Assembly (NCBI GenBank): GCA_965204725.1 | Contig: OZ242005.1 | Location: 3,552,001-3,616,000, forward strand | Length of the DNA: 64,000 nt | Direction: 5' to 3' | Source: Candidatus Latescibacterota bacterium | GTDB taxonomy: Bacteria > Latescibacterota > UBA2968 > UBA8231 | Shown here: positions 1 through 64,000 of the stretch, in pieces | Numbering within the stretch: the stretch's first letter is position 1 | Layout: every line of letters starts with the position of its first letter | Notes under the pieces: generated by a model | The model's input: only the letters and a program-made list of their open reading frames with translations | Databases searched by the model: none | Told to the model about the DNA's origin: nothing | Made by a program: the position numbers and the translations under genes

Positions 1-612
1 TAAGCGGGCCGAGGCCGGACGCCGCTGCTGACGCAGGCTGCGTAGCCGATCCGCTAAGCGGCCCAATTCCACCTGTGCCTTGAGCACGGCCGCGTGTTCC
101 CCGGTGCCGCCGCGATAGCGGGTGCGGCCTACCTCTTCTAGATGCGACAACAGGCGCACGTTGCTCTCGGTGACGGCGATGGCTCGCTCCAAAAAGTAGC
201 AGTCGTAGTACGCGGCCTTGACCGCAAAGACCAGCGACCGCCGCGCCGCCTCATAGCGTTGGCCCTCAACTTCGGCTTCTTGCTCGGCGATTTGTCCCTT
301 GAGGTTCAACGTGCCCTTCCAAGGGAAGGTTTGCGCCGCACTCACGCGCATTTCTTGCGGGCCGGTGCGCGTCTCCACCGGGCGTGCGAAATAGCCGTAG
401 GTCAGGCGGGGGTCGGCCCAAGCACTCGCCGGGGCCACCTTGGCTAGGGCGGCTTGATAGTGCGCCAAAGCCTGCTTGAGCTTGGGGTTGTGCTGTTCAG
501 CATAGCGCACATACTCCGCGAGCTCGGCTCGGGGGTCGAGCACTGCTTCCTGCGACCAAACTGGTATTGCAAGCAGACCCGCTAGCAGCAGGGCCGTTCT
601 ATTTTTGTACAT
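1..612 (-). CDS. TolC/CzcC-family outer membrane efflux protein (5' part; runs off window start)
   Basis: Not in the ORF track; read by hand from ATG at 612 (SD GAGGAG): MYKNRTALLLAGLLAIPVWSQEAVLDPRAELAEYVRYAEQHNPKLKQA...ADPRLTYG...AAQTFPWKG...VKAAYYDCYF...AVLKAQVEL. Signal peptide plus OEP-family motifs (NPxL, QxxPW, VxxAYY, LxAQVEL); open to position 1. Confidence 0.85.
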   Translation of the reverse strand, partial: MYKNRTALLLAGLLAIPVWSQEAVLDPRAELAEYVRYAEQHNPKLKQALAHYQAALAKVAPASAWADPRLTYGYFARPVETRTGPQEMRVSAAQTFPWKGTLNLKGQIAEQEAEVEGQRYEAARRSLVFAVKAAYYDCYFLERAIAVTESNVRLLSHLEEVGRTRYRGGTGEHAAVLKAQVELGRLADRLRSLRQQRRPASARL

Positions 613-680
613 GCAAATACTCCTCGCCGCACGGGGCCGGGATCACGTATAGGCAGGCCCCCGCAAATTGAGTGGTAGAC

Positions 681-761
681 TCCGTCATTCCCGCGAACGC
701 GGGAATCCAGCCGGTATCGTCTATACACAAGAGACGACCACCAGAGTCTTCAGACCGCTTC
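681..761. repeat. Partial copy of a MITE/REP-like element (GTCATTCCCGCGAACGCGGGAATCC hairpin plus right end)
   Basis: Closely matches 8930-9010; ends CAGACCGCTTC followed by TTA. Confidence 0.8.
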
Positions 762-787
762 TTAGGACAAACTCGGTGCGGCGAGAA

Positions 788-1144
788 TCAGATCAGGAAG
801 GAACAGTAGAGCTGGAAGAGCGGGGGATGGAGTTGGGGAATGCGGTTGGGCAGCGACTCCAGTGCCGACGAGCGAGGTGGGGCAGGAGCGGTCGCCGCCA
901 TGCCGCCTGAGGGCATAGCGGCAGACGGCGGCTCGGCTGGGGGGACGAACTGAGAGGACGCGCTGTTGGATTCAGTACGCAGACAGCAACAACCCGTTTG
1001 CATGCCGACGTCGCCGCAAGCATTGGCGACGTGGCAGGGCATGGGGGCGGCCTCTGCGACCGGAGCGCAGAGGACCTGCAAGCCGCTACAGGCGAGGGCC
1101 AGCAGCAGGGCTAAAGACGTGGTTACGGGACGCAGGTTTTTCAT
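788..1144 (-). CDS. Small exported Cys/His-rich protein upstream of TolC (HYC_CC_PP/DUF2946-like leader type)
   Basis: MKNLRPVTTSLALLLALAC... signal-like N-terminus, MPCH...C...GCCC cluster, Pro/Ala/Ser linker, C-terminal HPPLFQLYCSFLI. Confidence 0.7.
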   Translation of the reverse strand: MKNLRPVTTSLALLLALACSGLQVLCAPVAEAAPMPCHVANACGDVGMQTGCCCLRTESNSASSQFVPPAEPPSAAMPSGGMAATAPAPPRSSALESLPNRIPQLHPPLFQLYCSFLI

Positions 1145-1166
1145 GGTAATCAATCGAGTACGCAGA

Positions 1167-1195
1167 TAGACGACTGCCAACACAAAAAAGTTTCA
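1167..1195 (-). promoter_or_regulatory. Putative ECF sigma promoter TGAAAC-N17-CGTCTA
   Basis: AAC/CGTC ECF consensus with a T-tract after the -35; about 23 nt upstream of the ATG at 1144. Confidence 0.55.
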
Positions 1196-1205
1196 ACTGA
1201 GTCCG

Positions 1206-1922
1206 CTACTTGGGCACCATCTTGCGGACGCCGCGCTCGTACACCACTTCGTACTCGCCCTCCGGCACCGCCATGCCGCGCACGGCTAGCTCGCCCATCG
1301 TCACCAGCGGCTCGGACGCCAGCAGCAACTCGTCAAACGACTCTTCGGGCGTCTTGCCGGTGGTGTCTAAGACGACCGTGCGGTTTTGGTGGGTAAACAG
1401 CGATGCGGCGATCTCCGCTTCAAAGTCCGCTTTGACCTCGGCGATGTGCTCGCGGCGCACAACCGGATATTCGTGCGGGCTGTCCTGCATCCGCCGAGCG
1501 ATCTCCTCGTCCGAGGCCGTTACGTGGAACAGCACCACATCCGGCAGATGGGCCTCTAACACCAAAGACTCGTAGAGACGCTGGAAGCCGTAGTGGAAGT
1601 TCGGGTAGTAAAAGCTGTGCGGGTCGTCGCCGTAAAAGCGCGTGTACACAGCCTCCTCTAAGTGCCAGCCGACGATCAGCGGACAGGCGTACTTTTTGAT
1701 GATTTCTACGTGATAGTGGATTTGCATCCGCTGCCCGCGCTCCTTCACGTCGTTGGGTAGGCCGAGCATGAGCTCGCGCGACGCCGGGCTGAGCGAGGCG
1801 TCGGGGATGGTGAAGTGATCGTCGGTGTGGATGGGGACGCGGCGGTGCCGGTAGTATTTCCCGAGCATGGTGGCCAGCGTACTTTTCCCCGCGTATTCAA
1901 TGCCTGCGAAAATGCTGCGCAT
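1206..1922 (-). CDS. P-loop nucleoside/nucleotide-kinase-fold protein
   Basis: N-terminal Walker A (FAGIEYAGKST); thymidylate-kinase-like PDVVLFHVTAS...IARR and VLDTTGKT elements. Confidence 0.65.
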   Translation of the reverse strand: MRSIFAGIEYAGKSTLATMLGKYYRHRRVPIHTDDHFTIPDASLSPASRELMLGLPNDVKERGQRMQIHYHVEIIKKYACPLIVGWHLEEAVYTRFYGDDPHSFYYPNFHYGFQRLYESLVLEAHLPDVVLFHVTASDEEIARRMQDSPHEYPVVRREHIAEVKADFEAEIAASLFTHQNRTVVLDTTGKTPEESFDELLLASEPLVTMGELAVRGMAVPEGEYEVVYERGVRKMVPK

Positions 1923-2011
1923 TCTATTCTCCCTCCGGGCTTTTCAAGACGGCGTTGTCGGATATATTGTCAAAGGTAAGTCGCCGCACACCCTCCAGCA
2001 AACGCCCGCTT

Positions 2012-3028
2012 ATGCCCGCTCGCTCAGCCAAAATCGGCGTCCTCGTCGCTCAGCTCGGCACGCCGCAAGCACCCACCGCCCGCGCCCTGCGGCCCTATCT
2101 GCGCCAATTTCTCTCCGACCCGCGCGTCATCGACCTCCACCCTCTCAAGTGGTATCCCATTCTCTATCTTTTGGTCCTCACCCGCCGACCCGCGCGCTCG
2201 GCCGCCCTGTACGCCAATATCTGGACCGACGAAGGCTCGCCGCTCATGGTCCATTCCCAAGCGCAAACCCGCGGCTTGCAAGAGCGGTTGGGCGCGGCCT
2301 ATCGGGTCGTGCTCGGCATGCGCTACGGCGAGCCGAGCATTGCCCGCGCGGTACAGTCCCTAGAGCGGGAAGGCGTCGAGCGCATCCTCGTCTTTCCCAT
2401 GTACCCGCAGTTTTCCTGCGCCACCACCGGCTCGATCTACGACGCGGTCACCCGCGCGGCCTTGGGCCGGCGCTGTCCGTGGTTTTTTGACCGCAAACGT
2501 CAGATGCCTGCCCTGCGCTTCGTCCCGCCCTACGCAGACCATCCCGCGTACATCAACGCGCTCAAACAATCGGTCGCCGAAGCGGTCGCCCGCCTCCGTT
2601 GGACCCCCGACCGCTACCTAATCACCTTCCACGGCATTCCCCAGCGCTACGTCGATGAAGGCGACCCTTACCGCCGCCAGTGCGAGGAAACTGCGCGGCT
2701 GCTAGCCACAGCCCTTGGGTTGGCAGACGACGAGTGGACCAACGGCTTCCAATCGCGCTTTGGCAAAGAGCCTTGGCTAGAGCCTTATACCGAGGATGTG
2801 CTGGCGCGTCTCGGGGGGCAAGGCGTGCGCCGCTTAGTCGCCGTCTGCCCCGGCTTCACCGCCGACTGCCTCGAGACGCTCGACGAAATTGGCCGCGAAG
2901 GGGCCGAGCTGTTTTCCCACGGCGGCGGTCAACAGTTCCACTTAGTACCCTGCCTCAACGACCACCCGGCCTGGCTCGACGCCATGGCAGCCATCGCCCG
3001 CCAAGAACTGGCCGGCTGGGATGCCTGA
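2012..3028 (+). CDS. hemH: Ferrochelatase
   Basis: LGTP...LRQFLSDPRVI, MRYGEPS, PMYPQFS, FHGIP, FQSRFGKEPWLEP, PGFTADCLETLDEI, PCLNDHP. Start placed at ATG 2012. Confidence 0.97.
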   Translation: MPARSAKIGVLVAQLGTPQAPTARALRPYLRQFLSDPRVIDLHPLKWYPILYLLVLTRRPARSAALYANIWTDEGSPLMVHSQAQTRGLQERLGAAYRVVLGMRYGEPSIARAVQSLEREGVERILVFPMYPQFSCATTGSIYDAVTRAALGRRCPWFFDRKRQMPALRFVPPYADHPAYINALKQSVAEAVARLRWTPDRYLITFHGIPQRYVDEGDPYRRQCEETARLLATALGLADDEWTNGFQSRFGKEPWLEPYTEDVLARLGGQGVRRLVAVCPGFTADCLETLDEIGREGAELFSHGGGQQFHLVPCLNDHPAWLDAMAAIARQELAGWDA

Positions 3029-3046
3029 CGGCAAGGGGTCATTTGC

Positions 3047-3076
3047 TTGACAATCCTGAGTTTTTTTTGTCATACT
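3047..3076 (+). promoter_or_regulatory. Putative sigma70 promoter TTGACA-N18-CATACT
   Basis: Perfect -35 and TG-extended -10, just upstream of the ATG at 3092. Confidence 0.6.
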
Positions 3077-3091
3077 TAGCGCGGCTCTGCT

Positions 3092-4201
3092 ATGGACAAG
3101 CTACCCCCCGCACTCGAACGCAAACTCATCCGGCTCGGCACTCATCTCATTGACCAAAAGCGCGGCCGGCGCATCGTCGAGCCGACCAAAAACCGCGATG
3201 GCTTCTGGTTTGGCGGCGGCAACACAGTGCGCGACCCCAGCGATGGTAGCCTCTGGCTCATAGGCCGCTATCGCGACGCCGGCGACAGCCGCACCGGGCT
3301 GACCGCAGGGACCCGAGGCCGCGCCCTAGCCCTCTTTCGCTCGACGGACCATGGACGGAGCTTTGCTGAGGTTCGCACTTGGGACAAATCCGATCTCTAC
3401 TGCAACTCGACCGTGCTCAGCATTGAAGGCAGTGCGCTGCGCCTCAACAAACGCCGCGTTCAAGTGCTGGTCTCCACCGAAAAGGTTCGCCTTTACCCAC
3501 GGCCCGTCGCTGCTTTTCAGAAGCCGGGCACCGGCGTCTGGAGCATTGACACCTTCTCCGCCTCCTCCATGGACCGGCTCGACCCCCAGCAGTCGATTGC
3601 CCCGCTGCTGACCAGCGATGACCCAGCCTATCTACACCTCAAAGACCCCAACCTCTCGACCGGAATGGGCCGGCAGCCTCTGCTGCTGTATTGCGCCCAC
3701 CCGTACACTTGGTCTGCGAGCACTTCGGGCCGTGGCGTACTCACGGGTCAGTCGGGCGAAAGCCACGACCACGATTTCTTTCCCCGCGGCCCCACCTGGG
3801 ATGTGGCTGCCTCGCGCGTCACCTGCCGTCTGCCCGTGCCCAAAGTGGGCGCATTCGCTTGTTTGCCCTCGCTCTCGCTCTATTTCTACGACGGGGCCGA
3901 GTCCATGCGTCCACTCAAAGCGCATGCAAGGGGGGTAGCTCGACCGCGCGGGTACTCCTGCGAGGAATTGGGCGGCTTGGCCTATGGCTTCGATCGCCAG
4001 TTTCCGCGCCTCCACCGCCTCAGCCGCCTCGAGCCGCTCTTCGTCTCGCCGGAAGGCACTGGCTGCTCGCGCTACGCATCCGTGCTGACCGAAGCGGACG
4101 GAGGGCTTTTCGCCACTTGGCAGCGCTCAACCTCCACTCGCTCGCAGCCGCTTTTCGGCCACCGGCTCACACCAGCGCGAGTCGAGTCCCTGCTCTCTTG
4201 A
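3092..4201 (+). CDS. Beta-propeller/exo-sialidase-like protein with an Asp-box
   Basis: Asp-box FRSTDHGRSF, GFWFGGG, HLKDP and SRYASV motifs; no signal peptide. Confidence 0.6.
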   Translation: MDKLPPALERKLIRLGTHLIDQKRGRRIVEPTKNRDGFWFGGGNTVRDPSDGSLWLIGRYRDAGDSRTGLTAGTRGRALALFRSTDHGRSFAEVRTWDKSDLYCNSTVLSIEGSALRLNKRRVQVLVSTEKVRLYPRPVAAFQKPGTGVWSIDTFSASSMDRLDPQQSIAPLLTSDDPAYLHLKDPNLSTGMGRQPLLLYCAHPYTWSASTSGRGVLTGQSGESHDHDFFPRGPTWDVAASRVTCRLPVPKVGAFACLPSLSLYFYDGAESMRPLKAHARGVARPRGYSCEELGGLAYGFDRQFPRLHRLSRLEPLFVSPEGTGCSRYASVLTEADGGLFATWQRSTSTRSQPLFGHRLTPARVESLLS

Positions 4202-4266
4202 AATTTTTAGCTGTATGTGTACAGAGTTGTCTCTTGAGTCAACGGAGCAATCCCTAGCAGCACGTT

Positions 4267-4404
4267 TTACTTTGAACGCCTAGGTTTTGGTGCGGGCGGC
4301 TTCTTTGAGGGAGGCTTTCGGGGTGGCGGTGGCTTAGGCGGTGGCGGGCGCGAAGGGCGCGGTGGCTGACTTCCTATAATTGAATCTTCTCTAGGTCTGT
4401 GCAT
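4267..4404 (-). CDS. Possible 45-aa Pro/Lys/Arg-rich micro-protein
   Basis: ATG at 4404 overlaps the 3' end of the upstream gene; MHRPREDSIIGSQPPRPSRPPPPKPPPPRKPPSKKPPAPKPRRSK. Confidence 0.4.
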   Translation of the reverse strand: MHRPREDSIIGSQPPRPSRPPPPKPPPPRKPPSKKPPAPKPRRSK

Positions 4405-4885
4405 AGTATCCTTGAATGGTTTCGTAGGCCGCTTTCGTCGCCTTTTCATGGATGCGTTTATGCTCTGAAATACCGCACAGAGTCGCCCATTCCGTCACGT
4501 CTGTCATATCGTCTCTCAGATGGCGAAATTTCTCTTCTAGGGCATCCTCTGCCAAAAGCTCTTCTCGTTCTACCTCATTCCACAAATCGCGCCACTGGTT
4601 CAGCATTCTATCGCATCGGACACAGATGATCCCAAGCAGTGCTGCCTTTTTCTCGTAGTTCATAACGGCATCCCAAACAACGGCTCCAGCTAAGAAAGCC
4701 GCTACGATGAGGTTGATCCATTCGGGAAGGCTTTCCACGAATGCCGTTATGCCGGTCATGCAGAACAGAAGAATAGCCCCCCGGAGAATCCAACGGCATC
4801 TATTGTAATATCGGGCCAGATCGCCATAATACCGGACTAGTCGTTCTGCGTCCACTAGCTGATTCCAAATTTCATCGCGCAGCAT
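4391..4885 (-). CDS. SLATT-like two-TM membrane protein
   Basis: Helix, 2 TM segments, then helical tail (YYxxLAxxY, TM pair, NYEKKA...H/C...WxDLW), typical of SLATT effectors; lower GC than the flanks. Confidence 0.6.
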   Translation of the reverse strand: MLRDEIWNQLVDAERLVRYYGDLARYYNRCRWILRGAILLFCMTGITAFVESLPEWINLIVAAFLAGAVVWDAVMNYEKKAALLGIICVRCDRMLNQWRDLWNEVEREELLAEDALEEKFRHLRDDMTDVTEWATLCGISEHKRIHEKATKAAYETIQGYYAQT

Positions 4886-4934
4886 ATCAGACCTGCTTTA
4901 CTAGGTAGTCTTGCGGTAGTCTTGCAGCTATTGG

Positions 4935-4964
4935 AAGGTACAGAACGAGATAGAAACCTGTCAA
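4935..4964 (-). promoter_or_regulatory. Putative sigma70 promoter TTGACA-N18-TACCTT for the SLATT-like gene
   Basis: Perfect -35 hexamer, with the -10 about 50 nt upstream of the ATG at 4885. Confidence 0.55.
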
Positions 4965-5016
4965 CGGAGTCATAACTTGTTGGCCGCCGTTGGGGTAGAG
5001 GGACGCCATGCCGCGG

Positions 5017-7125
5017 CTACGCTACCGAGACTTCGTACTGGCCGGCCCGTCGCAATACCATCACCACCCGCTCCGCTTGGCTGATTAGTTCCTGCACGTA
5101 GGAGTTGGGGTGGGCCTTCTCGTTGCGCCACACCGTCTCGCCGTTGATTTCGATTTGGGGGAAGCGTTTGTCGCAACGGGGTAAGGCAAGATGCGTTTGG
5201 CCGTCGTGCGGAACGGCAAGGTGCGCGGAAAAGCCGCCGCTGTATGCCCCCCACGCGATCTCGACATCGCCGTGTGGCGTGGGCACGACGCCCTCGGCGC
5301 GTTCGAGCCCGGACAACTGCGGCCGAATCTCCAAGATCCCCTCGGCCTTCGACTCAACCCCTAGCACATGCGCCGCGAGCAAGCTCTCCGGCCCCGGTTG
5401 CGCGGTCAACGAGCCGGCCTTCTCGCCCCACGTCTGTCCCGGACGCGCCAGCAAGCGGCCCCACTTTCTCTGTACGTACGCTAAAGCCGCCGAGCCGGCG
5501 TCCGCTTGCCACAGCGCCCCGGCGACAAAAAACGCCTGCCACAAATCGTCTTCGGCCGCCGAGCCGCCGGATAGGTGCTGCGCCACCTGTGCCTGCTGGC
5601 TGGGGTTGGCCAAAGCAAAGTAGAGTACCAAGGCATTCGTCCAGCGGCTGCAATCACCAGCCCCAGCGGCAGCGGCAAAAAGCCCTTGCGCTTCGCTCCA
5701 AGCGGCTTGCAATTCCTGCTGCGCCCGATGATGGGCGCGCTCGCATTGGGCGGCTTGCTGGCGGTCGCCCATGCGTCGGCACAAGGCGGCGACCGCTTGC
5801 CAAGCCCCGGCTCGCAACGCGACCGCAGCGGTCGCTGGCGCGGCTTCGGCCTCGGCCGTTTGCAAGCCGCTCACTAGGCTCGCTAGCGGCACGGCAGCCG
5901 ACTGGTCGCCGCCGTACCGCTGCACCCGCTCGACAGACAGCGCGTGGAAACAGGCCTGTTCCCCGCCAAGCGGTGCTTTGCTACCCGTCAGCACGGCGCG
6001 CGCTGTGTCCACGCAGCCGGTCGCGCACCAATCGTTCATGGCCCAAACGTAGAAGTGGTCCCAGCGGATCGGTTCCTCCCCGAGATCGTACCCCTCTTGT
6101 CGGCTAGCGGCTACGGTTTGTTCCCCGGTCTGCCACAGCCGCTCCCAGTCTTTGTCTGCGGTTGTAAAGCACCCGCGCACTGCAACGGCTACGCGCCGCT
6201 CCACCAGCGAGACACTGTCTATTTCTATCTCTTCTAGGCACGGTCCGACCCGCACCACTAGGTAGCGACACGTCGCCAAGTGCGGCACGGTCCACTCCTG
6301 TAACCCATCGCGGCACACGTAGCGCAAACGCGATTCCACCGCGCCCGACGCCCGCGCAAAACCTAGGTCAATCACCGCGCTGGACCGGCCCCGCAGCCGC
6401 AGATGGGGGAATCCGCGCAGCAATCGTCCGAAGTCTAAAACCAAATACGCGGCCCGGGCTGGATCTGTTGCCTGCACCAAACACTGGGCTTTACCGGGGG
6501 CCAGCAACGCTTCCCGCCGCACACACTTGGCGGTCTGCATGGGCGCGGGATACGCGATCCATTCGAGTTCCCCTTCGCTAGCGACCTCGCTAAAAGCCAC
6601 CACCTCCCGCGCTGACACCATGCTTTCCACCGCCGGCAACGGCGACCAATCCCTCGGCTCGGGGCCAGCCACCACGGCTGCTTCCTGCCATCCCGCAAAC
6701 CGCCCCTTAGTCCACTCGGTCGGCTCCAACCCGGCGGCGTAGCCGGCCGGCCCTTGCCAAGCACTGGCCGGCTGCACCTGCCAAGGCGCACCCGTGTACA
6801 GCACCTGCTCGGCCCCATCGCTGCGCTCGATTGCTCCCTCGGCGCGAAACCAGTCGGCTACGCCGCGGCCGACGGCAAAGACCAAGAGCACGTTTTCGCC
6901 CTCCCGCAGCGCAGCCTCCAACGCGAACCGCTCCCACACGGCCACTTCAGCCGCCGCTGGCCCCAATCCCCGGCCCACGCGCTCGCCGTTCAAATACACC
7001 TCGTATGGGCCACTCGCAGCACAGCGCAGCAGCCCTTTGACTGCTGCGCTGCTCAGGTGGAATTTGAGGCGGATGTACACGGCCGGCGCGGCCGGGTGCC
7101 ATATAGCTTGCGAGCGCATACTCAA
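5017..7125 (-). CDS. GH78 alpha-L-rhamnosidase-like protein (divergent)
   Basis: YEVYLNGERVG N-domain, LVLDFGR, (alpha/alpha)6-like region, C-terminal IRPQLSGLERAEGVVPTPHGDVEIAW. Confidence 0.7.
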   Translation of the reverse strand: MSMRSQAIWHPAAPAVYIRLKFHLSSAAVKGLLRCAASGPYEVYLNGERVGRGLGPAAAEVAVWERFALEAALREGENVLLVFAVGRGVADWFRAEGAIERSDGAEQVLYTGAPWQVQPASAWQGPAGYAAGLEPTEWTKGRFAGWQEAAVVAGPEPRDWSPLPAVESMVSAREVVAFSEVASEGELEWIAYPAPMQTAKCVRREALLAPGKAQCLVQATDPARAAYLVLDFGRLLRGFPHLRLRGRSSAVIDLGFARASGAVESRLRYVCRDGLQEWTVPHLATCRYLVVRVGPCLEEIEIDSVSLVERRVAVAVRGCFTTADKDWERLWQTGEQTVAASRQEGYDLGEEPIRWDHFYVWAMNDWCATGCVDTARAVLTGSKAPLGGEQACFHALSVERVQRYGGDQSAAVPLASLVSGLQTAEAEAAPATAAVALRAGAWQAVAALCRRMGDRQQAAQCERAHHRAQQELQAAWSEAQGLFAAAAGAGDCSRWTNALVLYFALANPSQQAQVAQHLSGGSAAEDDLWQAFFVAGALWQADAGSAALAYVQRKWGRLLARPGQTWGEKAGSLTAQPGPESLLAAHVLGVESKAEGILEIRPQLSGLERAEGVVPTPHGDVEIAWGAYSGGFSAHLAVPHDGQTHLALPRCDKRFPQIEINGETVWRNEKAHPNSYVQELISQAERVVMVLRRAGQYEVSVA

Positions 7126-8504
7126 TGGACGGGCATCCGCAACCCCACCAGTCGCGTCCCTTGCGATCCGAGCACCCGCACCATAAACGCATCCCCCGGC
7201 TCAATTGCTTCCAACACATCCTCGTACTCTGCCACGGTTTCCACCCACTCGCCGTTTATCTGCTGAATGAGCATCCATCGGCGCAAACCCCGCTTGGCCG
7301 CCTCACTGCCTCTGGCCACCTGCACGATCACCACCCCCGATTCGTCTTGGTAGCCCAAGCGTTCCGCCCACTCGTCCTTTAGGTCCTCCACCCGGATCCC
7401 CAGCGGCCCACGCGCCTCGTTGGAATCGCGGGGCTCGGCTGCGGAGGCTAAGGCCTCCTCGGTCAGCGACTCCAACTCGACCTTGACGCGCTTCTTCTCG
7501 CCCTCGCGCAACACCAGCAACTCGACCTCCACGCCGGGGGCGGTGCGCCCGATCTGACTCCTTAGATCGACTGCGTTGTGGACGGGCTGGCCATCGACTT
7601 CAAGCACGATGTCGTCTCTTTTGACGCCGGCCTTATCCGCCGCTCGCCCAGAGACCACGTTGCGGATCAACACGCCTTGGGTGTTGTCCAGCCCCATGGC
7701 TTCGGCCAACAGCGGATCCAAGTTGTCGATCCTCACACCGAGCAAACCGCGCCGCACCTCGCCGTGCTCAATGAGCTGCTCGGCCACGTGTTTGACCAAG
7801 TTGATTGGAATGGCAAAGCCAATGCCTATATTGCCGCCGTCGTTGCTGGTGATGGCGGTGTTGAGGCCCACGAGCTCCCCGCGCAAGTTGATTAGGCCCC
7901 CGCCGCTATTGCCCTTGTTGAGGGCGGCATCGGTCTGGATGAAAGAGCCGTACTCGCGGCCAAAACGATCCCGCCCCAGCGCACTGACCGTGCCCATAGT
8001 CACGGAGTGGGCAAAGCCCAAGGGATTGCCTATGGCCATCACCCACTCGCCCTCGCGCAACTGGTCTGAGTCGCCCAATGTCAGGGTGGGTAGGTTTTCG
8101 GCGTCGATCTTCAGCACGGCCACATCGCTCAAGGTGTCGCGACCGACCACCTCGGCTGCAAAAAACCGCGAATCGGTCGCTTCTACGCGGATATTGTCGG
8201 CGCGGCGAATCACGTGGTTGTTGGTGATGACGTACTGCTGGCCGTCAAACTCAACGATCACGCCCGAGCCTTGGCCCTGGTGCCATTGGTCGGGGGCGCG
8301 GAAGGGCCTTCGCCACGGCAGGTCAAGTACGCGGCCCTCCTCCGTGCCCTCGGTAGTGATTTTTACGACGCCGTGCTTAACCTGCGCGGCGAGTTCGGCA
8401 AAGCCATCGCTCATCTGGCGCAAAAGCTGCATGTTGTCGCTGGCTCGGGCATTGCCAGCTATGGCGAGGCTTAGAATGAATAGGGAAAAGCACAACTTCC
8501 GCAT
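7122..8504 (-). CDS. degP: DegP/DegQ (HtrA) serine protease with two PDZ domains
   Basis: GSGVI, TNNHVI, SDVAVLKI, GNPLG, IQTDAALNKGNSGG, two PDZ domains; signal peptide; SD GAGAGGA before ATG 8504. Confidence 0.93.
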   Translation of the reverse strand: MRKLCFSLFILSLAIAGNARASDNMQLLRQMSDGFAELAAQVKHGVVKITTEGTEEGRVLDLPWRRPFRAPDQWHQGQGSGVIVEFDGQQYVITNNHVIRRADNIRVEATDSRFFAAEVVGRDTLSDVAVLKIDAENLPTLTLGDSDQLREGEWVMAIGNPLGFAHSVTMGTVSALGRDRFGREYGSFIQTDAALNKGNSGGGLINLRGELVGLNTAITSNDGGNIGIGFAIPINLVKHVAEQLIEHGEVRRGLLGVRIDNLDPLLAEAMGLDNTQGVLIRNVVSGRAADKAGVKRDDIVLEVDGQPVHNAVDLRSQIGRTAPGVEVELLVLREGEKKRVKVELESLTEEALASAAEPRDSNEARGPLGIRVEDLKDEWAERLGYQDESGVVIVQVARGSEAAKRGLRRWMLIQQINGEWVETVAEYEDVLEAIEPGDAFMVRVLGSQGTRLVGLRMPVH

Positions 8505-8562
8505 GGTATTCCTCTCTGAAAAGGGTGTGAAAGTACGGATAATTTTCAAGGTTCACAAAAAA

Positions 8563-8589
8563 AGACGACAAGCACTAAATCGCGGTTCC
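8563..8589 (-). promoter_or_regulatory. Putative ECF (sigmaE-like) promoter GGAAC-N17-CGTCT upstream of degP
   Basis: Matches the ECF AAC/CGTC consensus; degP is a classic sigmaE target. Confidence 0.6.
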
Positions 8590-8825
8590 CGCTTCAGGCG
8601 GCTTCTCAGAAGCGTTCTAAAATTAGGGTTTCAGTTTCTGATTCGGTTGAGAAACCGTAGGGCTTCCTGCAAAATGGGACATTGTGGCACTCAAGGGGCT
8701 GGAATGAGTAAAAAAGGGCGTGGATCTGTCAGACGAGACTCAGGCGAAAGAGTGCCAACTTCCTCGCGGTGGTTGAAGTCGGCCTAAGTTTGCGTATGCC
8801 TTTTCTGCTGTTGCCGCTACATCCG

Positions 8826-8872
8826 GGATCGAGGGCGTCCCGCCCTCGACGAGGGCAAGATGCCCTCGATCC
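8826..8872. repeat. REP-like doublet (REPIN-type)
   Basis: GGATCGAGGGC-GTCCC-GCCCTCG-AC-GAGGGC-AAGAT-GCCCTCGATCC: two hairpins inside an 11-bp outer inverted repeat. Confidence 0.7.
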
Positions 8873-8875
8873 TTA

Positions 8876-9010
8876 GAGGCTGTCTGAAAACCCACCTTGG
8901 GTCCTGTTGAACAAGCCGTAGAGACAGGATCCGTCATTCCCGCGAAAGCGGGAATCCAGCCGGTACCGTTTAGACGCAAGGGACGACTACCAGAGTTTTC
9001 AGACCGCTTC
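8876..9010. mobile_element. Non-autonomous MITE with IS5-family (IS1031-like) ends
   Basis: TIRs GAGGCTGTCTGAAAA / TTTTCAGACCGCTTC (13/15 match), flanked on both sides by TTA; internal GTCATTCCCGCGAAAGCGGGAATCC hairpin; partial second copy at 681-761. Confidence 0.7.
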
Positions 9011-9077
9011 TTAGAAAATTGGAGGCTAGTGCGTGTAGTAAGAAAGTCGGCTGTAAAAGCAGGTCCTCGTCGGCGAT

Positions 9078-10244
9078 CTATTTGATCCCCACGGCCCGGC
9101 GCAGCGGCTCGGCCTCGTCGGTCCGTTCCCAGACGAACTCGGGCTCCTCGCGGCCAAAGTGGCCGTAGTTGGTGGTCTTTCGGTAGATGGGCCGCCTCAG
9201 TTGGAGGGTCTCGATGATGCCCTTGGGAGTTAGGGCGAAAACCTTGGGCACGGCCGCGGCGATCTCCTCGTCGGGCGCGACGCCCGTGCCAAAGGTATCG
9301 ACCCGCACGGATACGGGCGCGGCCACGCCAATGGCATACGCCAGTTGCACTTGGCAGCGGGCGGCCAAGCGGGCGGCCACCACGTTCTTGGCCACACAGC
9401 GCGCCATGTAGTGGGCGCTGCGGTCCACCTTGCTGGGGTCCTTGCCGGAAAAGGCCCCGCCGCCGTGCGGACACGCGCCCCCGTACGTATCGACGATGAT
9501 CTTGCGGCCGGTCAATCCGCAGTCGCCGGTCGGCCCCCCGATGACGAAGCGACCGGTGGGATTGACGTGATACTGGGTGCCTTCGTCGAGCAGATGGGCG
9601 GGGATTACTTCTTTTATAACCTGCTCGATCATGTCTTTTGCGATCTGATCGTGCCGGGCCTCCGGGGCGTGTTGGGTCGAGAGGACTACGGCTCCTACTC
9701 GCACGGGCTGGCCGTTTTCGTACTCGACCGTGACCTGAGACTTGGCGTCCGGGCGCAGGTAGGGAATTTTCCCGCCTTGGCGCAGCCGCGTCAGGTGCTG
9801 CATAAGCCCGTGCGCGAGGGTGATGGGCAGCGGCATGAGCTGAGGGGTTTCGCGGCAGGCATAGCCAAACATCATGCCTTGGTCGCCAGCACCTTCTTCC
9901 TTGTGCAGCCCCTCGCCCGCGTTGACGCCTTGGGCTATATCGGCCGATTGCTGGCCCAAAGCCACGAGAATTTTGCACGAGCGAAAGTCAAAACCCTGCT
10001 CGGGATCGCAGTAGCCAATATCGGCGATGACCTGCCTGACGAGGGCCTCAATGTCTAGGCGAGCCTCGCTTTTAACCTCGCCGGCGACTACGACTCGGTC
10101 GGTGGTGACGAGGGTCTCGCAGGCGACCCGGGCGTTGGGGTCTTCGGCGAGCATGGCGTCAAGGACGGCGTCGGAAATCTGGTCGGCGACTTTGTCGGGG
10201 TGCCCTTCGGACACGGATTCGGAAGTAAACATGGATTTGGACAT
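9078..10244 (-). CDS. metK: S-adenosylmethionine synthetase
   Basis: [49 protein letters not shown]. Confidence 0.99.
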
Positions 10245-10266
10245 GGTGTATTATCGAGCTCCTTCA

Positions 10267-12030
10267 CTAAGACTTATGATGCCAGAAGGGCATGTACTCG
10301 CCGACGGAATCCTCCAAGTGTTGGCGCACTTCGGCCCCGGTATCCATGGCCAAGCACTCGTCGGCGATCTGCCGCGCCTTGTCAGCGCGGATGGCGCGAA
10401 TGACCTCCTTGACCTCCGGGATGAGGCCGGGGCTTAGGCTCAGACAATCCAGCCCGAGGCCGAGCAAGAGCGTCGTGGCCAAGGGGTCGCCGGCCATCTC
10501 GCCGCAGATGCTCACCGGCGTGTTCGTGCGCTGGCCGCTGTCGGTGACCATCTTGATCAAGCGCAAGACCGCCGGGTGAAACGGGTCGTAGAGCCAAGCC
10601 ACTTTGCTCATGCCCCGATCGACAGCCAATGCGTATTGGGTCAGATCGTTGGTGCCGAGGCTGAAAAAATCGACTTCGCTGGCAAAGTGATCGGCCATCA
10701 AAGCCACGGACGGCACTTCGACCATGATGCCTAGCTTGCAGTGCTCGGCAAAGGGCTGCCCGGCCGCGCGCAACTCGTCTTTGGTTTCCTCCACTAGCTC
10801 CCGGATGCGCCGCAACTCGTTTAGGCTGGATAGCATCGGCAACAAGATGTGCGTCTCGCCGTGTACTCCGGTCCTGAGCAGGGCGCGCAACTGCGTCTTG
10901 AACAGGTCTGGGGTATCGAGGCAAATGCGGATGCCGCGCCACCCCAAGAAGGGGTTGGCCTCGGGCGGCACCTCCAAGACGTGGGACAGCTTGTCGCCGC
11001 CCAAGTCCATGGTGCGGATCACCACGGGATGCGGGCTGAGCGATTTGACGAGGGAGGAATAGACCTTGAACTGCTCCTCCTCGGAGGGCAAGCGGTAGTT
11101 GAGATACAGGAACTCGGTGCGGTACATGCCCACGCCGCGGGCACCGTGGTCGAGCGCCATCTGCACTTCGGTCGGCACATCGACGTTGGCCATCAACGCG
11201 ATTTCCCGCCCGTCTTGGGTAACGGCGGGCAAGCCGCGCCGTCGCTCTAGGTTGCGCTCGCGCTGGAGCTGACGCCGGCGACGCGCTCGATAATGCCGCT
11301 CGCCGCGGGCATCGGGCCGCAAGTGGACCTGGCCTTCGTTGCCATCGACAACTACTAGGTCGCCATCTGCTACGTGCCGCGAACAATCGCCGGTGCCGAC
11401 GACCGTGGGCAGTTGCAACGAGCGGGCGATGATGGCCGCGTGTGAAGCCGCGCCGCCGGCATCGAGCACCACGCCTTTGATCCGGCGGCGCTCTAGGCGC
11501 ACCATCTCCGAGGGCAGCAAGTCGTGCGCTAGGACAATCGTGTTGGCGCGGAGCGAATCGAGGGCTTTGACCTCGCCCCCGGCCAATCGCATCAACACCT
11601 GATTTTCTATATCTACAACGTCGCTTATCCGCGCCCGCAGGTATTCGTTTTCAATGTTGCCGAAGGCCTCTTTGACTCTCTCCAACTCCGCGGCGTACGC
11701 CCGCTCGGCCGAATAGTGCTTTTCGCGAATCAAGGCCTCGGTCCGCGCGGCGATGGACGGGTCCTCTATCATGGCGAGCTGGGCGTCGAACATCTGCGCC
11801 AACTCCTCGCCCTGCTCGCTGGCGACCCAGCGGCGAATGCGGCGGATTTCGTCCCCAGCTTGGTGGAGTATGTTGCGAAAGCGCTCAACCTCCTCCCCAA
11901 CCAAGTGCTGCGCCACGCGGCGGCGGGTGATGACCGGGGCCCGCTTGTGGTATGCGAAAGCTCGGCCAATGCCAATGCCGGAGGAGACGCAGATGCCATT
12001 GAAAACTTTATGTGCGCTGGTCGTGGTCAA
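10267..12030 (-). CDS. ptsI: PTS enzyme I (PEP-protein phosphotransferase)
   Basis: GGAASHAAIIARS phospho-His motif, GMYRTEFL, RTMDLGGDK, EANPFLGWRGIR, GTNDLTQY, CGEMAGDP. Confidence 0.96.
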   Translation of the reverse strand: MTTTSAHKVFNGICVSSGIGIGRAFAYHKRAPVITRRRVAQHLVGEEVERFRNILHQAGDEIRRIRRWVASEQGEELAQMFDAQLAMIEDPSIAARTEALIREKHYSAERAYAAELERVKEAFGNIENEYLRARISDVVDIENQVLMRLAGGEVKALDSLRANTIVLAHDLLPSEMVRLERRRIKGVVLDAGGAASHAAIIARSLQLPTVVGTGDCSRHVADGDLVVVDGNEGQVHLRPDARGERHYRARRRRQLQRERNLERRRGLPAVTQDGREIALMANVDVPTEVQMALDHGARGVGMYRTEFLYLNYRLPSEEEQFKVYSSLVKSLSPHPVVIRTMDLGGDKLSHVLEVPPEANPFLGWRGIRICLDTPDLFKTQLRALLRTGVHGETHILLPMLSSLNELRRIRELVEETKDELRAAGQPFAEHCKLGIMVEVPSVALMADHFASEVDFFSLGTNDLTQYALAVDRGMSKVAWLYDPFHPAVLRLIKMVTDSGQRTNTPVSICGEMAGDPLATTLLLGLGLDCLSLSPGLIPEVKEVIRAIRADKARQIADECLAMDTGAEVRQHLEDSVGEYMPFWHHKS

Positions 12031-12299
12031 GCCTGCTCCTCGAATGTGCTCTCCAGCAGGGAGACCATGGCCTCGACGGCCGCGGCCTCGTCCTCACCCT
12101 CGGCCCGCACGGCGACTTGGGCCCCTTGCTCGGCCGCCAGCATCATCACGCCCATGATGCTCTTGCCGTTGACCCCATCGACGTCGCCTTTGGACAGGTA
12201 AATCTCGGCGTTGAATTGGGCCGCCGTCTGCACCAAGAGCGCGGCCGGACGAGCGTGAATGCCTAGCGGATTGTTGATCGTGGCCGTCTTTTCAACCAT
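12027..12299 (-). CDS. ptsH: Phosphocarrier protein HPr
   Basis: GIHARPA (His15) and NGKSIMGVMML (Ser46). Confidence 0.97.
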   Translation of the reverse strand: MVEKTATINNPLGIHARPAALLVQTAAQFNAEIYLSKGDVDGVNGKSIMGVMMLAAEQGAQVAVRAEGEDEAAAVEAMVSLLESTFEEQA

Positions 12300-12314
12300 G
12301 GCCTATTGCTACTC

Positions 12315-13064
12315 CTATCGTTCTTGCGCGTGTACTGCTCGGCTTAGGGCGTACAGGCGCTGCTGATCGTCTTCGACGACGCTGCCCGTGACGACGAAAT
12401 CTGCGCCGGCCTCCACCTTGGCCCGCGCCACCTTGGGGTCGCGAATGCCGCCGCCGACGACGACCGGCACTGAGACGCAATCGGCGACCGCGCTCACCAT
12501 TTCGTCGGGCACCGGAGCACACGCGCCGCTGCCGGTCTCTAGGTAAATGAGCCGCATGCCCAAGTACTCGGCGGCCAAAGCGTGGGCCATGGCAATATCG
12601 GTCTTGTCGCGCGGAATGGGCCGGGTATCGCTCATAAATTCCACGGAGGTCAGGGTCCCAGACTCGACCAGCATATATCCGGTGGGGATGGTCTCAATGC
12701 CGTACTCGCGGATTAAGGGGGCGGCCTTGACGTGCTCGCCGATCAAGAACTCGGGGTTGCGCCCGCTAACCAGCGACAGAAAGAGGATGGCATCGGCCGT
12801 AGGGACCATTTGGCCCGCGCTGCCGGGAAAGCTGATCACCGGCACATCGACTTGGGTGCGGACGCGCTCGAAACAGACCGCATTGCGCGACGAGAACATC
12901 AGGCTCGTGCCGATGAGAATGGCATCGGCCCCGGCCGCAACGCAGAGCTGGGCGCGCGCCTCCAATTCGTCGGGCTCCAAGCGATCGGGGTCCAGCAGGG
13001 GCAGGTAGCCAGCACCGCGACGCTGGCGGATGTCCAGTAGGTGTTGCAGTACACTGCTAGTCAC
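12315..13064 (-). CDS. Geranylgeranylglyceryl/heptaprenylglyceryl phosphate synthase (group II-like)
   Basis: LLDPD, FLSLVSGRNPEFLIG, GYMLVESG, IYLETGSGA, VGGGIR, GAD..VTGS. Confidence 0.92.
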   Translation of the reverse strand: MTSSVLQHLLDIRQRRGAGYLPLLDPDRLEPDELEARAQLCVAAGADAILIGTSLMFSSRNAVCFERVRTQVDVPVISFPGSAGQMVPTADAILFLSLVSGRNPEFLIGEHVKAAPLIREYGIETIPTGYMLVESGTLTSVEFMSDTRPIPRDKTDIAMAHALAAEYLGMRLIYLETGSGACAPVPDEMVSAVADCVSVPVVVGGGIRDPKVARAKVEAGADFVVTGSVVEDDQQRLYALSRAVHAQER

Positions 13065-13076
13065 AAATTAGCTCGT

Positions 13077-15686
13077 CTATTTTAGCTGCTGCTCGACGAT
13101 GCGCGCCACTTGTTCTAGGGCTGAGTCGAGTTTGTCTGGGTCGCGCCCGCCGGCTTGGGCCAAGTGCGCCTTGCCGCCGCCCGAGCCGCCGGCTAGCTGC
13201 GCCACGCCGCGCACAATGTCGCCGGCCTTCAGCCCGCGGTCCTTAATCACATCGTCGGTGACAACGGCGATGAAGGAAACCTTGCCGCCGATATCCGCCC
13301 CCAAGACGCCGACCCCCGACCCCAAGCTCTCGCGCAGTCCGTCGGCCATGGTTCGCAGGCTGGGGACGTCCTCTGCTTGGGTGCGCCGCGCCACAACCGC
13401 GACCCCTTGCACTTGCTGCGCTCCACTCGACAGATCGCTCGTCTCTAGCGCGGCAACCCGCCGCCGCAATTCGTCGAGGGTGCGCTCCAACTGGCGATTG
13501 CGCCCCAAGAGCGTCTCGATTTTGTCGGCGAGTGCTTCGGGCGCGGCGTTGAGCCGGGCACCCAAGTCGGCCAATATCTGCCGCCGCTGGTGCGCGACGC
13601 GCTCGGCACCTGCGCCGGTCAACGCCTCGCTGCGCCGGACGCCCGCGGCAATGCCGCTTTCGGCGACCAAATCGAACGCGCCGATTTCGCCGGTCGAGCG
13701 CACGTGGGTGCCGCCGCATAGCTCTAGGCTAAAGTCACCGATCTGCACTACGCGAACTTGGTCCTCGTATTTTTCCCCGAAGAGCGCCTGCGCCCCCATG
13801 GCCTTGGCTTTTTCCAACTCTTCGCGGAAGGTGCTCACAGCTAGATCGGCGCGAATCTGCTCGTTGACTCGCTCTTCGATTTCGCGCAACTGCTCCGGCG
13901 TCACCGCGGCGAAATGCGAAAAGTCAAAGCGCAAGCGGTCCGGCGCGACCAGCGAACCCATCTGCCCTACGTGCTCGCCGAGCGTCCGCCGCAACGACTC
14001 GTGCAACAAATGGGTGGCCGTGTGGTTGCGCTCGGCGTCTATGCGGGCTTGGCGATCTACGCGGGCATCAACGGCCCCGGTCAACGCATCGGCTTCGCCT
14101 GCTACTAGACGCCCTTTGTGGACGATGCGGTCGTGCGCTTTCTGGACGTCTTCCACTTCGACGATAAAGTTTTCGCCCTCAATGCGCCCTTGGTCGCCGA
14201 CTTGGCCCCCGGCCTCGGCGTAGAAAGGGGTGCGGTCTAACACGAGCCACACCCGGCCATCCGCGCCTCCTTCGGCCTGCACCACCTGAGCTTCTACTTC
14301 CAACTCGTCGTAGCCGACGAAGAGCGAATGCGCTGCCGCCAAGGTATGGCCGACGCCTTCGGTCGCACTAAACTGGGTACGGGTGGCTTGGCGCGACCGC
14401 TGCCGTTGGGCCGCGAGTGCGCGGTCGAATTCCTCCCGCTCGACCAGTGGGATCCCCTGTTCGCGGGCCATTAGCTCCGTCAGGTCCAGCGGGAAACCGT
14501 AGGTGTCGTAGAGCTGGAAGGCATCGCCGCCGGTGATCTGACCCCGGGCGGCAAACTGCGCGAAGATGTCCAAGCCGCGGTCGAGCGTCTTGCCAAAACC
14601 TTCCTCCTCAGCGTGGATGACGCCGGCGATGTGGTCCTTCCGCGCCGCGATCTCCGGGAAGACATGGCCCATCGTTTCGCTCAACGGGCTGACTAGCTGA
14701 TGAATAAAGGGGCCATGCTGGTCGAGCTGGCGGGCGTAGCGGGCGGCGCGGCGCAAGATGCGGCGCAGGACGTACCCTCGGCCCTCGTTGGCGGGCATCG
14801 CGCCATCGGCCATGGCGAAGCTGAGTGCGCGTACGTGGTCGGCGACGACCTGCATGGGGATGCGGTGCTCGCCGCGGTACTCTTTGCCCGCCAGTTCCCC
14901 GATGCGGCCGATGAGCGGCTGAAAGACGTCGGTCTCGTAGTTGCTCTCGGCGCCCTGCAAGAGGCTGCACATTCGCTCAAAACCCATGCCGGTATCCACG
15001 TGCTTTTCCGGCAGGGGGTGCAGTGCCCCCGTCTCGTCGCGGTTGTACTGGATGAAGACCAAGTTCCAGATCTCGACCAAATCGCCCGTGTCGTCGAGAA
15101 TCATGCGGCGATCCTGCGCGGCTAGATCGTCTCCTAGGTAGTAATGAATCTCGGAGCAGGGGCCGCAGGGGCCGGTCGCGCCCATTTCCCAGAAGTTTTC
15201 CTTGGCTGGTAGGCGAACTACGCGGCCCGGCAGCAAGTCGGTGCATTCATACCAGAGGGCCTCGGCGTCGGCGTCGGCTGCTACCGCGTCGTCGCCGACA
15301 AAGACGGTGGCCCACAGCCGCTCCTTTTCCAAGCCAAAGTGCTCGGTAATTAACTCCCAGCCCCACTCAATGGCCTCTTTTTTGAAGTAGTCGCCAAAGG
15401 ACCAGTTGCCCAGCATCTCAAAGAAGGTGTGGTGCCAAGGGCTGTAGCCGACTTCGTCGAGGTCGTTGTGCTTGCCCGAGACCCGCACGACCTTCTGCGT
15501 GTCAACCGCTCGGGTGTAGTCGCGCCGGCCCAAGCCCAAGAATACATCCTTGAACTGGTTCATGCCGGCGTTGGTGAAATAGAGCGTGGGGTCGTCTTGG
15601 GGCACGACCGGGGCACTCGGTACGCGCACGTGACCCTTACCCTCAAAAAACCGGAGGAACGCCTCTCTAATCTCCCGCGACTTCAC
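13077..15686 (-). CDS. alaS: Alanine-tRNA ligase
   Basis: FTNAGMNQFK, HHTFFEMLGNWSFGDYFK, DTGMGFER, NHTATHLL, ELCGGTHV, GGSGGGK. Confidence 0.99.
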   Translation of the reverse strand: MKSREIREAFLRFFEGKGHVRVPSAPVVPQDDPTLYFTNAGMNQFKDVFLGLGRRDYTRAVDTQKVVRVSGKHNDLDEVGYSPWHHTFFEMLGNWSFGDYFKKEAIEWGWELITEHFGLEKERLWATVFVGDDAVAADADAEALWYECTDLLPGRVVRLPAKENFWEMGATGPCGPCSEIHYYLGDDLAAQDRRMILDDTGDLVEIWNLVFIQYNRDETGALHPLPEKHVDTGMGFERMCSLLQGAESNYETDVFQPLIGRIGELAGKEYRGEHRIPMQVVADHVRALSFAMADGAMPANEGRGYVLRRILRRAARYARQLDQHGPFIHQLVSPLSETMGHVFPEIAARKDHIAGVIHAEEEGFGKTLDRGLDIFAQFAARGQITGGDAFQLYDTYGFPLDLTELMAREQGIPLVEREEFDRALAAQRQRSRQATRTQFSATEGVGHTLAAAHSLFVGYDELEVEAQVVQAEGGADGRVWLVLDRTPFYAEAGGQVGDQGRIEGENFIVEVEDVQKAHDRIVHKGRLVAGEADALTGAVDARVDRQARIDAERNHTATHLLHESLRRTLGEHVGQMGSLVAPDRLRFDFSHFAAVTPEQLREIEERVNEQIRADLAVSTFREELEKAKAMGAQALFGEKYEDQVRVVQIGDFSLELCGGTHVRSTGEIGAFDLVAESGIAAGVRRSEALTGAGAERVAHQRRQILADLGARLNAAPEALADKIETLLGRNRQLERTLDELRRRVAALETSDLSSGAQQVQGVAVVARRTQAEDVPSLRTMADGLRESLGSGVGVLGADIGGKVSFIAVVTDDVIKDRGLKAGDIVRGVAQLAGGSGGGKAHLAQAGGRDPDKLDSALEQVARIVEQQLK

Positions 15687-16155
15687 TGTCTAGCTCCTTC
15701 CAAACCTGTTCGACCGCTGCCCTAGCCATTTGCTCATCGCAACCGCGCCGGGCCAAAAAGCCCAGCATCCGCCGCTTGGCTTTGGTGGGCGTCAAGCCCC
15801 GGTAGCGCCAAGCCTGCTTGTTTAGCAGCTCGACCGCCTGTTCGCCCGAAGCGAGCACCGGGGCGAACTCGGCGAGGACCTCGTCAACGACGCTGGCGGG
15901 CACGCCTTTGTGCCGGAGGTCTTGGGCTAGTTTGCGCGCACCATTGGCCCGCTGCAACCGCGCCTCAACCCAGCGCCGGGCAAACTCGCGGTCGTCGAGG
16001 AGCTTCTGACGCTGTAAGTCGGCAATAACCTCGGCAACCACCTCGGCGGCAAAGCCCTTCTCCCCTAGCTTGTCGCGCACTTCGGCTACGGACCGCGCTC
16101 TATAGCTGAGGTAGCGATAGGCCGCGTCCTTGGCCTTTTGCCGTTGGTCGTCCAC
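15667..16155 (-). CDS. recX: Regulatory protein RecX
   Basis: YLSYRARS..EVRDKL, LLDDREFA, LRHKGV, FLARRG; directly after recA. Confidence 0.93.
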   Translation of the reverse strand: MDDQRQKAKDAAYRYLSYRARSVAEVRDKLGEKGFAAEVVAEVIADLQRQKLLDDREFARRWVEARLQRANGARKLAQDLRHKGVPASVVDEVLAEFAPVLASGEQAVELLNKQAWRYRGLTPTKAKRRMLGFLARRGCDEQMARAAVEQVWKELDSEVAGD

Positions 16156-17220
16156 TTATTCATCCGCCTTGCTGGCCTCGTCTCGTTCCACCGCCGCCTC
16201 AAGCCCCAACTCAACTCGCAGCTTGTGCTCTATCTCCGTGGCCACGGTTGCGTTTTCGCGCAGAAAGGTCCGGGCGTTGTCGCGGCCCTGCCCCAAGCGC
16301 TCGCCATTGTAGGAGAACCACGCCCCACTCTTGGCAATCAGCCCCTTGTCAACGCCGATGTCGATCAAATCGCCCTCCCAAGAGATGCCAATTTGGTCGC
16401 CGTGGAAAATCAGGTCGAACTCGGCTTCGCGAAAAGGGGGGGCCACTTTGTTTTTGGCGATCTTGACCCGAGTGCGATTGCCTATATCGAGGTCGCCGTT
16501 TTTGACGCGGGCAATGCGGCGGATGTCGATGCGCACCGAGGAGTAGAAAGGCAGGGCGCGCCCGCCGGTGGTGGTCTCCGGGTTGCCGAACATCACGCCG
16601 ATCTTCATGCGCAACTGGTTGAGGAAAATCAGACAGGTGTGCGAGCGGTTGATCGAGCCAGCCAGCTTGCGCAGGGCCTGAGACATCAGCCGCGCGTGTA
16701 AGCCCACGTGCGAATCGCCCATGTCGCCCTCCAACTCGGCTTGGGGAACCAGCGCGGCCACCGAATCGACCACGATGATATCAAAGGCACCGCTGCGGAC
16801 CAAGGTATCGACGATTTCGAGGGCCTGCTCGCCCGAATCCGGCTGCGATATGATCAAATTTTCCACATCGACGCCAATGCGCCGAGCGAAGCTGACATCT
16901 AGGGCGTGTTCGGCGTCGATAAAGGCCGCCGTGCCGTTCTGCTTTTGCGACTCGCGGATGGCGTGGAGCGAGAGCATGGTCTTGCCCGCTCCTTCTGGAC
17001 CGGATATTTCGACGATCCGCCCCTTGGGCAAGCCACCGATGCCCAAGGCTGCATCAACCGCCAGCGATCCGGTAGAGATCGCCTCTACCTCTTGCACCCC
17101 CCCCTCGTCGCCGAGGCGCATAATCGACCCCTTGCCGTACTGCTTTTCAATCTGCGACATCGCCAGTTCGAGTGCTCTGGCCTTGTTGCGGTCTGCGCGG
17201 TGTCCGTTCTCTTTCGCCAT
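16156..17220 (-). CDS. recA: Recombinase A (with divergent motifs)
   Basis: [62 protein letters not shown]; start ATG 17220 after SD GAGGGG. Confidence 0.98.
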
Positions 17221-17255
17221 GGAAATCCCCTCAGTTGAGTTGAAGTGGTATCGGC

Positions 17256-17705
17256 CTAGCCCGCCCACTCGACCAAATAGGACGACGAGCGAATGACCGC
17301 GTTGCTGTACAGGCCGGCGATCACGTCGTCGGCCACAATGCCCCACCCTCCGGGCAGGGCTTCTAGCTGTCGCGCCGGGGGCGGCTTGACCACATCGAAG
17401 GCGCGGAAGACGAAGAAACCCGCGATAACCGTCCCAACGTCCGGGGGCAAAAACGCCACTGCAAAGAGAAAGCCCACCCCCTCGTCAACGACGACCTGCC
17501 CGGGGTCCTTGCCCCATTCCGGGGCCGCCCGGCCCGCGCTGTACACGCCAAGGGCCGAGGCGGCCAAAAGCACCCCGAGCCACTGCAGCATTCCCAAAGG
17601 CGGGAAAAACAACCCGTACAACACAGCGACGAGCGCGGTGCCAGCCGTACCGGGGGCCCATGGGGCATAGCCGACAAAAAAAAGCGTGGCGATCAGTCGG
17701 TTCAG
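17256..17705 (-). CDS. pgpA: Phosphatidylglycerophosphatase A (start uncertain)
   Basis: [44 protein letters not shown]; the long N-terminal extension in the ORF track overlaps pgsA. Confidence 0.93.
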
Positions 17706-17731
17706 AACAAACGCGTTCCTCTGCGCCGCGC

Positions 17732-18334
17732 TTAGGGTTCCTTGTAGGAAGAGGTCGCGCGGAACAGGTAGTGAAAACCCGATAGCAGCGTCAGCAGCAG
17801 CACCCCCGCCAACAAGGCATTGGCCAAAAGTTGGATTAGCTGGTCGTCGAGAAAGAAGAGATGACCTGCGGCAAAACGCCCCATAGCCTCCTCGAGGCCA
17901 ATGACAAAGAGTATGAAAATTACCGTGAAAAGCTGGACCGCGGTCTTCCACTTGGCCAAGCGCGAAGTGACCATCGGGCGGCCCCGGTACAGCCCGTAGA
18001 GGCGCATGCCCGTAATTAGGATGTCGCGCCCGACGATGGGCAAGACCAGCCAAAAATTGACCATTTTATCCAACGCGAGCGCAACGAGCGCCGACGTTAC
18101 CAAGATCTTGTCGGCCAATGGATCCAAGAAGCGCCCCAGCGGCGTCACTTGGTTGCCGGCACGCGCTAGTTTGCCGTCGTAGAAGTCGGTTAGCGAAGCC
18201 GCGCTGAAGACGACGAAGGCGAGACTTTTCAAATACCAAGTATCGGTGAGGAGCAACAGCAAAAACAGCGGCGTCAAACCGATCCTGAGCGCGGTCAGTC
18301 CGTTGGGCAAGTTAAAAATATCGCGCCGGTTCAT
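17732..18334 (-). CDS. pgsA: CDP-diacylglycerol--glycerol-3-phosphate 3-phosphatidyltransferase
   Basis: NLPNGLTALRI, TDFYDGKLAR, GRFLDPLADK, AKWKTAVQ. Confidence 0.95.
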   Translation of the reverse strand: MNRRDIFNLPNGLTALRIGLTPLFLLLLLTDTWYLKSLAFVVFSAASLTDFYDGKLARAGNQVTPLGRFLDPLADKILVTSALVALALDKMVNFWLVLPIVGRDILITGMRLYGLYRGRPMVTSRLAKWKTAVQLFTVIFILFVIGLEEAMGRFAAGHLFFLDDQLIQLLANALLAGVLLLTLLSGFHYLFRATSSYKEP

Positions 18335-18341
18335 GACAACC

Positions 18342-18938
18342 TTACAGCGAAGACCGGCCGGCAAAGGCGAGGGAGAGGGTGACGCTGTCGGCCAAGTCCA
18401 AATCCGCGCCCACCGGCAAGCCGCGTGCCAGCCGCGACACCTTAGTCAGCGGCATGAGCTGCTGCGCGATGAAGTGAGCGGTGGCATCGCCCTCGGCGTT
18501 GGCGTTGAGCGCGAGCATGACTTCCTGTACGCCCTGCTGCCGCACGCGCTCGACCAAGGAGTCGATGTGCAAATCCTCGGGCAGCACGCCGTCTTGGGGG
18601 GAGAGCACCCCACCGATCACGTGATACGCTCCAGAGTAGAACTGACTCATCTCAAAGGCCAGCACGTCGCTGGCTTCGGCCACCACGCAGAGGAACTGCT
18701 GGTCGCGCCGGGTGTCGCGACAGACTTCGCATAGCGGCTCGTCCTTTTGGGTGAAATTATAGCAGGTTGTGCAGTGGTCGATTTGGTCTTTGGCGGCAAC
18801 GAGTGCCTCGGCGAGCAGCTCGGCATCCTCGCGCGGCCTCTTGACCACATAGAGCGCCAAGCGCTGGGCTGTCTTGCGACCAATACCGGGCAGCTTGGCA
18901 AATGCGACGATCAAGTCTTCAAGGGCCAGAGGTTCCAT
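18342..18938 (-). CDS. recR: Recombination mediator RecR
   Basis: LPGIGRKTAQRLA, C4 zinc finger, YHVIGGVLSP, EGDATA, RLARGLPVG. Confidence 0.97.
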   Translation of the reverse strand: MEPLALEDLIVAFAKLPGIGRKTAQRLALYVVKRPREDAELLAEALVAAKDQIDHCTTCYNFTQKDEPLCEVCRDTRRDQQFLCVVAEASDVLAFEMSQFYSGAYHVIGGVLSPQDGVLPEDLHIDSLVERVRQQGVQEVMLALNANAEGDATAHFIAQQLMPLTKVSRLARGLPVGADLDLADSVTLSLAFAGRSSL

Positions 18939-18945
18939 AGGTCTC

Positions 18946-20580
18946 TCAGACTAACTCGCCGTCAAAAGTGTCGAGCACCGAGCGCAAGGCGGGGTCGGCC
19001 TCGGGCGGGGGCGCCGCCTGTGGGGCCGGCTGATCTCCTTTTTTTACTACGGCCTCCAAGCGCAGCCGCTGCCCGTACTGGGCCTCGGCTATCCCCTCTA
19101 GGCTTTCTCGATTTTTGAGCACTTGATTCATGGCAAAGCGGTCGGCGGCACCAAAGCTCAGCTTGAGCACGTGGCCCTCTAGCCCGTCTAAAGCCGCCCC
19201 ATTGAGAAAATGGGCCAGCGACGGCTTGGCGGCGCGCACGGCATTGACTAACTCGGCCCAAGTGGTGCGCACCTGATCAAAGCTCAGACCGCCAGCCGCA
19301 TTGCTCGACTCAGCAGGGGCGGCAATTTGCTGCTGGGCCGGGGGCGGAGGCGCAGCCGGTTCATTGCGCTTACTTGGACTTGGCGGCGGGGGCGCAGCCG
19401 GTTCGCGGCGACGGCTCGGGGGCGAGGGCGCAGCCGGGCGCGGCGCGGCACTTTCGAGCGACTGCAAGCGGCGCAGCAGCTCGCCCACATCGACAGACCG
19501 CCCCATCAGCGCCAGATGCACCAAGGCGATTTCCACGCGGAAGCGCGGCTGTACCGAGCGCTTTATATCCGCTTCTAAATCGAGGAGCGACTGCATCATG
19601 CGAAGTAGGTCGGCGACCGCCATGGCATCCGCGAGCTCGCCGCAGCGGCGGCGGGCGTCTTCGGCTAGGTCCAGCTCATCGGCCCGGCCCTGTATCTTAG
19701 CGAAGAGCAGGTGGCGCAAAAGCTCGACTAGGCCATAGACGAACTCCTCAATATCGGCCCCTTCGTCAACGGCTTGGGCGACGAGCTCCAGCACCCGGTC
19801 GGGCGCAGCGTCGCGCAGGGCGTCGAGCAATTCAAAATAGAGGCCGTGGTCGACGAGCCCCAGTACCTGAACCACGGCTTGCTGCGACACCTCCGGCTCA
19901 AAGGAGACCACTTGATCGAGTAGGCTCTCGGCGTCGCGCAAGGCACCGTCCGCACGGCTAGCCAGCAGGTGGAGTGCGCCCTCTTCGACCGCGATGCCTT
20001 CGGCTTGGGCAATGGTGGCGAGATGAGCGGCGATCTGCCCGGTTGAGATGCGGCGAAAATTGAAACGCTGACAGCGCGAGAGAATGGTTTCGGGGACCGC
20101 TTGCACCTCGGTGGTGGCGAAGATGAAAACCACGTGCTCCGGCGGCTCCTCCAGCGTCTTCAACAGCCCATTGAATGCCGCGGTCGAGAGCATGTGAACT
20201 TCGTCGATGATGTAGATCTTATAGACGCCTTCGGTCGCGGCGTAGCGCACCACCTCGCGCAACTCGCGGATGTCATCGATGCCATTGTTGGAGGCCCCGT
20301 CGATTTCCAGCACGTTCATGCTGATGGAGGCCGCGATGCTCTGGCAGGAATCGCACTCCTCGCAGGGATTGCCGTCGCGGGCCGCGACGCAGTTGAGGAC
20401 CTTGGCGAGAATCCGGGCGGTCGTGGTCTTGCCCACGCCGCGCGGGCCGCAAAACAGGTAGCACTGGGCGACGCGCCCGGAATGGACGGCGTTCTTTAAG
20501 GTGGCCGTGATATGCTCCTGCCCGACGACTTCGTCGAATTGGCGAGGACGCCACTTGCGCGCTGTTACCTGATAGGCCAT
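18946..20580 (-). CDS. dnaX: DNA polymerase III subunit gamma/tau
   Basis: ARKWRP, GPRGVGKTT, EIDGASN, IIDEVHMLS, LLKTLEEPP, TILSRCQ. Confidence 0.98.
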   Translation of the reverse strand: MAYQVTARKWRPRQFDEVVGQEHITATLKNAVHSGRVAQCYLFCGPRGVGKTTTARILAKVLNCVAARDGNPCEECDSCQSIAASISMNVLEIDGASNNGIDDIRELREVVRYAATEGVYKIYIIDEVHMLSTAAFNGLLKTLEEPPEHVVFIFATTEVQAVPETILSRCQRFNFRRISTGQIAAHLATIAQAEGIAVEEGALHLLASRADGALRDAESLLDQVVSFEPEVSQQAVVQVLGLVDHGLYFELLDALRDAAPDRVLELVAQAVDEGADIEEFVYGLVELLRHLLFAKIQGRADELDLAEDARRRCGELADAMAVADLLRMMQSLLDLEADIKRSVQPRFRVEIALVHLALMGRSVDVGELLRRLQSLESAAPRPAAPSPPSRRREPAAPPPPSPSKRNEPAAPPPPAQQQIAAPAESSNAAGGLSFDQVRTTWAELVNAVRAAKPSLAHFLNGAALDGLEGHVLKLSFGAADRFAMNQVLKNRESLEGIAEAQYGQRLRLEAVVKKGDQPAPQAAPPPEADPALRSVLDTFDGELV

Positions 20581-20622
20581 TTGCGTTGCTCGACAGAGCT
20601 AAGTTGAAGGGAAAAACTAAAA

Positions 20623-20893
20623 GGCCGTGCACCCATCTTCGACCCCGCCCTCAGGCCTATCCAGTGCCAGTTGGCTCCAACCGGACGACTCTGCGGCACA
20701 CCAAGAGACATTCCTACCGCTGCTACCTTCCGGTCCTGACGGGGTTCAGAAGTTCTTGATTGCGCAGAATCCGGCCTTCAACACCACTTTGCTCTGGTCG
20801 AACAAGAGGAACGAAAACCTCTGGATGGGAATTCAATCCCGCTATAGCGGATTGCGGGTACAGGGCACCGCTATCTCCCCATCTAGCACGACC
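20623..20893 (-). ncRNA. ffs: Signal recognition particle RNA, large (Alu-domain) bacterial type
   Basis: 5' GGTCGTGCTAGATGGGGAGATAGCGGTGCCCTGTACCCGCAATCCGCTATAGCGGG resembles Bacillus scRNA; domain IV CCGTCAGGACCGGAAGGTAGCAGCGG; ends pair; lies upstream of dnaX. Confidence 0.93.
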
Positions 20894-20931
20894 TAAAATT
20901 CTGCATTTAACCAACGGGCACCCGGAAAATA

Positions 20932-21007
20932 TGGTGGAGCAGATGGGGATCGAACCCACGACCTCCAGATTGCGAACCTGGCGCTCTCCCAGCTGAGCTA
21001 CTGCCCC
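20932..21007 (-). tRNA. tRNA-Ala(CGC)
   Basis: GGGGCAGTAGCTCAGCTGGGAGAGCG CCAGG TTCGCAA TCTGG...GTTCGATCC...CTCCACCA, 76 nt. Confidence 0.97.
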
Positions 21008-21021
21008 ATCCGGATCAATTA

Positions 21022-21112
21022 TGGCGGAGAGAGTGGGATTCGAACCCACGGTAGGGGGTTGCCCTACACACGATTTCCAGTCGTGCACCTTCGACCACTC
21101 GGCCATCTCTCC
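21022..21112 (-). tRNA. tRNA-Ser(GGA)
   Basis: GGAGAGATGGCCGAGTGG...CACGA CTGGAAA TCGTG, long variable arm, CCA end. Confidence 0.97.
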
Positions 21113-21133
21113 ACAAAAGCATTTTGCCTTAGA

Positions 21134-21223
<90 letters not shown>

Positions 21224-21228
21224 CCAAT

Positions 21229-21714
21229 CTACTTGGCCGCTCGCAGGGCCGTAAAAAACCCCTTGAGCAGCTCGGCACATTCTCGCTTTAGCACTCCGCC
21301 GCGGACCTGACAGCGATGATTGAGCCGCGGATCCTCCGCGACATTGCGCAACGAGCCGCAAGCACCGGATTTGGGATCTGCGGCCCCGAAGACCAACCGC
21401 GGCACCCGGGCCAAAACCACAGCCCCAGCGCACATGGCACAAGGCTCCAAGGTGGCATAGAGCGTCGTCGCCAACAGCCGCCGCGTCCCCAGTGCGGCTG
21501 CGGCTTGGCGCAAAGCCAACATCTCTGCGTGTGCCGTGGGATCCTGCGACGCTTCAATGGCATTGCCGGCTCGGCCCAAAACCCGCCCGGCTCTAACGAC
21601 GACAGCACCGACAGGCACCTCGCCGCGATGGCCGGCTAGCTCGGCCTCGCGCAGGGCCTCGCGCATCCAATGACCGTCTTCGGCGAATGAGCTAAGTTCT
21701 TCCGTATAGTTCAT
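21229..21714 (-). CDS. tadA: tRNA adenosine(34) deaminase
   Basis: GEVPVGAVVV, DPTAHAEM, TLEPCAMCAGA, DPKSGACGS, LNHR. Confidence 0.95.
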   Translation of the reverse strand: MNYTEELSSFAEDGHWMREALREAELAGHRGEVPVGAVVVRAGRVLGRAGNAIEASQDPTAHAEMLALRQAAAALGTRRLLATTLYATLEPCAMCAGAVVLARVPRLVFGAADPKSGACGSLRNVAEDPRLNHRCQVRGGVLKRECAELLKGFFTALRAAK

Positions 21715-21793
21715 TATGAGGCCGTTTTAAGGGGCCTCCCAAGCGGTGAAAATATAACGGCTGCCCAAAACAAGAGCAAGGCTTAGTGGCGCT

Positions 21794-22225
21794 TCAAAAG
21801 CGCTTGCGATAATGGTCGCGGGGGAACGAAGAAGAGGCCCGACGCTGCCAGTAACTTTTCGCGTCGGGAGCGATTTTGCGGTCGAGCGGGTCGCGCCCCA
21901 AAAGGCGCATACCCAACCCGATTAGCGTAAAAAGCGTGTAGAAAACCAGCCCCAAGAGCAGGTGGATATTGACAAAGGCCACGATTTTCGCCAGCCACAT
22001 ATAGGGAAAGTAGATCGGCTTGAGCGCGACGGGCAGCACCAGTCCGGCCCCGAGCAGCACCAGCGAGGCCGCGTGGACAAGCTGGGCGAGGCCGCTAGCT
22101 TCTACGTACCACAGATAGCCGCCTAGCAAGGCCAGCAACGCCGCCAGCACGAGTCCGAATCGGCGCAAATCGCCGCGGTTGGGAACCGCAATCCCCCAAT
22201 AGCTCTTGGCCTCAGTCAAGCTCAA
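21794..22225 (-). CDS. SxtJ-family membrane protein
   Basis: LRRFG, 2-3 TM segments, P..LKP....WM, FY....IGL.MRLLGRDPL, SYW..R; overlaps the carbamoyltransferase stop. Confidence 0.8.
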   Translation of the reverse strand: MSLTEAKSYWGIAVPNRGDLRRFGLVLAALLALLGGYLWYVEASGLAQLVHAASLVLLGAGLVLPVALKPIYFPYMWLAKIVAFVNIHLLLGLVFYTLFTLIGLGMRLLGRDPLDRKIAPDAKSYWQRRASSSFPRDHYRKRF

Positions 22226-24035
22226 ACTCCTCTTGCCAATCCCGCTCTTCCTGCCACTGCGGCTGGTCTTGCTTGTCCAAGATATAAGAGCCTAGGACCA
22301 AAAAATCCATCTCGGTCCGCATGAAGCAGCGATAGGCGTCTTCTGGGCTTTGGACGATAGGTTCGCCGCGCACGTTGAAGGACGTGTTGACGACCACGGG
22401 ATATCCGGTCAGGCTCTGAAAGGCGCGAATCACGTCGTAGTAGCGCGGGTGATCTTGCCGGCGCAGTGTCTGCACCCGCGCCGAGTAATCGACGTGGGTG
22501 ACGGCCGGCATGTCCGAGCGCGGCACGTTTAGCTTGTCAATGCCGAACAGCCGCTGCTGGTCCTCGCTCATGGGAATCTGCCGTTCTGCTTTAATTGGGG
22601 CCACTTGCAGCATGTAGGGCGAGTCGGCATCTAGCTCAAAAAACTCGTGTACGCATTCGCGCAGGACCGTCGGGGCAAAGGGGCGGAAACTCTCGCGGAA
22701 CTTGATCTTGCGGTTCATCACCGACTGCATCTGGGGGGAGCGCGGGTCGCCTAAAATCGACCGGGCGCCGAGCGCCCGCGGCCCAAATTCCATCCGCCCC
22801 TGAAAAAAGCCGACGACCTTGCCCGCGGCCAAGAGCTCGGCCACGCGCACCGGCAACTCGTCCTCGGCGAGCTTGTGCGCCACCCCCGCCTGCTTCTCAA
22901 GGTATTGGTAGATTTCTTCGTCCCCGTACTCCGGCCCCAACAGCGACGCCCGCATCGCGTCGTTTTCGCCATCTGCCATGCGCTCGTGGCCCAAGTGGTT
23001 GTACCACAGCACCAGCGCGACGCCCAAGGCCCCGCCGGCATCGCCCGCGGCCGGCTGGATCCAGATGTTTTCAAAGGGGGCCTCGCGCAAAATGCGGCCG
23101 TTGCCGACGCAGTTGAGGGCCACGCCACCGGCCAGACACAAGTTTTTGAGCTTGGTTTCTCTGTACACCGTGCGGGCAATGCGCAACATGACTTCCTCGG
23201 TGACGACCTGACAGGAGCGCGCAATATCCATCTCGCGCTGAGTCAGCGGCGTCTCGGGCGACCGCGGCGCTCCCCCAAACAGCTCGTCCATTGCCCGACT
23301 GGTCATCGTCAGGCCGGATAGGAAGTTGAAATAACGAGTATTGAGCTTGAAAGAGCCGTCGTCCTTCAGGTCAATGATCTCGTCGAGCATGAGATCGACG
23401 TATTTAGGCTCGCCATAAGGGGCCAACCCCATCAGCTTGTACTCGCCGGAGTTGACCTTAAAGCCGGCAAAATAGGTAAAAGCCGAATAGAACAAACCGA
23501 GCGAGTGGGGAAACTTGATGTCGGCTAGCGTGTGAATTTCGGCACCTCGGCCGTAGCCGTAGCTGGTCGTGGTCCACTCGCCCACCCCGTCCAGAGTAGC
23601 AATGGCCGCTTCTTGGTACGGAGACGGATAGAAAGCCGACGCGGCGTGCGACTCGTGATGGTCGCCGAACAGCACGGGGACATCGCAACCTAGCTGCTCT
23701 TGAATCAACTGCGGGATCCACAGTTTTTCTTCGAGCCATACCCGCATGCTCTTCCAGTAGAGGCGAAGGCCCAACGGCGCCGTGCCGAGATGGGTCTCTA
23801 GCAGGCGTTCAAAGGTCAGCAAGGGTTTGTCGTAAAACCCCACGCAGTGCAGGTCTTTGGCCTCAATACCGCCCTCTCGCAGGCAGTACTCGACGGCGCG
23901 GGAGGGAAAGTTTGGATCGTGCTTAATGCGCGAGAATCGCTCCTCCTGCGCCGCGGCGACAATCGCTCCGTCGCGCACCAAACAGGCCGCACTATCGTGA
24001 TAAAACGCGGAAATGCCGAGGATGTGAGTGGCCAT
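22212..24035 (-). CDS. Carbamoyltransferase (NodU/CmcH/SxtI family)
   Basis: ILGISAFYHDSAA, QEERFSRIKHD, HHESHAASAF, GEYKLMGLAPYG, AGGVALNC, GRMEFGPRALG, NTSFNVRGEP. Confidence 0.95.
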   Translation of the reverse strand: MATHILGISAFYHDSAACLVRDGAIVAAAQEERFSRIKHDPNFPSRAVEYCLREGGIEAKDLHCVGFYDKPLLTFERLLETHLGTAPLGLRLYWKSMRVWLEEKLWIPQLIQEQLGCDVPVLFGDHHESHAASAFYPSPYQEAAIATLDGVGEWTTTSYGYGRGAEIHTLADIKFPHSLGLFYSAFTYFAGFKVNSGEYKLMGLAPYGEPKYVDLMLDEIIDLKDDGSFKLNTRYFNFLSGLTMTSRAMDELFGGAPRSPETPLTQREMDIARSCQVVTEEVMLRIARTVYRETKLKNLCLAGGVALNCVGNGRILREAPFENIWIQPAAGDAGGALGVALVLWYNHLGHERMADGENDAMRASLLGPEYGDEEIYQYLEKQAGVAHKLAEDELPVRVAELLAAGKVVGFFQGRMEFGPRALGARSILGDPRSPQMQSVMNRKIKFRESFRPFAPTVLRECVHEFFELDADSPYMLQVAPIKAERQIPMSEDQQRLFGIDKLNVPRSDMPAVTHVDYSARVQTLRRQDHPRYYDVIRAFQSLTGYPVVVNTSFNVRGEPIVQSPEDAYRCFMRTEMDFLVLGSYILDKQDQPQWQEERDWQEEFELD

Positions 24036-24042
24036 AAGGAGC

Positions 24043-24113
24043 TTGACAAACTGGGGTATTGCAGCGATACTAAAAAGGTTTCATAAGCTACGGATTCTAT
24101 TGAAAAATATCAA
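24043..24113. promoter_or_regulatory. Face-to-face sigma70-like promoters (lysA: TTGACA-N17-GATACT on +; carbamoyltransferase: TTGATA-N17-TAGCTT on -)
   Basis: Both elements have exact 17-bp spacers within the 92-bp AT-rich intergenic region. Confidence 0.55.
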
Positions 24114-24127
24114 GTTAGGTTCATTTA

Positions 24128-25399
24128 ATGGAACGGCTTTCACTCCTGTCTGAAGACCAAATTCGCGCCGTCCAACGCCAGTTTGGGACGCCCTCCTTTG
24201 TCTATGACCAAAAGACCTTGGAATCCCAAGCCCAAAAGGCCCTGACCTTTCCCAACGCCTACGGTCTGACCGTGCGCTATGCGGTGAAAGCCTGCCCCGC
24301 AGCCGGCGTGATCCGCATTCTCAACCGCGCCGGCCTGCACATCGACGCGAGCAGTGGGTACGAAGCACGGCGGGCCATGCGCGCGGGCGTCCCCGCGGCC
24401 CAGATTCAGATTACGGCCCAGCAACTACCCGACAATTTAGCAGACCTCGTGGGCCAAGGCGTCCTCTTCAATGCCTGTTCCCTGCATCAGCTCGCAGCCT
24501 ATGGCCGGCTCTTTCCGGGCCGCGAGGTCTCCGTGCGCGTCAACCCAGGCTTGGGCTCGGGACATAGCAATCGCACCAATACGGGCGGCCCTTCGGCCAG
24601 CTTCGGCATCTGGCACGAACACCTCGGGCAAGTGCGGGCCACGGCCGCGGCCCACAACTTGCACATCACCGGCTTGCACAGCCATATCGGCTCGGGCAAC
24701 GACCCGGCAGTCTGGCAGCACTGCGCTCGGCTAACGCTCGGCGTGGCCGCCCAGTTGCCCGAGGTCCGGCGCGTGAATATGGGCGGCGGCTTTAAGGTCG
24801 GGCGCATGGCCGCCGAAGCATCGACCGACTTGCGCACAGCCGGCCAACCGGTCGCCAGCGAATTCAATCGCTTCGCTCGCGAGCACGGCCGCAAACTGCA
24901 TCTCGAAATCGAACCGGGGACCTTCTTGGTGGGCAATGCCGGGGCCATCGTCTGTAGCGTCGTTGACGTCGTTGACACCGGCCAAGAGGGGTATTCCTTC
25001 ATCAAGGTCGATAGCGGCATGACCGAAGCACTGCGCCCCAGCCTGTACGGGGCGCAACATCCCATCGTCGTAGTTCCGGCCACGCCAGAGGAGCGCGGCC
25101 AAGGCGAGTACCTAATCGCCGGGCATTGCTGTGAAAGTGGGGACATCCTCACGCCGGCCCCGGGCAACTCCGAAGAGCTAGCCCCGCGCGTCCTCGCCGA
25201 GCCGCGCATTGGCGACGCGGTTTTTATCGGCGGCAGCGGGGCCTACTGCGCGGGCATGGCCGCCAAAAACTACAATTCCTTCCCGGAAGCGTGCGAAGTA
25301 CTGGTCGGCACCGACGGCGAACTCCACCTGCTGCGCCAGCGACAGACCCTCGACCAAATCGTCGCCAACGAGTCCCTACCCGCTTTCCTCAGCACCTGA
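24128..25399 (+). CDS. lysA: Diaminopimelate decarboxylase
   Basis: FGTPSFVYD, YAVKA (PLP Lys), HSHIGS, NMGGGF, IEPG, RPSLYG, GHCCESGD, GAYC...NYN. Confidence 0.9.
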   Translation: MERLSLLSEDQIRAVQRQFGTPSFVYDQKTLESQAQKALTFPNAYGLTVRYAVKACPAAGVIRILNRAGLHIDASSGYEARRAMRAGVPAAQIQITAQQLPDNLADLVGQGVLFNACSLHQLAAYGRLFPGREVSVRVNPGLGSGHSNRTNTGGPSASFGIWHEHLGQVRATAAAHNLHITGLHSHIGSGNDPAVWQHCARLTLGVAAQLPEVRRVNMGGGFKVGRMAAEASTDLRTAGQPVASEFNRFAREHGRKLHLEIEPGTFLVGNAGAIVCSVVDVVDTGQEGYSFIKVDSGMTEALRPSLYGAQHPIVVVPATPEERGQGEYLIAGHCCESGDILTPAPGNSEELAPRVLAEPRIGDAVFIGGSGAYCAGMAAKNYNSFPEACEVLVGTDGELHLLRQRQTLDQIVANESLPAFLST

Positions 25400-26419
25400 G
25401 CCGCGCAGCTTCGGGTCCAGCGCGTCGCGCAACCCATCGCCGAGCAGGTTGTACAGGGTCACGGTCGCAAAAATGGCTACGCCCGGCACGACCACCAGCC
25501 ACCAAGCGGCCGCATTGCTGCGCGCCCCGGCCAGCAGGGCACCCCAAGTGATCGCTTCGGCCGGCATCCCCACGCCCAAAAAGCTCAGGCCCGACTCGGC
25601 GAGGATGGCACCGGCCACCCCAAAGGCCGCCGGGATCAAAATTGGGCCGATGGCGTTGGGTAGGATGTGGCGGAACATAATCCGCCCGTTTGAGTACCCG
25701 AGGCTGCGGGCCGCGGCCACGTAGTCGTAGCTACGCACCTGCAAAAACTGCGAGCGGGTCAAGCGGGCAATACCGACCCAACTCGTAAGGCCGATGATGA
25801 TCATGACGAAAAACAGGCTCGGCGGGAAAAACGCCGCGACCGTCAGGATTAGGAAGAAGCTGGGGATCGCGGCCCACAGCTCGAAAAGGCGCGAGAGTGC
25901 CAAGTCGATCCAGCCGCCAAAGTAGCCGGCCAACGCGCCCAAGGCCAAGCCAATGGCCAGCGATATGCCCACGGCCACTAGGCCGATGGTCAAGGCGTAG
26001 CGCGTACCGTGAATCAGCCCCGAGAGGACATCGCGTCCCAAGCGGTCTGTGCCCAACCAGTGCTCGGCCCCGGGGGGCTGGTACTTCTCCGGCAGGCGCA
26101 CTTCGCCCGGGGCATAAGGGACCAGCGGGAAGATGGCCTCCTCTAGATCGAGCTTTTTGAAATTGCGCCGACGCTTCAATTCGGCTGGCCAGTCCATCAG
26201 CCCTAGATAGACTGCGTACTGGCGAAAGGCCGGAAAGTACAGCTCGCCCTTGTATTTCATGTAGTACGGCTTGTCGCCAGCGAGTAAATCGGCACTCAAG
26301 GCGACGAGCCCCAGCAAGACCACGCCCAAGAGGCTGAGCAGAGCGGGTCTGTTGTTCTTGAACTGCCTCCAGACGACCTGCCAGTAGGACTGCCCTTGTG
26401 CAACCCCCTCCCCACTCAT
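25376..26419 (-). CDS. Peptide/nickel ABC permease (DppC/OppC/YejE type)
   Basis: HWLGTDRLGRD, GYFGG, YVAAARSLG...HILPN, ESGLSFLGVG, NLLGDGLRDALDP. Confidence 0.95.
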   Translation of the reverse strand: MSGEGVAQGQSYWQVVWRQFKNNRPALLSLLGVVLLGLVALSADLLAGDKPYYMKYKGELYFPAFRQYAVYLGLMDWPAELKRRRNFKKLDLEEAIFPLVPYAPGEVRLPEKYQPPGAEHWLGTDRLGRDVLSGLIHGTRYALTIGLVAVGISLAIGLALGALAGYFGGWIDLALSRLFELWAAIPSFFLILTVAAFFPPSLFFVMIIIGLTSWVGIARLTRSQFLQVRSYDYVAAARSLGYSNGRIMFRHILPNAIGPILIPAAFGVAGAILAESGLSFLGVGMPAEAITWGALLAGARSNAAAWWLVVVPGVAIFATVTLYNLLGDGLRDALDPKLRGSGAEESG

Positions 26420-27715
26420 CTAGGCACTCGCAAAGTCGATGCGCGGGTCCACGGCCTTGAGCAGAATATCCGCCGCCAAGATACCGGCCAGCGACAGAGC
26501 CGAGCCAATGGTGAAGAGCGCCATCGCCATGGGATAGTCGCGCACGATGACCGACTGGAAGGCCAAAAAGCCCATGCCCGGAATGGTGAAGATCGTCTCG
26601 ATAAACACCGAGCCGGCGATCATCCCCGGCAAAAGCCCGGCCATCAGCGTAACAATGGGAATCAGGGAGTTGCGCAGCACGTGGCGCAGCACTACCACCC
26701 GGTAGCGCAGGCCCTTGGCTTGGGCGGTGCGCACGTAGTCCAGCCGCAAATTCTCCAGCATACTGGTGCGCATATAGCGCGAGATACCGGCGAAGCTGGC
26801 GTAGGTCGAGGCCAGTATCGGCAAGACCATGTGGTGGGCGTGGTCGGTCAACAGCCGCCAGAATCCCCAGTCCTCTCCAGCGTCTAGGGATTGAATCCCA
26901 GAGGCCGGAAACCAGTGCAAGAACTCCTTGTTGCAAAAAAACAAGATCAACAGCATGCCGACCCAAAACGAAGGCATCGACCAGAGCATGAAGGTCCCGG
27001 TGGTAACTAAGCGGTCCATAACGCTATTCTGCTCAACCGCGATCGCGATGCCCAGCGGCACGCCGATTAGATAGGCAAAGACTAGGCTGATGAGGTTGAT
27101 TTCGAGCGTGATGGGCAGCCGGTCGAGGATGTGGTCAATGACCGGTTCTTGGTCTTTGAAGGAGCGGCCCAAATTCAGCGTCACCAAACGCCAGCCACCC
27201 GTCTGCATCAGCTCCAAGCCCGACCCGGCATAAGCGTAGTTTTGGACGGGCGAGAAAAGGCGGCTTTGCCAGAAAGGCGATTCGACTAGCTCGTCGATGC
27301 GCTCGGGACGCCGGCCGCGAAAGTGTTCCAAAAAGCGCGCCTTGCGCTCGGCCCCCTCAAGCGAGGCGAGCTCGGCCCGCGCCGCGGCTGGCAGCTCGTC
27401 GAGCACGGCGTCGGCCAACAAGGCCCCGCGCTCGAATGCGCTTAGGTCCTCCACTCGTAGGACCAAGTTGGAAAGCCAGTGCAAATATTGGAGGTACAGC
27501 GGTTGGTCTAGCCCGAGTTGGCGGCGCAAATCCCGGCGCGTCTTTTCCATGTCCGCCTGATGGTCGGTGGAGAGGCCCTCGCCGCTAGCGGCCCCGCCCA
27601 AGAAGAGATCGACCGGATCGCCGGGCGCCAAGCGCATAATCAGGAAGGTCAGCAGGGTGATGCCGAGGAGCGTCGGGATGGCGAGCAGAATGCGCTGGAT
27701 GGTGTACTGCAACAT
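26420..27715 (-). CDS. Peptide/nickel ABC permease (DppB/OppB/YejB type) with a periplasmic insertion
   Basis: LAPGDP, GLDQPLYLQY, LGRSF, RLPITL, YVRTAQAKGL...HVLRNSL, IFTIPGMG, DPRI. Confidence 0.95.
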   Translation of the reverse strand: MLQYTIQRILLAIPTLLGITLLTFLIMRLAPGDPVDLFLGGAASGEGLSTDHQADMEKTRRDLRRQLGLDQPLYLQYLHWLSNLVLRVEDLSAFERGALLADAVLDELPAAARAELASLEGAERKARFLEHFRGRRPERIDELVESPFWQSRLFSPVQNYAYAGSGLELMQTGGWRLVTLNLGRSFKDQEPVIDHILDRLPITLEINLISLVFAYLIGVPLGIAIAVEQNSVMDRLVTTGTFMLWSMPSFWVGMLLILFFCNKEFLHWFPASGIQSLDAGEDWGFWRLLTDHAHHMVLPILASTYASFAGISRYMRTSMLENLRLDYVRTAQAKGLRYRVVVLRHVLRNSLIPIVTLMAGLLPGMIAGSVFIETIFTIPGMGFLAFQSVIVRDYPMAMALFTIGSALSLAGILAADILLKAVDPRIDFASA

Positions 27716-27743
27716 GGGGATGGCGAACTACAGCGTGGGCGAT

Positions 27744-28754
27744 TTATTCCTCTAGTTCTTCTAGTTCTGCGGCGCGATCAAACGCCGCCTCGCTCTCCTC
27801 GACCAAGTCCTTGTGGGCATAAACCGTCCCCAAGTGCATCCACACCAATGCGTTGTTGGGCATTTGTTCGGCGAGTTGCTCCAACAGGGGCAACGCCCCG
27901 TCCATGTCGTCGGTGGCCAAGTGGACCATGGCGAGATTGTAGAGCGCGTCCCCGTCGTCGGGTTTGAGCGCTAGGACCTGCTCGTAGGCCCGCTTGGCCG
28001 CCGTGTATTTTTCTTGCTGCCAGTAGAGGTTGCCCAAGTTAAAGTGGGGCCTGAAATCGTCCGGGGTCCGCTCAATGATCGTGCGATAATTGGCCTCAGC
28101 ACCCTCGTAGTCCTCGGCTTGGGCTTGGGCTTGGGCGAGATTGGTCAGGCCATTGAGGTTTTCGGGATCGATCTTGACCCCCTGCGACAAGGCGCGGATG
28201 GCGTCGTTGAGACGTTCCTTTTTTAGGTAGAGCGACCCTAGGTTAAAAAAGGCCCGGGCGTCTTCTGGGTCCGCCGACGCGATCTTCTGGTAGGTGGCAA
28301 TGGCCGCATCCGTGCTGTCGATCTGGTAATAGACATACGCGAGGTTGCGCCAAGCGTCGAGCGCGCCCTCGTCAATGAGGGTGGCGTTGTGAAACGAATG
28401 CCGCGCCAAGGCGTAATTCGGGGCCTCGCCTTGGGCATGGCCGACGCCGGCATTGTACTCGCGCACCCAGTAGAGGCGGCGAGTTTGCTCAATTTCCGTC
28501 TGAAACTTGGGGCTGATCGCAGCCGAACTATTCAAGTGAGCAACCATTTCGCCATAGCGGCCCTCGGCCCCTAAGAGCTTGCCCATGAGATAGTGGGCTT
28601 CGGCGTTGTCGGGTTCGTTCTGCAAGACCAAGACGAGTTGTTCTCGGGCCTTTTGCGGCTTCTCTTCCTTGATATAGAGCTTGGCGGCCGTCATGGTCGA
28701 ACTCTGACATCCCAATCCGGCGACGAGCACCGCCAGCCAACCTGCAAACTTCAT
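27744..28754 (-). CDS. TPR-repeat lipoprotein
   Basis: Lipobox (VAGLG-C), then about 8 TPR motifs (AEAHYLMG, AWRNLAYVY, AFFNLGSLY, ALYNLAMVH). Confidence 0.88.
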   Translation of the reverse strand: MKFAGWLAVLVAGLGCQSSTMTAAKLYIKEEKPQKAREQLVLVLQNEPDNAEAHYLMGKLLGAEGRYGEMVAHLNSSAAISPKFQTEIEQTRRLYWVREYNAGVGHAQGEAPNYALARHSFHNATLIDEGALDAWRNLAYVYYQIDSTDAAIATYQKIASADPEDARAFFNLGSLYLKKERLNDAIRALSQGVKIDPENLNGLTNLAQAQAQAEDYEGAEANYRTIIERTPDDFRPHFNLGNLYWQQEKYTAAKRAYEQVLALKPDDGDALYNLAMVHLATDDMDGALPLLEQLAEQMPNNALVWMHLGTVYAHKDLVEESEAAFDRAAELEELEE

Positions 28755-28785
28755 AAGAATCTCCTTTGGCGACCGCCTACCCTGT

Positions 28786-29820
28786 TCAGAAACCGAACTG
28801 AAAGGTAAACGTATTGAGTGCGTCGAAATAATCGACCGTGGTGTAGGCGTAATCAACGCGCAAATTTTTGAGCGTCCCAGCCTCTACATTCAACCCAAAG
28901 CCGAAGCTGGTGCCATAGATGTAGTCGTCGGCCGAGCGGGGCGCGTAATCAAAGCCCGCGCGCAGGGCGAAGAAATCGCTCACCAGATACTCGGCCCCCA
29001 ACCGGTACTGGTCGTAGGCGAAGTTGTTGTGCCGGAAGACCGAGGACACGTTGAGCGCGCCTAGCCCCGCGGGCGTATAGCGGTAGCTCAGACCGAGTTC
29101 AAACGTCGAGGGCAGGTCGGCCGAACTAGCCTGTACATTGTAATCAGCCGGGCCGCGCCGCACTCCATCAATCTGGCCGCGCCGCAACAGGTCGGAACCG
29201 CCAAACTGCATCCGCGTCCCAATGTGCTTGAGCGCGACGCCCAAGTCCAAGCCGGCAATCCCTCCCAGATTGGCGTATTGCAGGCCGGCACTAAACGAAG
29301 TCGCCGCGGCCTCGACGCGCTGGATGCGGTTGACGACATAATGGCTGGTGAAACCAACGGCGATGCGGTCGGTCAGCGCTCGGGCGAAGGTCAGGCCCAG
29401 CGTGAAGAAGGTCGGCGAAAAAGTCGCACCGGTGCCGTCTGGATTGGCCTCGGTGGTCACCGGAATGTCGCCAAAGCTCAGGGCCTTGATGTCGAAAGCG
29501 AGCGAACCGATGCTCTTGAAATTCGCGCCGGTAGCCAGATAGTTGATGCGGGTATCTGCCAGATACGACATCGTCGAGAACAGGATGCCCGCGTTGGATT
29601 CGGACTTGGACAGCCCTGCCGGGTTCCAGTGCAGGGATTCCAGCCCGGAGCTGGTGGCGATCGCGGCACCGCCCAAGGCCATGTCGCGGGCACCAACCGG
29701 AATCAGCAGTTCCGGGGCTGCGGCCGTCCCGGCGCGGTCATAGCCGTCGGCAAAGGCCGGAGCCGAGGCGAAAACCAACGCCAGCAGGATCGTCGAGATG
29801 CAAAGCTTGTGTCGAAGCAT
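28786..29820 (-). CDS. PorV/PorQ-like (UPF0164/FadL-type) outer membrane beta-barrel
   Basis: L.IPVGAR.MALGGA, HWNPAGL, GAEY...FALRAG, VDYAY, C-terminal FQFGF. Confidence 0.88.
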   Translation of the reverse strand: MLRHKLCISTILLALVFASAPAFADGYDRAGTAAAPELLIPVGARDMALGGAAIATSSGLESLHWNPAGLSKSESNAGILFSTMSYLADTRINYLATGANFKSIGSLAFDIKALSFGDIPVTTEANPDGTGATFSPTFFTLGLTFARALTDRIAVGFTSHYVVNRIQRVEAAATSFSAGLQYANLGGIAGLDLGVALKHIGTRMQFGGSDLLRRGQIDGVRRGPADYNVQASSADLPSTFELGLSYRYTPAGLGALNVSSVFRHNNFAYDQYRLGAEYLVSDFFALRAGFDYAPRSADDYIYGTSFGFGLNVEAGTLKNLRVDYAYTTVDYFDALNTFTFQFGF

Positions 29821-29842
29821 GGAATGGCCTCCTGTTTCTCCC

Positions 29843-32800
29843 CTAGAAGTTCTGCAAGAACTGCTGCTCTTGGATGATGGCCAGCTTGAGGACGCGGCTC
29901 ATGCCGGTCCCCGGTAGCTCGATATGGGCGATGTACATGCCGCTGGCCACCGGCAGTTCGTTGTGGTTTTGCAGATCCCAGCGCGTGAACTGCGACGGAT
30001 CGTCTTTCTCAATCGTACGCACCAGCGTACCGCTCATGTCGAAGATGCGGATATTCGCCTTGGGCGGCAGGTGGCTGAAGGTCACGAAATGGTTGTAGCG
30101 GCTGGTCTCCGCCTCGTTGACCCCTAAGTAGGGATTGGGAAAGACGTTGATCTTTGAGACGCTTTCCTTGGCCAACGCTTCGGAGTACCGCTCGGCCGTC
30201 ACGCTGAACTCAAACTCGTCTTCACCAGCCACCACGGTATTGCCGATGGTGATCTTTATGACGTCGCCCGTTGACCAGACCGAAGCTCCGCCCTGCAAAA
30301 AGAAGTAAACCCACGTGGTGTTTTCGTCTGTCAACTCGTGGATCTTGGCTGGGTCGTAGTCGGTGTGGACGATGGTGATGTAGTCGCGCCCCGGCATGTT
30401 GTACGTCTGGTGATAGGCCACGCTGCCTTCGTCCCTCGATCCGTCGGCCCCGCGGTCGTAAAACACGGCGTTCAACTGGCGCGGATTGTCCGGGTCCTCC
30501 ACGTCCCAGACCTCAAAGGGCACGCGCTGGAGGAAGGCACCGGTCGAATCCGATACCTCGGCGGGCTTGAAGGGGTGCGCCGCAATATCGCGCTCGCCGC
30601 TGCCGCCGCTGACGCCCCCGAGGGTCGCCATCGAGCCGCCCTCAACGATGCTGGTCGAATCGGCACTCCATACGCCGGTGAAGCGGAACTCAATGTCGCG
30701 CACGAGCCGAATGTCACCGGCCCCGCCGCCATCCCAGAAAGTCGAGCCATAGCCATCGGCAAAGCCGAAGAGCGTACCGTCGCCCCAGAGTGTGAGGTCG
30801 CCATCGTCAGGATTGGCGTCGTTGGTCACTGCGGCGCTGATGTAGGTCGTCGGGTTGGTAAAGACCAGATTACCCACTTTCACTTGCAGGCCATCGACGA
30901 TGGGATAGCTCTCGTCGAGGGAAATGTTGCTCTCCCGGTCAATTACCCGCTCCCCGTCGCGCAACAGGCTCCAAGTCGCGTCGTCGTTGAAGGCTACCTT
31001 GTAGGTCGCCTCTTGCAGGGCGGTCGGATCGATCACCAGCGGATATACGCTGGCATCGCCAATGCCGTTGGTGTGTTCGACGGATAGCGTATCACCCGGT
31101 GCCTCGTGAGTGCGGGTGATGCCCGGAGGCGCGACTTGTGGTACACAAGTGATGATCTGCGGGCTGCTCTCTAGGGTGGTGGTCGTGGCCGCGTCTTCCG
31201 AAGTGGCGCGATTGTACGCGGTCACCGCGAAGTGGTACTGCTGGCCGTTGACCAACGGGCCGCCGCGCAATGCGTCGTCGCCCAGCGTGATATAGCGTTG
31301 GAGGCCTCGGTCGTTGCCGATCTGCAAAGGCACGTCGAGCACCACGCCGGATTGCTCGTCGAGCGCGATACCCAATATGGTCGTCACGCCGTTGACTAAA
31401 TCAAAAGTGGCGACCCGAGTGCCTTGGCTCAGCGTCGCCTCGGCGGAAGGCAGTTGATAGACATTGTAGCCTTCAAAATCAAAACCGGGCGAACCCGTGC
31501 CTTCGGTCTCAGCCACCGACGCTGGGTCCCAACCCCAGTTGAGTACAATGGTCTGATCCAACTCAATTAGGCGGACATTGGGCCGGGCCGGCGGCTTGGG
31601 GACCTGAAAGAAGCTGTTGTACGCGTCCTGCACGAACTGGTCGGTAAACTTGAGCTTGGAGACGCTGCGCAGGCGGTCGGTGCTGCTCGCGCCCAAAAGT
31701 GCGACCACCACTTCTTGCGTGTCTCCCAATGCCATCTCAAACGGGCCGGTCGCCATTACGATGCGCCGGTCGCCGGCCGGCAATGGGATTCCGTCGTTCC
31801 AGCCCGTGGCTCGCGTTGGGTCGCCAGCGAGCGTGAACTTGGTATCCTCGTTGGTCAGCGGATTGGTATAGGGCACGGGGTTTTCAATGTCGGCCTGCGG
31901 CTGGAAGCCCTGCAACAGGTTGTACCACTGCAAGGTTCCGTCGTACTCCTGCAAGTCCGGGTCGCTAATCGACGACCCAGCCGCAAAGTACACGAAAGCG
32001 GTCATCGGCAAATTTTTGTACCCGGGCCTTAGGCCGTCGTTGAAGATCGCCACCGAGCTCTCGTCGAGCAGCGGGTTGCCTTCCTCATCCACGGCGACAT
32101 TTCCCTCCTCGTCGAGTAGGTACACCGGCACGATCGGGCCTTGCAAAAAATCGTAGCCCGCGGCCGGCGGTGCCAGCCCAAAGTTCACGTAATGGGAGTC
32201 GTCGTCAATTGAGTTATACACGTATCCGAGGCTCAAATCGACATCGGCGCCGGCAAAGTCGTCGCCAAAGTCGCCCAAGTCCGGGTCGGACCATTGGGCC
32301 AAGTACATGTCCTCGACGCGCGCCGTGTCCGGCGTACTTTCAGTGCCCTTGTAAATGACCTTGTACTTCTTAAAAATCGCGTCGCCCAGCGCGTCCGTGC
32401 GGGCGTACCCCCACAGCGTCACCTGCGTTTCCATGCCAATCGGCAGGGCGCCGTAGAGGCTGGCGACAGCCCCTTCGTCCAAGTCGTTGACCGCGAACCA
32501 GATCACTTGGTCGGCATTGGCCAGCCCCGGCTCGTCCACCGCGGGGTCGTAGCTTCCGTCGCCGTTGTTGTCGTAAAAGGGAGCGCCCAACTCGGCCGGC
32601 CATTCCATCCAGTCGCGCTCGTATTGGGCGCGCACGGCCTCCTCATCGGCCGCGGTGACTGCGCTCAGGCCCTTGTTGAGGACCTCAGAGGCGTCAAGGC
32701 GCAAATCAGCGGTAGCATAGTCGCGGCGAATTCGGTACAGACGCGCTGTATCGCGGTCTTGGGCCACCCCCTTCGACTCAATGACGCCCGGGACCGTGCC

Positions 32801-33133
32801 AATGGCATAGGTCTGGCCGCCAACTCGCAACTCCTGTGGGTTGCCGTCGAGGACCCGCCCGCCCCAAATCAAGCCGTCCTGATAGATGACTTGGTCGGTC
32901 GAGCGCGGAAACGTCACGCCCGCGCCGCTCGTGATCGGGTGGTGGGCCGACGCGCCATTACTCTGGATCCACATGGCCATGTTGTTGATGTTGAGCATCG
33001 TCCACTCGGTCGAGACCTTAACGGCGTCTTCTTGGAGGGCTTTGGCCGCCCGGCCATAGAACGGGTCGCGTGCCTCGGCCGGGCCGATCGCCAGCCCAGC
33101 CGCAGCTATCATTCCAAAAATGAGTTTTCGCAT
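29843..33133 (-). CDS. Large acidic secreted protein with a T9SS type-A-like C-terminal sorting domain
   Basis: Signal peptide; LNINN, GLIWGG, WSDPDLG, FN3-like PPARPNV...FEGYNVY...YHFAVTAY; CTD INVFPNPY...IRIFDMSGTLVRTI...WDLQN...PVASGMYI...KLAII. Confidence 0.85.
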   Translation of the reverse strand: MRKLIFGMIAAAGLAIGPAEARDPFYGRAAKALQEDAVKVSTEWTMLNINNMAMWIQSNGASAHHPITSGAGVTFPRSTDQVIYQDGLIWGGRVLDGNPQELRVGGQTYAIGTVPGVIESKGVAQDRDTARLYRIRRDYATADLRLDASEVLNKGLSAVTAADEEAVRAQYERDWMEWPAELGAPFYDNNGDGSYDPAVDEPGLANADQVIWFAVNDLDEGAVASLYGALPIGMETQVTLWGYARTDALGDAIFKKYKVIYKGTESTPDTARVEDMYLAQWSDPDLGDFGDDFAGADVDLSLGYVYNSIDDDSHYVNFGLAPPAAGYDFLQGPIVPVYLLDEEGNVAVDEEGNPLLDESSVAIFNDGLRPGYKNLPMTAFVYFAAGSSISDPDLQEYDGTLQWYNLLQGFQPQADIENPVPYTNPLTNEDTKFTLAGDPTRATGWNDGIPLPAGDRRIVMATGPFEMALGDTQEVVVALLGASSTDRLRSVSKLKFTDQFVQDAYNSFFQVPKPPARPNVRLIELDQTIVLNWGWDPASVAETEGTGSPGFDFEGYNVYQLPSAEATLSQGTRVATFDLVNGVTTILGIALDEQSGVVLDVPLQIGNDRGLQRYITLGDDALRGGPLVNGQQYHFAVTAYNRATSEDAATTTTLESSPQIITCVPQVAPPGITRTHEAPGDTLSVEHTNGIGDASVYPLVIDPTALQEATYKVAFNDDATWSLLRDGERVIDRESNISLDESYPIVDGLQVKVGNLVFTNPTTYISAAVTNDANPDDGDLTLWGDGTLFGFADGYGSTFWDGGGAGDIRLVRDIEFRFTGVWSADSTSIVEGGSMATLGGVSGGSGERDIAAHPFKPAEVSDSTGAFLQRVPFEVWDVEDPDNPRQLNAVFYDRGADGSRDEGSVAYHQTYNMPGRDYITIVHTDYDPAKIHELTDENTTWVYFFLQGGASVWSTGDVIKITIGNTVVAGEDEFEFSVTAERYSEALAKESVSKINVFPNPYLGVNEAETSRYNHFVTFSHLPPKANIRIFDMSGTLVRTIEKDDPSQFTRWDLQNHNELPVASGMYIAHIELPGTGMSRVLKLAIIQEQQFLQNF

Positions 33134-33158
33134 GGTGTACTTCCTCGCTTTTAAGCGG

Positions 33159-36100
33159 CTAGAAGTCGAATTGCAAACCAAAGCGTATCTGCCGCGGTGA
33201 GTCGTAGATGTCGCCGCCTTCGGTGGACCAGTAGTGCTGGCGGTTGAGCAAGTTGACGGCCTCGTAGAGCTGCTGGTACTGCAAGCCGCCGCTGGCCTCG
33301 ACGATCTGCTGGCTCAGATCCGGGTTCGTCAAAAAGCCGTCGTCCTTGTCGTTGCCGGTCCGGCCGTACACGTTAATTACGTTCTGGCGGTTGAACAGGT
33401 TTTGCACGTACGCGTAAATCTGGGCATTGACCCCATAGAGCGAAAAGCCCTTGTCGATCCGCAAGCCGACCTCAAAGGTCCAAGGCGTCGCCGAGCGGTT
33501 GATGGACTCAACGGGCTTGCGCGAGCGCGGGTCGTCGCTGGCGAGGATGCCGCCTTCTTCCGGCCCGCGCTGGCCGATTGAGCCATCTACGAGCGTGAAG
33601 TTGTAGCCGCTGGCAAACCGCGCCAGCAGGTTGGCCCCCAAGCTGCGGAGGAACGGGTTCGCTTCGTTGTCGGCAAAGCGGTAGTCCAAAAGCAGGGAGC
33701 CGCGGTGCGTCTGGTTGAAGTCGAGCGGGGAGATGATCGTCGGCACGTCCGTGTCGTTCTCCACGCCCGACTGCGCCGATGTCAGGGTCGAACCGGTGCC
33801 GCGCGCGTCGGACAGGGTGTAGTTCAACTCGGCCCGCACGCGGTTGATCCGCCGCACCTTGAACTGGAACTCAATGCCCTTGGTCGTGGCAAAATCGCCG
33901 TTCTGCAAGTACGTGAACGAGCCGGCCTCCCTTGCGTCGGCCGACACCTCTTGCCGCCGGATTTGGATCTGGCCCTTGACGTCGCGGTAGAAACTCGTCA
34001 CGTCAAACGAGGCAAAATCCGCGAACTGACGCTCAAAGCCGATCTCGTATTGGGTCGTGCGTACCGGCTCAACGTCAAAGGCTGTGGGCGTGAGGATGAA
34101 GTTTTGTCCCCCCAACTCTAGGGCCAGCCGCGCCCCGCCGGTGAACATCTCGCGCATGCGCGGCATCTGGGAGAAGCGCCCGTACTGCACGTGAAAGACC
34201 GTCAGGTCCGACACCGGGAACGAAAAGCCCAAGCGCGGGCTGACCTCCGTATAGGCCGCTGTCTTCTCCATGTAGGTGCCGGCCGAGTCTGCGATCACCA
34301 GAGTGCGCTCCTTTTCGTCAACCACCGGCGCCGCTTGATCGACAAAGCGCCAACTCGCCGCATCAAAGTAATCCAAGCGCAACCCGGCGTTGATGATCAG
34401 ATCATTGTATTCAATTTTGTCTTGGACGTAGGCCGAGCCGACCACGGGCTTGCGCGGGTCTTGCAGCGGGTCGGCCGACGAGTCAATGGAGCGGCCAAAC
34501 TCGTCGTAGCCAAAGAAGTCGCCCGAGCTGCGGCGTAGAAACCGCTTGAGGTCATCGAGGCTCCCCTCGCCTTCGGGCAGGCCCTCGGCGGTTTTGATGA
34601 GCTCGTCGAGGATCGCGCCCTCGGCGAGCTCGCCGCTGTAGTACCGCTGGTACACTTCGTCTAGCTCGGGGTAGGTCGCGGCGATGCCTGAGCGAATGGA
34701 CCCGTTGAAAATGCTGTGGCGGCGCGACGTCCACATCTGGTAGTCAAAGCCGGCCTTGAGCTGATGGACCGCGGTCTGCTTGGTAATGCTGCCGGCCAAG
34801 CCCCAATAGCGGTCCTGTTCCTTGCCGTACCAAGCGCCCGTGCTGTTGCCCGACCCAGAATTGGTAGGCGAACCCGGGCGGTTGAACGGAAACCCGCTCA
34901 GGTCATACGGCTCGGGAATCGACCCGTTGGCCGTATAGGGGGTGTACTCCGGGCCGCCTTCCAAGGCCCGCTGGACGGCCACGCTGTCGTTGTACACCCA
35001 CCAACGCTCTTTGAACAACCCGTCAAAACTCTCTCGTCCCTGATTGTAGAAACTGACGTTCATTTCGTAGAACAGGCTCGGGTCGAGCAAGTGGATGGCC
35101 TTTAGGTTGACCAAGCTCGACGAGAGCGTCTGCTCGTTGAGGCGTTCTTGGTTGAGGATGTTTTTGATGGGGTTGATATTGAGGTCGCGTTGCCCGGCCG
35201 AGTGCAGGCCCGTGACCCGGAACAGGATGGGGTTGTAGTTGAAGTGCAGGGTGCCGTTGAAGTCGGTGATATAGCTGCCGGTGTGCGGGATATTGCCCGG
35301 CTTGACCTCCAGCCGCTCGACCACGTCTGGGATGGGATTGCCTTCCTCGTCTTTGGCCCAATGCACGCGCCCTTGGCGATTGCCCGTATCCACCAGATTC
35401 TCGAATTCAAACCCCGACCAGAAGGTCGGTCGATACTCCCGGTACCACCGCTGACCGGCGAGAAAGGCGCGGATGTTTTGGTTGCCCGCGACCGGGCCGC
35501 CGGCCGTGATCACTTGGCTGGAATAGCCATAAGAGTACGTGCCAAAGCGCTCCTCAAAGTCGGAAGTGAAATTGTCCGACTCGGCAATGACCCTGAAGTC
35601 CCAATCGCGGCCTCCGGTGCGCAGCTCCTGCAAGACGATGCCGGCGTTGGCCCCGCCGTACTCGGCGTTGAAGCCGCCGGCCTGTAGCTGAATTTCTTCT
35701 AGGGCTTCGTCGATCAGGCCCACAGCGCTGCCGCCGGTGATTATGTTGCGGACGCTGGCCCCATCGACGTAGTAGCCAATTTCGTCGGAGCGCGAGCCGC
35801 GGATGTGCAACGCCCCCTCGTCTTCAACCACGCCGGCCTGCAAAGCCAAGACTTGGCCGACGCCTCGGAACGGCAGAATTTCTAGGTCCTCGGCCCCGAC
35901 AATCCGCACCGCATTGGTGGCGTTTTTGTCGATGATCGGCCGCTCGGCCCGGATGACCACTTCCTCGACTTGGATATCCGCAGAAGTCAGGTCAATGTCG
36001 AGGTTCGTAGTCAGGTCGGCCGAGACTCGCACATCCTCCACTGTATAGTCTGCGTAGCCGATGTACGTGGCCTTGAGTGTGTAGGTGCCCGCCGGCACGT

Positions 36101-36314
36101 TGAGAATAAAGAAGCGGCCCTTTTCATCGGCCGTGGTCCCCAGCTTGGTCCCGACCACTGCGACATTGGCTTGGGGCAGCCCATCCCCGGTGGTGGCATC
36201 CTTGACGACACCGGCTATTTTGCCGCCCGTACTAGCCCCGGCCGGCGCCAAGCTCAGCGCGAGCAGGACGCCCAGTGCGGTCACAACGCGAATAACGCCT
36301 GCGAATTTGGTCAT
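33159..36314 (-). CDS. TonB-dependent receptor with an N-terminal carboxypeptidase-regulatory-like domain
   Basis: GKIAGVVKD...G.FFILNVPAGTY; plug HIRGSR...YYVDG, GGFNAEYG; barrel YVQDKIE, NAGLRLD, SPRLGFSFP, NLFN, PRQIRFGLQFDF. Confidence 0.93.
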   Translation of the reverse strand: MTKFAGVIRVVTALGVLLALSLAPAGASTGGKIAGVVKDATTGDGLPQANVAVVGTKLGTTADEKGRFFILNVPAGTYTLKATYIGYADYTVEDVRVSADLTTNLDIDLTSADIQVEEVVIRAERPIIDKNATNAVRIVGAEDLEILPFRGVGQVLALQAGVVEDEGALHIRGSRSDEIGYYVDGASVRNIITGGSAVGLIDEALEEIQLQAGGFNAEYGGANAGIVLQELRTGGRDWDFRVIAESDNFTSDFEERFGTYSYGYSSQVITAGGPVAGNQNIRAFLAGQRWYREYRPTFWSGFEFENLVDTGNRQGRVHWAKDEEGNPIPDVVERLEVKPGNIPHTGSYITDFNGTLHFNYNPILFRVTGLHSAGQRDLNINPIKNILNQERLNEQTLSSSLVNLKAIHLLDPSLFYEMNVSFYNQGRESFDGLFKERWWVYNDSVAVQRALEGGPEYTPYTANGSIPEPYDLSGFPFNRPGSPTNSGSGNSTGAWYGKEQDRYWGLAGSITKQTAVHQLKAGFDYQMWTSRRHSIFNGSIRSGIAATYPELDEVYQRYYSGELAEGAILDELIKTAEGLPEGEGSLDDLKRFLRRSSGDFFGYDEFGRSIDSSADPLQDPRKPVVGSAYVQDKIEYNDLIINAGLRLDYFDAASWRFVDQAAPVVDEKERTLVIADSAGTYMEKTAAYTEVSPRLGFSFPVSDLTVFHVQYGRFSQMPRMREMFTGGARLALELGGQNFILTPTAFDVEPVRTTQYEIGFERQFADFASFDVTSFYRDVKGQIQIRRQEVSADAREAGSFTYLQNGDFATTKGIEFQFKVRRINRVRAELNYTLSDARGTGSTLTSAQSGVENDTDVPTIISPLDFNQTHRGSLLLDYRFADNEANPFLRSLGANLLARFASGYNFTLVDGSIGQRGPEEGGILASDDPRSRKPVESINRSATPWTFEVGLRIDKGFSLYGVNAQIYAYVQNLFNRQNVINVYGRTGNDKDDGFLTNPDLSQQIVEASGGLQYQQLYEAVNLLNRQHYWSTEGGDIYDSPRQIRFGLQFDF

Positions 36315-36345
36315 ATCTCCCTCCTTATGGAGTAGTTCGATACCC

Positions 36346-37059
36346 CTACATCAGATGCAGCCAATCCTCTAAAAGAAAGGTCACGCGCCCGATCAACAGC
36401 GAGACCCTCGCCATAATGGTGTACCCAAACGAAGCACCAAACGAGACCATCAAAAACCATATCCCCACCTTGGAGACATGGCCCGCCGCGCTGGTGTGCT
36501 CAACCGAAAAGAAAAAGTAAACCAACACCCCGACGACCCCGACTAGGACGATCAGCAGGTTGAGCCCTTCTACGCTCCAAGTGAGCGGCTGTAATGTAGG
36601 CTCAATTTGGGCGAGAATAAAGGAAGAAATATAGCGGGGAATCGTCCATCCGGCCCCGAGCCCTACGAAAAACGCAAACGCATAGCGGCTGAGCCAACCG
36701 AAGCGCAACGAAAAGCGCGTCAACATCAAAAGCCCGAGCACGGTCGGGGCCAACAGCCACCAGTTGGGCGTCTCCCCTTCCCCCGGATCGGTCCATTCGG
36801 CGATGAGCTCGCCGTAGATCGTCGGATACCAGTACTGGCCGAATACATAGGCCGCGGCCACGCCGACGAAGACGTGCTCGGCAAACTTGAAGAGCGGGTT
36901 GTCCTTGTAGAGGAAGCTATACAGCGCCAAGGTCATGCCAGCGGCGACTATGACGCCGAAACCGGTCCAGTCGGCCGCCAAGATCCCGCTGGCCACCAAG
37001 GCGATGTTGACGGCCGCAAACAGCAACACAAAACCCAACAAGACATACGTATCGCGCAT
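36346..37059 (-). CDS. Polytopic membrane protein of unknown function (about 7 TM)
   Basis: TLALYSFLYKDNPLFKFAEHVFVG, LVYFFFS, FLMVSFGASFGYTIMARVSLLIGR; highly hydrophobic. Confidence 0.85.
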   Translation of the reverse strand: MRDTYVLLGFVLLFAAVNIALVASGILAADWTGFGVIVAAGMTLALYSFLYKDNPLFKFAEHVFVGVAAAYVFGQYWYPTIYGELIAEWTDPGEGETPNWWLLAPTVLGLLMLTRFSLRFGWLSRYAFAFFVGLGAGWTIPRYISSFILAQIEPTLQPLTWSVEGLNLLIVLVGVVGVLVYFFFSVEHTSAAGHVSKVGIWFLMVSFGASFGYTIMARVSLLIGRVTFLLEDWLHLM

Positions 37060-37062
37060 GGC

Positions 37063-37881
37063 TCAGCACTCCTGCGGAGATCGGCCCCGCCGGGCGGCGA
37101 AGTACGCGATGTTGCCAAAAATCACGAAGGCGACAATGACCAGATGGGTCACCGACTGGGGCGACATGCTCTTGTTGGCCGCATCGCGGTGGTCGATCAG
37201 GACCTCGTATTCGGCGGCACCGGCCAAGCCGCCGAGCAGGCCCACGAGCTGGCCCGATCCGAGGAATGGGTAGAGATCCGGGGCCATTACTGCGGTGCAG
37301 CCGGCCGCAAAGGGGAAGCCGTACTTCTCCTGCCCGAAGGGGATCCACCAAAACTCAATCGAATCCCCGGCCCCTAAGTCAAAGACGAAGTCGAAATCGC
37401 GCAGCGAGCGCAAACCCCGCATCAGCTCCAAGTCGCCGACGCTTGTGCCCCAGTTGTCCTGCGGAAACGCGCCGGGTACGTCGTGCCCCATGTTGAGTAT
37501 GACGCTAGAGGTCCCGGGCTTATAGCCCAGAAAGGCGTACTCCACGCCGTAGGTCAAATCGAATTCGGCCGCCATCTCCTCGAGCACCGCTTGGGCTAGC
37601 CCGGTCGCTTCGGGCCACAGGCAGATGGCGACTACCTTGAGCTGGCGGCTAAATGCGTGGCGCAAAATCGCCCGCGCCATGGGCTGCATCTCCGGGGCCG
37701 TGCTGGCGCCGTAGGAGAAGGAGACTAATACGACCTGCCCGGCGGCGAGCTGTTCAAATTGGTCGTACGCCGCTCGTACTTGCTTGCTCGGCGTAATCGG
37801 CAGGTGCAGCCCGATCAAGAGCGGCCCGACCACGCCCAAAAACACCAAGGCGAAGAGAATGCGGCGGTCAATTTGGATCAT
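37063..37881 (-). CDS. Membrane-anchored alpha/beta-domain protein (probable DUF6754 paralog)
   Basis: N- and C-terminal TM segments around a soluble alpha/beta domain; EMQPMA, YAFLGYKPG, GCTAVMAP...YPF..SGQL.GLLGGL.GAAEYE. Confidence 0.8.
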   Translation of the reverse strand: MIQIDRRILFALVFLGVVGPLLIGLHLPITPSKQVRAAYDQFEQLAAGQVVLVSFSYGASTAPEMQPMARAILRHAFSRQLKVVAICLWPEATGLAQAVLEEMAAEFDLTYGVEYAFLGYKPGTSSVILNMGHDVPGAFPQDNWGTSVGDLELMRGLRSLRDFDFVFDLGAGDSIEFWWIPFGQEKYGFPFAAGCTAVMAPDLYPFLGSGQLVGLLGGLAGAAEYEVLIDHRDAANKSMSPQSVTHLVIVAFVIFGNIAYFAARRGRSPQEC

Positions 37882-38537
37882 TCGTCGCCTCCACCGCCCA
37901 AATACGAACGCTCAATGCCGAAAATGATTCGCAGCGAGGTCGCGATGGCCCCGAGCGACACCCCGAGCAGAATGCCGCGCTTGGCCGCTAAGTTCGGCAC
38001 ACTCATGAGCCAGTCGGTCGCCAGCGGAAAAAACTCCGAGATTTCTCGGCCAATGGGCACTCGGCCCAGCATGACGATCACCGCGGCGATCAGCAACAGC
38101 GCGGCCTCGGGCGTGCGGGCGCGAAAGGTCCGGTAGGCCGCCGAAGCGATGAAAAAGGCCAAGATCGAAAACATGGTGCCCGAACAAGGCAGGTGGACGT
38201 ACTGAAAGAGCCAGTTGTAGCCCCCGGCTTCGGCTTGGGCGACAAAGGGACCGCGGCCATCGTTGTACACGACGAAGAACATCATCAGCGCAAAGCTGGC
38301 GATGGCAACCAAGCTGTAGCCCCAACCGACGACGTGCTGGCGGATCCGCTGCCAATGCAGGTTGAGCAGGCTGTACAGGCCGAGCAGGTAGGCAAACGCG
38401 GAGATGATCCGCACCCACTTTGCCATTTCGCGCTCAAATCCTTGGGCATGGCTGTGCGGTATGTAGTAGATGGCAATGCCCAGCAGGCCAAAGACTAAGG
38501 CGATAGCCAGCGGCACGGTGCGGCTAAAAAACAGCAT
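37878..38537 (-). CDS. Polytopic membrane protein of unknown function (5-6 TM)
   Basis: SILAFFIASAAYRTFRAR, A.KRGILLG..LG.I...LRII.GIER; 4-bp overlap with the next gene. Confidence 0.85.
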   Translation of the reverse strand: MLFFSRTVPLAIALVFGLLGIAIYYIPHSHAQGFEREMAKWVRIISAFAYLLGLYSLLNLHWQRIRQHVVGWGYSLVAIASFALMMFFVVYNDGRGPFVAQAEAGGYNWLFQYVHLPCSGTMFSILAFFIASAAYRTFRARTPEAALLLIAAVIVMLGRVPIGREISEFFPLATDWLMSVPNLAAKRGILLGVSLGAIATSLRIIFGIERSYLGGGGDE

Positions 38538-38546
38538 GGCCCCTCC

Positions 38547-39794
38547 TCAATAGGGAGTAAAGAAGTAGGTTAGCTGGGGGAACAGCCCGGCCGTTGCCAA
38601 GAGCGTACCCAACGCCAAGACGGCCAAAATAAGGGCCTTGCCGGCGTCTTGGCCCTTGAGAGTGCCCAGCATCCGCGGCTCACCGGATAGATAGGCACTG
38701 GCGGCGTAGAGCTCTTCGCCGAGCAGTGTATAGTCGCAGGTAGTAATGAAGAACGGCAACTGGGTGAAGGCGTCGGTGCCGGCGATCTGGATCGCCCCAG
38801 TAGTAGAACCTGTCTCGGCCAACAGCAGGGACTCGGCGTAGAAATATCCCATCATAATGTGGGCGGCTGGCCGGTCGCGGAGCATGAGGCCCTCGACAGC
38901 GGCTGCATAGCTAAACTGCTCGGCCCCGGCGATGAAGACGTGATCGGGGTTGAAGGCATCGGGCCGCCCCGCCTCGATGTACGAGGCTTTCACCGTCTCC
39001 TGACTCACGGACATGACCACTGGATCGGGCGCGACCACCCGCAGCGCGGTGTCGTATTCGGCCGTGCGCCGCGCGACCCGCCCCAAGATGTTGACCGCGG
39101 CAATGGTCGAAATCTGGCTCATGTCGCGCAGGCCGTGGATGAAAAGCACCGGCTTGCCCATCTCGGTCGCCCGCCCCAACGCTTCGTCAAGGGCTTCTAG
39201 CCCGGCAATGCGGCGAATTTTGAGTTCGCGGCGACGCGCAATGCCAATGTAGCCCATGATAAGCCCTGAAAACAGGAGGCATAACACCAGATTATTGGCC
39301 TTGGCGCGATTGAAGAAATTGCCGGCCGACTCGGCTTGGACGATCACTTTGCCGCGGATCGCGCCCCCGGCCGACCGCACATCCACGTGAAAGTAGTACG
39401 TCTTGCCGTCTTCCAACGGGGTCTTTCCGCCCGCGCCCGCAAATTCTTCGACGTTGACGTAATGGCGATTCGCTAGCTCGTCCCCGTGCCCAAAGAGCGC
39501 CGGGGCCTCGGCCATCAAATTCTCCGTGGCCGCGACCTCGGCCGCGACGCGAAAAGGCCCGTTGGGCGAGTCGGCGATAGCTACCTGATAAATCGCGTTT
39601 TCACTGATTTGACGGTCCCGCGGCCAAGTCAGGGTAATACTGCCCCCGTCGTCGTTGGGGGTGTCAAAGGCTTGGACCTCAATCGGCGGCTTAGGGTGGG
39701 CCAGCAGTGTGCCCAGCCCTTGTTCTGCATTTTCCGCCGCGCTCGCCAACGGCCAAGCCAAGACGAGTGTAGATAGCCAGCTTTTTGCGCTCAT
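38547..39794 (-). CDS. FN3-like domain plus DUF6754-type membrane protein
   Basis: Signal peptide; FN3-like AFDTPNDDGGSITLTW...GKTYYFHV; TM; IRRIAGLEALDEALGRATEMGKP, FYAESLLLAETG, AIQIAGT..QLPFF...CDYTLLGEELYAASAYLS; C-terminal TM. Family name recalled, not searched. Confidence 0.8.
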   Translation of the reverse strand: MSAKSWLSTLVLAWPLASAAENAEQGLGTLLAHPKPPIEVQAFDTPNDDGGSITLTWPRDRQISENAIYQVAIADSPNGPFRVAAEVAATENLMAEAPALFGHGDELANRHYVNVEEFAGAGGKTPLEDGKTYYFHVDVRSAGGAIRGKVIVQAESAGNFFNRAKANNLVLCLLFSGLIMGYIGIARRRELKIRRIAGLEALDEALGRATEMGKPVLFIHGLRDMSQISTIAAVNILGRVARRTAEYDTALRVVAPDPVVMSVSQETVKASYIEAGRPDAFNPDHVFIAGAEQFSYAAAVEGLMLRDRPAAHIMMGYFYAESLLLAETGSTTGAIQIAGTDAFTQLPFFITTCDYTLLGEELYAASAYLSGEPRMLGTLKGQDAGKALILAVLALGTLLATAGLFPQLTYFFTPY

Positions 39795-39798
39795 GCCT

Positions 39799-40914
39799 TT
39801 ATCCTTCAATCAACTCCACATTCGCCCGCGGGACTACGGCCTGCTCTCCGCCTTCAAACTCGACAGCCAACACCCGCACCCGCGCCCCGGACTCTACCTC
39901 GCACAACTCGGTCGGCAAGTCTCTGACGCGCCCAACCCGCCCAAAATAGGGCATCCGAATCACGCGCAACAAATCGCCCACCTGCAACCCGGTCTCGCCC
40001 GGCCGCCCCTCTTCTTCCCCTGTGTCAGCGGCTGCGGGGATGATGATTTCCGGCCGCAACACGCCGGCGCGAATCTGAGTCGCGCCGGCCATAGACGCAT
40101 CCATGCCAGCACACGCTTGTAGAATGTCAAAGGGCTTGCGGGCCATGGCGACGCGGCCAAAGCCCTCGGTCGCTACCACGGTCAGGCCGATTTGCTCGGT
40201 CCCGGTGATGGCCACGCCCAAGTCGCGCCCGAGCAGGTCTCGTAGGTCGCGGTCGCGCAGGCCGCCGCCAATCAACCCCACGGCCCCGGCCTGCCGGGCC
40301 TGTTCTACGGTCTCCGCGCTAATCAGGCTGCCGACCACTGCGATCTTGCCCGCCACTTCGGGACCCAGCGGCCCGACGAGGGCGTCCGGGGCATCAACCG
40401 CCAAGTGCAGCGCACCCCAGCACTCACCCCCCACGCCGAAAATGCCTTGGATATACGCACCGCACGCTGCGACGCGCACTCCCTCCGCGGCAAAGACCTC
40501 CTCTACGACCCCATCGACGTACGCCAGCACTTCAACCGGCTTAGGTGCTTGGCGCAAAATCACCTGCCCCGTAACCGGCGAAATGCTTTCGACCGTGCCG
40601 CGGACCGGGGATTCAATGGTGGTCTTGAACCACCGAATAAACGGCTTGGTCGCGGCGAGCGGCTCGCCGGCTTCGACTCGGTCGCCTTCTTTTTTGAGCA
40701 TGTAGCCGGATAGTTCGCGCGGCGCGATGCCCAAGCGGTTGACCAAGTTGAGAGTCGCCACCTCGCCCGGCAGTTCGGTGCGCGCCACGACTTGGTCGCG
40801 GCGCACCGCTTGGCCGCGCTCGACGACCACTTCGCCTTTGAGGGGCAACCGCCGCTCTTTGTGGACGACTGCGCGTTGCGTCACGCGCAGCCCAGGGGTA
40901 TAAGCGTGGGCCAT
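39799..40914 (-). CDS. Uncharacterised cytoplasmic protein with barrel-sandwich-hybrid repeats and a C-terminal KOW/SH3-like domain
   Basis: VVERGQAVRRDQVVA and LKKEGDRVEAGEPLA...SPVRGTV hybrid motifs; QGIFGVGGE; TEGFG..M; TQIRAGV.RPEII; LQVGDLLRVIRMPYFGRVGRV. Confidence 0.8.
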   Translation of the reverse strand: MAHAYTPGLRVTQRAVVHKERRLPLKGEVVVERGQAVRRDQVVARTELPGEVATLNLVNRLGIAPRELSGYMLKKEGDRVEAGEPLAATKPFIRWFKTTIESPVRGTVESISPVTGQVILRQAPKPVEVLAYVDGVVEEVFAAEGVRVAACGAYIQGIFGVGGECWGALHLAVDAPDALVGPLGPEVAGKIAVVGSLISAETVEQARQAGAVGLIGGGLRDRDLRDLLGRDLGVAITGTEQIGLTVVATEGFGRVAMARKPFDILQACAGMDASMAGATQIRAGVLRPEIIIPAAADTGEEEGRPGETGLQVGDLLRVIRMPYFGRVGRVRDLPTELCEVESGARVRVLAVEFEGGEQAVVPRANVELIEG

Positions 40915-40917
40915 GAG

Positions 40918-42699
40918 TTACTCGTATAGGTTTAACGCCCGCTGCCAGTCGCTTATCTGACGCCGGCGGTCGCGGTCAGTCGCCATGTCTATGGGTCGCC
41001 CGCGACCATCGAGCACGAGCCCTACGGCCCCACCGCGCACCCGCGCATTGAGCGCGTGGCCCGGGCCGGCACCCACATCCCACCGCCGCGCCGGCTGGAG
41101 TGCGATTTCGACCTCCTCGCCGTCGGCCAAGGGCAGCCACTGTAGCTCGCCGACCTCCAACTGGCCGGTTCGCCGCCCGCTGGGCAGGTCTAGTTCGTAT
41201 TGGAGGCACACCTCGCCGCCCTTGCCCGCGCCGACCGGGGCCACACACGTACCCAAGTAGATCAGGCAATCGCGCTCAAAAACCTCGGTGGCAGCCCGCT
41301 CGTCAACGGTCGAGAGCACCCCCAAGTGAGGCATCATAAAGATGCTATCGACCGCCAAGCGGGTGACGCCTTCGGGCTGGAAGGCATCTATGAGCATGGC
41401 GCAACTCTGCGCTCGGCGGGGCGCGTGCGAGAGTACGCCGCCGCTGCCGACTAGCATGTCCAGCGTCATCATCTCGACTAAACTCTCGCCGGTGGCACCC
41501 TGCTCAAAGACATCGGCCAGCGTGCGCTTGCTCTGCACCCCCTTTAATCCCACCGCCAACGCCCGGTGCTGGTCAAAGGCCAAGCGCAGGGCCTCGCGGG
41601 CAATGGCTTGCTCGACTTGCAGTTCCTGCATGAGCTGCGGGATGGTCGTCGGGCGGATCATCTTGTTTTTGATCCGGTCGCGGAGGTCGGCCTCCTCAAT
41701 GTCAAAGGGAACCCAGCGCATGATCTGGTCGAGGCCAGCCTCGGCCAGCACGTTGGCGACGCTATAGGACATGCCGAGGTTGGCGCTGACCGTGCGGTTG
41801 AACACGCCATCGAAAACGCTGAACACATCGGTCGTCGCTCCGCCAATATCTACGCCGACGACGTTGATTTCCTGCTGACGGGCAATGGTCTGCATGATCT
41901 GGCCTACGGCCCCGGGCGTGGGCATAATCGGCGCGCTGGTCCAGCCCATCAGCTTGCGGTAGCCCGGGGCCTGCGCCATGACGTGGTCGAGGAAGAGGTC
42001 GTGAATGACGTGCCGCGCCGGGTCCAGATTTTCCCTTTCGAGCACGGGGCGGATGTTCTCGGTAACGGTCAGGGCCATCTTGCCCCCTAGTGCTTTTTCG
42101 ACCTCCTCGCGTGCGTCTTTGTTACCCGCAAAAATAACCGGCAGCTTAAAGCCCGCGCCAAAGCGGGGCTTGGGGTCGGCCGCGCTGATGAATTCGGCCA
42201 ATTCGACCACGTGGCTGACCGTACCGCCATCCGTGCCGCCCGACAGCAGCACCATGTCGGGGCGCAACTGGCGGATGCGTTCTATTTTTTCGTGCGGCAA
42301 GCGCCCGTCGTTGGCCGCGAGCGCGTCCATGACGATGGCCCCGGCGCCCAAGGCGCAGCGCTGCGCGCTCTCGCCGGTCATCGCCAGCACCACGCCGGCC
42401 ACCACCATCTGCAACCCGCCGCCCGCACTGCTCGTCGAGATGTACATATCGGCCCCGACATCGCCAGCGGCTGGGGCAATAATCCGCTCGCCATCGAGAA
42501 TTTGCCGCCCGGACAGTTCCTCGACCTCTTGAATGGCGTTGAGCACCCCCCGGGTGACGTCCTCAAAGGGGGCCTCAACCGTGGTGGGGGCCTCGCCGCG
42601 AAAGGTCTGGCGATACCCCTCGTCCTTCTTTTCGATGAGGATCGCCTTCGTCGTCGTACTGCCGCAGTCCGTGGCGATAACTACGTTGAGGTCATCCAT
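40918..42699 (-). CDS. GlmL/MutL(glutamate mutase reactivase)-like ASKHA ATPase with a C-terminal extension
   Basis: Phosphate-1 ATDCGSTTTKA, SSAGGGL, SGGTDGG, PTPGAV, phosphate-2 VDIGGATTDVFS, RTVSANLGMSYS, adenosine GSGGVL. Confidence 0.88.
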   Translation of the reverse strand: MDDLNVVIATDCGSTTTKAILIEKKDEGYRQTFRGEAPTTVEAPFEDVTRGVLNAIQEVEELSGRQILDGERIIAPAAGDVGADMYISTSSAGGGLQMVVAGVVLAMTGESAQRCALGAGAIVMDALAANDGRLPHEKIERIRQLRPDMVLLSGGTDGGTVSHVVELAEFISAADPKPRFGAGFKLPVIFAGNKDAREEVEKALGGKMALTVTENIRPVLERENLDPARHVIHDLFLDHVMAQAPGYRKLMGWTSAPIMPTPGAVGQIMQTIARQQEINVVGVDIGGATTDVFSVFDGVFNRTVSANLGMSYSVANVLAEAGLDQIMRWVPFDIEEADLRDRIKNKMIRPTTIPQLMQELQVEQAIAREALRLAFDQHRALAVGLKGVQSKRTLADVFEQGATGESLVEMMTLDMLVGSGGVLSHAPRRAQSCAMLIDAFQPEGVTRLAVDSIFMMPHLGVLSTVDERAATEVFERDCLIYLGTCVAPVGAGKGGEVCLQYELDLPSGRRTGQLEVGELQWLPLADGEEVEIALQPARRWDVGAGPGHALNARVRGGAVGLVLDGRGRPIDMATDRDRRRQISDWQRALNLYE

Positions 42700-43027
42700 G
42701 CTTTTGGCTTTCGCGCTGGGCAATGGCCTCTGCGAGCAAGTCTATGCACTGGCGGCGCTCCAACATGCGCGTAAAGCGCTGGTACTCGGTGCGCGAAAAA
42801 ACCAGCGTGGCAAACGGGGCCAAAAAGGCCAAGGCTTGGCTCCCCAAAAAGTTGAGCGGGCGACAGGCCTCCAGCGCCATGGCCGCAGCCGCTCCCATGC
42901 GGCGACTCACTATAAACTCGGCCAGCCGCTCGACGAGGGCGCGCTCGTCTTCAGACCAACCCGCCGCGGGGTCTTCGAGGGCAAAGGCGTGCCGCCACTG
43001 CGCTTTTAAGTTATTGAATCGGAACAT
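42692..43027 (-). CDS. Small helical hypothetical protein
   Basis: 111 aa; overlaps both neighbours; LE..RPLNFLGSQ and LERR motifs. Confidence 0.75.
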   Translation of the reverse strand: MFRFNNLKAQWRHAFALEDPAAGWSEDERALVERLAEFIVSRRMGAAAAMALEACRPLNFLGSQALAFLAPFATLVFSRTEYQRFTRMLERRQCIDLLAEAIAQRESQKHG

Positions 43028-43427
43028 GGCACCGGACGAAACGCGCAACTTCTTCGCGGTTTTGATCGAAGCGCAAAAAAACGCCGCGAAAGGAATCGAG
43101 CCGACCCGGGCGGGCGGATGGACGCAAAAAAATGCCGTCTCGCTGTTCGTCAGCCCGGCGGAACTCCACCCAAAAACGGCGTTGTTTGAGGCCGAGGTGT
43201 TCGCTACGGATCCCTTCGCTGTTGAGTACGTAGCGCGTGGGAAAGAAATAGCGCGACAGCGAGGCGGTCAATGCTCCGAGTGAAAATAGTCCGTAAAACC
43301 AATGCTCAAAACCAACGGCCGCTGCCGCTGAGGAAGCGACGATCAGCGCGACCAACAGCATTGACTTGGCCGGCTTCTCTCGGCGCAGGGGGAGGCTCTC
43401 CCAGCGGAGGGTGTCTGCACAGGACAC
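43011..43427 (-). CDS. Small 2-TM protein with a basic soluble (PH-like) domain
   Basis: Two TM segments, then YFFPTRY...W.EFRR...LDSFRGV.LRF; 6-bp gap after the binding-protein gene. Confidence 0.75.
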   Translation of the reverse strand: MSCADTLRWESLPLRREKPAKSMLLVALIVASSAAAAVGFEHWFYGLFSLGALTASLSRYFFPTRYVLNSEGIRSEHLGLKQRRFWVEFRRADEQRDGIFLRPSARPGRLDSFRGVFLRFDQNREEVARFVRCHVPIQ

Positions 43428-43433
43428 GAGCTG

Positions 43434-45269
43434 CTAGTACATCTGCTCTTCCTGCGCGACCCACCAGTCTTGCAAGCGGACGCCGGGGGGATACCAAGTG
43501 ATGCCGCTGAAGCGGCGGCTGTAGGCTTGGGGCGAGCGCGGCTTCCACATGAAGGTGTATGGCTGTTCCTCGTGCAGGATTTCTTGAAAGCGGCGGTAGA
43601 GCGCGATGCGCTTGTCCGCGTCGAACTCGCGGCGATAGGACTCCAAGATGTGGTCCACTTCGTCGTTGATAAAGACTACGTGGTTGGAGCCGTTCTCTAC
43701 GGCTTGGGAGGAATGCCAGATCTGGTAGCCATCGGGCGCAAAGCGCAAACTGCCGGTCCAAGCCAGCACCGTGGCGTCGAAGTTTTTGCGCCTGATCCTT
43801 TGCAGAAAGATCGACCAGTCCAATTCGCGCACTCGGCAGTCAATGCCGATGTCTTGCAGCTCGTATTGGACCGTTAGGGCGATGTCTTTGCGGATCTGGT
43901 TGCCCGAATTGACCAAGATCTCAAAGCGAAACGGCACCAACTCCTCATCGATGACCTTGTCGAGGATGCCGTCCTCGTCGGCGTCTGCCCAGCCCGCCTC
44001 CGCGAGCAGGTCGAGGGCGCGGTCGGGGTCGTAGGGGTACGGCGCGAGGTCGTGGTTGTATTCGGGGCGGAATTTGTGAATCGGCCCCTCTACCGCCTCG
44101 GCCAAGCCGAACATGATGTTCTCCACCATGCCCTCGCGGTCCGTCAAATAGGTCATGGCTTGGCGCACCCGCTTATCGCCGAAAATCGGGTGGTTGTTGT
44201 TCCACCCGATGTACACATAGCCGCTGGAGTAGCTAACCCCTTTGAGGAAGCGGCGGTTAAAGTCGTCGGACCAGCTCTTTTCCCTGAATTCCAGCGGGCG
44301 CAAGCTGTGGTAATCGAGGTGGCCGTTGGTCAACTCAATGAACGCCGCGTCGGTGTTGTTGATGATCTTAAAAACCACCTTATCGACAAACCCGGGCGGC
44401 AGCAGCCCTTCGACATCCCGGCCCCAGTAGTTTGCATTCCGCGTCAGCACGACTTTCTGCTGAGTGACCAAATCGCGCTCTGGGTCTTCAATCCGGTACG
44501 GCCCCGACCCGAGGGCCTGGCGATTGAAGTTTTGGTTGAACTGCTCGGCAAAGCGCTGGACCCGGTCCTTGTGAGGCCCCGCCTCCCAAGAGCCATCCAC
44601 CAAGCTGGTGAGCTCGACCGGGTCCATCAGCCCCTCCGGGTCGTAGAAGTGTTTGGGCAGGATGGAAAAGCCGCCCAAGATCAAGTCGTTGCGGAAATAC
44701 GGCTCGCGGCAAAGGAAGCGAATTTTGTTGGTCTCTACGATCTGCACGTCGCGGACGGTGGCGTAGTAGTTGCGCAGGTGCGGAGCGAGTACTTGGGGAT
44801 TGTGGATGACCTTCATGCTGAAGACGACGTCCGCGGCCGTCAGCGGCTTGCCGTCTGAGAAGTAAACCCCATCGCGCAACTCAAACGTGTACGCGAGTTT
44901 GTCCGCGGAAACCTTCGGGTACTCTTTGGCGATCTGACCCCGCAGGTTGTACGGCGGATCGTGCTCGGCGTCGAGCAGGCCCTCAAAGATATGCTCCAGC
45001 ACCCTACTGGTGCCGGCATCGCTGGAGGTGTACGGGTTGAGTCTTTCGGGGTCGGACAGCAGATGGCGCACCATCCAGTCGCCGTGGGTGGGCTCGTCTT
45101 CCCCCTCGTAGCGCAGGGGTGCCTTCTCAGTGCCGTCGAGTACGACAATATCCTTGGTACTCATGAGGATTTTCTGCACCACCTCCCACGCCCCTTCCTC
45201 AGCGGCGGCATGGCCGACGACGCAAAGGGCCAACCAAGCGGCCACTACGGACATTCTACACTTAGGCAT
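43434..45269 (-). CDS. Family 5 (peptide/nickel) ABC substrate-binding protein
   Basis: DPERLNP, YTFELRDGVYFSDGKPLTAADV, GSGPY, YIGWN...DKRVRQAM, YDPDRA..LL.EAGW, QEILHEEQPY; SD AAGGAG. Confidence 0.93.
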   Translation of the reverse strand: MPKCRMSVVAAWLALCVVGHAAAEEGAWEVVQKILMSTKDIVVLDGTEKAPLRYEGEDEPTHGDWMVRHLLSDPERLNPYTSSDAGTSRVLEHIFEGLLDAEHDPPYNLRGQIAKEYPKVSADKLAYTFELRDGVYFSDGKPLTAADVVFSMKVIHNPQVLAPHLRNYYATVRDVQIVETNKIRFLCREPYFRNDLILGGFSILPKHFYDPEGLMDPVELTSLVDGSWEAGPHKDRVQRFAEQFNQNFNRQALGSGPYRIEDPERDLVTQQKVVLTRNANYWGRDVEGLLPPGFVDKVVFKIINNTDAAFIELTNGHLDYHSLRPLEFREKSWSDDFNRRFLKGVSYSSGYVYIGWNNNHPIFGDKRVRQAMTYLTDREGMVENIMFGLAEAVEGPIHKFRPEYNHDLAPYPYDPDRALDLLAEAGWADADEDGILDKVIDEELVPFRFEILVNSGNQIRKDIALTVQYELQDIGIDCRVRELDWSIFLQRIRRKNFDATVLAWTGSLRFAPDGYQIWHSSQAVENGSNHVVFINDEVDHILESYRREFDADKRIALYRRFQEILHEEQPYTFMWKPRSPQAYSRRFSGITWYPPGVRLQDWWVAQEEQMY

Positions 45270-45279
45270 ATTCTCTCCT

Positions 45280-46200
45280 TCACACAAACGTCAACCATCC
45301 GTGCCGATCCTCAACTTCGACGCGAACCACGGCGAAAAAGCCCTTTTGGATCTGCGCGGTGATCGGCCCGCACTTGCCGCAGCCGATCGGCACTTGGTCT
45401 ATGGCGCGGATCGGCGTGATTTCGGCCGCCGTACCCGTGAAAAATACCTCGTCGGCGATGTAGAGGAACTCGCGCGGAATTCCGCGTTGCTCGACCCGCA
45501 TCCCCAGATCGCGGATCAGGGTAATGGCGGTGTGGCGGGTGACCCCCGGCAGGATGGCAAAATTAGACGCGGGGGTATAGATCGAGCCGTTTTTGATCAC
45601 AAAGAGGTTCTCGCCGCTGCCCTCGCTGACCAATCCATCCGTTCCCAAGACAATGCCCTCGTCGTAGCCGTTCATATTGGCTTCAATCCGCACGAGCTGG
45701 GAGTTGAGGTAGTTGCCGCCGGCCTTGGCCAAGGCCGGAAACGTATTCGGTGCCATGCGATTCCACGACGAGGTGCAGACCGAAACGCCGTTTTTGAGCG
45801 CGGCCTCGCCGAGGTACTCTCCCCACTCCCAAACGGCGATTACTACGTCAACCGGGCACTCCATCGGATCAACTCCGAGGTTGTCGTAGCCGCGGAAGAC
45901 GACCGGGCGGATGTAGCAAGCCGCGAGTTGATTGACGCGGATCGTCTCGAGGATGGCCTCGCTGATTTCCGCTGGCGTATAGGGAATTTCCATGCGGTAG
46001 ATCTTGGCGGAGTCAAACAGCCTGTTGACGTGCTCGTCGAGGCGGAATACGGCCGAGCCTTTCGCCGTCTTATAACAGCGAATGCCTTCAAAGACGCTCG
46101 ATCCGTAGTGTACTACATGGGAGAGCACGTGGATCTTGGCGTCATCCCAATCGACCAATTGGCCATTGAACCAAATTTTATCGCATTTGGGTAGGGGCAT
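45280..46200 (-). CDS. ilvE: Branched-chain amino acid aminotransferase
   Basis: [53 protein letters not shown]. Confidence 0.97.
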
Positions 46201-46281
46201 GCAGAACATCTCCTTGGGCAAGTATGCGAGTAATTAAGGTAACACCACTGCGAAATCGTTACCAGTGTTAAGGTTAAGCTA

Positions 46282-48252
46282 CTACAGCGAGCGCGTATAG
46301 GTCACCGCAAAGCTGTCGAACGTGCCGCTGCGCTGGTGATTGCGGCTGCCTCGTACGGTGAGCTTGTTGTCGCTGCCGACCGGGTTGTAGTTGAGGTTCG
46401 CCGATAGGGTCCGATGCCTATTGCGGCGGTTGAGGGAGCGCGGCTGGGCGAGCGCAGCGTAGTCGTAATCCCACTGGCGGGCCAGCTTGTAGGTGTAGCT
46501 CGCGCCGGCCGAGTAGTCGGCACTGGGCGAGTAGGTCATGCCGAAGCGGAGGGAGTAGCGGGCGTTTTCCTCTTCGACAATCTGGGCCCCGTTTTCCAAG
46601 ATCAAGGCGCCGTCATCGTCGGCCGAGTACTCGTAGCGGGCGTTGACCGAGAGGTCGTCGTCAATTTTGCGCCGGAGCGCGTGTGACATGCTCCAGCCGC
46701 GGCGGATTTTGCTTTTGCGCGACGACTCGCGGCTGTTGACTTGGCGGTCGAAATCAAAAATAGTGCGCTTGGCGGACACGCTGAACCGATGCGAAAAGGA
46801 CGCCCCCAAGCGCTCGTAATTGGTGCCGATATTGAGCGAGAGGTCGCGGTTGCGCGAGTTGTTCCCGGCGCGGGTGGCGTGCAGGTTCACGCGGTGCAAA
46901 AAGCTGTTTTTGAGATCGACGCGCAGCTTGGCCCCCGAGCGCAGCGTGCCGTTGTAGCTGAGGGTAATGCTGTTGTTAAAGGTGTCGCGGTCCTGATCGG
47001 GCCTCCCCGGGTTTTCCGAGCGTTTGATGTCGCCAAAGGTCGTCAGCCGCAGCGAGTGTGCATCGGATAGGGGCCAGTTAAGCGAGCCGTTGAGAAAGAG
47101 GTTGCGGTCGCTCAGGTCAGAGGTTGGGTCGCGGCACGTTCCGTCCGCCGAGCGCGTGAAGTGGCTGTCGCAGCGGCTGGTATCGAGCACCCGCACCGCC
47201 AGCCGGCGCACGTCGCTGCCCTTGAAGCGCACGTTGGCGGTGAAGATCAGCTTCTCGATTAGCTTGCCCGAAAGGGAGGCGTCCCAGCTAAAGTTCTCGC
47301 TGAGGCGGTCCTTGCCGAAGAAGCGGTTGTTTAAGTCTTGGGCCGCGTTGGCAGTGTTGGTGTGCTCGTTCTGGCTATAAGAGGCGCGGTTTTTGATCTT
47401 GAATCGCCCTAGATCGAACTCCACGTTGGAGGATAGGCTGGTGCCGCGCGTTTCTGATAGCTCGGCGCTGACTACCGTATCGCGCACCGCGGTTTCCCCT
47501 ACTATGTCCTCGCTGATGATGCGGCGCGGGAGGCCGCGCTGCGAGCGATTCTCAGACATGCTCAGACCAACGCGGATGTCGCCGGGGAAGGTATAGCTCA
47601 CGTTGCCGCTCAGTCGGTCGCTGCGATTCTTGTTGTGCTCGAGCGTATCGTCCGTTTTGCTCAGCGAAATCGAGTTGCTCAGTTTTTTGCCGGCAATCTC
47701 GACATCGGGCGAGACCCTCAGCGAAGCATTGTAGCGGATCCCGGTTTCCTTGATGGTGCTGTCGAGGTTGGCGCGGGTAGCGCGGGTGGCCGTGATTAGG
47801 CTCGGGGTTAGGTTCGCACTCAGGCTCTTGAACGGGCCGCTGCTCAATGGCTTGGACCTAAATCCAAAGTTAAAAGACTGGCTGCGCGTCTTCTGCTTTT
47901 GGAGCGTTACGTTGCGCGTACTCATGGTGGCGCCGAGGCTGATGGTGGCCTTTGGACCGAGAATGGGATAGTTGATCGAAGTTCGGCCCGAGGCATTGTC
48001 CTGCCAACTCTTGCCGCCGCTACGATCGTCGAGGGTAAACCCCATGTTCGCCGAGGCGGTAATCGTCAGCTTGGAAGTCGAGTCCCCCACCGCTGAAAAA
48101 CGCACGGGCGTCGAATAGTTCCAGCTAGGCAATCGGTGGTTCCAAGAGGTTCGGCTGCTGGAGCGGCTGAAGTTGAGCGAGTATTGCTGGGCATCGGCCA
48201 CCGCCCAGGCAGCCAAGACGAGCCAACCCACGTGCCACAAGACCGGCTTCAC
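46282..48252 (-). CDS. Large predicted outer-membrane beta-barrel protein of unknown function
   Basis: GTG overlapping the rsmA stop; signal peptide (AVADA-Q); alternating amphipathic strands rich in S/N/R/T; ends FAVTYTRSL. Confidence 0.7.
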   Translation of the reverse strand: MKPVLWHVGWLVLAAWAVADAQQYSLNFSRSSSRTSWNHRLPSWNYSTPVRFSAVGDSTSKLTITASANMGFTLDDRSGGKSWQDNASGRTSINYPILGPKATISLGATMSTRNVTLQKQKTRSQSFNFGFRSKPLSSGPFKSLSANLTPSLITATRATRANLDSTIKETGIRYNASLRVSPDVEIAGKKLSNSISLSKTDDTLEHNKNRSDRLSGNVSYTFPGDIRVGLSMSENRSQRGLPRRIISEDIVGETAVRDTVVSAELSETRGTSLSSNVEFDLGRFKIKNRASYSQNEHTNTANAAQDLNNRFFGKDRLSENFSWDASLSGKLIEKLIFTANVRFKGSDVRRLAVRVLDTSRCDSHFTRSADGTCRDPTSDLSDRNLFLNGSLNWPLSDAHSLRLTTFGDIKRSENPGRPDQDRDTFNNSITLSYNGTLRSGAKLRVDLKNSFLHRVNLHATRAGNNSRNRDLSLNIGTNYERLGASFSHRFSVSAKRTIFDFDRQVNSRESSRKSKIRRGWSMSHALRRKIDDDLSVNARYEYSADDDGALILENGAQIVEEENARYSLRFGMTYSPSADYSAGASYTYKLARQWDYDYAALAQPRSLNRRNRHRTLSANLNYNPVGSDNKLTVRGSRNHQRSGTFDSFAVTYTRSL

Positions 48253-49076
48253 GGCTCTTCCTTTCCCAAGCGTGAGCAGGCGTCGCTCAGCCGGATGAAT
48301 TCTTCTATCGACAACTCCTCCGGGCGGCGCGTTAGGTCGATTCCCGCCTGTTGGGCCACCTCTTTTAGCCAAGGCCGCCCGCCTGCGGGGTTGAGGCCGA
48401 GGAGCGAGTTGCGCAGCATCTTGCGCCGCTGGCCAAAGGCTCGGCGCACCAAGCGGTCAAACCCAGTCACGTCCTGTACTGCGTAGCGGAGCTTGGGGGC
48501 AAAGCGCAACTCAACTACGGACGAATCCACAGCCGGGACCGGTCGGAAGCAGTCGCGGCCCACCTGCAAGCGCAGCTCTGCTTCGGCGCGCAGGGCTACC
48601 AGCACGGACAACAGGCTGTAATCCTTTGATCCGGGACGGGCGACTAAGCGCTGAGCCACTTCGCGTTGGACCATGACGATGGCCCGGCTGATGCAATCGG
48701 CGTGGGCGAGGAGGTGAAAGATCAGCGGAGCAGTGATGTTGTAGGGAAGATTGCCGACCATCAGCAGCCGGCATCCGCCCGCGGCCCGCAAGACCTCCCT
48801 GAGATCGATCTGCAGAATATCTCCTTCAATCAAGTCTAGCTTACTCGTGCTTAGGCGCGTACGTAGCAAGGCCACCAAGTCGCGGTCGATTTCTACGGCC
48901 ACTAGGCGGTCCACAACAGCGAGCAGTGCCTCGGTCAACGCCCCTCGACCTGGGCCGATCTCGACGACCACCTCGCCAGTGGCCGGGCGCACCAGCTCCG
49001 CAATGGCCTCTGTAACCTCCCGGGCGACGAGGAAGTGCTGGGCGAAGCGCGGTCGCGGGCGGCGAGCATCTACCAA
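48249..49076 (-). CDS. rsmA: 16S rRNA dimethyladenosine transferase
   Basis: AQHFL, VEIGPGRGALT, VEID, GNLPYNIT, MVQREVA, F.PVP.VDS, QRRKMLRN. Confidence 0.96.
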   Translation of the reverse strand: MVDARRPRPRFAQHFLVAREVTEAIAELVRPATGEVVVEIGPGRGALTEALLAVVDRLVAVEIDRDLVALLRTRLSTSKLDLIEGDILQIDLREVLRAAGGCRLLMVGNLPYNITAPLIFHLLAHADCISRAIVMVQREVAQRLVARPGSKDYSLLSVLVALRAEAELRLQVGRDCFRPVPAVDSSVVELRFAPKLRYAVQDVTGFDRLVRRAFGQRRKMLRNSLLGLNPAGGRPWLKEVAQQAGIDLTRRPEELSIEEFIRLSDACSRLGKEEP

Positions 49077-50209
49077 CGCCGCACCCTCGCCAAGCTAGGG
49101 TCAGGCGGCGGTTCCAGCGCGGAGCCTCCGCGGCGCAAGCCGCGCCACAGGTCGGTCAGCACTAGCTGCGGACTCGCGTTGTGCCCCAAGGTCGCGGCGG
49201 CGCGGTCCATCTCTAAGGCCGCTTGGGCCGCGTCTATTTTATTGAGCAGGTTTTCTAAATAAGGACGTCGATCTACTTGGATGACCGACTCGGCGCGGCC
49301 GTGTGCCAGCAGGAAGAGATCGCGTAGATACAGGCCGCAGACTTGCAAAAAACGCTCTAGCTGGGCGCGATCGGCCCCCAATTCGTGGAGGACGCTCCAA
49401 TAGACCTCGTCTTGTTGCTCTGAGCCGCCGGTGAGAAACGACTCAACCAACCGTCGCGTTCCGTCAAACTCCCCAGCCGCCACCTCTTTGGCCTGCTGCA
49501 ACGAACCCGCTCCCATGCGCACGGCAAGCTCTAGGCGATCCTCGGCCACGCCCTCCTGTTCGAGCTGCGCCCGCAAGGTCGCGGGATCTAAGGGACTCAA
49601 AATCATGCGCTGACAGCGCGAGAGCACGGTGGGCAAAAGGCGCTCCGGCGCCGCCGAAACCAGCGCGACGACCGCCCGGGCTGGCGGCTCTTCCAAGAGC
49701 TTGAGCAGCGAATTGGCACCGGCCGGGTGCATCCGCTCGGCGGCGAAGATCAGGCCGACTTTGCGCGGCGATTCGGTCGGCGCAAACGCCAACTCCTTTT
49801 GCAACAGGCGCAGGTAGTCAACCGCGATATTGGCATTGCTGGGCAGCGCGGCACTCGCGCCGCGGACGTACTCTATTGCGAACTCGCGCAAGTCCGCCAG
49901 CGAAGGTTTTTGCTTGCTTCGGCTAGGCGGGCGCGGCAATGCGATGTGGAGGTCGGGGTGCATGAACGAGGCGACTTTGCGGCAGCTCGGGCAGCGGTTG
50001 CAGGCCGCAGGGCCGCTGCCAGTGCATAACAAGGCTTTCGCCCATGTGATCGCAAAGTTCCGTTTGCCGATGCCCTCGGCCCCGCAGATGAGAACCGCAT
50101 GGGGAATGCGGCCCGATTCGAGCCAAGCTGCGGCCACGGCCCCAGCCCGATCGCGACGAGCCAGCTCGCTAAACTCCTCGGAGTGCGGGGTGCCGCTCAT
50201 GCTGTACAA
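49070..50209 (-). CDS. holB: DNA polymerase III delta' subunit
   Basis: PHAVLI.G..GIGK, C..C..C zinc motif, HPDL, ANSLLKLLEEPP, LLPTVLSRCQ. Confidence 0.9.
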   Translation of the reverse strand: MYSMSGTPHSEEFSELARRDRAGAVAAAWLESGRIPHAVLICGAEGIGKRNFAITWAKALLCTGSGPAACNRCPSCRKVASFMHPDLHIALPRPPSRSKQKPSLADLREFAIEYVRGASAALPSNANIAVDYLRLLQKELAFAPTESPRKVGLIFAAERMHPAGANSLLKLLEEPPARAVVALVSAAPERLLPTVLSRCQRMILSPLDPATLRAQLEQEGVAEDRLELAVRMGAGSLQQAKEVAAGEFDGTRRLVESFLTGGSEQQDEVYWSVLHELGADRAQLERFLQVCGLYLRDLFLLAHGRAESVIQVDRRPYLENLLNKIDAAQAALEMDRAAATLGHNASPQLVLTDLWRGLRRGGSALEPPPDPSLARVRRW

Positions 50210-50217
50210 GCCAATCC

Positions 50218-51327
50218 TTATTTCTGCAACAGACTCTCTTGATTGTCCAGAGCAAAAAAGTGGGCTTTGTCTATCTCAACGGCCAATTTTACCGTTTGAT
50301 CAACCTGCGGCATGTGCAGCGGATCGACGCGGGCGACGAAAGCGGTCTTGCCGGTGGTCAGGTTGAGGAAAACTTCGTTGCCCATGGGCTCGACCACTTC
50401 GACTTTGGCCGCGATTTCGACCGTCTCGACGTTGCGGCCAATGGTATCCGGGTCGTGGATGTCTTCCGGGCGGATGCCCAACGTCACTTCCCGACCCAAG
50501 TAGCTGCCTAGCTGTTGGCCGTGGTCGGTGGGCAAGGCGAGCTGCACATTGCCTTCGTCGAAGACCAGACCGCTGCCGTTGGCGGACAGCTTGCCGCGGA
50601 TGAAGTTCATGGAGGGGCTGCCGATAAAGCCGGCGACGAACTGGTTGACGGGTTTGTTGTAGAGATGGAGGGGCTTGTCAATCTGCTGGATTAGGCCATC
50701 GCGCATGACCACGATGCGGTCTCCCATGGTCATGGCCTCGACTTGGTCGTGCGTCACGTACACCATGGTGGCCCCTAGGCGGGTGTGCAACTTACTGATC
50801 TCGGTGCGCATCTGCACCCTTAGCTTGGCGTCGAGGTTGGAGAGCGGTTCGTCAAAGAGGAATACCTTGGGCTTGCGGACGATGGCGCGCCCCACCGCCA
50901 CGCGCTGGCGCTGACCTCCCGAAAGCGCTTTGGGTTTGCGCTCTAGCAGGTCTTGGATGCCGAGTATATCGGCCGCTTCTTGCACCCGCGCCTCAATCTC
51001 GTCTTTGGGATATTTCCGCAGTTTGAGCCCAAAGGCCATGTTTTGATAGACGTTCATGTGAGGATAGAGCGCGTAGTTCTGGAAGACCATGGCGATGTCG
51101 CGGTCCTTGGGGGGGACATCGTTGACGATCGTCCCATCTATTGAAATCTCGCCGCCGGTGATTTCCTCGAGCCCGGCAATCATCCGCAGCGTCGTGGACT
51201 TGCCACAGCCCGAAGGGCCGACTAGTACCACGAATTCTTGGTCCTTGATCTCGATATTGGCGTTTTCTACCGCCACTACGTCTTTGTCGTACACCTTGCG
51301 GATATTCTTCAGAATTACTTCAGCCAT
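50218..51327 (-). CDS. MalK/UgpC/MsmX-type sugar ABC ATPase (orphan)
   Basis: [40 protein letters not shown]-terminal TOBE domain. Confidence 0.95.
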
Positions 51328-51396
51328 CGCGTCCCTCTTCTGCTGTTATGAGCTTTGGCGGTTATTTGTCGAGGAGGAGTTAGTATAATAAATAAA

Positions 51397-51852
51397 TTAC
51401 AAAATCTCTATGTTGCGTTCCATTAGAACGGCGTCGTCCGGGGGGGCTTTGTAGTACGCCGCCCGCCGCCCTACGACCCGGAACCCCGCCTTGCGGTAGA
51501 GCGCCCGTGCGGCCCGATTTGCCGCACGCACTTCAAGCACACAACAGCGAGCACCCTGCGCTGCGGCCAAGCGCAATATCCGCTCCAACAACTGCCCGGC
51601 TCGGCCCCGCTTCCGACATGCCGGATCCACCGCGAGGTTGGCGAGGTGAAAATTGCGGCCGGCAAAATAACCGAGCGCGTAGCCGATGAGTTCGCCGCGG
51701 TGCAAAAGCCCCAAACACAGGGCCTCTCTATCTGCCAGTAAATAGCAAAAATCAGCCTCGCTCCACGGATTGGCAAAAGAGCATTGCTCAATCTCCATCA
51801 AGCGCGGTAGGTGGATTGGCTCTAGCGGAACGAAGCTCCTCTCGCCGCTCAT
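51397..51852 (-). CDS. rimI: Ribosomal-protein-alanine N-acetyltransferase
   Basis: IE...F..PWS, NLAVDP..R.RG, LEVR..N..A..LY...GF, YY...DDAVLM; next to tsaB. Confidence 0.9.
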   Translation of the reverse strand: MSGERSFVPLEPIHLPRLMEIEQCSFANPWSEADFCYLLADREALCLGLLHRGELIGYALGYFAGRNFHLANLAVDPACRKRGRAGQLLERILRLAAAQGARCCVLEVRAANRAARALYRKAGFRVVGRRAAYYKAPPDDAVLMERNIEIL

Positions 51853-52547
51853 GCCCGCGCTAGGGGACGAGCATCGGGCGAGCGCAAGTACTCGGGTTCT
51901 ACTGAACCCAAGTCCGCAGTCTGGCTCTTTTTTAGCTTGGACAGGGCCAGCCAGCCAATCGCGCCGGCGTCGGGGCGGGCGCAGGGCAGGGGAGCAAATT
52001 GGGCGGCCGAGTTGGCGGCCAATAGCTCGCGATAGGCCGTGGCGCCGTCGCCGGTGTAAAGCGTCGCCGCGTTGGCTCGCTCTCGGGCCAACTGCGCTGG
52101 AGCGATGGCCCGGGGCGGCGCTAATTTGACCGGAACGCCCGTGGCCGTGTCGTAGAGGGCGGCATAGACTTCGCGCCGACGGGCGTCAAGGACCGCACAG
52201 ACGGGCAGGCGAGCAAAGGGCAGGCGAGCAGCGAGGGCTTCGAGCGTTGAGACGGTCACTAGATCCTTGGCCGCGGCTAAACACAAGCCCTTCGCGGCAC
52301 TCAGGCCGATCCGCAGCCCGGTAAACGACCCCGGCCCAATCGCGACCGCTACGGCCCGTACTGCCCCGACCTCCATGCCTGCGGCCTCTAGCGCTGATTC
52401 CATCTCGCTGAACAGTCGCTGTGAATGTTGCAATCCCACATCGAAATAGCGGCTGACGACGATCCCTTCTGCTGTGCAGAGTGCCACGCTGCCGACCTCG
52501 GTCGCCGTGTCCAACGCCAGAATCGCGTCGCGGCCGGGCGCGCTCAT
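51849..52547 (-). CDS. tsaB: tRNA threonylcarbamoyladenosine biosynthesis protein TsaB
   Basis: ILALDTAT, HS..L, GPGSFTGLRIG, DARRREVY, EPEYLR. Confidence 0.96.
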   Translation of the reverse strand: MSAPGRDAILALDTATEVGSVALCTAEGIVVSRYFDVGLQHSQRLFSEMESALEAAGMEVGAVRAVAVAIGPGSFTGLRIGLSAAKGLCLAAAKDLVTVSTLEALAARLPFARLPVCAVLDARRREVYAALYDTATGVPVKLAPPRAIAPAQLARERANAATLYTGDGATAYRELLAANSAAQFAPLPCARPDAGAIGWLALSKLKKSQTADLGSVEPEYLRSPDARPLARA

Positions 52548-53569
52548 AAAAGCCCCAACTGCTCGCCGGCGCTCGGCGGTGGCTTGAGGCCGAGGCGATC
52601 CCACGCGCGCGGCATGGCCATGCGGCCCTTGGGGGTGCGCTTAATAAACCCTTCCTTGATCAAATAAGGCTCGACCACTTCCTCGATGGTCTCGGCTTCC
52701 TCGCCGATTGTGGCCGCCAGATTGCTCAGGCCGACCGGGCCGCCGCTGAATTTTTCAACAACGGCCCGCAGCAACGTGATATCCATTTTGTCGAGCCCCA
52801 TCTCGTCAACATCTTGGATGACGAGTGCCTTTTGCACCACCTCGGCATCGATCTCGCTTTCTCCTTTCACTTGGGCAAAATCGCGCGCTCGGCGCAGCCA
52901 GCGCTTGGCAATCCGCGCCGTACCGCGAGAGCGGCGGGCAATTTCCATCGCGCCCGACTCTGAGACCGATAAATTCAGCAGCCGAGCGTCGCGCTTGACA
53001 ATCGCGGCGAGTTCGGCGACCGAGTAGTAGTCGAGGTGGGCATTAAGCCCAAAGCGCGCCCGCATTGGCGAAGTCAATAGGCCCTGGCGCGTCGTGGCCC
53101 CGATCAGGGTAAAAGGCTCCAGTGGTACGGTGACCGAGCGGGCGGCCGGGCCTTGGTCGATGATGATGTCAATTTTGAAGTCTTCCATCGCCGAGTACAG
53201 GTATTCCTCAACCACGCGGTTGACGCGGTGAACCTCGTCGATGAAGAGCACATCGCGTGGCTCTAGGGTCGTGAGCATGCCTGCCAAGTCGCTCGGACGC
53301 TCGAGTAACGGCCCTGAAGTGGGATAGATTTCAACGCCTAGCTCTTTGGCAACCACGTAAGAAAGCGTCGTCTTGCCCAGACCGGGCGGACCGTATAGCA
53401 GCACGTGATCCATGGCTTCGCCGCGCTGCCGAGCGGCTTCAATGGCAATGCCTAGCTGCTGCTTGGTTTTGTCTTGACCCAGCATCTCGGCCAGAGACTG
53501 AGGACGCAGCGTATGGTCGAACTGCAGGTCGTCGTCTCCGCCACTAGGATCTACGGGGCGATGGTCCAT
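52544..53569 (-). CDS. ruvB: Holliday junction helicase RuvB
   Basis: LRP, GPPGLGKTTL, FIDEVHR, LYSAMEDF, GATTR, SGGPVGL, EPYL. Confidence 0.98.
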   Translation of the reverse strand: MDHRPVDPSGGDDDLQFDHTLRPQSLAEMLGQDKTKQQLGIAIEAARQRGEAMDHVLLYGPPGLGKTTLSYVVAKELGVEIYPTSGPLLERPSDLAGMLTTLEPRDVLFIDEVHRVNRVVEEYLYSAMEDFKIDIIIDQGPAARSVTVPLEPFTLIGATTRQGLLTSPMRARFGLNAHLDYYSVAELAAIVKRDARLLNLSVSESGAMEIARRSRGTARIAKRWLRRARDFAQVKGESEIDAEVVQKALVIQDVDEMGLDKMDITLLRAVVEKFSGGPVGLSNLAATIGEEAETIEEVVEPYLIKEGFIKRTPKGRMAMPRAWDRLGLKPPPSAGEQLGLL

Positions 53570-53579
53570 AGCCGAGCTT

Positions 53580-54170
53580 TCAGCGCTCCCTGAGTGCCAG
53601 TCTGATTAGCTGCTCCACGCTCAGGTCGGTGCCGTGCTTTTCGACGGCCTTGTGCACCGCTTGGCGAGCAGCAGGTGCTGCGTACCCCAACGCCATTAGT
53701 GCCCTTGCCGCCTCCTCGCTCGCGTCAAGTTTGGCCTCCGAGGCCGCTTCGCCGGCCGCCGGGACACTCACGCGGATCTTGTCCTTTAGATCGAGCACCA
53801 AGCGTTCCGCCGTCTTGCGACCAATGCCCTTGATCGCCGTCAATTCGGCTACGCGCTCCTGTAAGATGGCCTCCTGCAAACCGCGCAGGGTCATGCCCGA
53901 CAGCACGGTCAACGCCGAATGAGGGCCGATGCCCGAAACGCCGATCAGCAACTCGAAGGTCGCCCGCTCTTCCTCATCGGCAAAGCCGAAAAGTTCCATG
54001 CGGTCTTCGCGCACGTAGAGATAAGTAGATAAATGGACCGCCTCAGAGGCTGGGGGTAGTTGGTCGGAAGTTGTCAGGGATATGGCCAAGCCATAACCCA
54101 CGCCCCCGACATCGATGACGGCATGGGTAGGAGATTTAGACCGGAGTGTTCCGCGCAGATGGGTTATCAC
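53580..54170 (-). CDS. ruvA: Holliday junction protein RuvA
   Basis: MITHLRG, DVGGVGY, VRED..LFGF, VSGIGP, GIGRKTAER, ALMALGY. Confidence 0.97.
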   Translation of the reverse strand: MITHLRGTLRSKSPTHAVIDVGGVGYGLAISLTTSDQLPPASEAVHLSTYLYVREDRMELFGFADEEERATFELLIGVSGIGPHSALTVLSGMTLRGLQEAILQERVAELTAIKGIGRKTAERLVLDLKDKIRVSVPAAGEAASEAKLDASEEAARALMALGYAAPAARQAVHKAVEKHGTDLSVEQLIRLALRER

Positions 54171-54178
54171 GGAGATAC

Positions 54179-54718
54179 CTAACGCCGGACCATGCGGCTG
54201 AGCAAGGCTTCTACCTCGGGTTTGCGCTGCCCTCGGCTCTCGCGTAAGACCCGACCGGACTGCTGGGTGTGGCATAGCGCGATAGCCAAGGCGTCTGACG
54301 CATCGAAGGGCTTGGGCCGTTCTTTCAGACCCAAGGTGCGGGCTACCATGAACTGGACCTGTTGCTTGGTCGCTTGGCCATTCCCGGTCACCGATCTTTT
54401 AACCATCGTCGGCGCATAGTGGGCAATGGGCAAGCCGGCTTTGCGCATGGCGATGATCAGGCCCCCTCTCGCTTGGCCCAGCTTGGCCACCGCTTTGGCG
54501 TCCTTGCCGAAGAACGTGGTTTCGAGTGCCCCCTCGTCTGGGGCGTATTCGCCGATGAGCCGCGTCATCTCGTCAAACATGTAAACCAGCCGATCCTCAA
54601 ACTCACCTTCCCGAGGGCGGATACAGCCACAGGCAACATAGCGGGCCTTGCGCTTGCTATATTCGACGAAGCCGTAGCCAGTGCTCGTGCTGCTAGGATC
54701 TACGCCAAGAACGAGCAA
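54179..54718 (-). CDS. ruvC: Holliday junction resolvase RuvC
   Basis: VLGVDP, LGQARG, VTGNG.A.K.QV, DASDALAIALCH. Confidence 0.97.
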   Translation of the reverse strand: MLVLGVDPSSTSTGYGFVEYSKRKARYVACGCIRPREGEFEDRLVYMFDEMTRLIGEYAPDEGALETTFFGKDAKAVAKLGQARGGLIIAMRKAGLPIAHYAPTMVKRSVTGNGQATKQQVQFMVARTLGLKERPKPFDASDALAIALCHTQQSGRVLRESRGQRKPEVEALLSRMVRR

Positions 54719-54730
54719 AGCGAAGCCCCC

Positions 54731-55489
54731 CTAGGCCTGAGCTATAAGTTTTTCGAGCTCGTCTTCTTGGAGATCGAAATTGGAAAAAACCTTCTGTACG
54801 TCGTCTATATCCTCCAATGCCTCGATGAGGCGGATGATTTTCTCGGCCTCTTCGCCTCGTACTTCGAGCACATTTTCGCTTTTGGGCGTCCAAGCCAATG
54901 TCGCCCGGGCAAAGGCAATGCCGTGGTCCTCCAGTGCCTTTTTAACCGGCTCCAAGTCGGCAACCGGGGTCATTACTTCGTGGACTTGGTCTCCGTCCAG
55001 AATGTCCTCGCCCCCCGCATCTACGACCGCCAATAGGAGGTCGTCTTCGGAAACATCGGCCTTGTCCACTTCGATAAGGCCCTTGTGTTCAAACATCCAA
55101 GCTACCGCTCCGCTCTCTGCGAGATTGCCGTTGTACTTAGTGAATACGTGGCGGATTTCGGAAACCGTGCGGTTGCGGTTGTCCGATAGGGTTTCGACTA
55201 TGATGGCCACCCCACCGGGGCCATAGCCTTCAAAGAGCCCTTCCTCGTATATCACCCCCGGCTCGTCGCCGGTACCGCGGCGTATGGCGCGCTCAATTGT
55301 TGCCGCGGGCATATTGGCCGCTTTGGCATTCTGGACTGCCGTGCGGAGGCTCGGGTTGGTCGCCTCGTCGCCTCCGCTACGGGCAGCCACGGAAAGCTCG
55401 CGGATCAACTTCGTAAAAATCTTGCCGCGCTTGGCGTCGTTAGCACCTTTTTTGCGCTTGATCGTACTCCATTTGGAGTGGCCGGACAT
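54731..55489 (-). CDS. yebC: YebC/PmpR family protein
   Basis: MSGHSKWSTIKRKKG, YEEG...EGYGPGG, DNRNRT, DDVQKVFSN. Confidence 0.97.
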   Translation of the reverse strand: MSGHSKWSTIKRKKGANDAKRGKIFTKLIRELSVAARSGGDEATNPSLRTAVQNAKAANMPAATIERAIRRGTGDEPGVIYEEGLFEGYGPGGVAIIVETLSDNRNRTVSEIRHVFTKYNGNLAESGAVAWMFEHKGLIEVDKADVSEDDLLLAVVDAGGEDILDGDQVHEVMTPVADLEPVKKALEDHGIAFARATLAWTPKSENVLEVRGEEAEKIIRLIEALEDIDDVQKVFSNFDLQEDELEKLIAQA

Positions 55490-55606
55490 CGGCTTTATCC
55501 CTTTTCTTATGACGATATTAAGATAAAAAAACCCACGCAATCCAAAAAGCAAAGGGCCGCCGACCGCTTGGCCGACCGCCCTTCACAACGAGTAAAAGCA
55601 AGTCGC

Positions 55607-57676
55607 TTACGCTGCTTCTTTGCCTTTGTCTTTCTGCGAACTCTCGATGATTTTAGCCATGATGTCCCCGGGTACGTCCTCGTAGCGGTCGAATCTCTGC
55701 GCGTGGAATCCCTTGCCCTGCGTCATTGAGCGTAGAAACGTCGCGTAACGGTCTATTTCGGCCAAAGGAGCTTCGGCGTGGATGACTTGGAAATGGCCCG
55801 CTACGTCCATACCGCTAATCCGCCCCCGCCGCGACGAGAGATCGCCCATTACGTCTCCCATAAATTCCTCGGGCACTGTAATCTCTAGCTGATAAATCGG
55901 TTCTAGCAGGATCGGTTTGGCTTTGAGGAAGGCGTCCTTGAAGGCGTGGGAACTGGCTAGCTTAAAAGAAACTTCGTCCGAGTCAACTGGGTGGTGCTTA
56001 CCGTCGTATACAGTAACAGCCACATCGACGACTTGGTAGCCGGCCACCGGCCCCTGGCTCAGCGTCTCGACGATGCCCTTCTCCACCGCAGGAATGAAGT
56101 TGCTCGGGATATTGCCGCCGACGACCTCGTTGAGAAACTCAAAACCTTCACCGCGCCTCTTGGGAGCAATGCGTAGCAACACTTCGCCAAACTGCCCCCG
56201 TCCGCCCGACTGCTTCTTGTGCCGGTATTGCGCGTCGGCGTTGCCGCGGATCGTTTCTCGATAAGGAATCCGCGGCACCTCCATATCAATCTCCACGCTA
56301 AAGCGCTTTTTCAGGCGACTAATGATCGTTTCCAGATGCAACTCGCCTTGGGTAAGGAGAATCGTTTGGCCGACCTCGCCGTCGTATTTTCGGATGAAGC
56401 TCGGATCTTCCTCGTGCAACTGAGAAAGCCCGGTAGCAACGCGATCCTCGCCGCCTTGCTCCTTGGCGTGGATAGCCACGCGAATTAGCGGCTCGGGGAA
56501 TTCAATGCCCGGAAGTTGTAGCGACTCGCCCTTGGCGCAAAGCGTATCGGCCGTATGGGTGTCTTTGAGTTTGACTAAGGCGACGATATCGCCAGCCTCG
56601 GCACTTTCGACTTCGGTGCGCCTATTGCCGTTGAGGTGGTAGATTTGACCGATGCGCTCAGTGGTTCGATTGCTTGAGTTGGCCACTTCGTCGCCGGGCT
56701 TGAGCACTCCAGAGAAGAGGCGCAGCAGAGAAAGCTCACCTACGTGCTGTTCAGCCAAGGTCTTGAACACCAGAGCAGCCAAGGGCGCAGTAGCGGTACC
56801 TGCAAGCTCAACCTCCTGTTTCTCGCCATCTTGGAACCTGAGTCCTGCTGCTTCGGCCGGCGACGGCCCGTATTGTACCAAGGCGTCCAGCAGCCGATCG
56901 ATGCCGACGTTATTGTACGCATCGCCGAAAAAGACCGGAAAAATTTCGAGCCGTAATACGGCCTGGCGCAGGCCAGCAACCATATCTTCTGTGGTCAATT
57001 CGCCCTCGCTAAAATACTTCTCCATCAATTTTTCGTCGGTCTCGGCGATGGATTCTACCAGTTGCTCGTGCAACTCTTCGGCGCGACTCTGTACTTCGGC
57101 CGGTATGTCTCCTTCAGTGGCTTTGCCATCTTGGTACGCATAGCCTCTCATGGTAACCAAATCGACAATATGATTGAAGCCCTCATTGGGGTTTACCGCC
57201 ATTTGCAAAGGCACGACTTGGCGCCCGAAACGCTCTTGAACCATTTCTAAGACTTGGTCGGCGTCCGCATCGGCGCGGTCCATCTTGTTGATGAATAGTA
57301 CCCGGGGCAAATTGTAATCGGCCGCAAAATTCCAAGTCCGCTCGGTGCCAATCTCTACTCCGGTAATCGAATCAACGACAGCGACTGCCGCGTCGGACAC
57401 GCGCAGTGCCGCCTTGGCCTCGGAGATAAAATCTGCATAGCCCGGCGTATCAATTATGTTGAGTTGGTGATCCTGCCAGTGACCATTTAGCAAAGAGACC
57501 TTCAGCGAAATCTGACGCTCAATCTCGGCCGAATCGCAATCTGATGTCGTCGTCCCGTCGTCAATGCGTCCCAAGCGGTTTACGACGCCCATGTTGAATA
57601 ACATTGCCTCCGACAGTGCTGTTTTGCCCGCGCCGCTATGGCCACACAGCGAAAAATTCCTAGTTTGTTCGCTCAA
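55607..57676 (-). CDS. Elongation factor G paralog (EF-G2-like)
   Basis: GHSGAGKT, RQISL in place of RGITI, DTPGYADF, NKMD, GELHLE, KKQSGGRGQFG, HPVDS; outside the str operon. Confidence 0.9.
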   Translation of the reverse strand: MSEQTRNFSLCGHSGAGKTALSEAMLFNMGVVNRLGRIDDGTTTSDCDSAEIERQISLKVSLLNGHWQDHQLNIIDTPGYADFISEAKAALRVSDAAVAVVDSITGVEIGTERTWNFAADYNLPRVLFINKMDRADADADQVLEMVQERFGRQVVPLQMAVNPNEGFNHIVDLVTMRGYAYQDGKATEGDIPAEVQSRAEELHEQLVESIAETDEKLMEKYFSEGELTTEDMVAGLRQAVLRLEIFPVFFGDAYNNVGIDRLLDALVQYGPSPAEAAGLRFQDGEKQEVELAGTATAPLAALVFKTLAEQHVGELSLLRLFSGVLKPGDEVANSSNRTTERIGQIYHLNGNRRTEVESAEAGDIVALVKLKDTHTADTLCAKGESLQLPGIEFPEPLIRVAIHAKEQGGEDRVATGLSQLHEEDPSFIRKYDGEVGQTILLTQGELHLETIISRLKKRFSVEIDMEVPRIPYRETIRGNADAQYRHKKQSGGRGQFGEVLLRIAPKRRGEGFEFLNEVVGGNIPSNFIPAVEKGIVETLSQGPVAGYQVVDVAVTVYDGKHHPVDSDEVSFKLASSHAFKDAFLKAKPILLEPIYQLEITVPEEFMGDVMGDLSSRRGRISGMDVAGHFQVIHAEAPLAEIDRYATFLRSMTQGKGFHAQRFDRYEDVPGDIMAKIIESSQKDKGKEAA

Positions 57677-57755
57677 TTTGACCCCTCCTGAATTAAGAGA
57701 AGTGCTTAATTAATTGGGCCGCCTTAGCGTTGTCAAGATATTTCCATAAAGACAC

Positions 57756-57786
57756 AAAAAAAGCCCACCCCTAAAGAGGTGGGCTT
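57756..57786 (-). terminator. Rho-independent terminator of the rRNA operon
   Basis: AAGCCCACCTC-TTTA-GGGGTGGGCTT followed by a U-tract, just downstream of 5S. Confidence 0.85.
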
Positions 57787-57801
57787 CAAAACAATAAAAA
57801 A

Positions 57802-57917
57802 TCCGGCGGCGTCCTACTCTCCCACTAGGCGACCCAGCAGTACCATCGGCGCAAGAGGGCTTAACGGCTCTGTTCGGAATGGGAAGAGGTGTTTCCCCTC
57901 CGCTATGACCACCGGAA
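57802..57917 (-). rRNA. rrf: 5S rRNA
   Basis: TCCGGTGGTCATAGCGGAGGGGAAACACC...CCGAAC...GATGGTACT...GAGAGTAGG...CCGG. Confidence 0.97.
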
Positions 57918-57997
57918 AACTTAAATTCTCTTCAACAACCGAATACAGGCCCATACCAAAAGTGATGCAAAACTCCAGTATTGCTGCGACAATAAAT

Positions 57998-61022
<3,025 letters not shown>

Positions 61023-61163
61023 AAAAATCACTGTCACAACACTACTAGAGGTATGCATCACGGTGTATCGAGTAGTAAGCACATAACGCACTTCCACTCG
61101 GTAAACCTTGATTATTAACTGATATGAACCTGTATTCGATTGTCAAAGAGCAAAAAGCCTGAA

Positions 61164-61240
<77 letters not shown>

Positions 61241-61329
61241 GAAAATCGAATAACGCACATGAAGGGAGGTCGAAAAGTAAAACATTGACCTAGGCGGATA
61301 ATGTCAGGAGCCTAAACTCCCAATAATCC

Positions 61330-62893
<1,564 letters not shown>

Positions 62894-63010
62894 AAAAATT
62901 TGATTACTACTTTTTGATTCTGAAAATCCAAGCTCTTCGACGCTGGACCCTCATGTACGTTATTCGATTTTCAAAGATCAATATTGCTCAGGTATCGAGC
63001 GTAACTGTTA

Positions 63011-63039
63011 AAACTATTCTCCAATTCCCTCTCTGTCAA
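63011..63039 (-). promoter_or_regulatory. rRNA operon promoter TTGACA-N17-TAGTTT
   Basis: About 120 nt upstream of 16S, with a boxA-like GATCTTTGAAAAT in between. Confidence 0.7.
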
Positions 63040-63097
63040 GAGGAGAGGCAAAATATCGGCACTAAAGGCAGTATCAATACAACGCTCCCATATCAAA

Positions 63098-64000
63098 TCA
63101 ACCCCAGCTAGCGGCTCCCTTCAATTCGCCTTGCCTTTCTAGGGCAATATGCTCAAAGTAACCGCTGCGATGATAGGCCCCCAAGGGATCGGCTTCGGCC
63201 CCCAGTTCCCGGCGCACAACCGCCAGCAAGGACCGCACATCAGTGTCGTAGGCATTGCGCAAAACTTCTTCGCATCCCACTGCGTCGTCCTCCGCCTGAG
63301 CCTCAGCTAGTGCCGTGCGGTCAACCAGCAATGCACGGGCATAGGCCATCTGGATATTGAGCACTGACTGGATCATCGCCTCGACTTTGGGCTTGATAAT
63401 ATGACTTTGGTCAATCATGTAGGCAATATTAGCCGCTGCGGCACCGCGCCGCTCAGCGTTGAGGATCTCGTGGTAAATCAGGAAGACCTCATAGAGGTTG
63501 ACCGAGCCGGTCGTCACATCGTCATCGGCGTATTTGCGATTATTGAAGTGAAACCCTCCCATTCGCCCCTCGTCGAGGAGTAGGGCCACAAGATGCTCAA
63601 TATTGGTAGAAAGGGGATGATGCCCTAGATCAACCAGCACTTCGGCCTTAGTCCCAGCCTTAATGGCGAAATTTAGTGCCATACCCCAGTCGGCAATGTC
63701 AGTATGGTAAAACGCTGGCTCAAAGAATTTGTACTCTATGAGCATCCGCGCCCCTTCGGGCAGCATGGCGTGCGTCTCACTCAGACACTCCTCAAACCGC
63801 CGCTTGCGTTCGACGATATCGTCCTGTCCTGGGTAGTTCGTACCGTCGGCAAACCAAAGGCTCAGTACTGTGGACCCTGTCTGCTGCATGATATCTATGC
63901 ACTCATGAATATGAGCGAGTGCTTTGCGACGCACAGCCGGGTCCCGATGGCCGAAACTGCCCAATTTGTATTCAGGCTCTTGGAAGACATTGGGATTGAT
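63098..64000 (-). CDS. L-rhamnose isomerase/sugar isomerase (RhaI type; 3' part, start outside window)
   Basis: [65 protein letters not shown]. Confidence 0.92.

Follow-up and report, generated by a model that had tools for sequence, protein, structure and literature searches.

Gene content and packing of the array

The window, a 64-kb stretch of DNA from a Latescibacterota bacterium (genome of 5.4 Mb, 94% complete), contains an array of 16 co-oriented genes. It runs on the minus strand from position 46221 down to 25376, and all coordinates of array genes below refer to that strand. If the longest open reading frames are taken, neighboring genes overlap by up to 71 bp or lie at most 31 bp apart; the next widest gaps measure 28 and 22 bp. 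The first-pass annotation had described 16 tightly packed genes from ilvE to DppC, and this description holds. A lysA-like gene (24128-25399, plus strand) is convergent with the last gene, a DppC-type permease gene.

A unit that starts at ilvE, as had been proposed, is not confirmed. The widest gap of the run (60 bp) lies directly upstream of ilvE, and tightly spaced genes on the same strand continue to 51327, with further minus-strand reading frames to about 57.7 kb. Hence an operon start at ilvE cannot be demonstrated. A sigma-70 and terminator scan, which is not informative for Latescibacterota, put none of its sites between the genes, and a single operon is a putative reading.

The comparison between genomes covered 30 Latescibacterota relatives and 12 extra regions, together with 79 loci outside the phylum. 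The relatives are kin and not independent samples. The 16-gene order is identical in two genomes of one genus. ilvE (45280..46221; branched-chain amino-acid transaminase, NF005146, 440 bits, cut-off 279) is the final gene of a block MalK-like ATPase-holB-rsmA-OMP696-ilvE. The first four genes of this block occupy 46282..51327 (minus strand), and the names rsmA, holB and MalK-like ABC ATPase were read from the translations. The block is conserved across one family of the phylum (f1), together with the neighboring binding-protein gene, whether or not the eight-gene unit C described below is present. ilvE thus belongs to a conserved, housekeeping-like block and not to unit C.

The array comprises three units. 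Unit A consists of ilvE, a substrate-binding protein (SBP), a TPR protein, DppB and DppC; unit B is an outer-membrane trio; unit C has eight genes. In this genus B and C lie within A, between SBP and TPR-DppB-DppC.

Unit A resembles a Dpp/Opp-type importer

Judged by their families, SBP, TPR protein, DppB and DppC form a Dpp/Opp-type ABC importer operon in a backbone behind ilvE. The predicted periplasmic SBP (43434..45287, 617 aa) belongs to family 5 (Dpp/Opp/Nik type; PF00496, E 6.5e-76). None of the NCBIfam equivalog cut-offs is reached, so that no substrate can be assigned. SBP orthologues occur in 75 of 151 genomes of the phylum. The TPR protein (27744..28856, probable start 28754; TPR families) has a signal- or lipoprotein-like N-terminus, and its gene sits between SBP and DppB in relatives without unit C. 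The DppB/OppB-type permease (26420..27715, 431 aa) matches PF19300 at residues 1-86 and PF00528 at residues 218-426 and carries an insert of about 130 aa. The DppC/OppC-type permease (25376..26419) matches PF12911 and PF00528. The two ABC ATPases of the transporter are absent from the window; DppD/F are located 2.9 Mb from the array in the same genome.

Unit B is a predicted outer-membrane trio

Family matches predict that unit B combines a TonB-dependent receptor (TBDR), a protein with a type IX secretion (T9SS) C-terminal sorting domain (CTD) and a PorV/PorQ-family barrel. The TBDR (33159..36314) has an N-terminal carboxypeptidase-regulatory-like domain (PF13715, PF13620) and a Plug domain. 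It is present in one copy in the genome, and full-length orthologues were found in family f1 only. The second protein (29843..33181, probable start 33133; 1,112 aa) is secreted and passes the CTD model narrowly (TIGR04183, 24.2 versus 23 bits). Its tail matches the tail of PorZ, and a family scan found no family for the rest of the protein. The third protein (28786..29820) is an outer-membrane barrel of the PorV/PorQ family (NF033709, 147.8 bits versus 90; PF19572, E 1.2e-10). The genome encodes SprA and contains 87 CTD matches. Probably, the 1,112-aa protein is a T9SS-secreted surface protein that is tethered via its CTD by the PorV/PorQ-family barrel.

Unit C is a widespread and undescribed putative membrane machine

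Unit C consists of two small proteins, an ATPase, a barrel-sandwich protein and a four-gene membrane cassette. Small protein s138 (43011..43427) has one strong hydrophobic segment by hydropathy; its gene lies upstream of the ATPase gene in 21/30 Latescibacterota genomes and also in other phyla. Small protein s118 (42692..43048) is conserved beside the ATPase in 24/30 genomes and in other phyla. Neither matches a Pfam or NCBIfam family.

The ATPase (40918..42723, 601 aa) belongs to the GlmL/MutL family of ASKHA proteins (PF13941, E 3e-127) and extends about 115 aa past that domain. Both ASKHA phosphate motifs are present, the gene is single-copy in the genome, and identity across phyla is 62-78%. 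Its score is far under the GlmL and Or-4 equivalog cut-offs (234 bits against 475 for GlmL).

Next to it is the gene for a cytoplasmic protein of three domains (39799..40914): a barrel-sandwich hybrid, a swivelling beta/beta/alpha-like domain and a KOW/SH3-like barrel. The AlphaFold2 (AF2) model has a pLDDT of 86. In a VIA fold search residues 51-123 resemble NqrA/RnfC (Z 7.5-7.7), residues 152-294 Enzyme I (Z 9.3) and residues 309-371 KOW domains (Z about 8). The Biotin_lipoyl profile matches at 26.0 bits (cut-off 22.1), while RnfC_N and NqrA_N stay below their cut-offs. A candidate lipoyl-type lysine, K97, is retained in 34/48 sequences. In an alignment by eye the protein has Gln at the position that would correspond to the phospho-histidine of Enzyme I. 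Profile and fold searches found no solved relative of full length.

The cassette encodes four membrane proteins. The product of gene 1 (38547..39809) has a signal peptide, an FN3 domain, a transmembrane segment, a Rossmann-like DUF6754 domain (PF20539, E 2.1e-111) and a second transmembrane segment. Its AF2 model (pLDDT 93) and the fold search agree on the FN3 domain that had been read from the sequence (Z about 10.5). The DUF6754 part yields generic Rossmann matches (Z about 10) and, with Foldseek, weak Moco-carrier/DprA matches. The protein has a variable domain on the periplasmic side and the Rossmann-like domain on the cytoplasmic side. Gene 2 (37878..38537) invariably follows the DUF6754 gene and encodes a polytopic protein of 219 aa with about five hydrophobic segments; it has no curated family, and 13/35 members show weak TMD0_ABC matches only. 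Gene 3 (37063..37881) encodes a bitopic protein of 272 aa that belongs to no family. Hydropathy indicates a soluble domain between two transmembrane segments, and the charge distribution suggests that this domain is periplasmic. Gene 4 (36346..37059) encodes a polytopic protein of 237 aa without a family, in which the polar residues N54, E61, H188 and R218 are invariant across 35 sequences.

Most family calls of the first-pass annotation survived the profile scans, and so did its view that the array has components in the outer membrane, the periplasm, the inner membrane and the cytoplasm. The exception is cassette gene 3, the ninth gene of the array, which had been called DUF6754-like: BLASTP gave no match and hhalign a probability of 0.4%.

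Five of the eight unit C proteins lack a Pfam family. Profiles were searched for five of the proteins, namely the barrel-sandwich protein and the four products of the cassette, and none detected a solved relative in the PDB. None of the fold matches yields a function, no cassette protein matches a transporter family, and a literature search by the family names of unit C found nothing. Unit C is, as had been suspected for the central ATPase and membrane genes, undescribed.

It is also widespread. The DUF6754 protein family has 2,921 clusters at 50% identity in many phyla. The cassette is contiguous and co-oriented in 30/30 Latescibacterota genomes. Among the 79 loci of other phyla, 54 have one copy, 12 have two and 13 have three. 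Thus up to three copies occur in tandem, and up to six copies in a genome go with one common ATPase. Among 151 genomes of the phylum, 130 have both ATPase and DUF6754 and 19 have neither; the two discordant genomes are fragmented assemblies. Where cassettes appear to be orphans, the ATPase gene lies elsewhere in the genome (5/5; 18 DUF6754 copies versus 5 ATPase genes). The periplasmic domains of cassette copies differ. This pattern suggests that the soluble ATPase, the barrel-sandwich protein and the two small proteins belong to one set, which would serve one or several cassettes, presumably as a complex that uses ATP. A widespread putative inner-membrane machine with an unusual ATPase is the real novelty of the array.

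Three separable units that recur together

The three units are separable. Six of the 12 extra regions carry the backbone ilvE-SBP-(TPR)-DppB-DppC without B or C, and four carry the trio by itself. The TBDR orthologue occurs in 5/5 and the SBP orthologue in 3/5 family f1 genomes without unit C. In 28/28 genomes of the other classes, 14 of which have unit C, a search detected no SBP orthologue.

Yet the units adjoin repeatedly, in different arrangements and in different lineages, as the neighborhood test proposed in the first-pass annotation had required. The trio lies between SBP and TPR without unit C in 2/12 extra regions; in two relatives SBP, trio and TPR-DppB are uninterrupted, with DppC following where the contig allows. 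C and A are linked in 6/30 genomes (families f2-f4), where SBP-DppB-DppC lie between the ATPase and barrel-sandwich genes and DppD/F come after the cassette (oligo_HPY confirmed in one genome). In one further genome this junction is occupied by a paralogous Opp-type set, and at one Eisenbacteria locus Dpp-like genes lie downstream of the cassette. C and B are linked in family f1 and, outside the phylum, at seven loci of Eisenbacteria, Fermentibacteraceae and other bacteria, where a TBDR-like gene follows the cassette; five of the seven also hold a PorV-like gene. Downstream room of 9 kb or more is available at six of these seven; among all 35 loci outside the phylum with that much room, 6 have TBDR-like and 1 has Dpp-like genes. 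The arrangements in family f1 may trace to a single event, either an insertion or an excision.

Pairwise links in arrangements that differ by lineage make a functional link plausible, though not an obligate one. We therefore favor, with about even confidence, the view that three separable units are nested in a composite array and most likely act together in a single uptake route. In this route the substrate would cross the outer membrane through unit B and would be carried into the cell by unit A. Unit C would be an ATP-dependent accessory complex that acts on the periplasmic substrate or delivers it. That this substrate may be a peptide is suggested by family names.

Alternatively, rearrangement could have juxtaposed unrelated systems, and unit C could have a self-contained role unrelated to TBDR/Dpp uptake, such as envelope biogenesis, surface-protein handling or ion and solute transport. 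We consider this possible but less probable. The phyletic patterns of the units are independent, sister genomes carry each unit alone, unit C is solitary at most loci outside the phylum, and the junction between ATPase and barrel-sandwich genes takes unrelated inserts in one genome (G025). Co-orientation counts for little here, because the array is part of a long run of genes on one strand. However, all three pairwise links recur in differing gene orders: Dpp genes within C (f2-f4), C within the Dpp operon (f1), the trio, in the absence of C, within the Dpp operon, and C followed by a trio in other phyla. With a single copy each of the trio and of unit C in 5.4 Mb of genome, chance adjacency is unlikely.

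An enzyme system for amino-acid conversion, cytoplasmic or bound to the membrane, is a very improbable reading of unit C; the link to Dpp, ilvE and glycine-cleavage genes would be metabolic and not one of transport. The GlmL-like protein would then act like the reactivases or chaperones of B12-dependent mutases. Its family would fit, as would ilvE here, the gcvT/H/P genes and LplA-like ligase that neighbor unit C in Eisenbacteria, and the LplA-like gene that adjoins unit C or DppD/F in Latescibacterota. But the 94%-complete genome yielded no E subunit of glutamate mutase, the ATPase misses the equivalog cut-offs by far, half of the eight genes encode membrane proteins with variable periplasmic domains, and K97 is not strictly kept.

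That all 16 genes form one obligate, single-operon, envelope-spanning machine for peptide acquisition, as first proposed, is very improbable: despite the tight spacing, the coverage from surface to cytoplasm and the order kept in two genomes of the genus, phyletic and synteny data largely refute it, since most of the phylum has unit C without a TBDR or SBP orthologue, both orthologues also occur without unit C, ilvE stays with rsmA/holB/OMP696, and DppD/F are distant.

Relation to known systems

Uptake routes such as the Fhu, Btu and Nik types combine a TonB-dependent receptor, a periplasmic binding protein and an ABC permease. Units A and B together resemble this classical chain. In contrast, the ATPases here are unlinked, an eight-gene module is inserted, and the receptor is paired with a CTD protein and a PorV/Q-family barrel.

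In ECF and ABC importers one energizing module serves several membrane or substrate-capture components. Similarly, one ATPase set is common to several cassettes with differing periplasmic domains. However, the fold of the unit C ATPase is ASKHA and not ABC, transport is putative, and the cassette proteins match no transporter family.

RagAB of Bacteroidota is described in 10.1101/755678 as importing oligopeptides, a peptide analogue of the outer-membrane importer of polysaccharide-utilization loci. Hence the claim that nothing comparable is known stands for the central module and is too wide for the outer-membrane part. As far as the sources describe RagAB and SusCD (10.1101/755678; PMC7618045), they share with unit B a TonB-dependent barrel, the N-terminal carboxypeptidase-regulatory-like domain and a surface-exposed partner encoded alongside. 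Unlike them, the array has no SusD/RagB-family lid among its neighbors in a family scan, the role of partner falls to a CTD protein plus a PorV/Q-family barrel, and the SusC/RagA model covers only the N-terminal 126 residues of the TBDR (58.9 bits versus 368).

In the T9SS attachment sub-complexes, as PMC5562754 presents them, PorV anchors PorU and PorQ anchors PorZ. Unit B likewise encodes a CTD protein beside a PorV/PorQ-family barrel, with a PorZ-like tail and the SprA translocon in the genome. The trio proteins score under the PorV, PorQ and PorZ cut-offs and are thus not equivalogs of these proteins, and the body of the 1,112-aa protein matches no known family.

The ATPase shares PF13941 with GlmL/MutL of glutamate mutase. 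It differs in its sub-equivalog score, in a genome where no mutase E subunit turned up and in the strict coupling of its gene to membrane-protein genes. Public records name its relatives 'glutamate mutase L' or 'methylaspartate mutase'.

The array and its limits

All 16 genes of the array lie on the minus strand, from ilvE at 46221 down to the DppC-type permease gene at 25376, and with the longest open reading frames (ORFs) neighbours overlap or stand at most 31 bp apart. The tight, co-oriented array described in the first-pass annotation is borne out. Most of its family calls, ilvE included, are upheld by Pfam and NCBIfam. The annotation also took ilvE as the start of a single operon of about 21 kb. 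No such start is visible at ilvE: past a 60-bp gap immediately upstream of it, the widest of the whole run, tight same-strand genes go on through OMP696, rsmA, holB and the gene of a MalK-like ATPase as far as 51327, and then beyond. Nor is the product of gene 9 detectably DUF6754-like, as had been proposed: neither BLASTP nor hhalign of gene 7 against gene 9 detects a relation to DUF6754.

A consensus scan returned 3 promoter-like sites (4.8 expected) and 30 terminator-like sites (18.6 expected). None falls in the intergenic gaps of the array, and the scan, whose sigma-70 consensus may not apply to this phylum, is uninformative. Six public sequencing runs from four studies match this DNA, and there are no RNA runs among them. 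The genome itself (G000) comprises 5.43 Mb in two contigs and is 94% complete. Its DUF6754 protein has its named relatives in MAGs of Candidatus Latescibacterota.

Two units nested in a third

We divide the array into three units. Unit A holds ilvE, a solute-binding protein (SBP), a TPR protein, DppB and DppC. Unit B is a trio of a TonB-dependent receptor (TBDR), a protein with a T9SS sorting tail (CTD protein) and a PorV/Q-family barrel. Unit C is a module of eight genes: the small proteins s138 and s118, an ATPase of the GlmL family, a barrel-sandwich protein (gene 6), and a membrane cassette of the DUF6754 protein (gene 7), mem219 (gene 8), p272 (gene 9) and mem237 (gene 10).

Across 12 further regions of f1, the Latescibacterota family of the window, the backbone reads MalK-like ATPase, holB, rsmA, OMP696, ilvE, SBP, in some cases TPR, DppB, DppC, a lysA-like gene and a carbamoyltransferase gene. 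Six regions show this backbone with neither trio nor module, two of them from genomes wholly without the module. In two others (G068, G145) the trio sits between SBP and TPR and the module is missing, and in four the trio occurs alone elsewhere in the genome. Therefore the window order, SBP followed by the eight-gene module, the trio and then TPR-DppB-DppC, represents two units nested in a third. The nesting is compatible with insertion or with later dispersal.

To see how the module is arranged in the phylum, we used tblastn to map the window proteins onto stretches of about 32 kb around DUF6754, fetched from 30 Latescibacterota genomes that represent 12 families. The four cassette genes are contiguous and co-oriented in all 30. 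The ATPase gene is seen in 26 regions, the other four contigs ending too early; in 18 of the 26 its distance upstream of DUF6754 is no more than 4.5 kb. In the remaining eight, an insert separates it from the barrel-sandwich gene. The insert is an orthologous SBP-DppB-DppC set in six cases; in one (G091) it is an Opp-type set of paralogues that includes its own ATPases. In G025 (locus L044) it consists of about 8 kb of unrelated ORFs, including a 1,113-aa one and a number of small ones, that by eye look like toxin-antitoxin or defence genes. The ATPase/barrel-sandwich junction thus forms a recurrent breakpoint. Families with inserts carry two ATPase genes after mem237, with ABC_tran and oligo_HPY domains in the one genome scanned. 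A TBDR orthologue lies within the fetched region in only four of the 30 genomes. In G091 the module comes straight after rnc and an LplA-like gene, and in G000 the same genes precede distant DppD/F matches, which suggests that the module moved away from these former neighbours in the family of G000.

Phyletic patterns were compared for DUF6754, ATPase, TBDR and SBP on an identical draw of 151 genomes of the phylum. DUF6754 and the ATPase are each found in 131 genomes; both occur in 130, neither in 19, and the two discordant genomes are fragmented assemblies. Hence the ATPase and the cassette belong together. Full-length TBDR orthologues occur only in f1 (56 of 66 genomes) and include all five f1 genomes that lack the module. 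SBP orthologues occur in 75 of the 151 genomes (f1 49/66, f4 20/22, f2 4/31, f3 1/3, other classes 0/28) and in three of the five module-less f1 genomes. Neither the TBDR nor the SBP is thus obligate for the module.

The ATPase and the barrel-sandwich protein

The ATPase belongs to the GlmL/MutL family (PF13941, 425.6 bits, E 3e-127) and retains both ASKHA phosphate-binding motifs. It scores below the cut-offs of TIGR01319 (162.5 bits against 204) and of the equivalogs for GlmL (NF040745, 234.3 bits against 475) and Or-4 (NF040744, 213.4 bits against 600). It is the only PF13941 gene in G000, and glutamate mutase subunit E (PF06368) was not found in this 94% complete genome. Across phyla the ATPase keeps 62-78% identity. 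In Zixibacteria MAGs its public names are 'glutamate mutase L' or 'methylaspartate mutase' (P0298, P0334, P0361, P0379 and others). These names are probably misleading, because the gene stands in a membrane-cassette context and the mutase genes are missing in G000.

The barrel-sandwich protein has three domains (model pLDDT 86), and the Z values of their fold matches are middling. An NqrA/RnfC-like barrel-sandwich comes first (Z 7.5-7.7 across 64 residues). It is followed by a domain of the swivelling beta/beta/alpha type, which resembles Enzyme I, the C-terminal domain of pyruvate kinase and RraA (Z 8-9.3 across about 106-125 residues), and then by a KOW/SH3-like barrel (Z about 8). No full-length relative emerged from the PDB profile search or the fold searches. 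As an Nqr/Rnf subunit the protein falls short (RnfC_N 22.3 against 25.6, NQRA_N 18.1 against 25), its structural match is confined to the barrel-sandwich, and the four cassette proteins contain no Rnf/Nqr families.

Biotin_lipoyl does match the barrel-sandwich protein (26.0 bits against 22.1). The only candidate modifiable lysine, K97, is present in 34 of 48 sequences and does not occupy the canonical position of a lipoyl or biotinyl lysine at the hairpin tip. We set aside the idea of a lipoyl carrier, for which K97 appears too poorly conserved, despite the recurrence of an LplA-like gene nearby.

The membrane cassette

In the DUF6754 protein (model pLDDT 93) a signal peptide and an FN3 domain (Z about 10.5) precede a first transmembrane helix; a Rossmann-like domain of six strands and another transmembrane helix follow. 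The Rossmann-like domain has only generic fold matches (PGK, sirtuins, TrkA-N and KtrC, Z about 10), and Foldseek adds weak matches to Moco-carrier and DprA proteins. By topology rules, FN3 and the soluble domain of p272 would be periplasmic and the Rossmann-like domain cytoplasmic. R199, R213, E216 and E326 are invariant or near-invariant in the DUF6754 family, with C358-D359 near-invariant. In mem237, N54, E61, H188 and R218 are conserved.

Neither Pfam nor NCBIfam has a family for five of the 16 array genes, namely those of s138 and s118, of the membrane proteins mem219 (219 aa) and mem237 (237 aa), and of p272 (272 aa); five of the eight unit C proteins are thus without a Pfam family. Scanning individual members of the three family-less cassette proteins against Pfam gave no consistent family; TMD0_ABC alone recurs, matching 13 of 35 members weakly. 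By hhalign, genes 8 and 10 show no relation to each other. PDB profile searches with the four cassette proteins and the barrel-sandwich protein returned nothing below E 0.01. The Atlas search with gene 7 gave DUF6754 clusters only, and fold searches (Foldseek and a second tool) gave only domain-level or generic matches for the two unit C proteins modelled. Unit C thus appears to match no described kind that we found. Within the searchable library we found no papers on DUF6754 or PF13941, and searches for PF20539, GlmL and glutamate mutase gave unrelated ones among those listed.

One ATPase set, several cassettes

A DUF6754 profile searched against 1.84 billion representatives matched 2,921 clusters (50% identity) at E ≤0.001 and 1,142 at ≤1e-30. 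Among the best 150, total length ranges from 322 to 3,882 aa, a spread that comes from the N-terminal part, whereas the C-terminal domain is conserved. In nine long members, FN3, HEAT, a PQQ beta-propeller or nothing known precedes DUF6754. Members with names belong to Nitrospirota, Brocadiia and 'Deltaproteobacteria' MAGs. One homologue search found no cultured carrier of the module; all named matches are MAGs.

Scanning GTDB species genomes matched at least 598 stretches, of which 79 loci were returned. They come from MAGs of Eisenbacteria, Zixibacteria, WOR-3, Coatesbacteria, Edwardsbacteria, Stahlbacteria, Aegiribacteria and Fermentibacteraceae, and from MAGs labelled Ignavibacteria or Gemmatimonadota or of Myxococcota type. 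Contig ends limit the counts, and 54 loci hold one cassette copy, 12 hold two and 13 hold three. Typically, one s138-s118-ATPase-barrel-sandwich set stands ahead of the first cassette (L125, L129, L148, L155). In each of five genomes with no ATPase at the cassette locus, the ATPase is encoded elsewhere (64-67% identity); together these genomes have 18 DUF6754 copies and five ATPase genes. One of them, the 2.3-Mb WOR-3 chromosome G154, has six DUF6754 copies at five places and a single GlmL-family ATPase gene. We are confident in reading unit C, from its sequences, as a conserved system in which one soluble ATPase/adaptor set would be common to one or several four-protein cassettes with exchangeable periplasmic heads. 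ECF importers follow a comparable logic of a common energising module, but the parts of unit C are unrelated to theirs.

Receptor genes also recur beside the module. Of the 35 loci that offer at least 9 kb downstream, six have a TBDR-like gene there, accompanied by a PorV-like gene in five of these, and one has Dpp-like genes. L136 is a seventh locus with a TBDR-like gene, but has less downstream room. In two Eisenbacteria loci (L100, L139) gcvT-gcvH-gcvPA-gcvPB are followed by the eight-gene module, a TBDR with the domain make-up of the window receptor, a roughly 700-aa protein whose end is CTD-like, and a PorV-like barrel. The TBDR counterpart of an Eisenbacteria locus carries PF00593. L139 and two shorter loci, L114 and L122, have an LplA-like gene between module and TBDR. 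Recurrent neighbours were counted by clustering all flanking ORFs. LplA-like genes were found in 8 Latescibacterota units and 4 others, TBDR genes in 3 and 7, and PorV-like genes in 2 and 5; for the glycine-cleavage genes the count varies with the gene cluster, from 5 to 11 other units.

In L100, L139 and L172 (Eisenbacteria and Fermentibacteraceae) the module has the four glycine-cleavage genes immediately upstream, in the same orientation. In a Fermentibacteraceae locus the ORFs after the receptor look by eye like ExbD and TonB.

Units A and B

Both units are versions of systems already known. Unit A has the core of a Dpp/Opp importer: a family-5 SBP (PF00496), PF00528 twice, PF19300 and PF12911. 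The two oligo_HPY ATPases are not encoded beside the permeases or anywhere in the window. The best matches in G000 to the module-linked DppD/F of a relative, the only ones in which oligo_HPY is confirmed, have 67-69% identity and lie at C1:690841-692852, 2.9 Mb from the array; in the stretch C1:690841-694374 they sit behind rnc and the LplA-like lipoate-protein-ligase gene. The SBP stays below every equivalog cut-off in NCBIfam (Opp4A, NikA, DppA, OppA and others), so peptide, as the putative substrate, follows from the family name only. The DppB-type permease (431 aa, 26420-27715, minus strand) has an insert of about 130 residues, roughly 87-217, between its N-terminal transmembrane domain and the conserved permease core (Pfam ranges). 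Same-length orthologues in relatives cover the insert at about 100%.

In unit B the TBDR combines a Plug (29.3 bits against 23.9) and a C-terminal beta-barrel, the latter with weak TIGR01782/01783 matches, and has a CarboxypepD_reg domain. The SusC/RagA model TIGR04056 covers residues 32-157 only (58.9 bits against 368). For the SusD/RagB-family lipoprotein that SusCD/RagAB importers have alongside, Pfam and NCBIfam give no match among the three proteins downstream of the TBDR. The sorting tail of the 1,112-aa CTD protein scores marginally (TIGR04183, 24.2 against 23), the barrel is of the PorV/PorQ family (NF033709, 147.8 bits against 90), and a SprA-family T9SS translocon scores above cut-off at C1:3034166-3039466, so that cargo, partner and translocon are all represented. 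With SprA and 87 sorting-domain matches, G000 has a large set of T9SS cargo. Receptor, CTD protein and barrel are single-copy in G000, and the Atlas search with the CTD protein (gene 12) gave unnamed or CTD clusters only. PorU and PorZ are reported to be anchored by PorV and PorQ (PMC5562754), and by this analogy the CTD protein is most likely tethered to the adjoining barrel.

How the units may be coupled

We put the chance that units A, B and C cooperate in one uptake route at about even. The A-C and B-C links recur in different gene orders, which supports such a coupling and speaks against chance proximity. The alternative, that the three units are merely juxtaposed, is somewhat less probable, at about one in three; it draws on the independent phyletic patterns and the many stand-alone unit C loci, and both weaken the link of A and B to unit C.

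In a more far-reaching reading, one ASKHA-fold ATPase with its barrel-sandwich/swivel adaptor would energise interchangeable four-protein membrane cassettes. The variable periplasmic domains (FN3, HEAT, beta-propeller) would select differing periplasmic substrates or partners. In Latescibacterota and Eisenbacteria, the module would be plugged into a route of TonB-dependent receptor and ABC importer. That unit C represents a new class of inner-membrane machine, modular and driven by ATP, with cassettes, domain selection and uptake link of this kind, is a tentative reading that we consider less likely than not.

Carriers of unit C span many uncultured lineages, including Nitrospirota, Brocadiia, Coatesbacteria, Zixibacteria, WOR-3 and Myxococcota-type MAGs. 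If unit C is a transporter or an energiser, it would couple ATP to the inner membrane in a novel manner, and the reconstruction of nutrient uptake from MAGs of these phyla would change.

Minor observations

Many ATPase matches, in genus g5 and in G105 and G115, are flagged as having one TGA inside. For G138, selenocysteine was rejected as the cause: a stop-free ORF covers the match except its first residues, and therefore the flagged TGA lies upstream of the start.

OMP696 (696 aa, Ser/Asn/Arg-rich, 46282-48372, minus strand) has no Pfam or NCBIfam family and may be an outer-membrane protein. It is kept between rsmA and ilvE throughout f1, with 42-84% identity. Between 54000 and 64000 in the window, G+C drops from about 0.60-0.65 to 0.52-0.56 and GC skew goes negative; this region may be of different origin.

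What the first reader, a model, noticed from the sequence alone, without database searches (positions are those of the whole stretch)
36346..43427. Orphan GlmL-like ASKHA ATPase embedded in an 8-gene membrane module with no B12 mutase
Seen: 40918-42699 keeps intact ASKHA motifs (DCGSTTTK, DIGGATTD, GSGGVL) and has a C-terminal extension of roughly 130 aa (…GGAVGLVLDGRGRP). No glutamate mutase (GlmS/GlmE) or other adenosylcobalamin enzyme occurs in the window. It is instead coupled to a soluble partner, two polytopic membrane proteins, two membrane-anchored proteins and two small proteins. Established: GlmL/MutL-type proteins are thought to be ATP-dependent reactivases of B12 enzymes, and the ASKHA fold is reused in actin-like envelope machines (PilM, FtsA, MreB). 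Inference: this ATPase powers or assembles a new class of multi-subunit membrane complex (transporter, energiser or secretion platform), and a 'glutamate mutase L' annotation would mislead. I recall similar GlmL+DUF6754 neighbourhoods in other phyla but cannot verify that here.
Basis: partly seen in the sequence, partly recalled or inferred. Interest (0 to 1): 0.85.

Follow-up and report, generated by a model that had tools for sequence, protein, structure and literature searches.

The report
Conserved membrane module with GlmL-like ATPase
A gene that databases label "glutamate mutase L" is really the ATPase of an uncharacterised, widely conserved seven-to-eight-gene membrane module that has no link to vitamin-B12 mutases and whose job is still unknown.

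Summary
Eight tightly packed minus-strand genes (36346-43427) encode a PF13941 GlmL-like ASKHA ATPase, a soluble partner, a DUF6754 protein, two polytopic and one further bitopic membrane protein, and two small hydrophobic proteins. The ATPase falls below all three NCBIfam GlmL cut-offs. It is 25-30% identical to mutase-linked GlmL but 62-95% identical to DUF6754-linked homologues in other phyla. It carries a clade-specific C-terminal extension of about 115 aa and separates from mutase-linked GlmL in a quick tree. No glutamate mutase or other adenosylcobalamin enzyme was found in the genome (94% complete).

New here:
- ATPase and partner are one polypeptide in 44 of 150 representative clusters.
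- DUF6754 and the ATPase co-occur genome-wide: 32 of 34 DUF6754-positive Planctomycetota and 12 of 12 Nitrospirota.
- The module spans Latescibacterota, Gemmatimonadota, Planctomycetota, Nitrospirota, Methylomirabilota and other phyla.
- The partner models as barrel-sandwich hybrid + swivelling beta/beta/alpha-like + KOW domains.
- The DUF6754 protein has a periplasmic FN3 domain.

The "orphan, mis-annotated GlmL" reading is supported. "Powers a membrane complex" is well supported as a functional association, but physical docking, substrate and mechanism are inferred. My eight literature searches found no description of the module.

The parts
43011..43427 (-). g1: 138-aa small membrane protein (one strong hydrophobic segment at res 22-40, basic C-terminal soluble part); lineage-restricted accessory gene
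   Evidence: ORF. TM scan. No Pfam family (one bPH_6 hit at E 0.012 in 1 of 5 homologues, a lead only). Found in 34 of 80 related loci.
42692..43048 (-). g2: 118-aa small protein with one hydrophobic segment (res 67-85); its 3' end overlaps the start of g3; possible membrane tether for the ATPase (inferred)
   Evidence: No Pfam family in 5 of 5 homologues. Found in 55 of 80 loci, always just upstream of g3.
40918..42723 (-). g3: GlmL-like ASKHA ATPase, 601 aa (593 from the ATG at 42699): PF13941 core res 15-486 plus a clade-specific beta-rich C-terminal extension res ~487-601
   Evidence: Pfam E 3e-127. Below all three NCBIfam cut-offs. ASKHA motifs shared with verified GlmL, extension absent from them. 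62-95% identity across phyla. Separate clade.
39799..40914 (-). g4: 371-aa soluble partner or adaptor: N-terminal barrel-sandwich hybrid (about res 40-125), beta-sandwich plus swivelling beta/beta/alpha-like domain (about 135-297), C-terminal KOW-like barrel (309-371)
   Evidence: AF2 model pLDDT 88.8, pTM 0.74. VIA and Foldseek domain matches. Fused to g3 in 44 of 150 representative clusters.
38547..39809 (-). g5: DUF6754 protein, 420 aa: signal peptide, periplasmic FN3 domain (about 35-166), TM (173-191), highly conserved cytoplasmic alpha/beta domain (192-391), C-terminal TM (392-410)
   Evidence: Pfam PF20539 E 2e-111. FN3 fold Z about 10 in all 50 top rows. TM scan. Many invariant polar residues in 55 sequences.
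37878..38537 (-). g6: 219-aa polytopic membrane protein (about 6 TM), no curated family
   Evidence: Present in 80 of 80 loci directly after g5.
37063..37881 (-). g7: 272-aa bitopic protein: N-terminal TM, about 217-aa alpha/beta domain (predicted periplasmic by positive-inside reasoning), C-terminal TM; no curated family
   Evidence: Present in 79 of 80 loci.
36346..37059 (-). g8: 237-aa polytopic membrane protein, no curated family
   Evidence: Present in 77 of 80 loci.

Best explanation
The eight genes are one conserved operon-like module that builds a two-part machine.

Part 1 is a cytoplasmic ATPase unit. It consists of the GlmL-like ASKHA ATPase (g3) and its obligate partner g4. The two are a single polypeptide in many lineages. 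g4 is built from three small domain types that elsewhere act as mobile carrier or adaptor modules: barrel-sandwich hybrid, swivelling beta/beta/alpha, and KOW.

Part 2 is an inner-membrane unit of four proteins that always travel together. These are the DUF6754 protein g5 (periplasmic FN3 domain, very conserved cytoplasmic domain), the polytopic g6 and g8, and the bitopic g7 with a periplasmic alpha/beta domain. The small hydrophobic proteins g2 and g1 are accessories.

My committed reading is this. The g3-g4 unit docks on the cytoplasmic face of g5-g8, probably on the DUF6754 domain, with g2 as a tether. ATP binding and hydrolysis in g3 are passed on through g4. They drive a conformational cycle of the membrane unit that moves or processes a substrate across, or at, the inner membrane. 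That would make it a primary-transporter-like or energiser-like machine.

It is not a reactivase of a B12 mutase.

Shown: the gene content, the domain folds, the fusion, the synteny, the genome-wide co-occurrence, the separate clade and the lack of mutases. Inferred: physical docking, ATP turnover, the direction of coupling and the substrate.
For: Operon-like packing: overlaps or gaps of 9 nt or less, with no promoter or terminator signal above the shuffled expectation.

Synteny in 80 loci from at least 6 phyla: g5 80, g6 80, g7 79, g8 77, g4 67, g3 62, g2 55, g1 34. The g3 and g4 misses are largely contig ends or Brocadia-type genomes. In 5 of 5 Brocadia-type genomes checked, one 596-636-aa homologue lies elsewhere in the genome.

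Genome-wide co-occurrence:
- Planctomycetota, 121 genomes: DUF6754 in 34, MutL in 36, both in 32, neither in 83.
- Nitrospirota, 101 genomes: the same 12 genomes carry both and 89 carry neither.

Rosetta-stone fusion: 44 of 150 representative clusters fuse g3 and g4. P0121 residues 621-995 match g4 at 42% identity, E 1e-81. Three MAG locus-tag prefixes carry both a fused g3-g4 and a DUF6754 protein at separate loci.

When the cluster is split, g4 stays either with g5-g8 (for example L016, L018, L165) or with g3 (Brocadia, the fusions), as an adaptor would.

ATPase motifs are invariant. g3 is the most conserved gene of the module.

g4 model pLDDT 88.8, with domain matches: Enzyme I swivel 2wqd Z 9.7, rmsd 2.8 over 102 residues; rifampin phosphotransferase 5hv1 Z 9.2; NqrA BSH 4u9o Z 8.0, rmsd 2.1 over 64; KOW Z 7-8.

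Not a mutase reactivase.
Against: - No direct evidence of a physical complex, of ATP hydrolysis or of any substrate.
- g3-g4 is not always next to g5-g8. Of 6 fused loci with at least 5 kb on both sides, only 1 (L094) has g5-g8 adjacent. The neighbours of two fused genes are unrelated.
- Some fusions carry an N-terminal HTH_3 domain. That fits a ligand-sensing regulator or a soluble enzyme better than a motor.
- The fold matches of g4's central domain (Z 8-10) are only just above what unrelated models reach. No His is invariant in residues 135-297, so a phosphohistidine relay is not supported.
- The module was not found in one whole Latescibacterota family (0 of 13 genomes) or in 19 of 81 genomes of the phylum sample, so it is not universally required.
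- 2 of 34 DUF6754-positive Planctomycetota lack a MutL hit. Three further genomes have MutL without DUF6754 and without GlmE; one is sub-threshold and two are fragments at contig ends.
- The tree is the quick version. The careful search did not finish.
Confidence: 0.5

Rival explanations
1. g3-g4 is a soluble ATP-dependent enzyme or kinase of the hydantoinase/oxoprolinase-like branch of ASKHA proteins, or a ligand sensor. It acts on a small molecule that the g5-g8 membrane proteins import or export. The link is metabolic (transporter plus first enzyme), not mechanical.
For: - Weak but repeated Hydantoinase_A hits in g3 and its homologues.
- HTH_3 + g3 + g4 triple fusions resemble ligand-sensing regulator architectures.
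- g3-g4 often lies away from g5-g8.
- g4's many invariant Gly, Glu, Thr, Gln and Arg residues in the central domain look like a catalytic or ligand site.
- An SBP_bac_5 solute-binding gene sits beside the module in 15 related loci.
Against: - No Hydantoinase_B-type partner or other catalytic subunit is present in the module.
- The cytoplasmic DUF6754 domain is itself extremely conserved, with many invariant polar residues. That fits a docking or catalytic partner better than a plain permease.
- 62-95% identity of g3 across phyla is high for a peripheral catabolic enzyme.
- The SBP gene is lineage-restricted (17 of 80 genome loci).
Confidence: 0.2
2. g3-g4 is a chaperone-like maintenance factor, working like a reactivase. 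It uses ATP to repair, load or release a cofactor or a stalled state of a membrane enzyme formed by g5-g8. This keeps the biochemical logic of GlmL but with a non-B12 membrane client.
For: - g3 shares the ASKHA core and motifs with GlmL.
- The co-occurrence with DUF6754 is strict.
- The DUF6754 domain has many invariant polar residues, as an enzyme would.
Against: No cofactor-binding family is detected in g5-g8. The reactivase role of GlmL itself rests, in what I read, on one sentence citing an earlier paper. Nothing here distinguishes 'repairs' from 'drives'.
Confidence: 0.15
3. g3 is an actin-like, polymer-forming or scaffold ASKHA protein tethered to the membrane by g2 and g5-g8. It would organise an envelope process in the manner of MreB-MreCD-RodZ, FtsA or PilM.
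For: - Cross-phylum conservation of g3 is very high.
- The gene set (ASKHA protein, bitopic proteins with periplasmic domains, small polytopic proteins) loosely parallels MreB/MreC/MreD. That comparison is recalled, not tested.
- HTH-fused forms loosely recall the RodZ HTH that binds MreB (recalled).
Against: At E<=0.01, g3 matches only MutL, Hydantoinase_A and Hydant_A_N, not the MreB, FtsA or PilM families. Nothing tested here bears on polymerisation. The obligate g4 fusion has no counterpart in actin-like systems.
Confidence: 0.08
4. g3 is an ordinary GlmL-type reactivase whose adenosylcobalamin client is encoded elsewhere in the genome or in the unassembled 6%. The membrane neighbours would then be coincidental.
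For: PF13941 membership. The genome is 94% complete with 10% contamination, so absence is not proven.
Against: - Below every GlmL/Or-4/TIGR01319 cut-off.
- 25-30% identity to five plasmid-borne GlmL homologues. Four of them sit between glmS and glmE.
- A 100% SH-aLRT split in the quick tree.
- No GlmE in the 34 DUF6754-positive Planctomycetota or in 5 further module genomes.
- The one Planctomycetota genome with MutL next to GlmE (G054) has no DUF6754.
- Synteny with g4-g8 is conserved in at least 6 phyla.
Confidence: 0.02

Closest known systems
GlmL / MutL, methylaspartate (glutamate) mutase accessory protein (NCBIfam NF040745; Pfam PF13941)
   Same: Same Pfam family and ASKHA core. The phosphate-1, phosphate-2 and adenosine motifs align residue for residue.
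   Different: - 25-30% identity and 234 bits against a cut-off of 475.
- About 115 extra C-terminal residues and several insertions.
- Never next to glmS or glmE in 160 module loci: one weak GlmS-like hit in L095 and no GlmE.
- An obligate g4 partner that mutase-linked GlmL lacks.
- A separate clade.
NqrA / RnfC peripheral subunits of the Na+-NQR and Rnf ion pumps
   Same: The N-terminal barrel-sandwich hybrid domain of g4 matches NqrA (4u9o Z 8.0, rmsd 2.1 over 64 residues) and RnfC (8ahx_C Z 7.5). Pfam NQRA_N and RnfC_N hits recur in homologues. In both cases a soluble subunit accompanies small polytopic membrane subunits.
   Different: Only that one domain matches; no whole-chain match (Foldseek TMq <= 0.17). 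g6 and g8 match no curated Pfam family above its cut-off, Rnf/Nqr included. No flavin, Fe-S or NADH-binding family was detected.
Swivelling phosphohistidine domains of PEP-utilising enzymes (PTS Enzyme I, rifampin phosphotransferase, PPDK-type)
   Same: g4 residues about 135-297 superpose on 2wqd (Z 9.7), 5hv1 (Z 9.2), 2e28 (Z 8.5) and 5t12 (Z 8.3). In those enzymes the domain shuttles between an ATP-using domain and an acceptor site.
   Different: No invariant His in that region. The Z values are only modestly above background. RraA, aconitase X and PA-domain proteins score alike, so this is a shared fold, not a shared function.
Actin-like ASKHA components of envelope machines (PilM, FtsA, MreB)
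   Same: An ASKHA-fold protein genetically linked to bitopic and polytopic membrane proteins.
   Different: No sequence-family match. The partner proteins are different. Polymerisation was not examined.

Membership tests
GlmL, methylaspartate mutase accessory protein (NF040745 equivalog) | Score at or above the curated equivalog cut-off (475 bits) | tested here: not met
   234.3 bits. Also below Or-4 (213 vs 600) and TIGR01319 (162.5 vs 204).
GlmL, methylaspartate mutase accessory protein (NF040745 equivalog) | Gene lies between or beside glmS and glmE | tested here: not met
   No GlmS, GlmE or Mal hit in the window. The reference clusters L084, L085, L086 and L088 do have glmS-glmL-glmE.
GlmL, methylaspartate mutase accessory protein (NF040745 equivalog) | Genome encodes glutamate mutase or another AdoCbl mutase as client | tested here: not met
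   0 hits for PF06368, PF09043, PF01642 and PF06751 in the own genome, which is 94% complete. The PF09043 and PF02286 controls rang nowhere, so those two are inconclusive.
GlmL, methylaspartate mutase accessory protein (NF040745 equivalog) | Groups with mutase-linked GlmL in a phylogeny | tested here: not met
   In the quick ML tree, 5 mutase-type rows are split from 51 module-type and fused rows by a branch with 100 SH-aLRT. The careful search did not finish.
Pfam PF13941 MutL (ASKHA / Actin_ATPase-type fold) | Match over the gathering score, with intact phosphate-1, phosphate-2 and adenosine motifs | tested here: met
   425.6 bits against a cut-off of 27, covering profile positions 1-450. 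Motifs invariant.
Pfam PF20539 DUF6754 | Match over the gathering score | tested here: met
   371.6 bits against a cut-off of 27, residues 163-409 of g5.
Na+-NQR / Rnf complexes | NqrA/RnfC-like N-terminal barrel-sandwich hybrid domain | tested here: met
   VIA Z 8.0 and 7.5 over 64-65 residues. The Pfam hits are below their cut-offs.
Na+-NQR / Rnf complexes | Rnf/Nqr-type polytopic subunits and redox cofactor domains | tested here: not met
   No such Pfam family in g4-g8, even at E<=5 for g6, g7 and g8.
PEP-utiliser swivelling phosphohistidine domain | Swivelling beta/beta/alpha fold | tested here: inconclusive
   Z 8.3-9.7 to four PEP-utiliser-type chains. Similar Z to RraA, aconitase X and PA domains.
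PEP-utiliser swivelling phosphohistidine domain | Conserved phospho-accepting histidine | tested here: not met
   No His among the invariant or nearly invariant columns of residues 135-297 in 86 sequences.
Actin-like envelope ATPases (PilM, FtsA, MreB) | Sequence-family match | tested here: not met
   Only MutL, Hydantoinase_A and Hydant_A_N matched at E<=0.01.
Actin-like envelope ATPases (PilM, FtsA, MreB) | Nucleotide-dependent polymerisation or membrane-targeting helix | not testable with these tools
   Needs biochemistry or imaging.

The most novel reading that the evidence does not exclude
The module is a previously unrecognised class of ATP-driven inner-membrane machine. Its motor is an ASKHA-fold ATPase rather than a P-loop, P-type or rotary ATPase. 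The ATPase is coupled through a carrier-like adaptor (barrel-sandwich hybrid + swivel + KOW) to a four-subunit membrane core built entirely of families with no characterised member. The machine transports or energises something across the envelope in much of the FCB group, Planctomycetota, Nitrospira, NC10 and relatives.
Probability: 0.25. Interest if true: 0.9.

Novelty: categorically new. Interest (0 to 1): 0.78.

Why it matters
- Annotation. Many proteins from environmental phyla are labelled "glutamate mutase L" (names), which implies a B12 fermentation pathway these organisms lack. The work here gives a simple rule to tell the two apart: about 600 aa or fused to about 950 aa, a g4 partner, DUF6754 in the genome, and a score below the NF040745 cut-off.
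- Scope. The module is single-copy and largely follows phylum boundaries in the tree. It occurs in at least 581 species-level genomes. These include organisms of biogeochemical importance: Nitrospira, anammox bacteria, Methylomirabilis and Latescibacterota. Five of its eight proteins have no curated Pfam family and a sixth is only a DUF.
- Mechanism. If the ATPase really drives the membrane unit, it would add a new motor type to the short list of ATP-powered membrane machines.
- Testability. Even on the more modest rival readings, the g3-g4 fusion and the strict co-occurrence give experimentalists a defined multi-protein target.

Tried and rejected
- Complex prediction of g4 (alignment A8) with the cytoplasmic DUF6754 domain (A9, residues 192-391): no verdict, ipSAE 0.00 in two runs, controls not run. 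This is evidence neither for nor against binding.
- AF2 of g5 with a 12-sequence alignment: mean pLDDT 56.6. Only the FN3 part was usable, so the fold of the DUF6754 domain remains unknown.
- ESM Atlas. g4 returned only its own family. The DUF6754 domain returned no usable hit. No structure search was possible in either case.
- PDB sequence and profile searches of g3, g4, g5 and g7 found nothing significant. The neurexin hits to g7 at E about 1e-3 were judged spurious.
- Foldseek on the g4 model found no whole-chain match.
- hhalign of g5 against g7 and of g6 against g8 detected no paralogy.
- Pfam at E<=5 on g1, g2, g6, g7, g8 and the g3 extension gave only scattered weak hits: bPH_6 in 1 of 5 g1 homologues and BT_MCC_alpha in 1 of 5 extensions.
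- Pfam on the 900-1355-aa DUF6754 proteins of Planctomycetota showed nothing but DUF6754.
- Sequencing runs: no RNA holder listed.
- Promoter and terminator scan: counts no higher than in shuffles.
- Literature, all searches of the open-access library only (supplements closed). 'DUF6754' gave 0 papers. PF13941 / TIGR01319 / 'glutamate mutase L' / PF20539 gave 1 irrelevant paper. 'GlmL-like' and four variants gave 0. 'glutamate mutase' with 'anammox' or with 'Nitrospira' gave 3 irrelevant papers, judged from the listings. 'GlmL'/'ASKHA' gave nothing relevant among the 25 of 3,045 papers listed. 'GlmL' with 'glutamate mutase' gave PMC4682846, of which I read one passage.
- The SBP_bac_5 gene as a core part of the module was rejected. 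It is confined to close Latescibacterota and Gemmatimonadota relatives.
- The careful ML tree did not finish in two 300-s runs on one CPU. Only the quick tree is reported.
- Genome-level co-occurrence in the fused-form phyla could not be sampled. I had no genome handles there and the metagenome records are not held. Only three shared locus-tag prefixes bear on it.

Full report
**1. What is there**

Between 36346 and 43427 the minus strand carries eight ORFs separated by overlaps or gaps of at most 9 nt.
- g1: 43011-43427, 138 aa.
- g2: 42692-43048, 118 aa.
- g4: 39799-40914, 371 aa.
- g5: 38547-39809, 420 aa.
- g6: 37878-38537, 219 aa.
- g7: 37063-37881, 272 aa.
- g8: 36346-37059, 237 aa.

A consensus scan found no promoter-like or terminator-like sites beyond the shuffled expectation inside the block. 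Nothing in the sequence argues against a single transcription unit.

Pfam gives PF13941 MutL for g3 (E 3e-127, residues 15-486) and PF20539 DUF6754 for g5 (E 2e-111). g4 has weak Biotin_lipoyl, RnfC_N, NQRA_N and PA hits. g1, g2, g6, g7 and g8 have no hit. Even at E<=5 over 16-17 homologues each, g6, g7 and g8 match no family consistently.

g3 and g4 are soluble. g5 and g7 each have an N-terminal and a C-terminal membrane segment around a roughly 200-aa domain. g6 and g8 are polytopic. g1 and g2 each carry one hydrophobic segment.

The quoted motifs are all present and invariant in homologues. The extension beyond the Pfam match is about 115 aa rather than 130.

**2. The ATPase is not a mutase-linked GlmL**

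NCBIfam places g3 below every relevant cut-off: GlmL 234 vs 475 bits, Or-4 213 vs 600, TIGR01319 162.5 vs 204.

A tblastn against plasmid records found ten GlmL-type genes at 25.5-29.9% identity. None covers 80% of g3. Five were fetched.
- Three are annotated glmS-glmL-glmE-mal clusters with GlmL of 461-467 aa.
- A fourth (L088) has GlmS and GlmE on either side by tblastn.
- The fifth (L087) has only a GlmS-like gene beside it.

An alignment shows that the ASKHA motifs are shared. The roughly 115-aa C-terminal extension and several insertions exist only in the module type.

Against a profile of 17 module-type sequences, these five score 120-175 bits, fused forms 368-532 and module-type proteins 750-1161.

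A quick maximum-likelihood tree of 56 rows separates the five mutase-type rows from the other 51 by a branch with 100% SH-aLRT (2.06 + 2.45 changes per column). It places the window's protein in a 25-row clade (99%) whose members are DUF6754-adjacent or come from DUF6754-bearing genomes. The careful search did not finish, and long branches make the details unsure.

**3. No client mutase**

The genome is 5.43 Mb in 2 contigs, 94% complete with 10% contamination. It has one MutL and one DUF6754 gene. It has no Met_asp_mut_E, Lys-AminoMut_A, MM_CoA_mutase or EutB. The Lys-AminoMut_A and Dehydratase_LU searches are weak tests because their controls rang nowhere.

The only B12-binding domain belongs to a 251-aa corrinoid protein next to a URO-D-type methyltransferase about 950 kb away.

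Elsewhere:
- In a sample of 121 Planctomycetota genomes, GlmE passed its cut-off in 2 (G012, G054) and in none of the 34 with DUF6754. In G054 a weak MutL hit lies directly beside GlmE, which is the mutase-linked arrangement.
- Five further module-bearing genomes have no GlmE. They are two Nitrospirota, one Methylomirabilota, one Gemmatimonadota and one Thermodesulfobacteriota.
- Across 160 fetched module loci, GlmS, GlmE and Mal queries gave one weak GlmS-like hit.

**4. The module is conserved across phyla**

The best 80 come from Latescibacterota, Gemmatimonadota, Planctomycetota (including Brocadia and Scalindua), Nitrospirota (Nitrospira), Methylomirabilota and one Thermodesulfobacteriota.

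tblastn with the eight window proteins found g5 in 80, g6 in 80, g7 in 79, g8 in 77, g4 in 67, g3 in 62, g2 in 55 and g1 in 34 of the 80 loci, in the same order and orientation. g3 is the most conserved gene, at 62-95% identity.

Clustering all ORFs of 31 loci from eight groups found no other gene family recurring across phyla.

Where g3 and g4 are missing from the flank, as in Brocadia-type genomes, 5 of 5 genomes carry one 596-636-aa homologue elsewhere.

Genome-wide counts:
- Planctomycetota, 121 genomes: DUF6754 in 34, MutL in 36 (35 over the cut-off), both in 32. DUF6754 only in 2 (G067, G096). MutL only in 4: G054 mutase-linked, G105 sub-threshold, G094 and G118 at contig ends. Neither in 83.
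- Nitrospirota, 101 genomes: the same 12 genomes carry both, about 3 kb apart, and 89 carry neither.
- The window's own phylum: DUF6754 in 62 of 81 genomes (38 of 50 high-quality ones). It is present in nearly all members of most families but in 0 of 13 of family f9.

**5. ATPase and partner are one unit**

A search of 1.84 billion cluster representatives gave 3096 relatives of g3, 809 of them at E<=1e-30. Of the best 150, 44 also contain a g4-like region. In P0121, residues 621-995 align with all of g4 at 42% identity, E 1e-81. Some carry an additional N-terminal HTH_3 domain.

The fused proteins are named "glutamate mutase L" or "TIGR01319 family". They come from Zixibacteria, WOR-3, Fermentibacteria, Aegiribacteria, Cloacimonetes, Delongbacteria, Eisenbacteria, Edwardsbacteria and others.

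In 80 metagenome loci fetched with a fusion alignment, g5 was found beside g3 in 30, g6 in 29, g7 in 24 and g8 in 22. Among six fused loci with at least 5 kb on each side, only L094 has g5-g8 adjacent. The neighbours of two others are unrelated.

DUF6754 proteins are nevertheless common in the same candidate phyla. Three MAG locus-tag prefixes (AVO35, GF402, GQ565) appear both on a fused protein and on a DUF6754 protein. So the two parts also co-occur there without being adjacent.

When the cluster is split, g4 goes sometimes with g5-g8 (L016, L018, L165) and sometimes with g3 (Brocadia, the fusions). That is what one expects of a bridging subunit.

**6. Folds**

With 86 sequences, g4 folds confidently: pLDDT 88.8, pTM 0.74. 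Foldseek finds no whole-chain analogue (TMq <= 0.17), only KOW and biotinyl-type domains.

The exhaustive aligner resolves three parts.
- Barrel-sandwich hybrid, residues about 50-123: NqrA 4u9o Z 8.0, rmsd 2.1 over 64 residues; RnfC 8ahx_C Z 7.5.
- Central domain, about 135-297, like the swivelling beta/beta/alpha fold: PTS Enzyme I 2wqd Z 9.7, rmsd 2.8 over 102 residues; rifampin phosphotransferase 5hv1 Z 9.2; RraA 3c8o Z 8.9; pyruvate kinase C-terminal domain 2e28 Z 8.5; aconitase X 7cnr_B Z 8.4.
- KOW barrel, 309-371: Z 7-8.

These Z values are only modestly above background. No histidine is conserved in the central domain. I therefore read this as "carrier or adaptor-like domains", not as a phosphorelay.

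Its residues 35-166 are nevertheless confidently a fibronectin type III domain; all 50 top rows are FN3 at Z 9.1-10.4. With the signal peptide and the basic stretch after the first membrane segment, this puts FN3 in the periplasm and the DUF6754 domain in the cytoplasm.

The DUF6754 domain keeps many invariant polar residues across 55 sequences, but its fold could not be determined here. In Planctomycetota the ectodomain can grow to give proteins of 900-1355 aa, with no recognisable family in the extra part.

**7. How it most likely works**

Shown:
- a two-part genetic unit, g3+g4 and g5-g8;
- the fusion of g3 with g4;
- strict co-occurrence of g3 with DUF6754;
- intact ATPase motifs;
- an envelope-spanning topology;
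- no B12 client.

Inferred: the g3-g4 unit docks on the cytoplasmic face of g5-g8. ATP-driven changes in g3 are transmitted through g4's mobile-type domains. The membrane unit uses them to move or process something across or at the inner membrane.

I give this about 0.5. The rivals are a soluble ATP-dependent enzyme or sensor linked metabolically to a transporter (0.2), a chaperone or reactivase for a non-B12 membrane enzyme (0.15), an actin-like scaffold (0.08) and an ordinary B12 reactivase (0.02).

The HTH-fused forms and the frequent separation of the fused genes from g5-g8 are the main facts that favour the soluble-enzyme or sensor rival.

**8. Novelty**

My eight literature searches found no description of this module (details under Tried and rejected). 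They cover only open-access papers and preprints, and supplements were closed. The only statement on GlmL that I read calls it a chaperone for reactivation of glutamate mutase (PMC4682846, one passage).

Five of the eight proteins have no curated Pfam family and one is a DUF. The ATPase clade, its partner and its extension are uncharacterised. As a system it fits no known kind, so I rate it categorically new. Its function remains unknown.

Noticed in passing
window 43434-45287 (-): A 617-aa SBP_bac_5 solute-binding protein with a signal peptide sits 6 bp upstream of g1 on the same strand. Homologues at >=63% identity lie beside the module in 15 Latescibacterota/Gemmatimonadota loci plus L124 and L165. 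In some (L016, L018, L165) it is inserted between g3 and g4. No ABC permease or ATPase gene lies between it and the module in the window.
   Followed up: partly
window 45280-46221 (-) and 46282-48372 (-): A class IV aminotransferase (Aminotran_4) overlaps the start of the SBP gene. Upstream of it is a 696-aa Ser/Asn/Arg-rich ORF with no Pfam family.
   Followed up: no
window 29843-36314 (-): Directly downstream of g8 lie a 1051-aa CarboxypepD_reg + Plug (TonB-dependent-receptor-like) protein and a 1112-aa protein with no Pfam family.
   Followed up: no
window ~54000-64000: G+C falls from about 0.60-0.65 to 0.52-0.56 over the last 10 kb of the window, with negative GC skew. This may be a foreign or otherwise distinct region.
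   Followed up: no
P0199, P0208, P0211, P0228, P0237 and relatives: Triple fusions of HTH_3 (XRE-type) + GlmL-like ATPase + g4-like region, about 1010-1050 aa, for example from Zixibacteria and Mcinerneyibacterium. This hints at a DNA-binding or regulatory use of the ATPase unit in some lineages.
   Followed up: partly
Planctomycetota genomes G020, G056, G082, G096, G106; L174-L178: Tandem pairs of DUF6754 genes, and DUF6754 proteins of 900-1355 aa whose large N-terminal ectodomains match no Pfam family. Second loci carry short 259-269-aa DUF6754 forms without an ectodomain and have their own MutL copy (G032, G064, G088, G113).
   Followed up: partly
Latescibacterota family f9: DUF6754 was not found in any of 13 genomes of one family (completeness up to 97%), while sister families have it in nearly every genome. 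This looks like a clean lineage-level loss that could be mined for function.
   Followed up: no
G000:C1:2640259-2643588 (L003): The genome's only B12-binding protein is a corrinoid protein (B12-binding_2 + B12-binding) next to a URO-D-family methyltransferase. That is a methyl-transfer system, not a mutase.
   Followed up: yes
G012: One Planctomycetota genome has a strong GlmE hit (E 3.5e-211) but no MutL hit, so glutamate mutase occurs there without a detectable GlmL.
   Followed up: no
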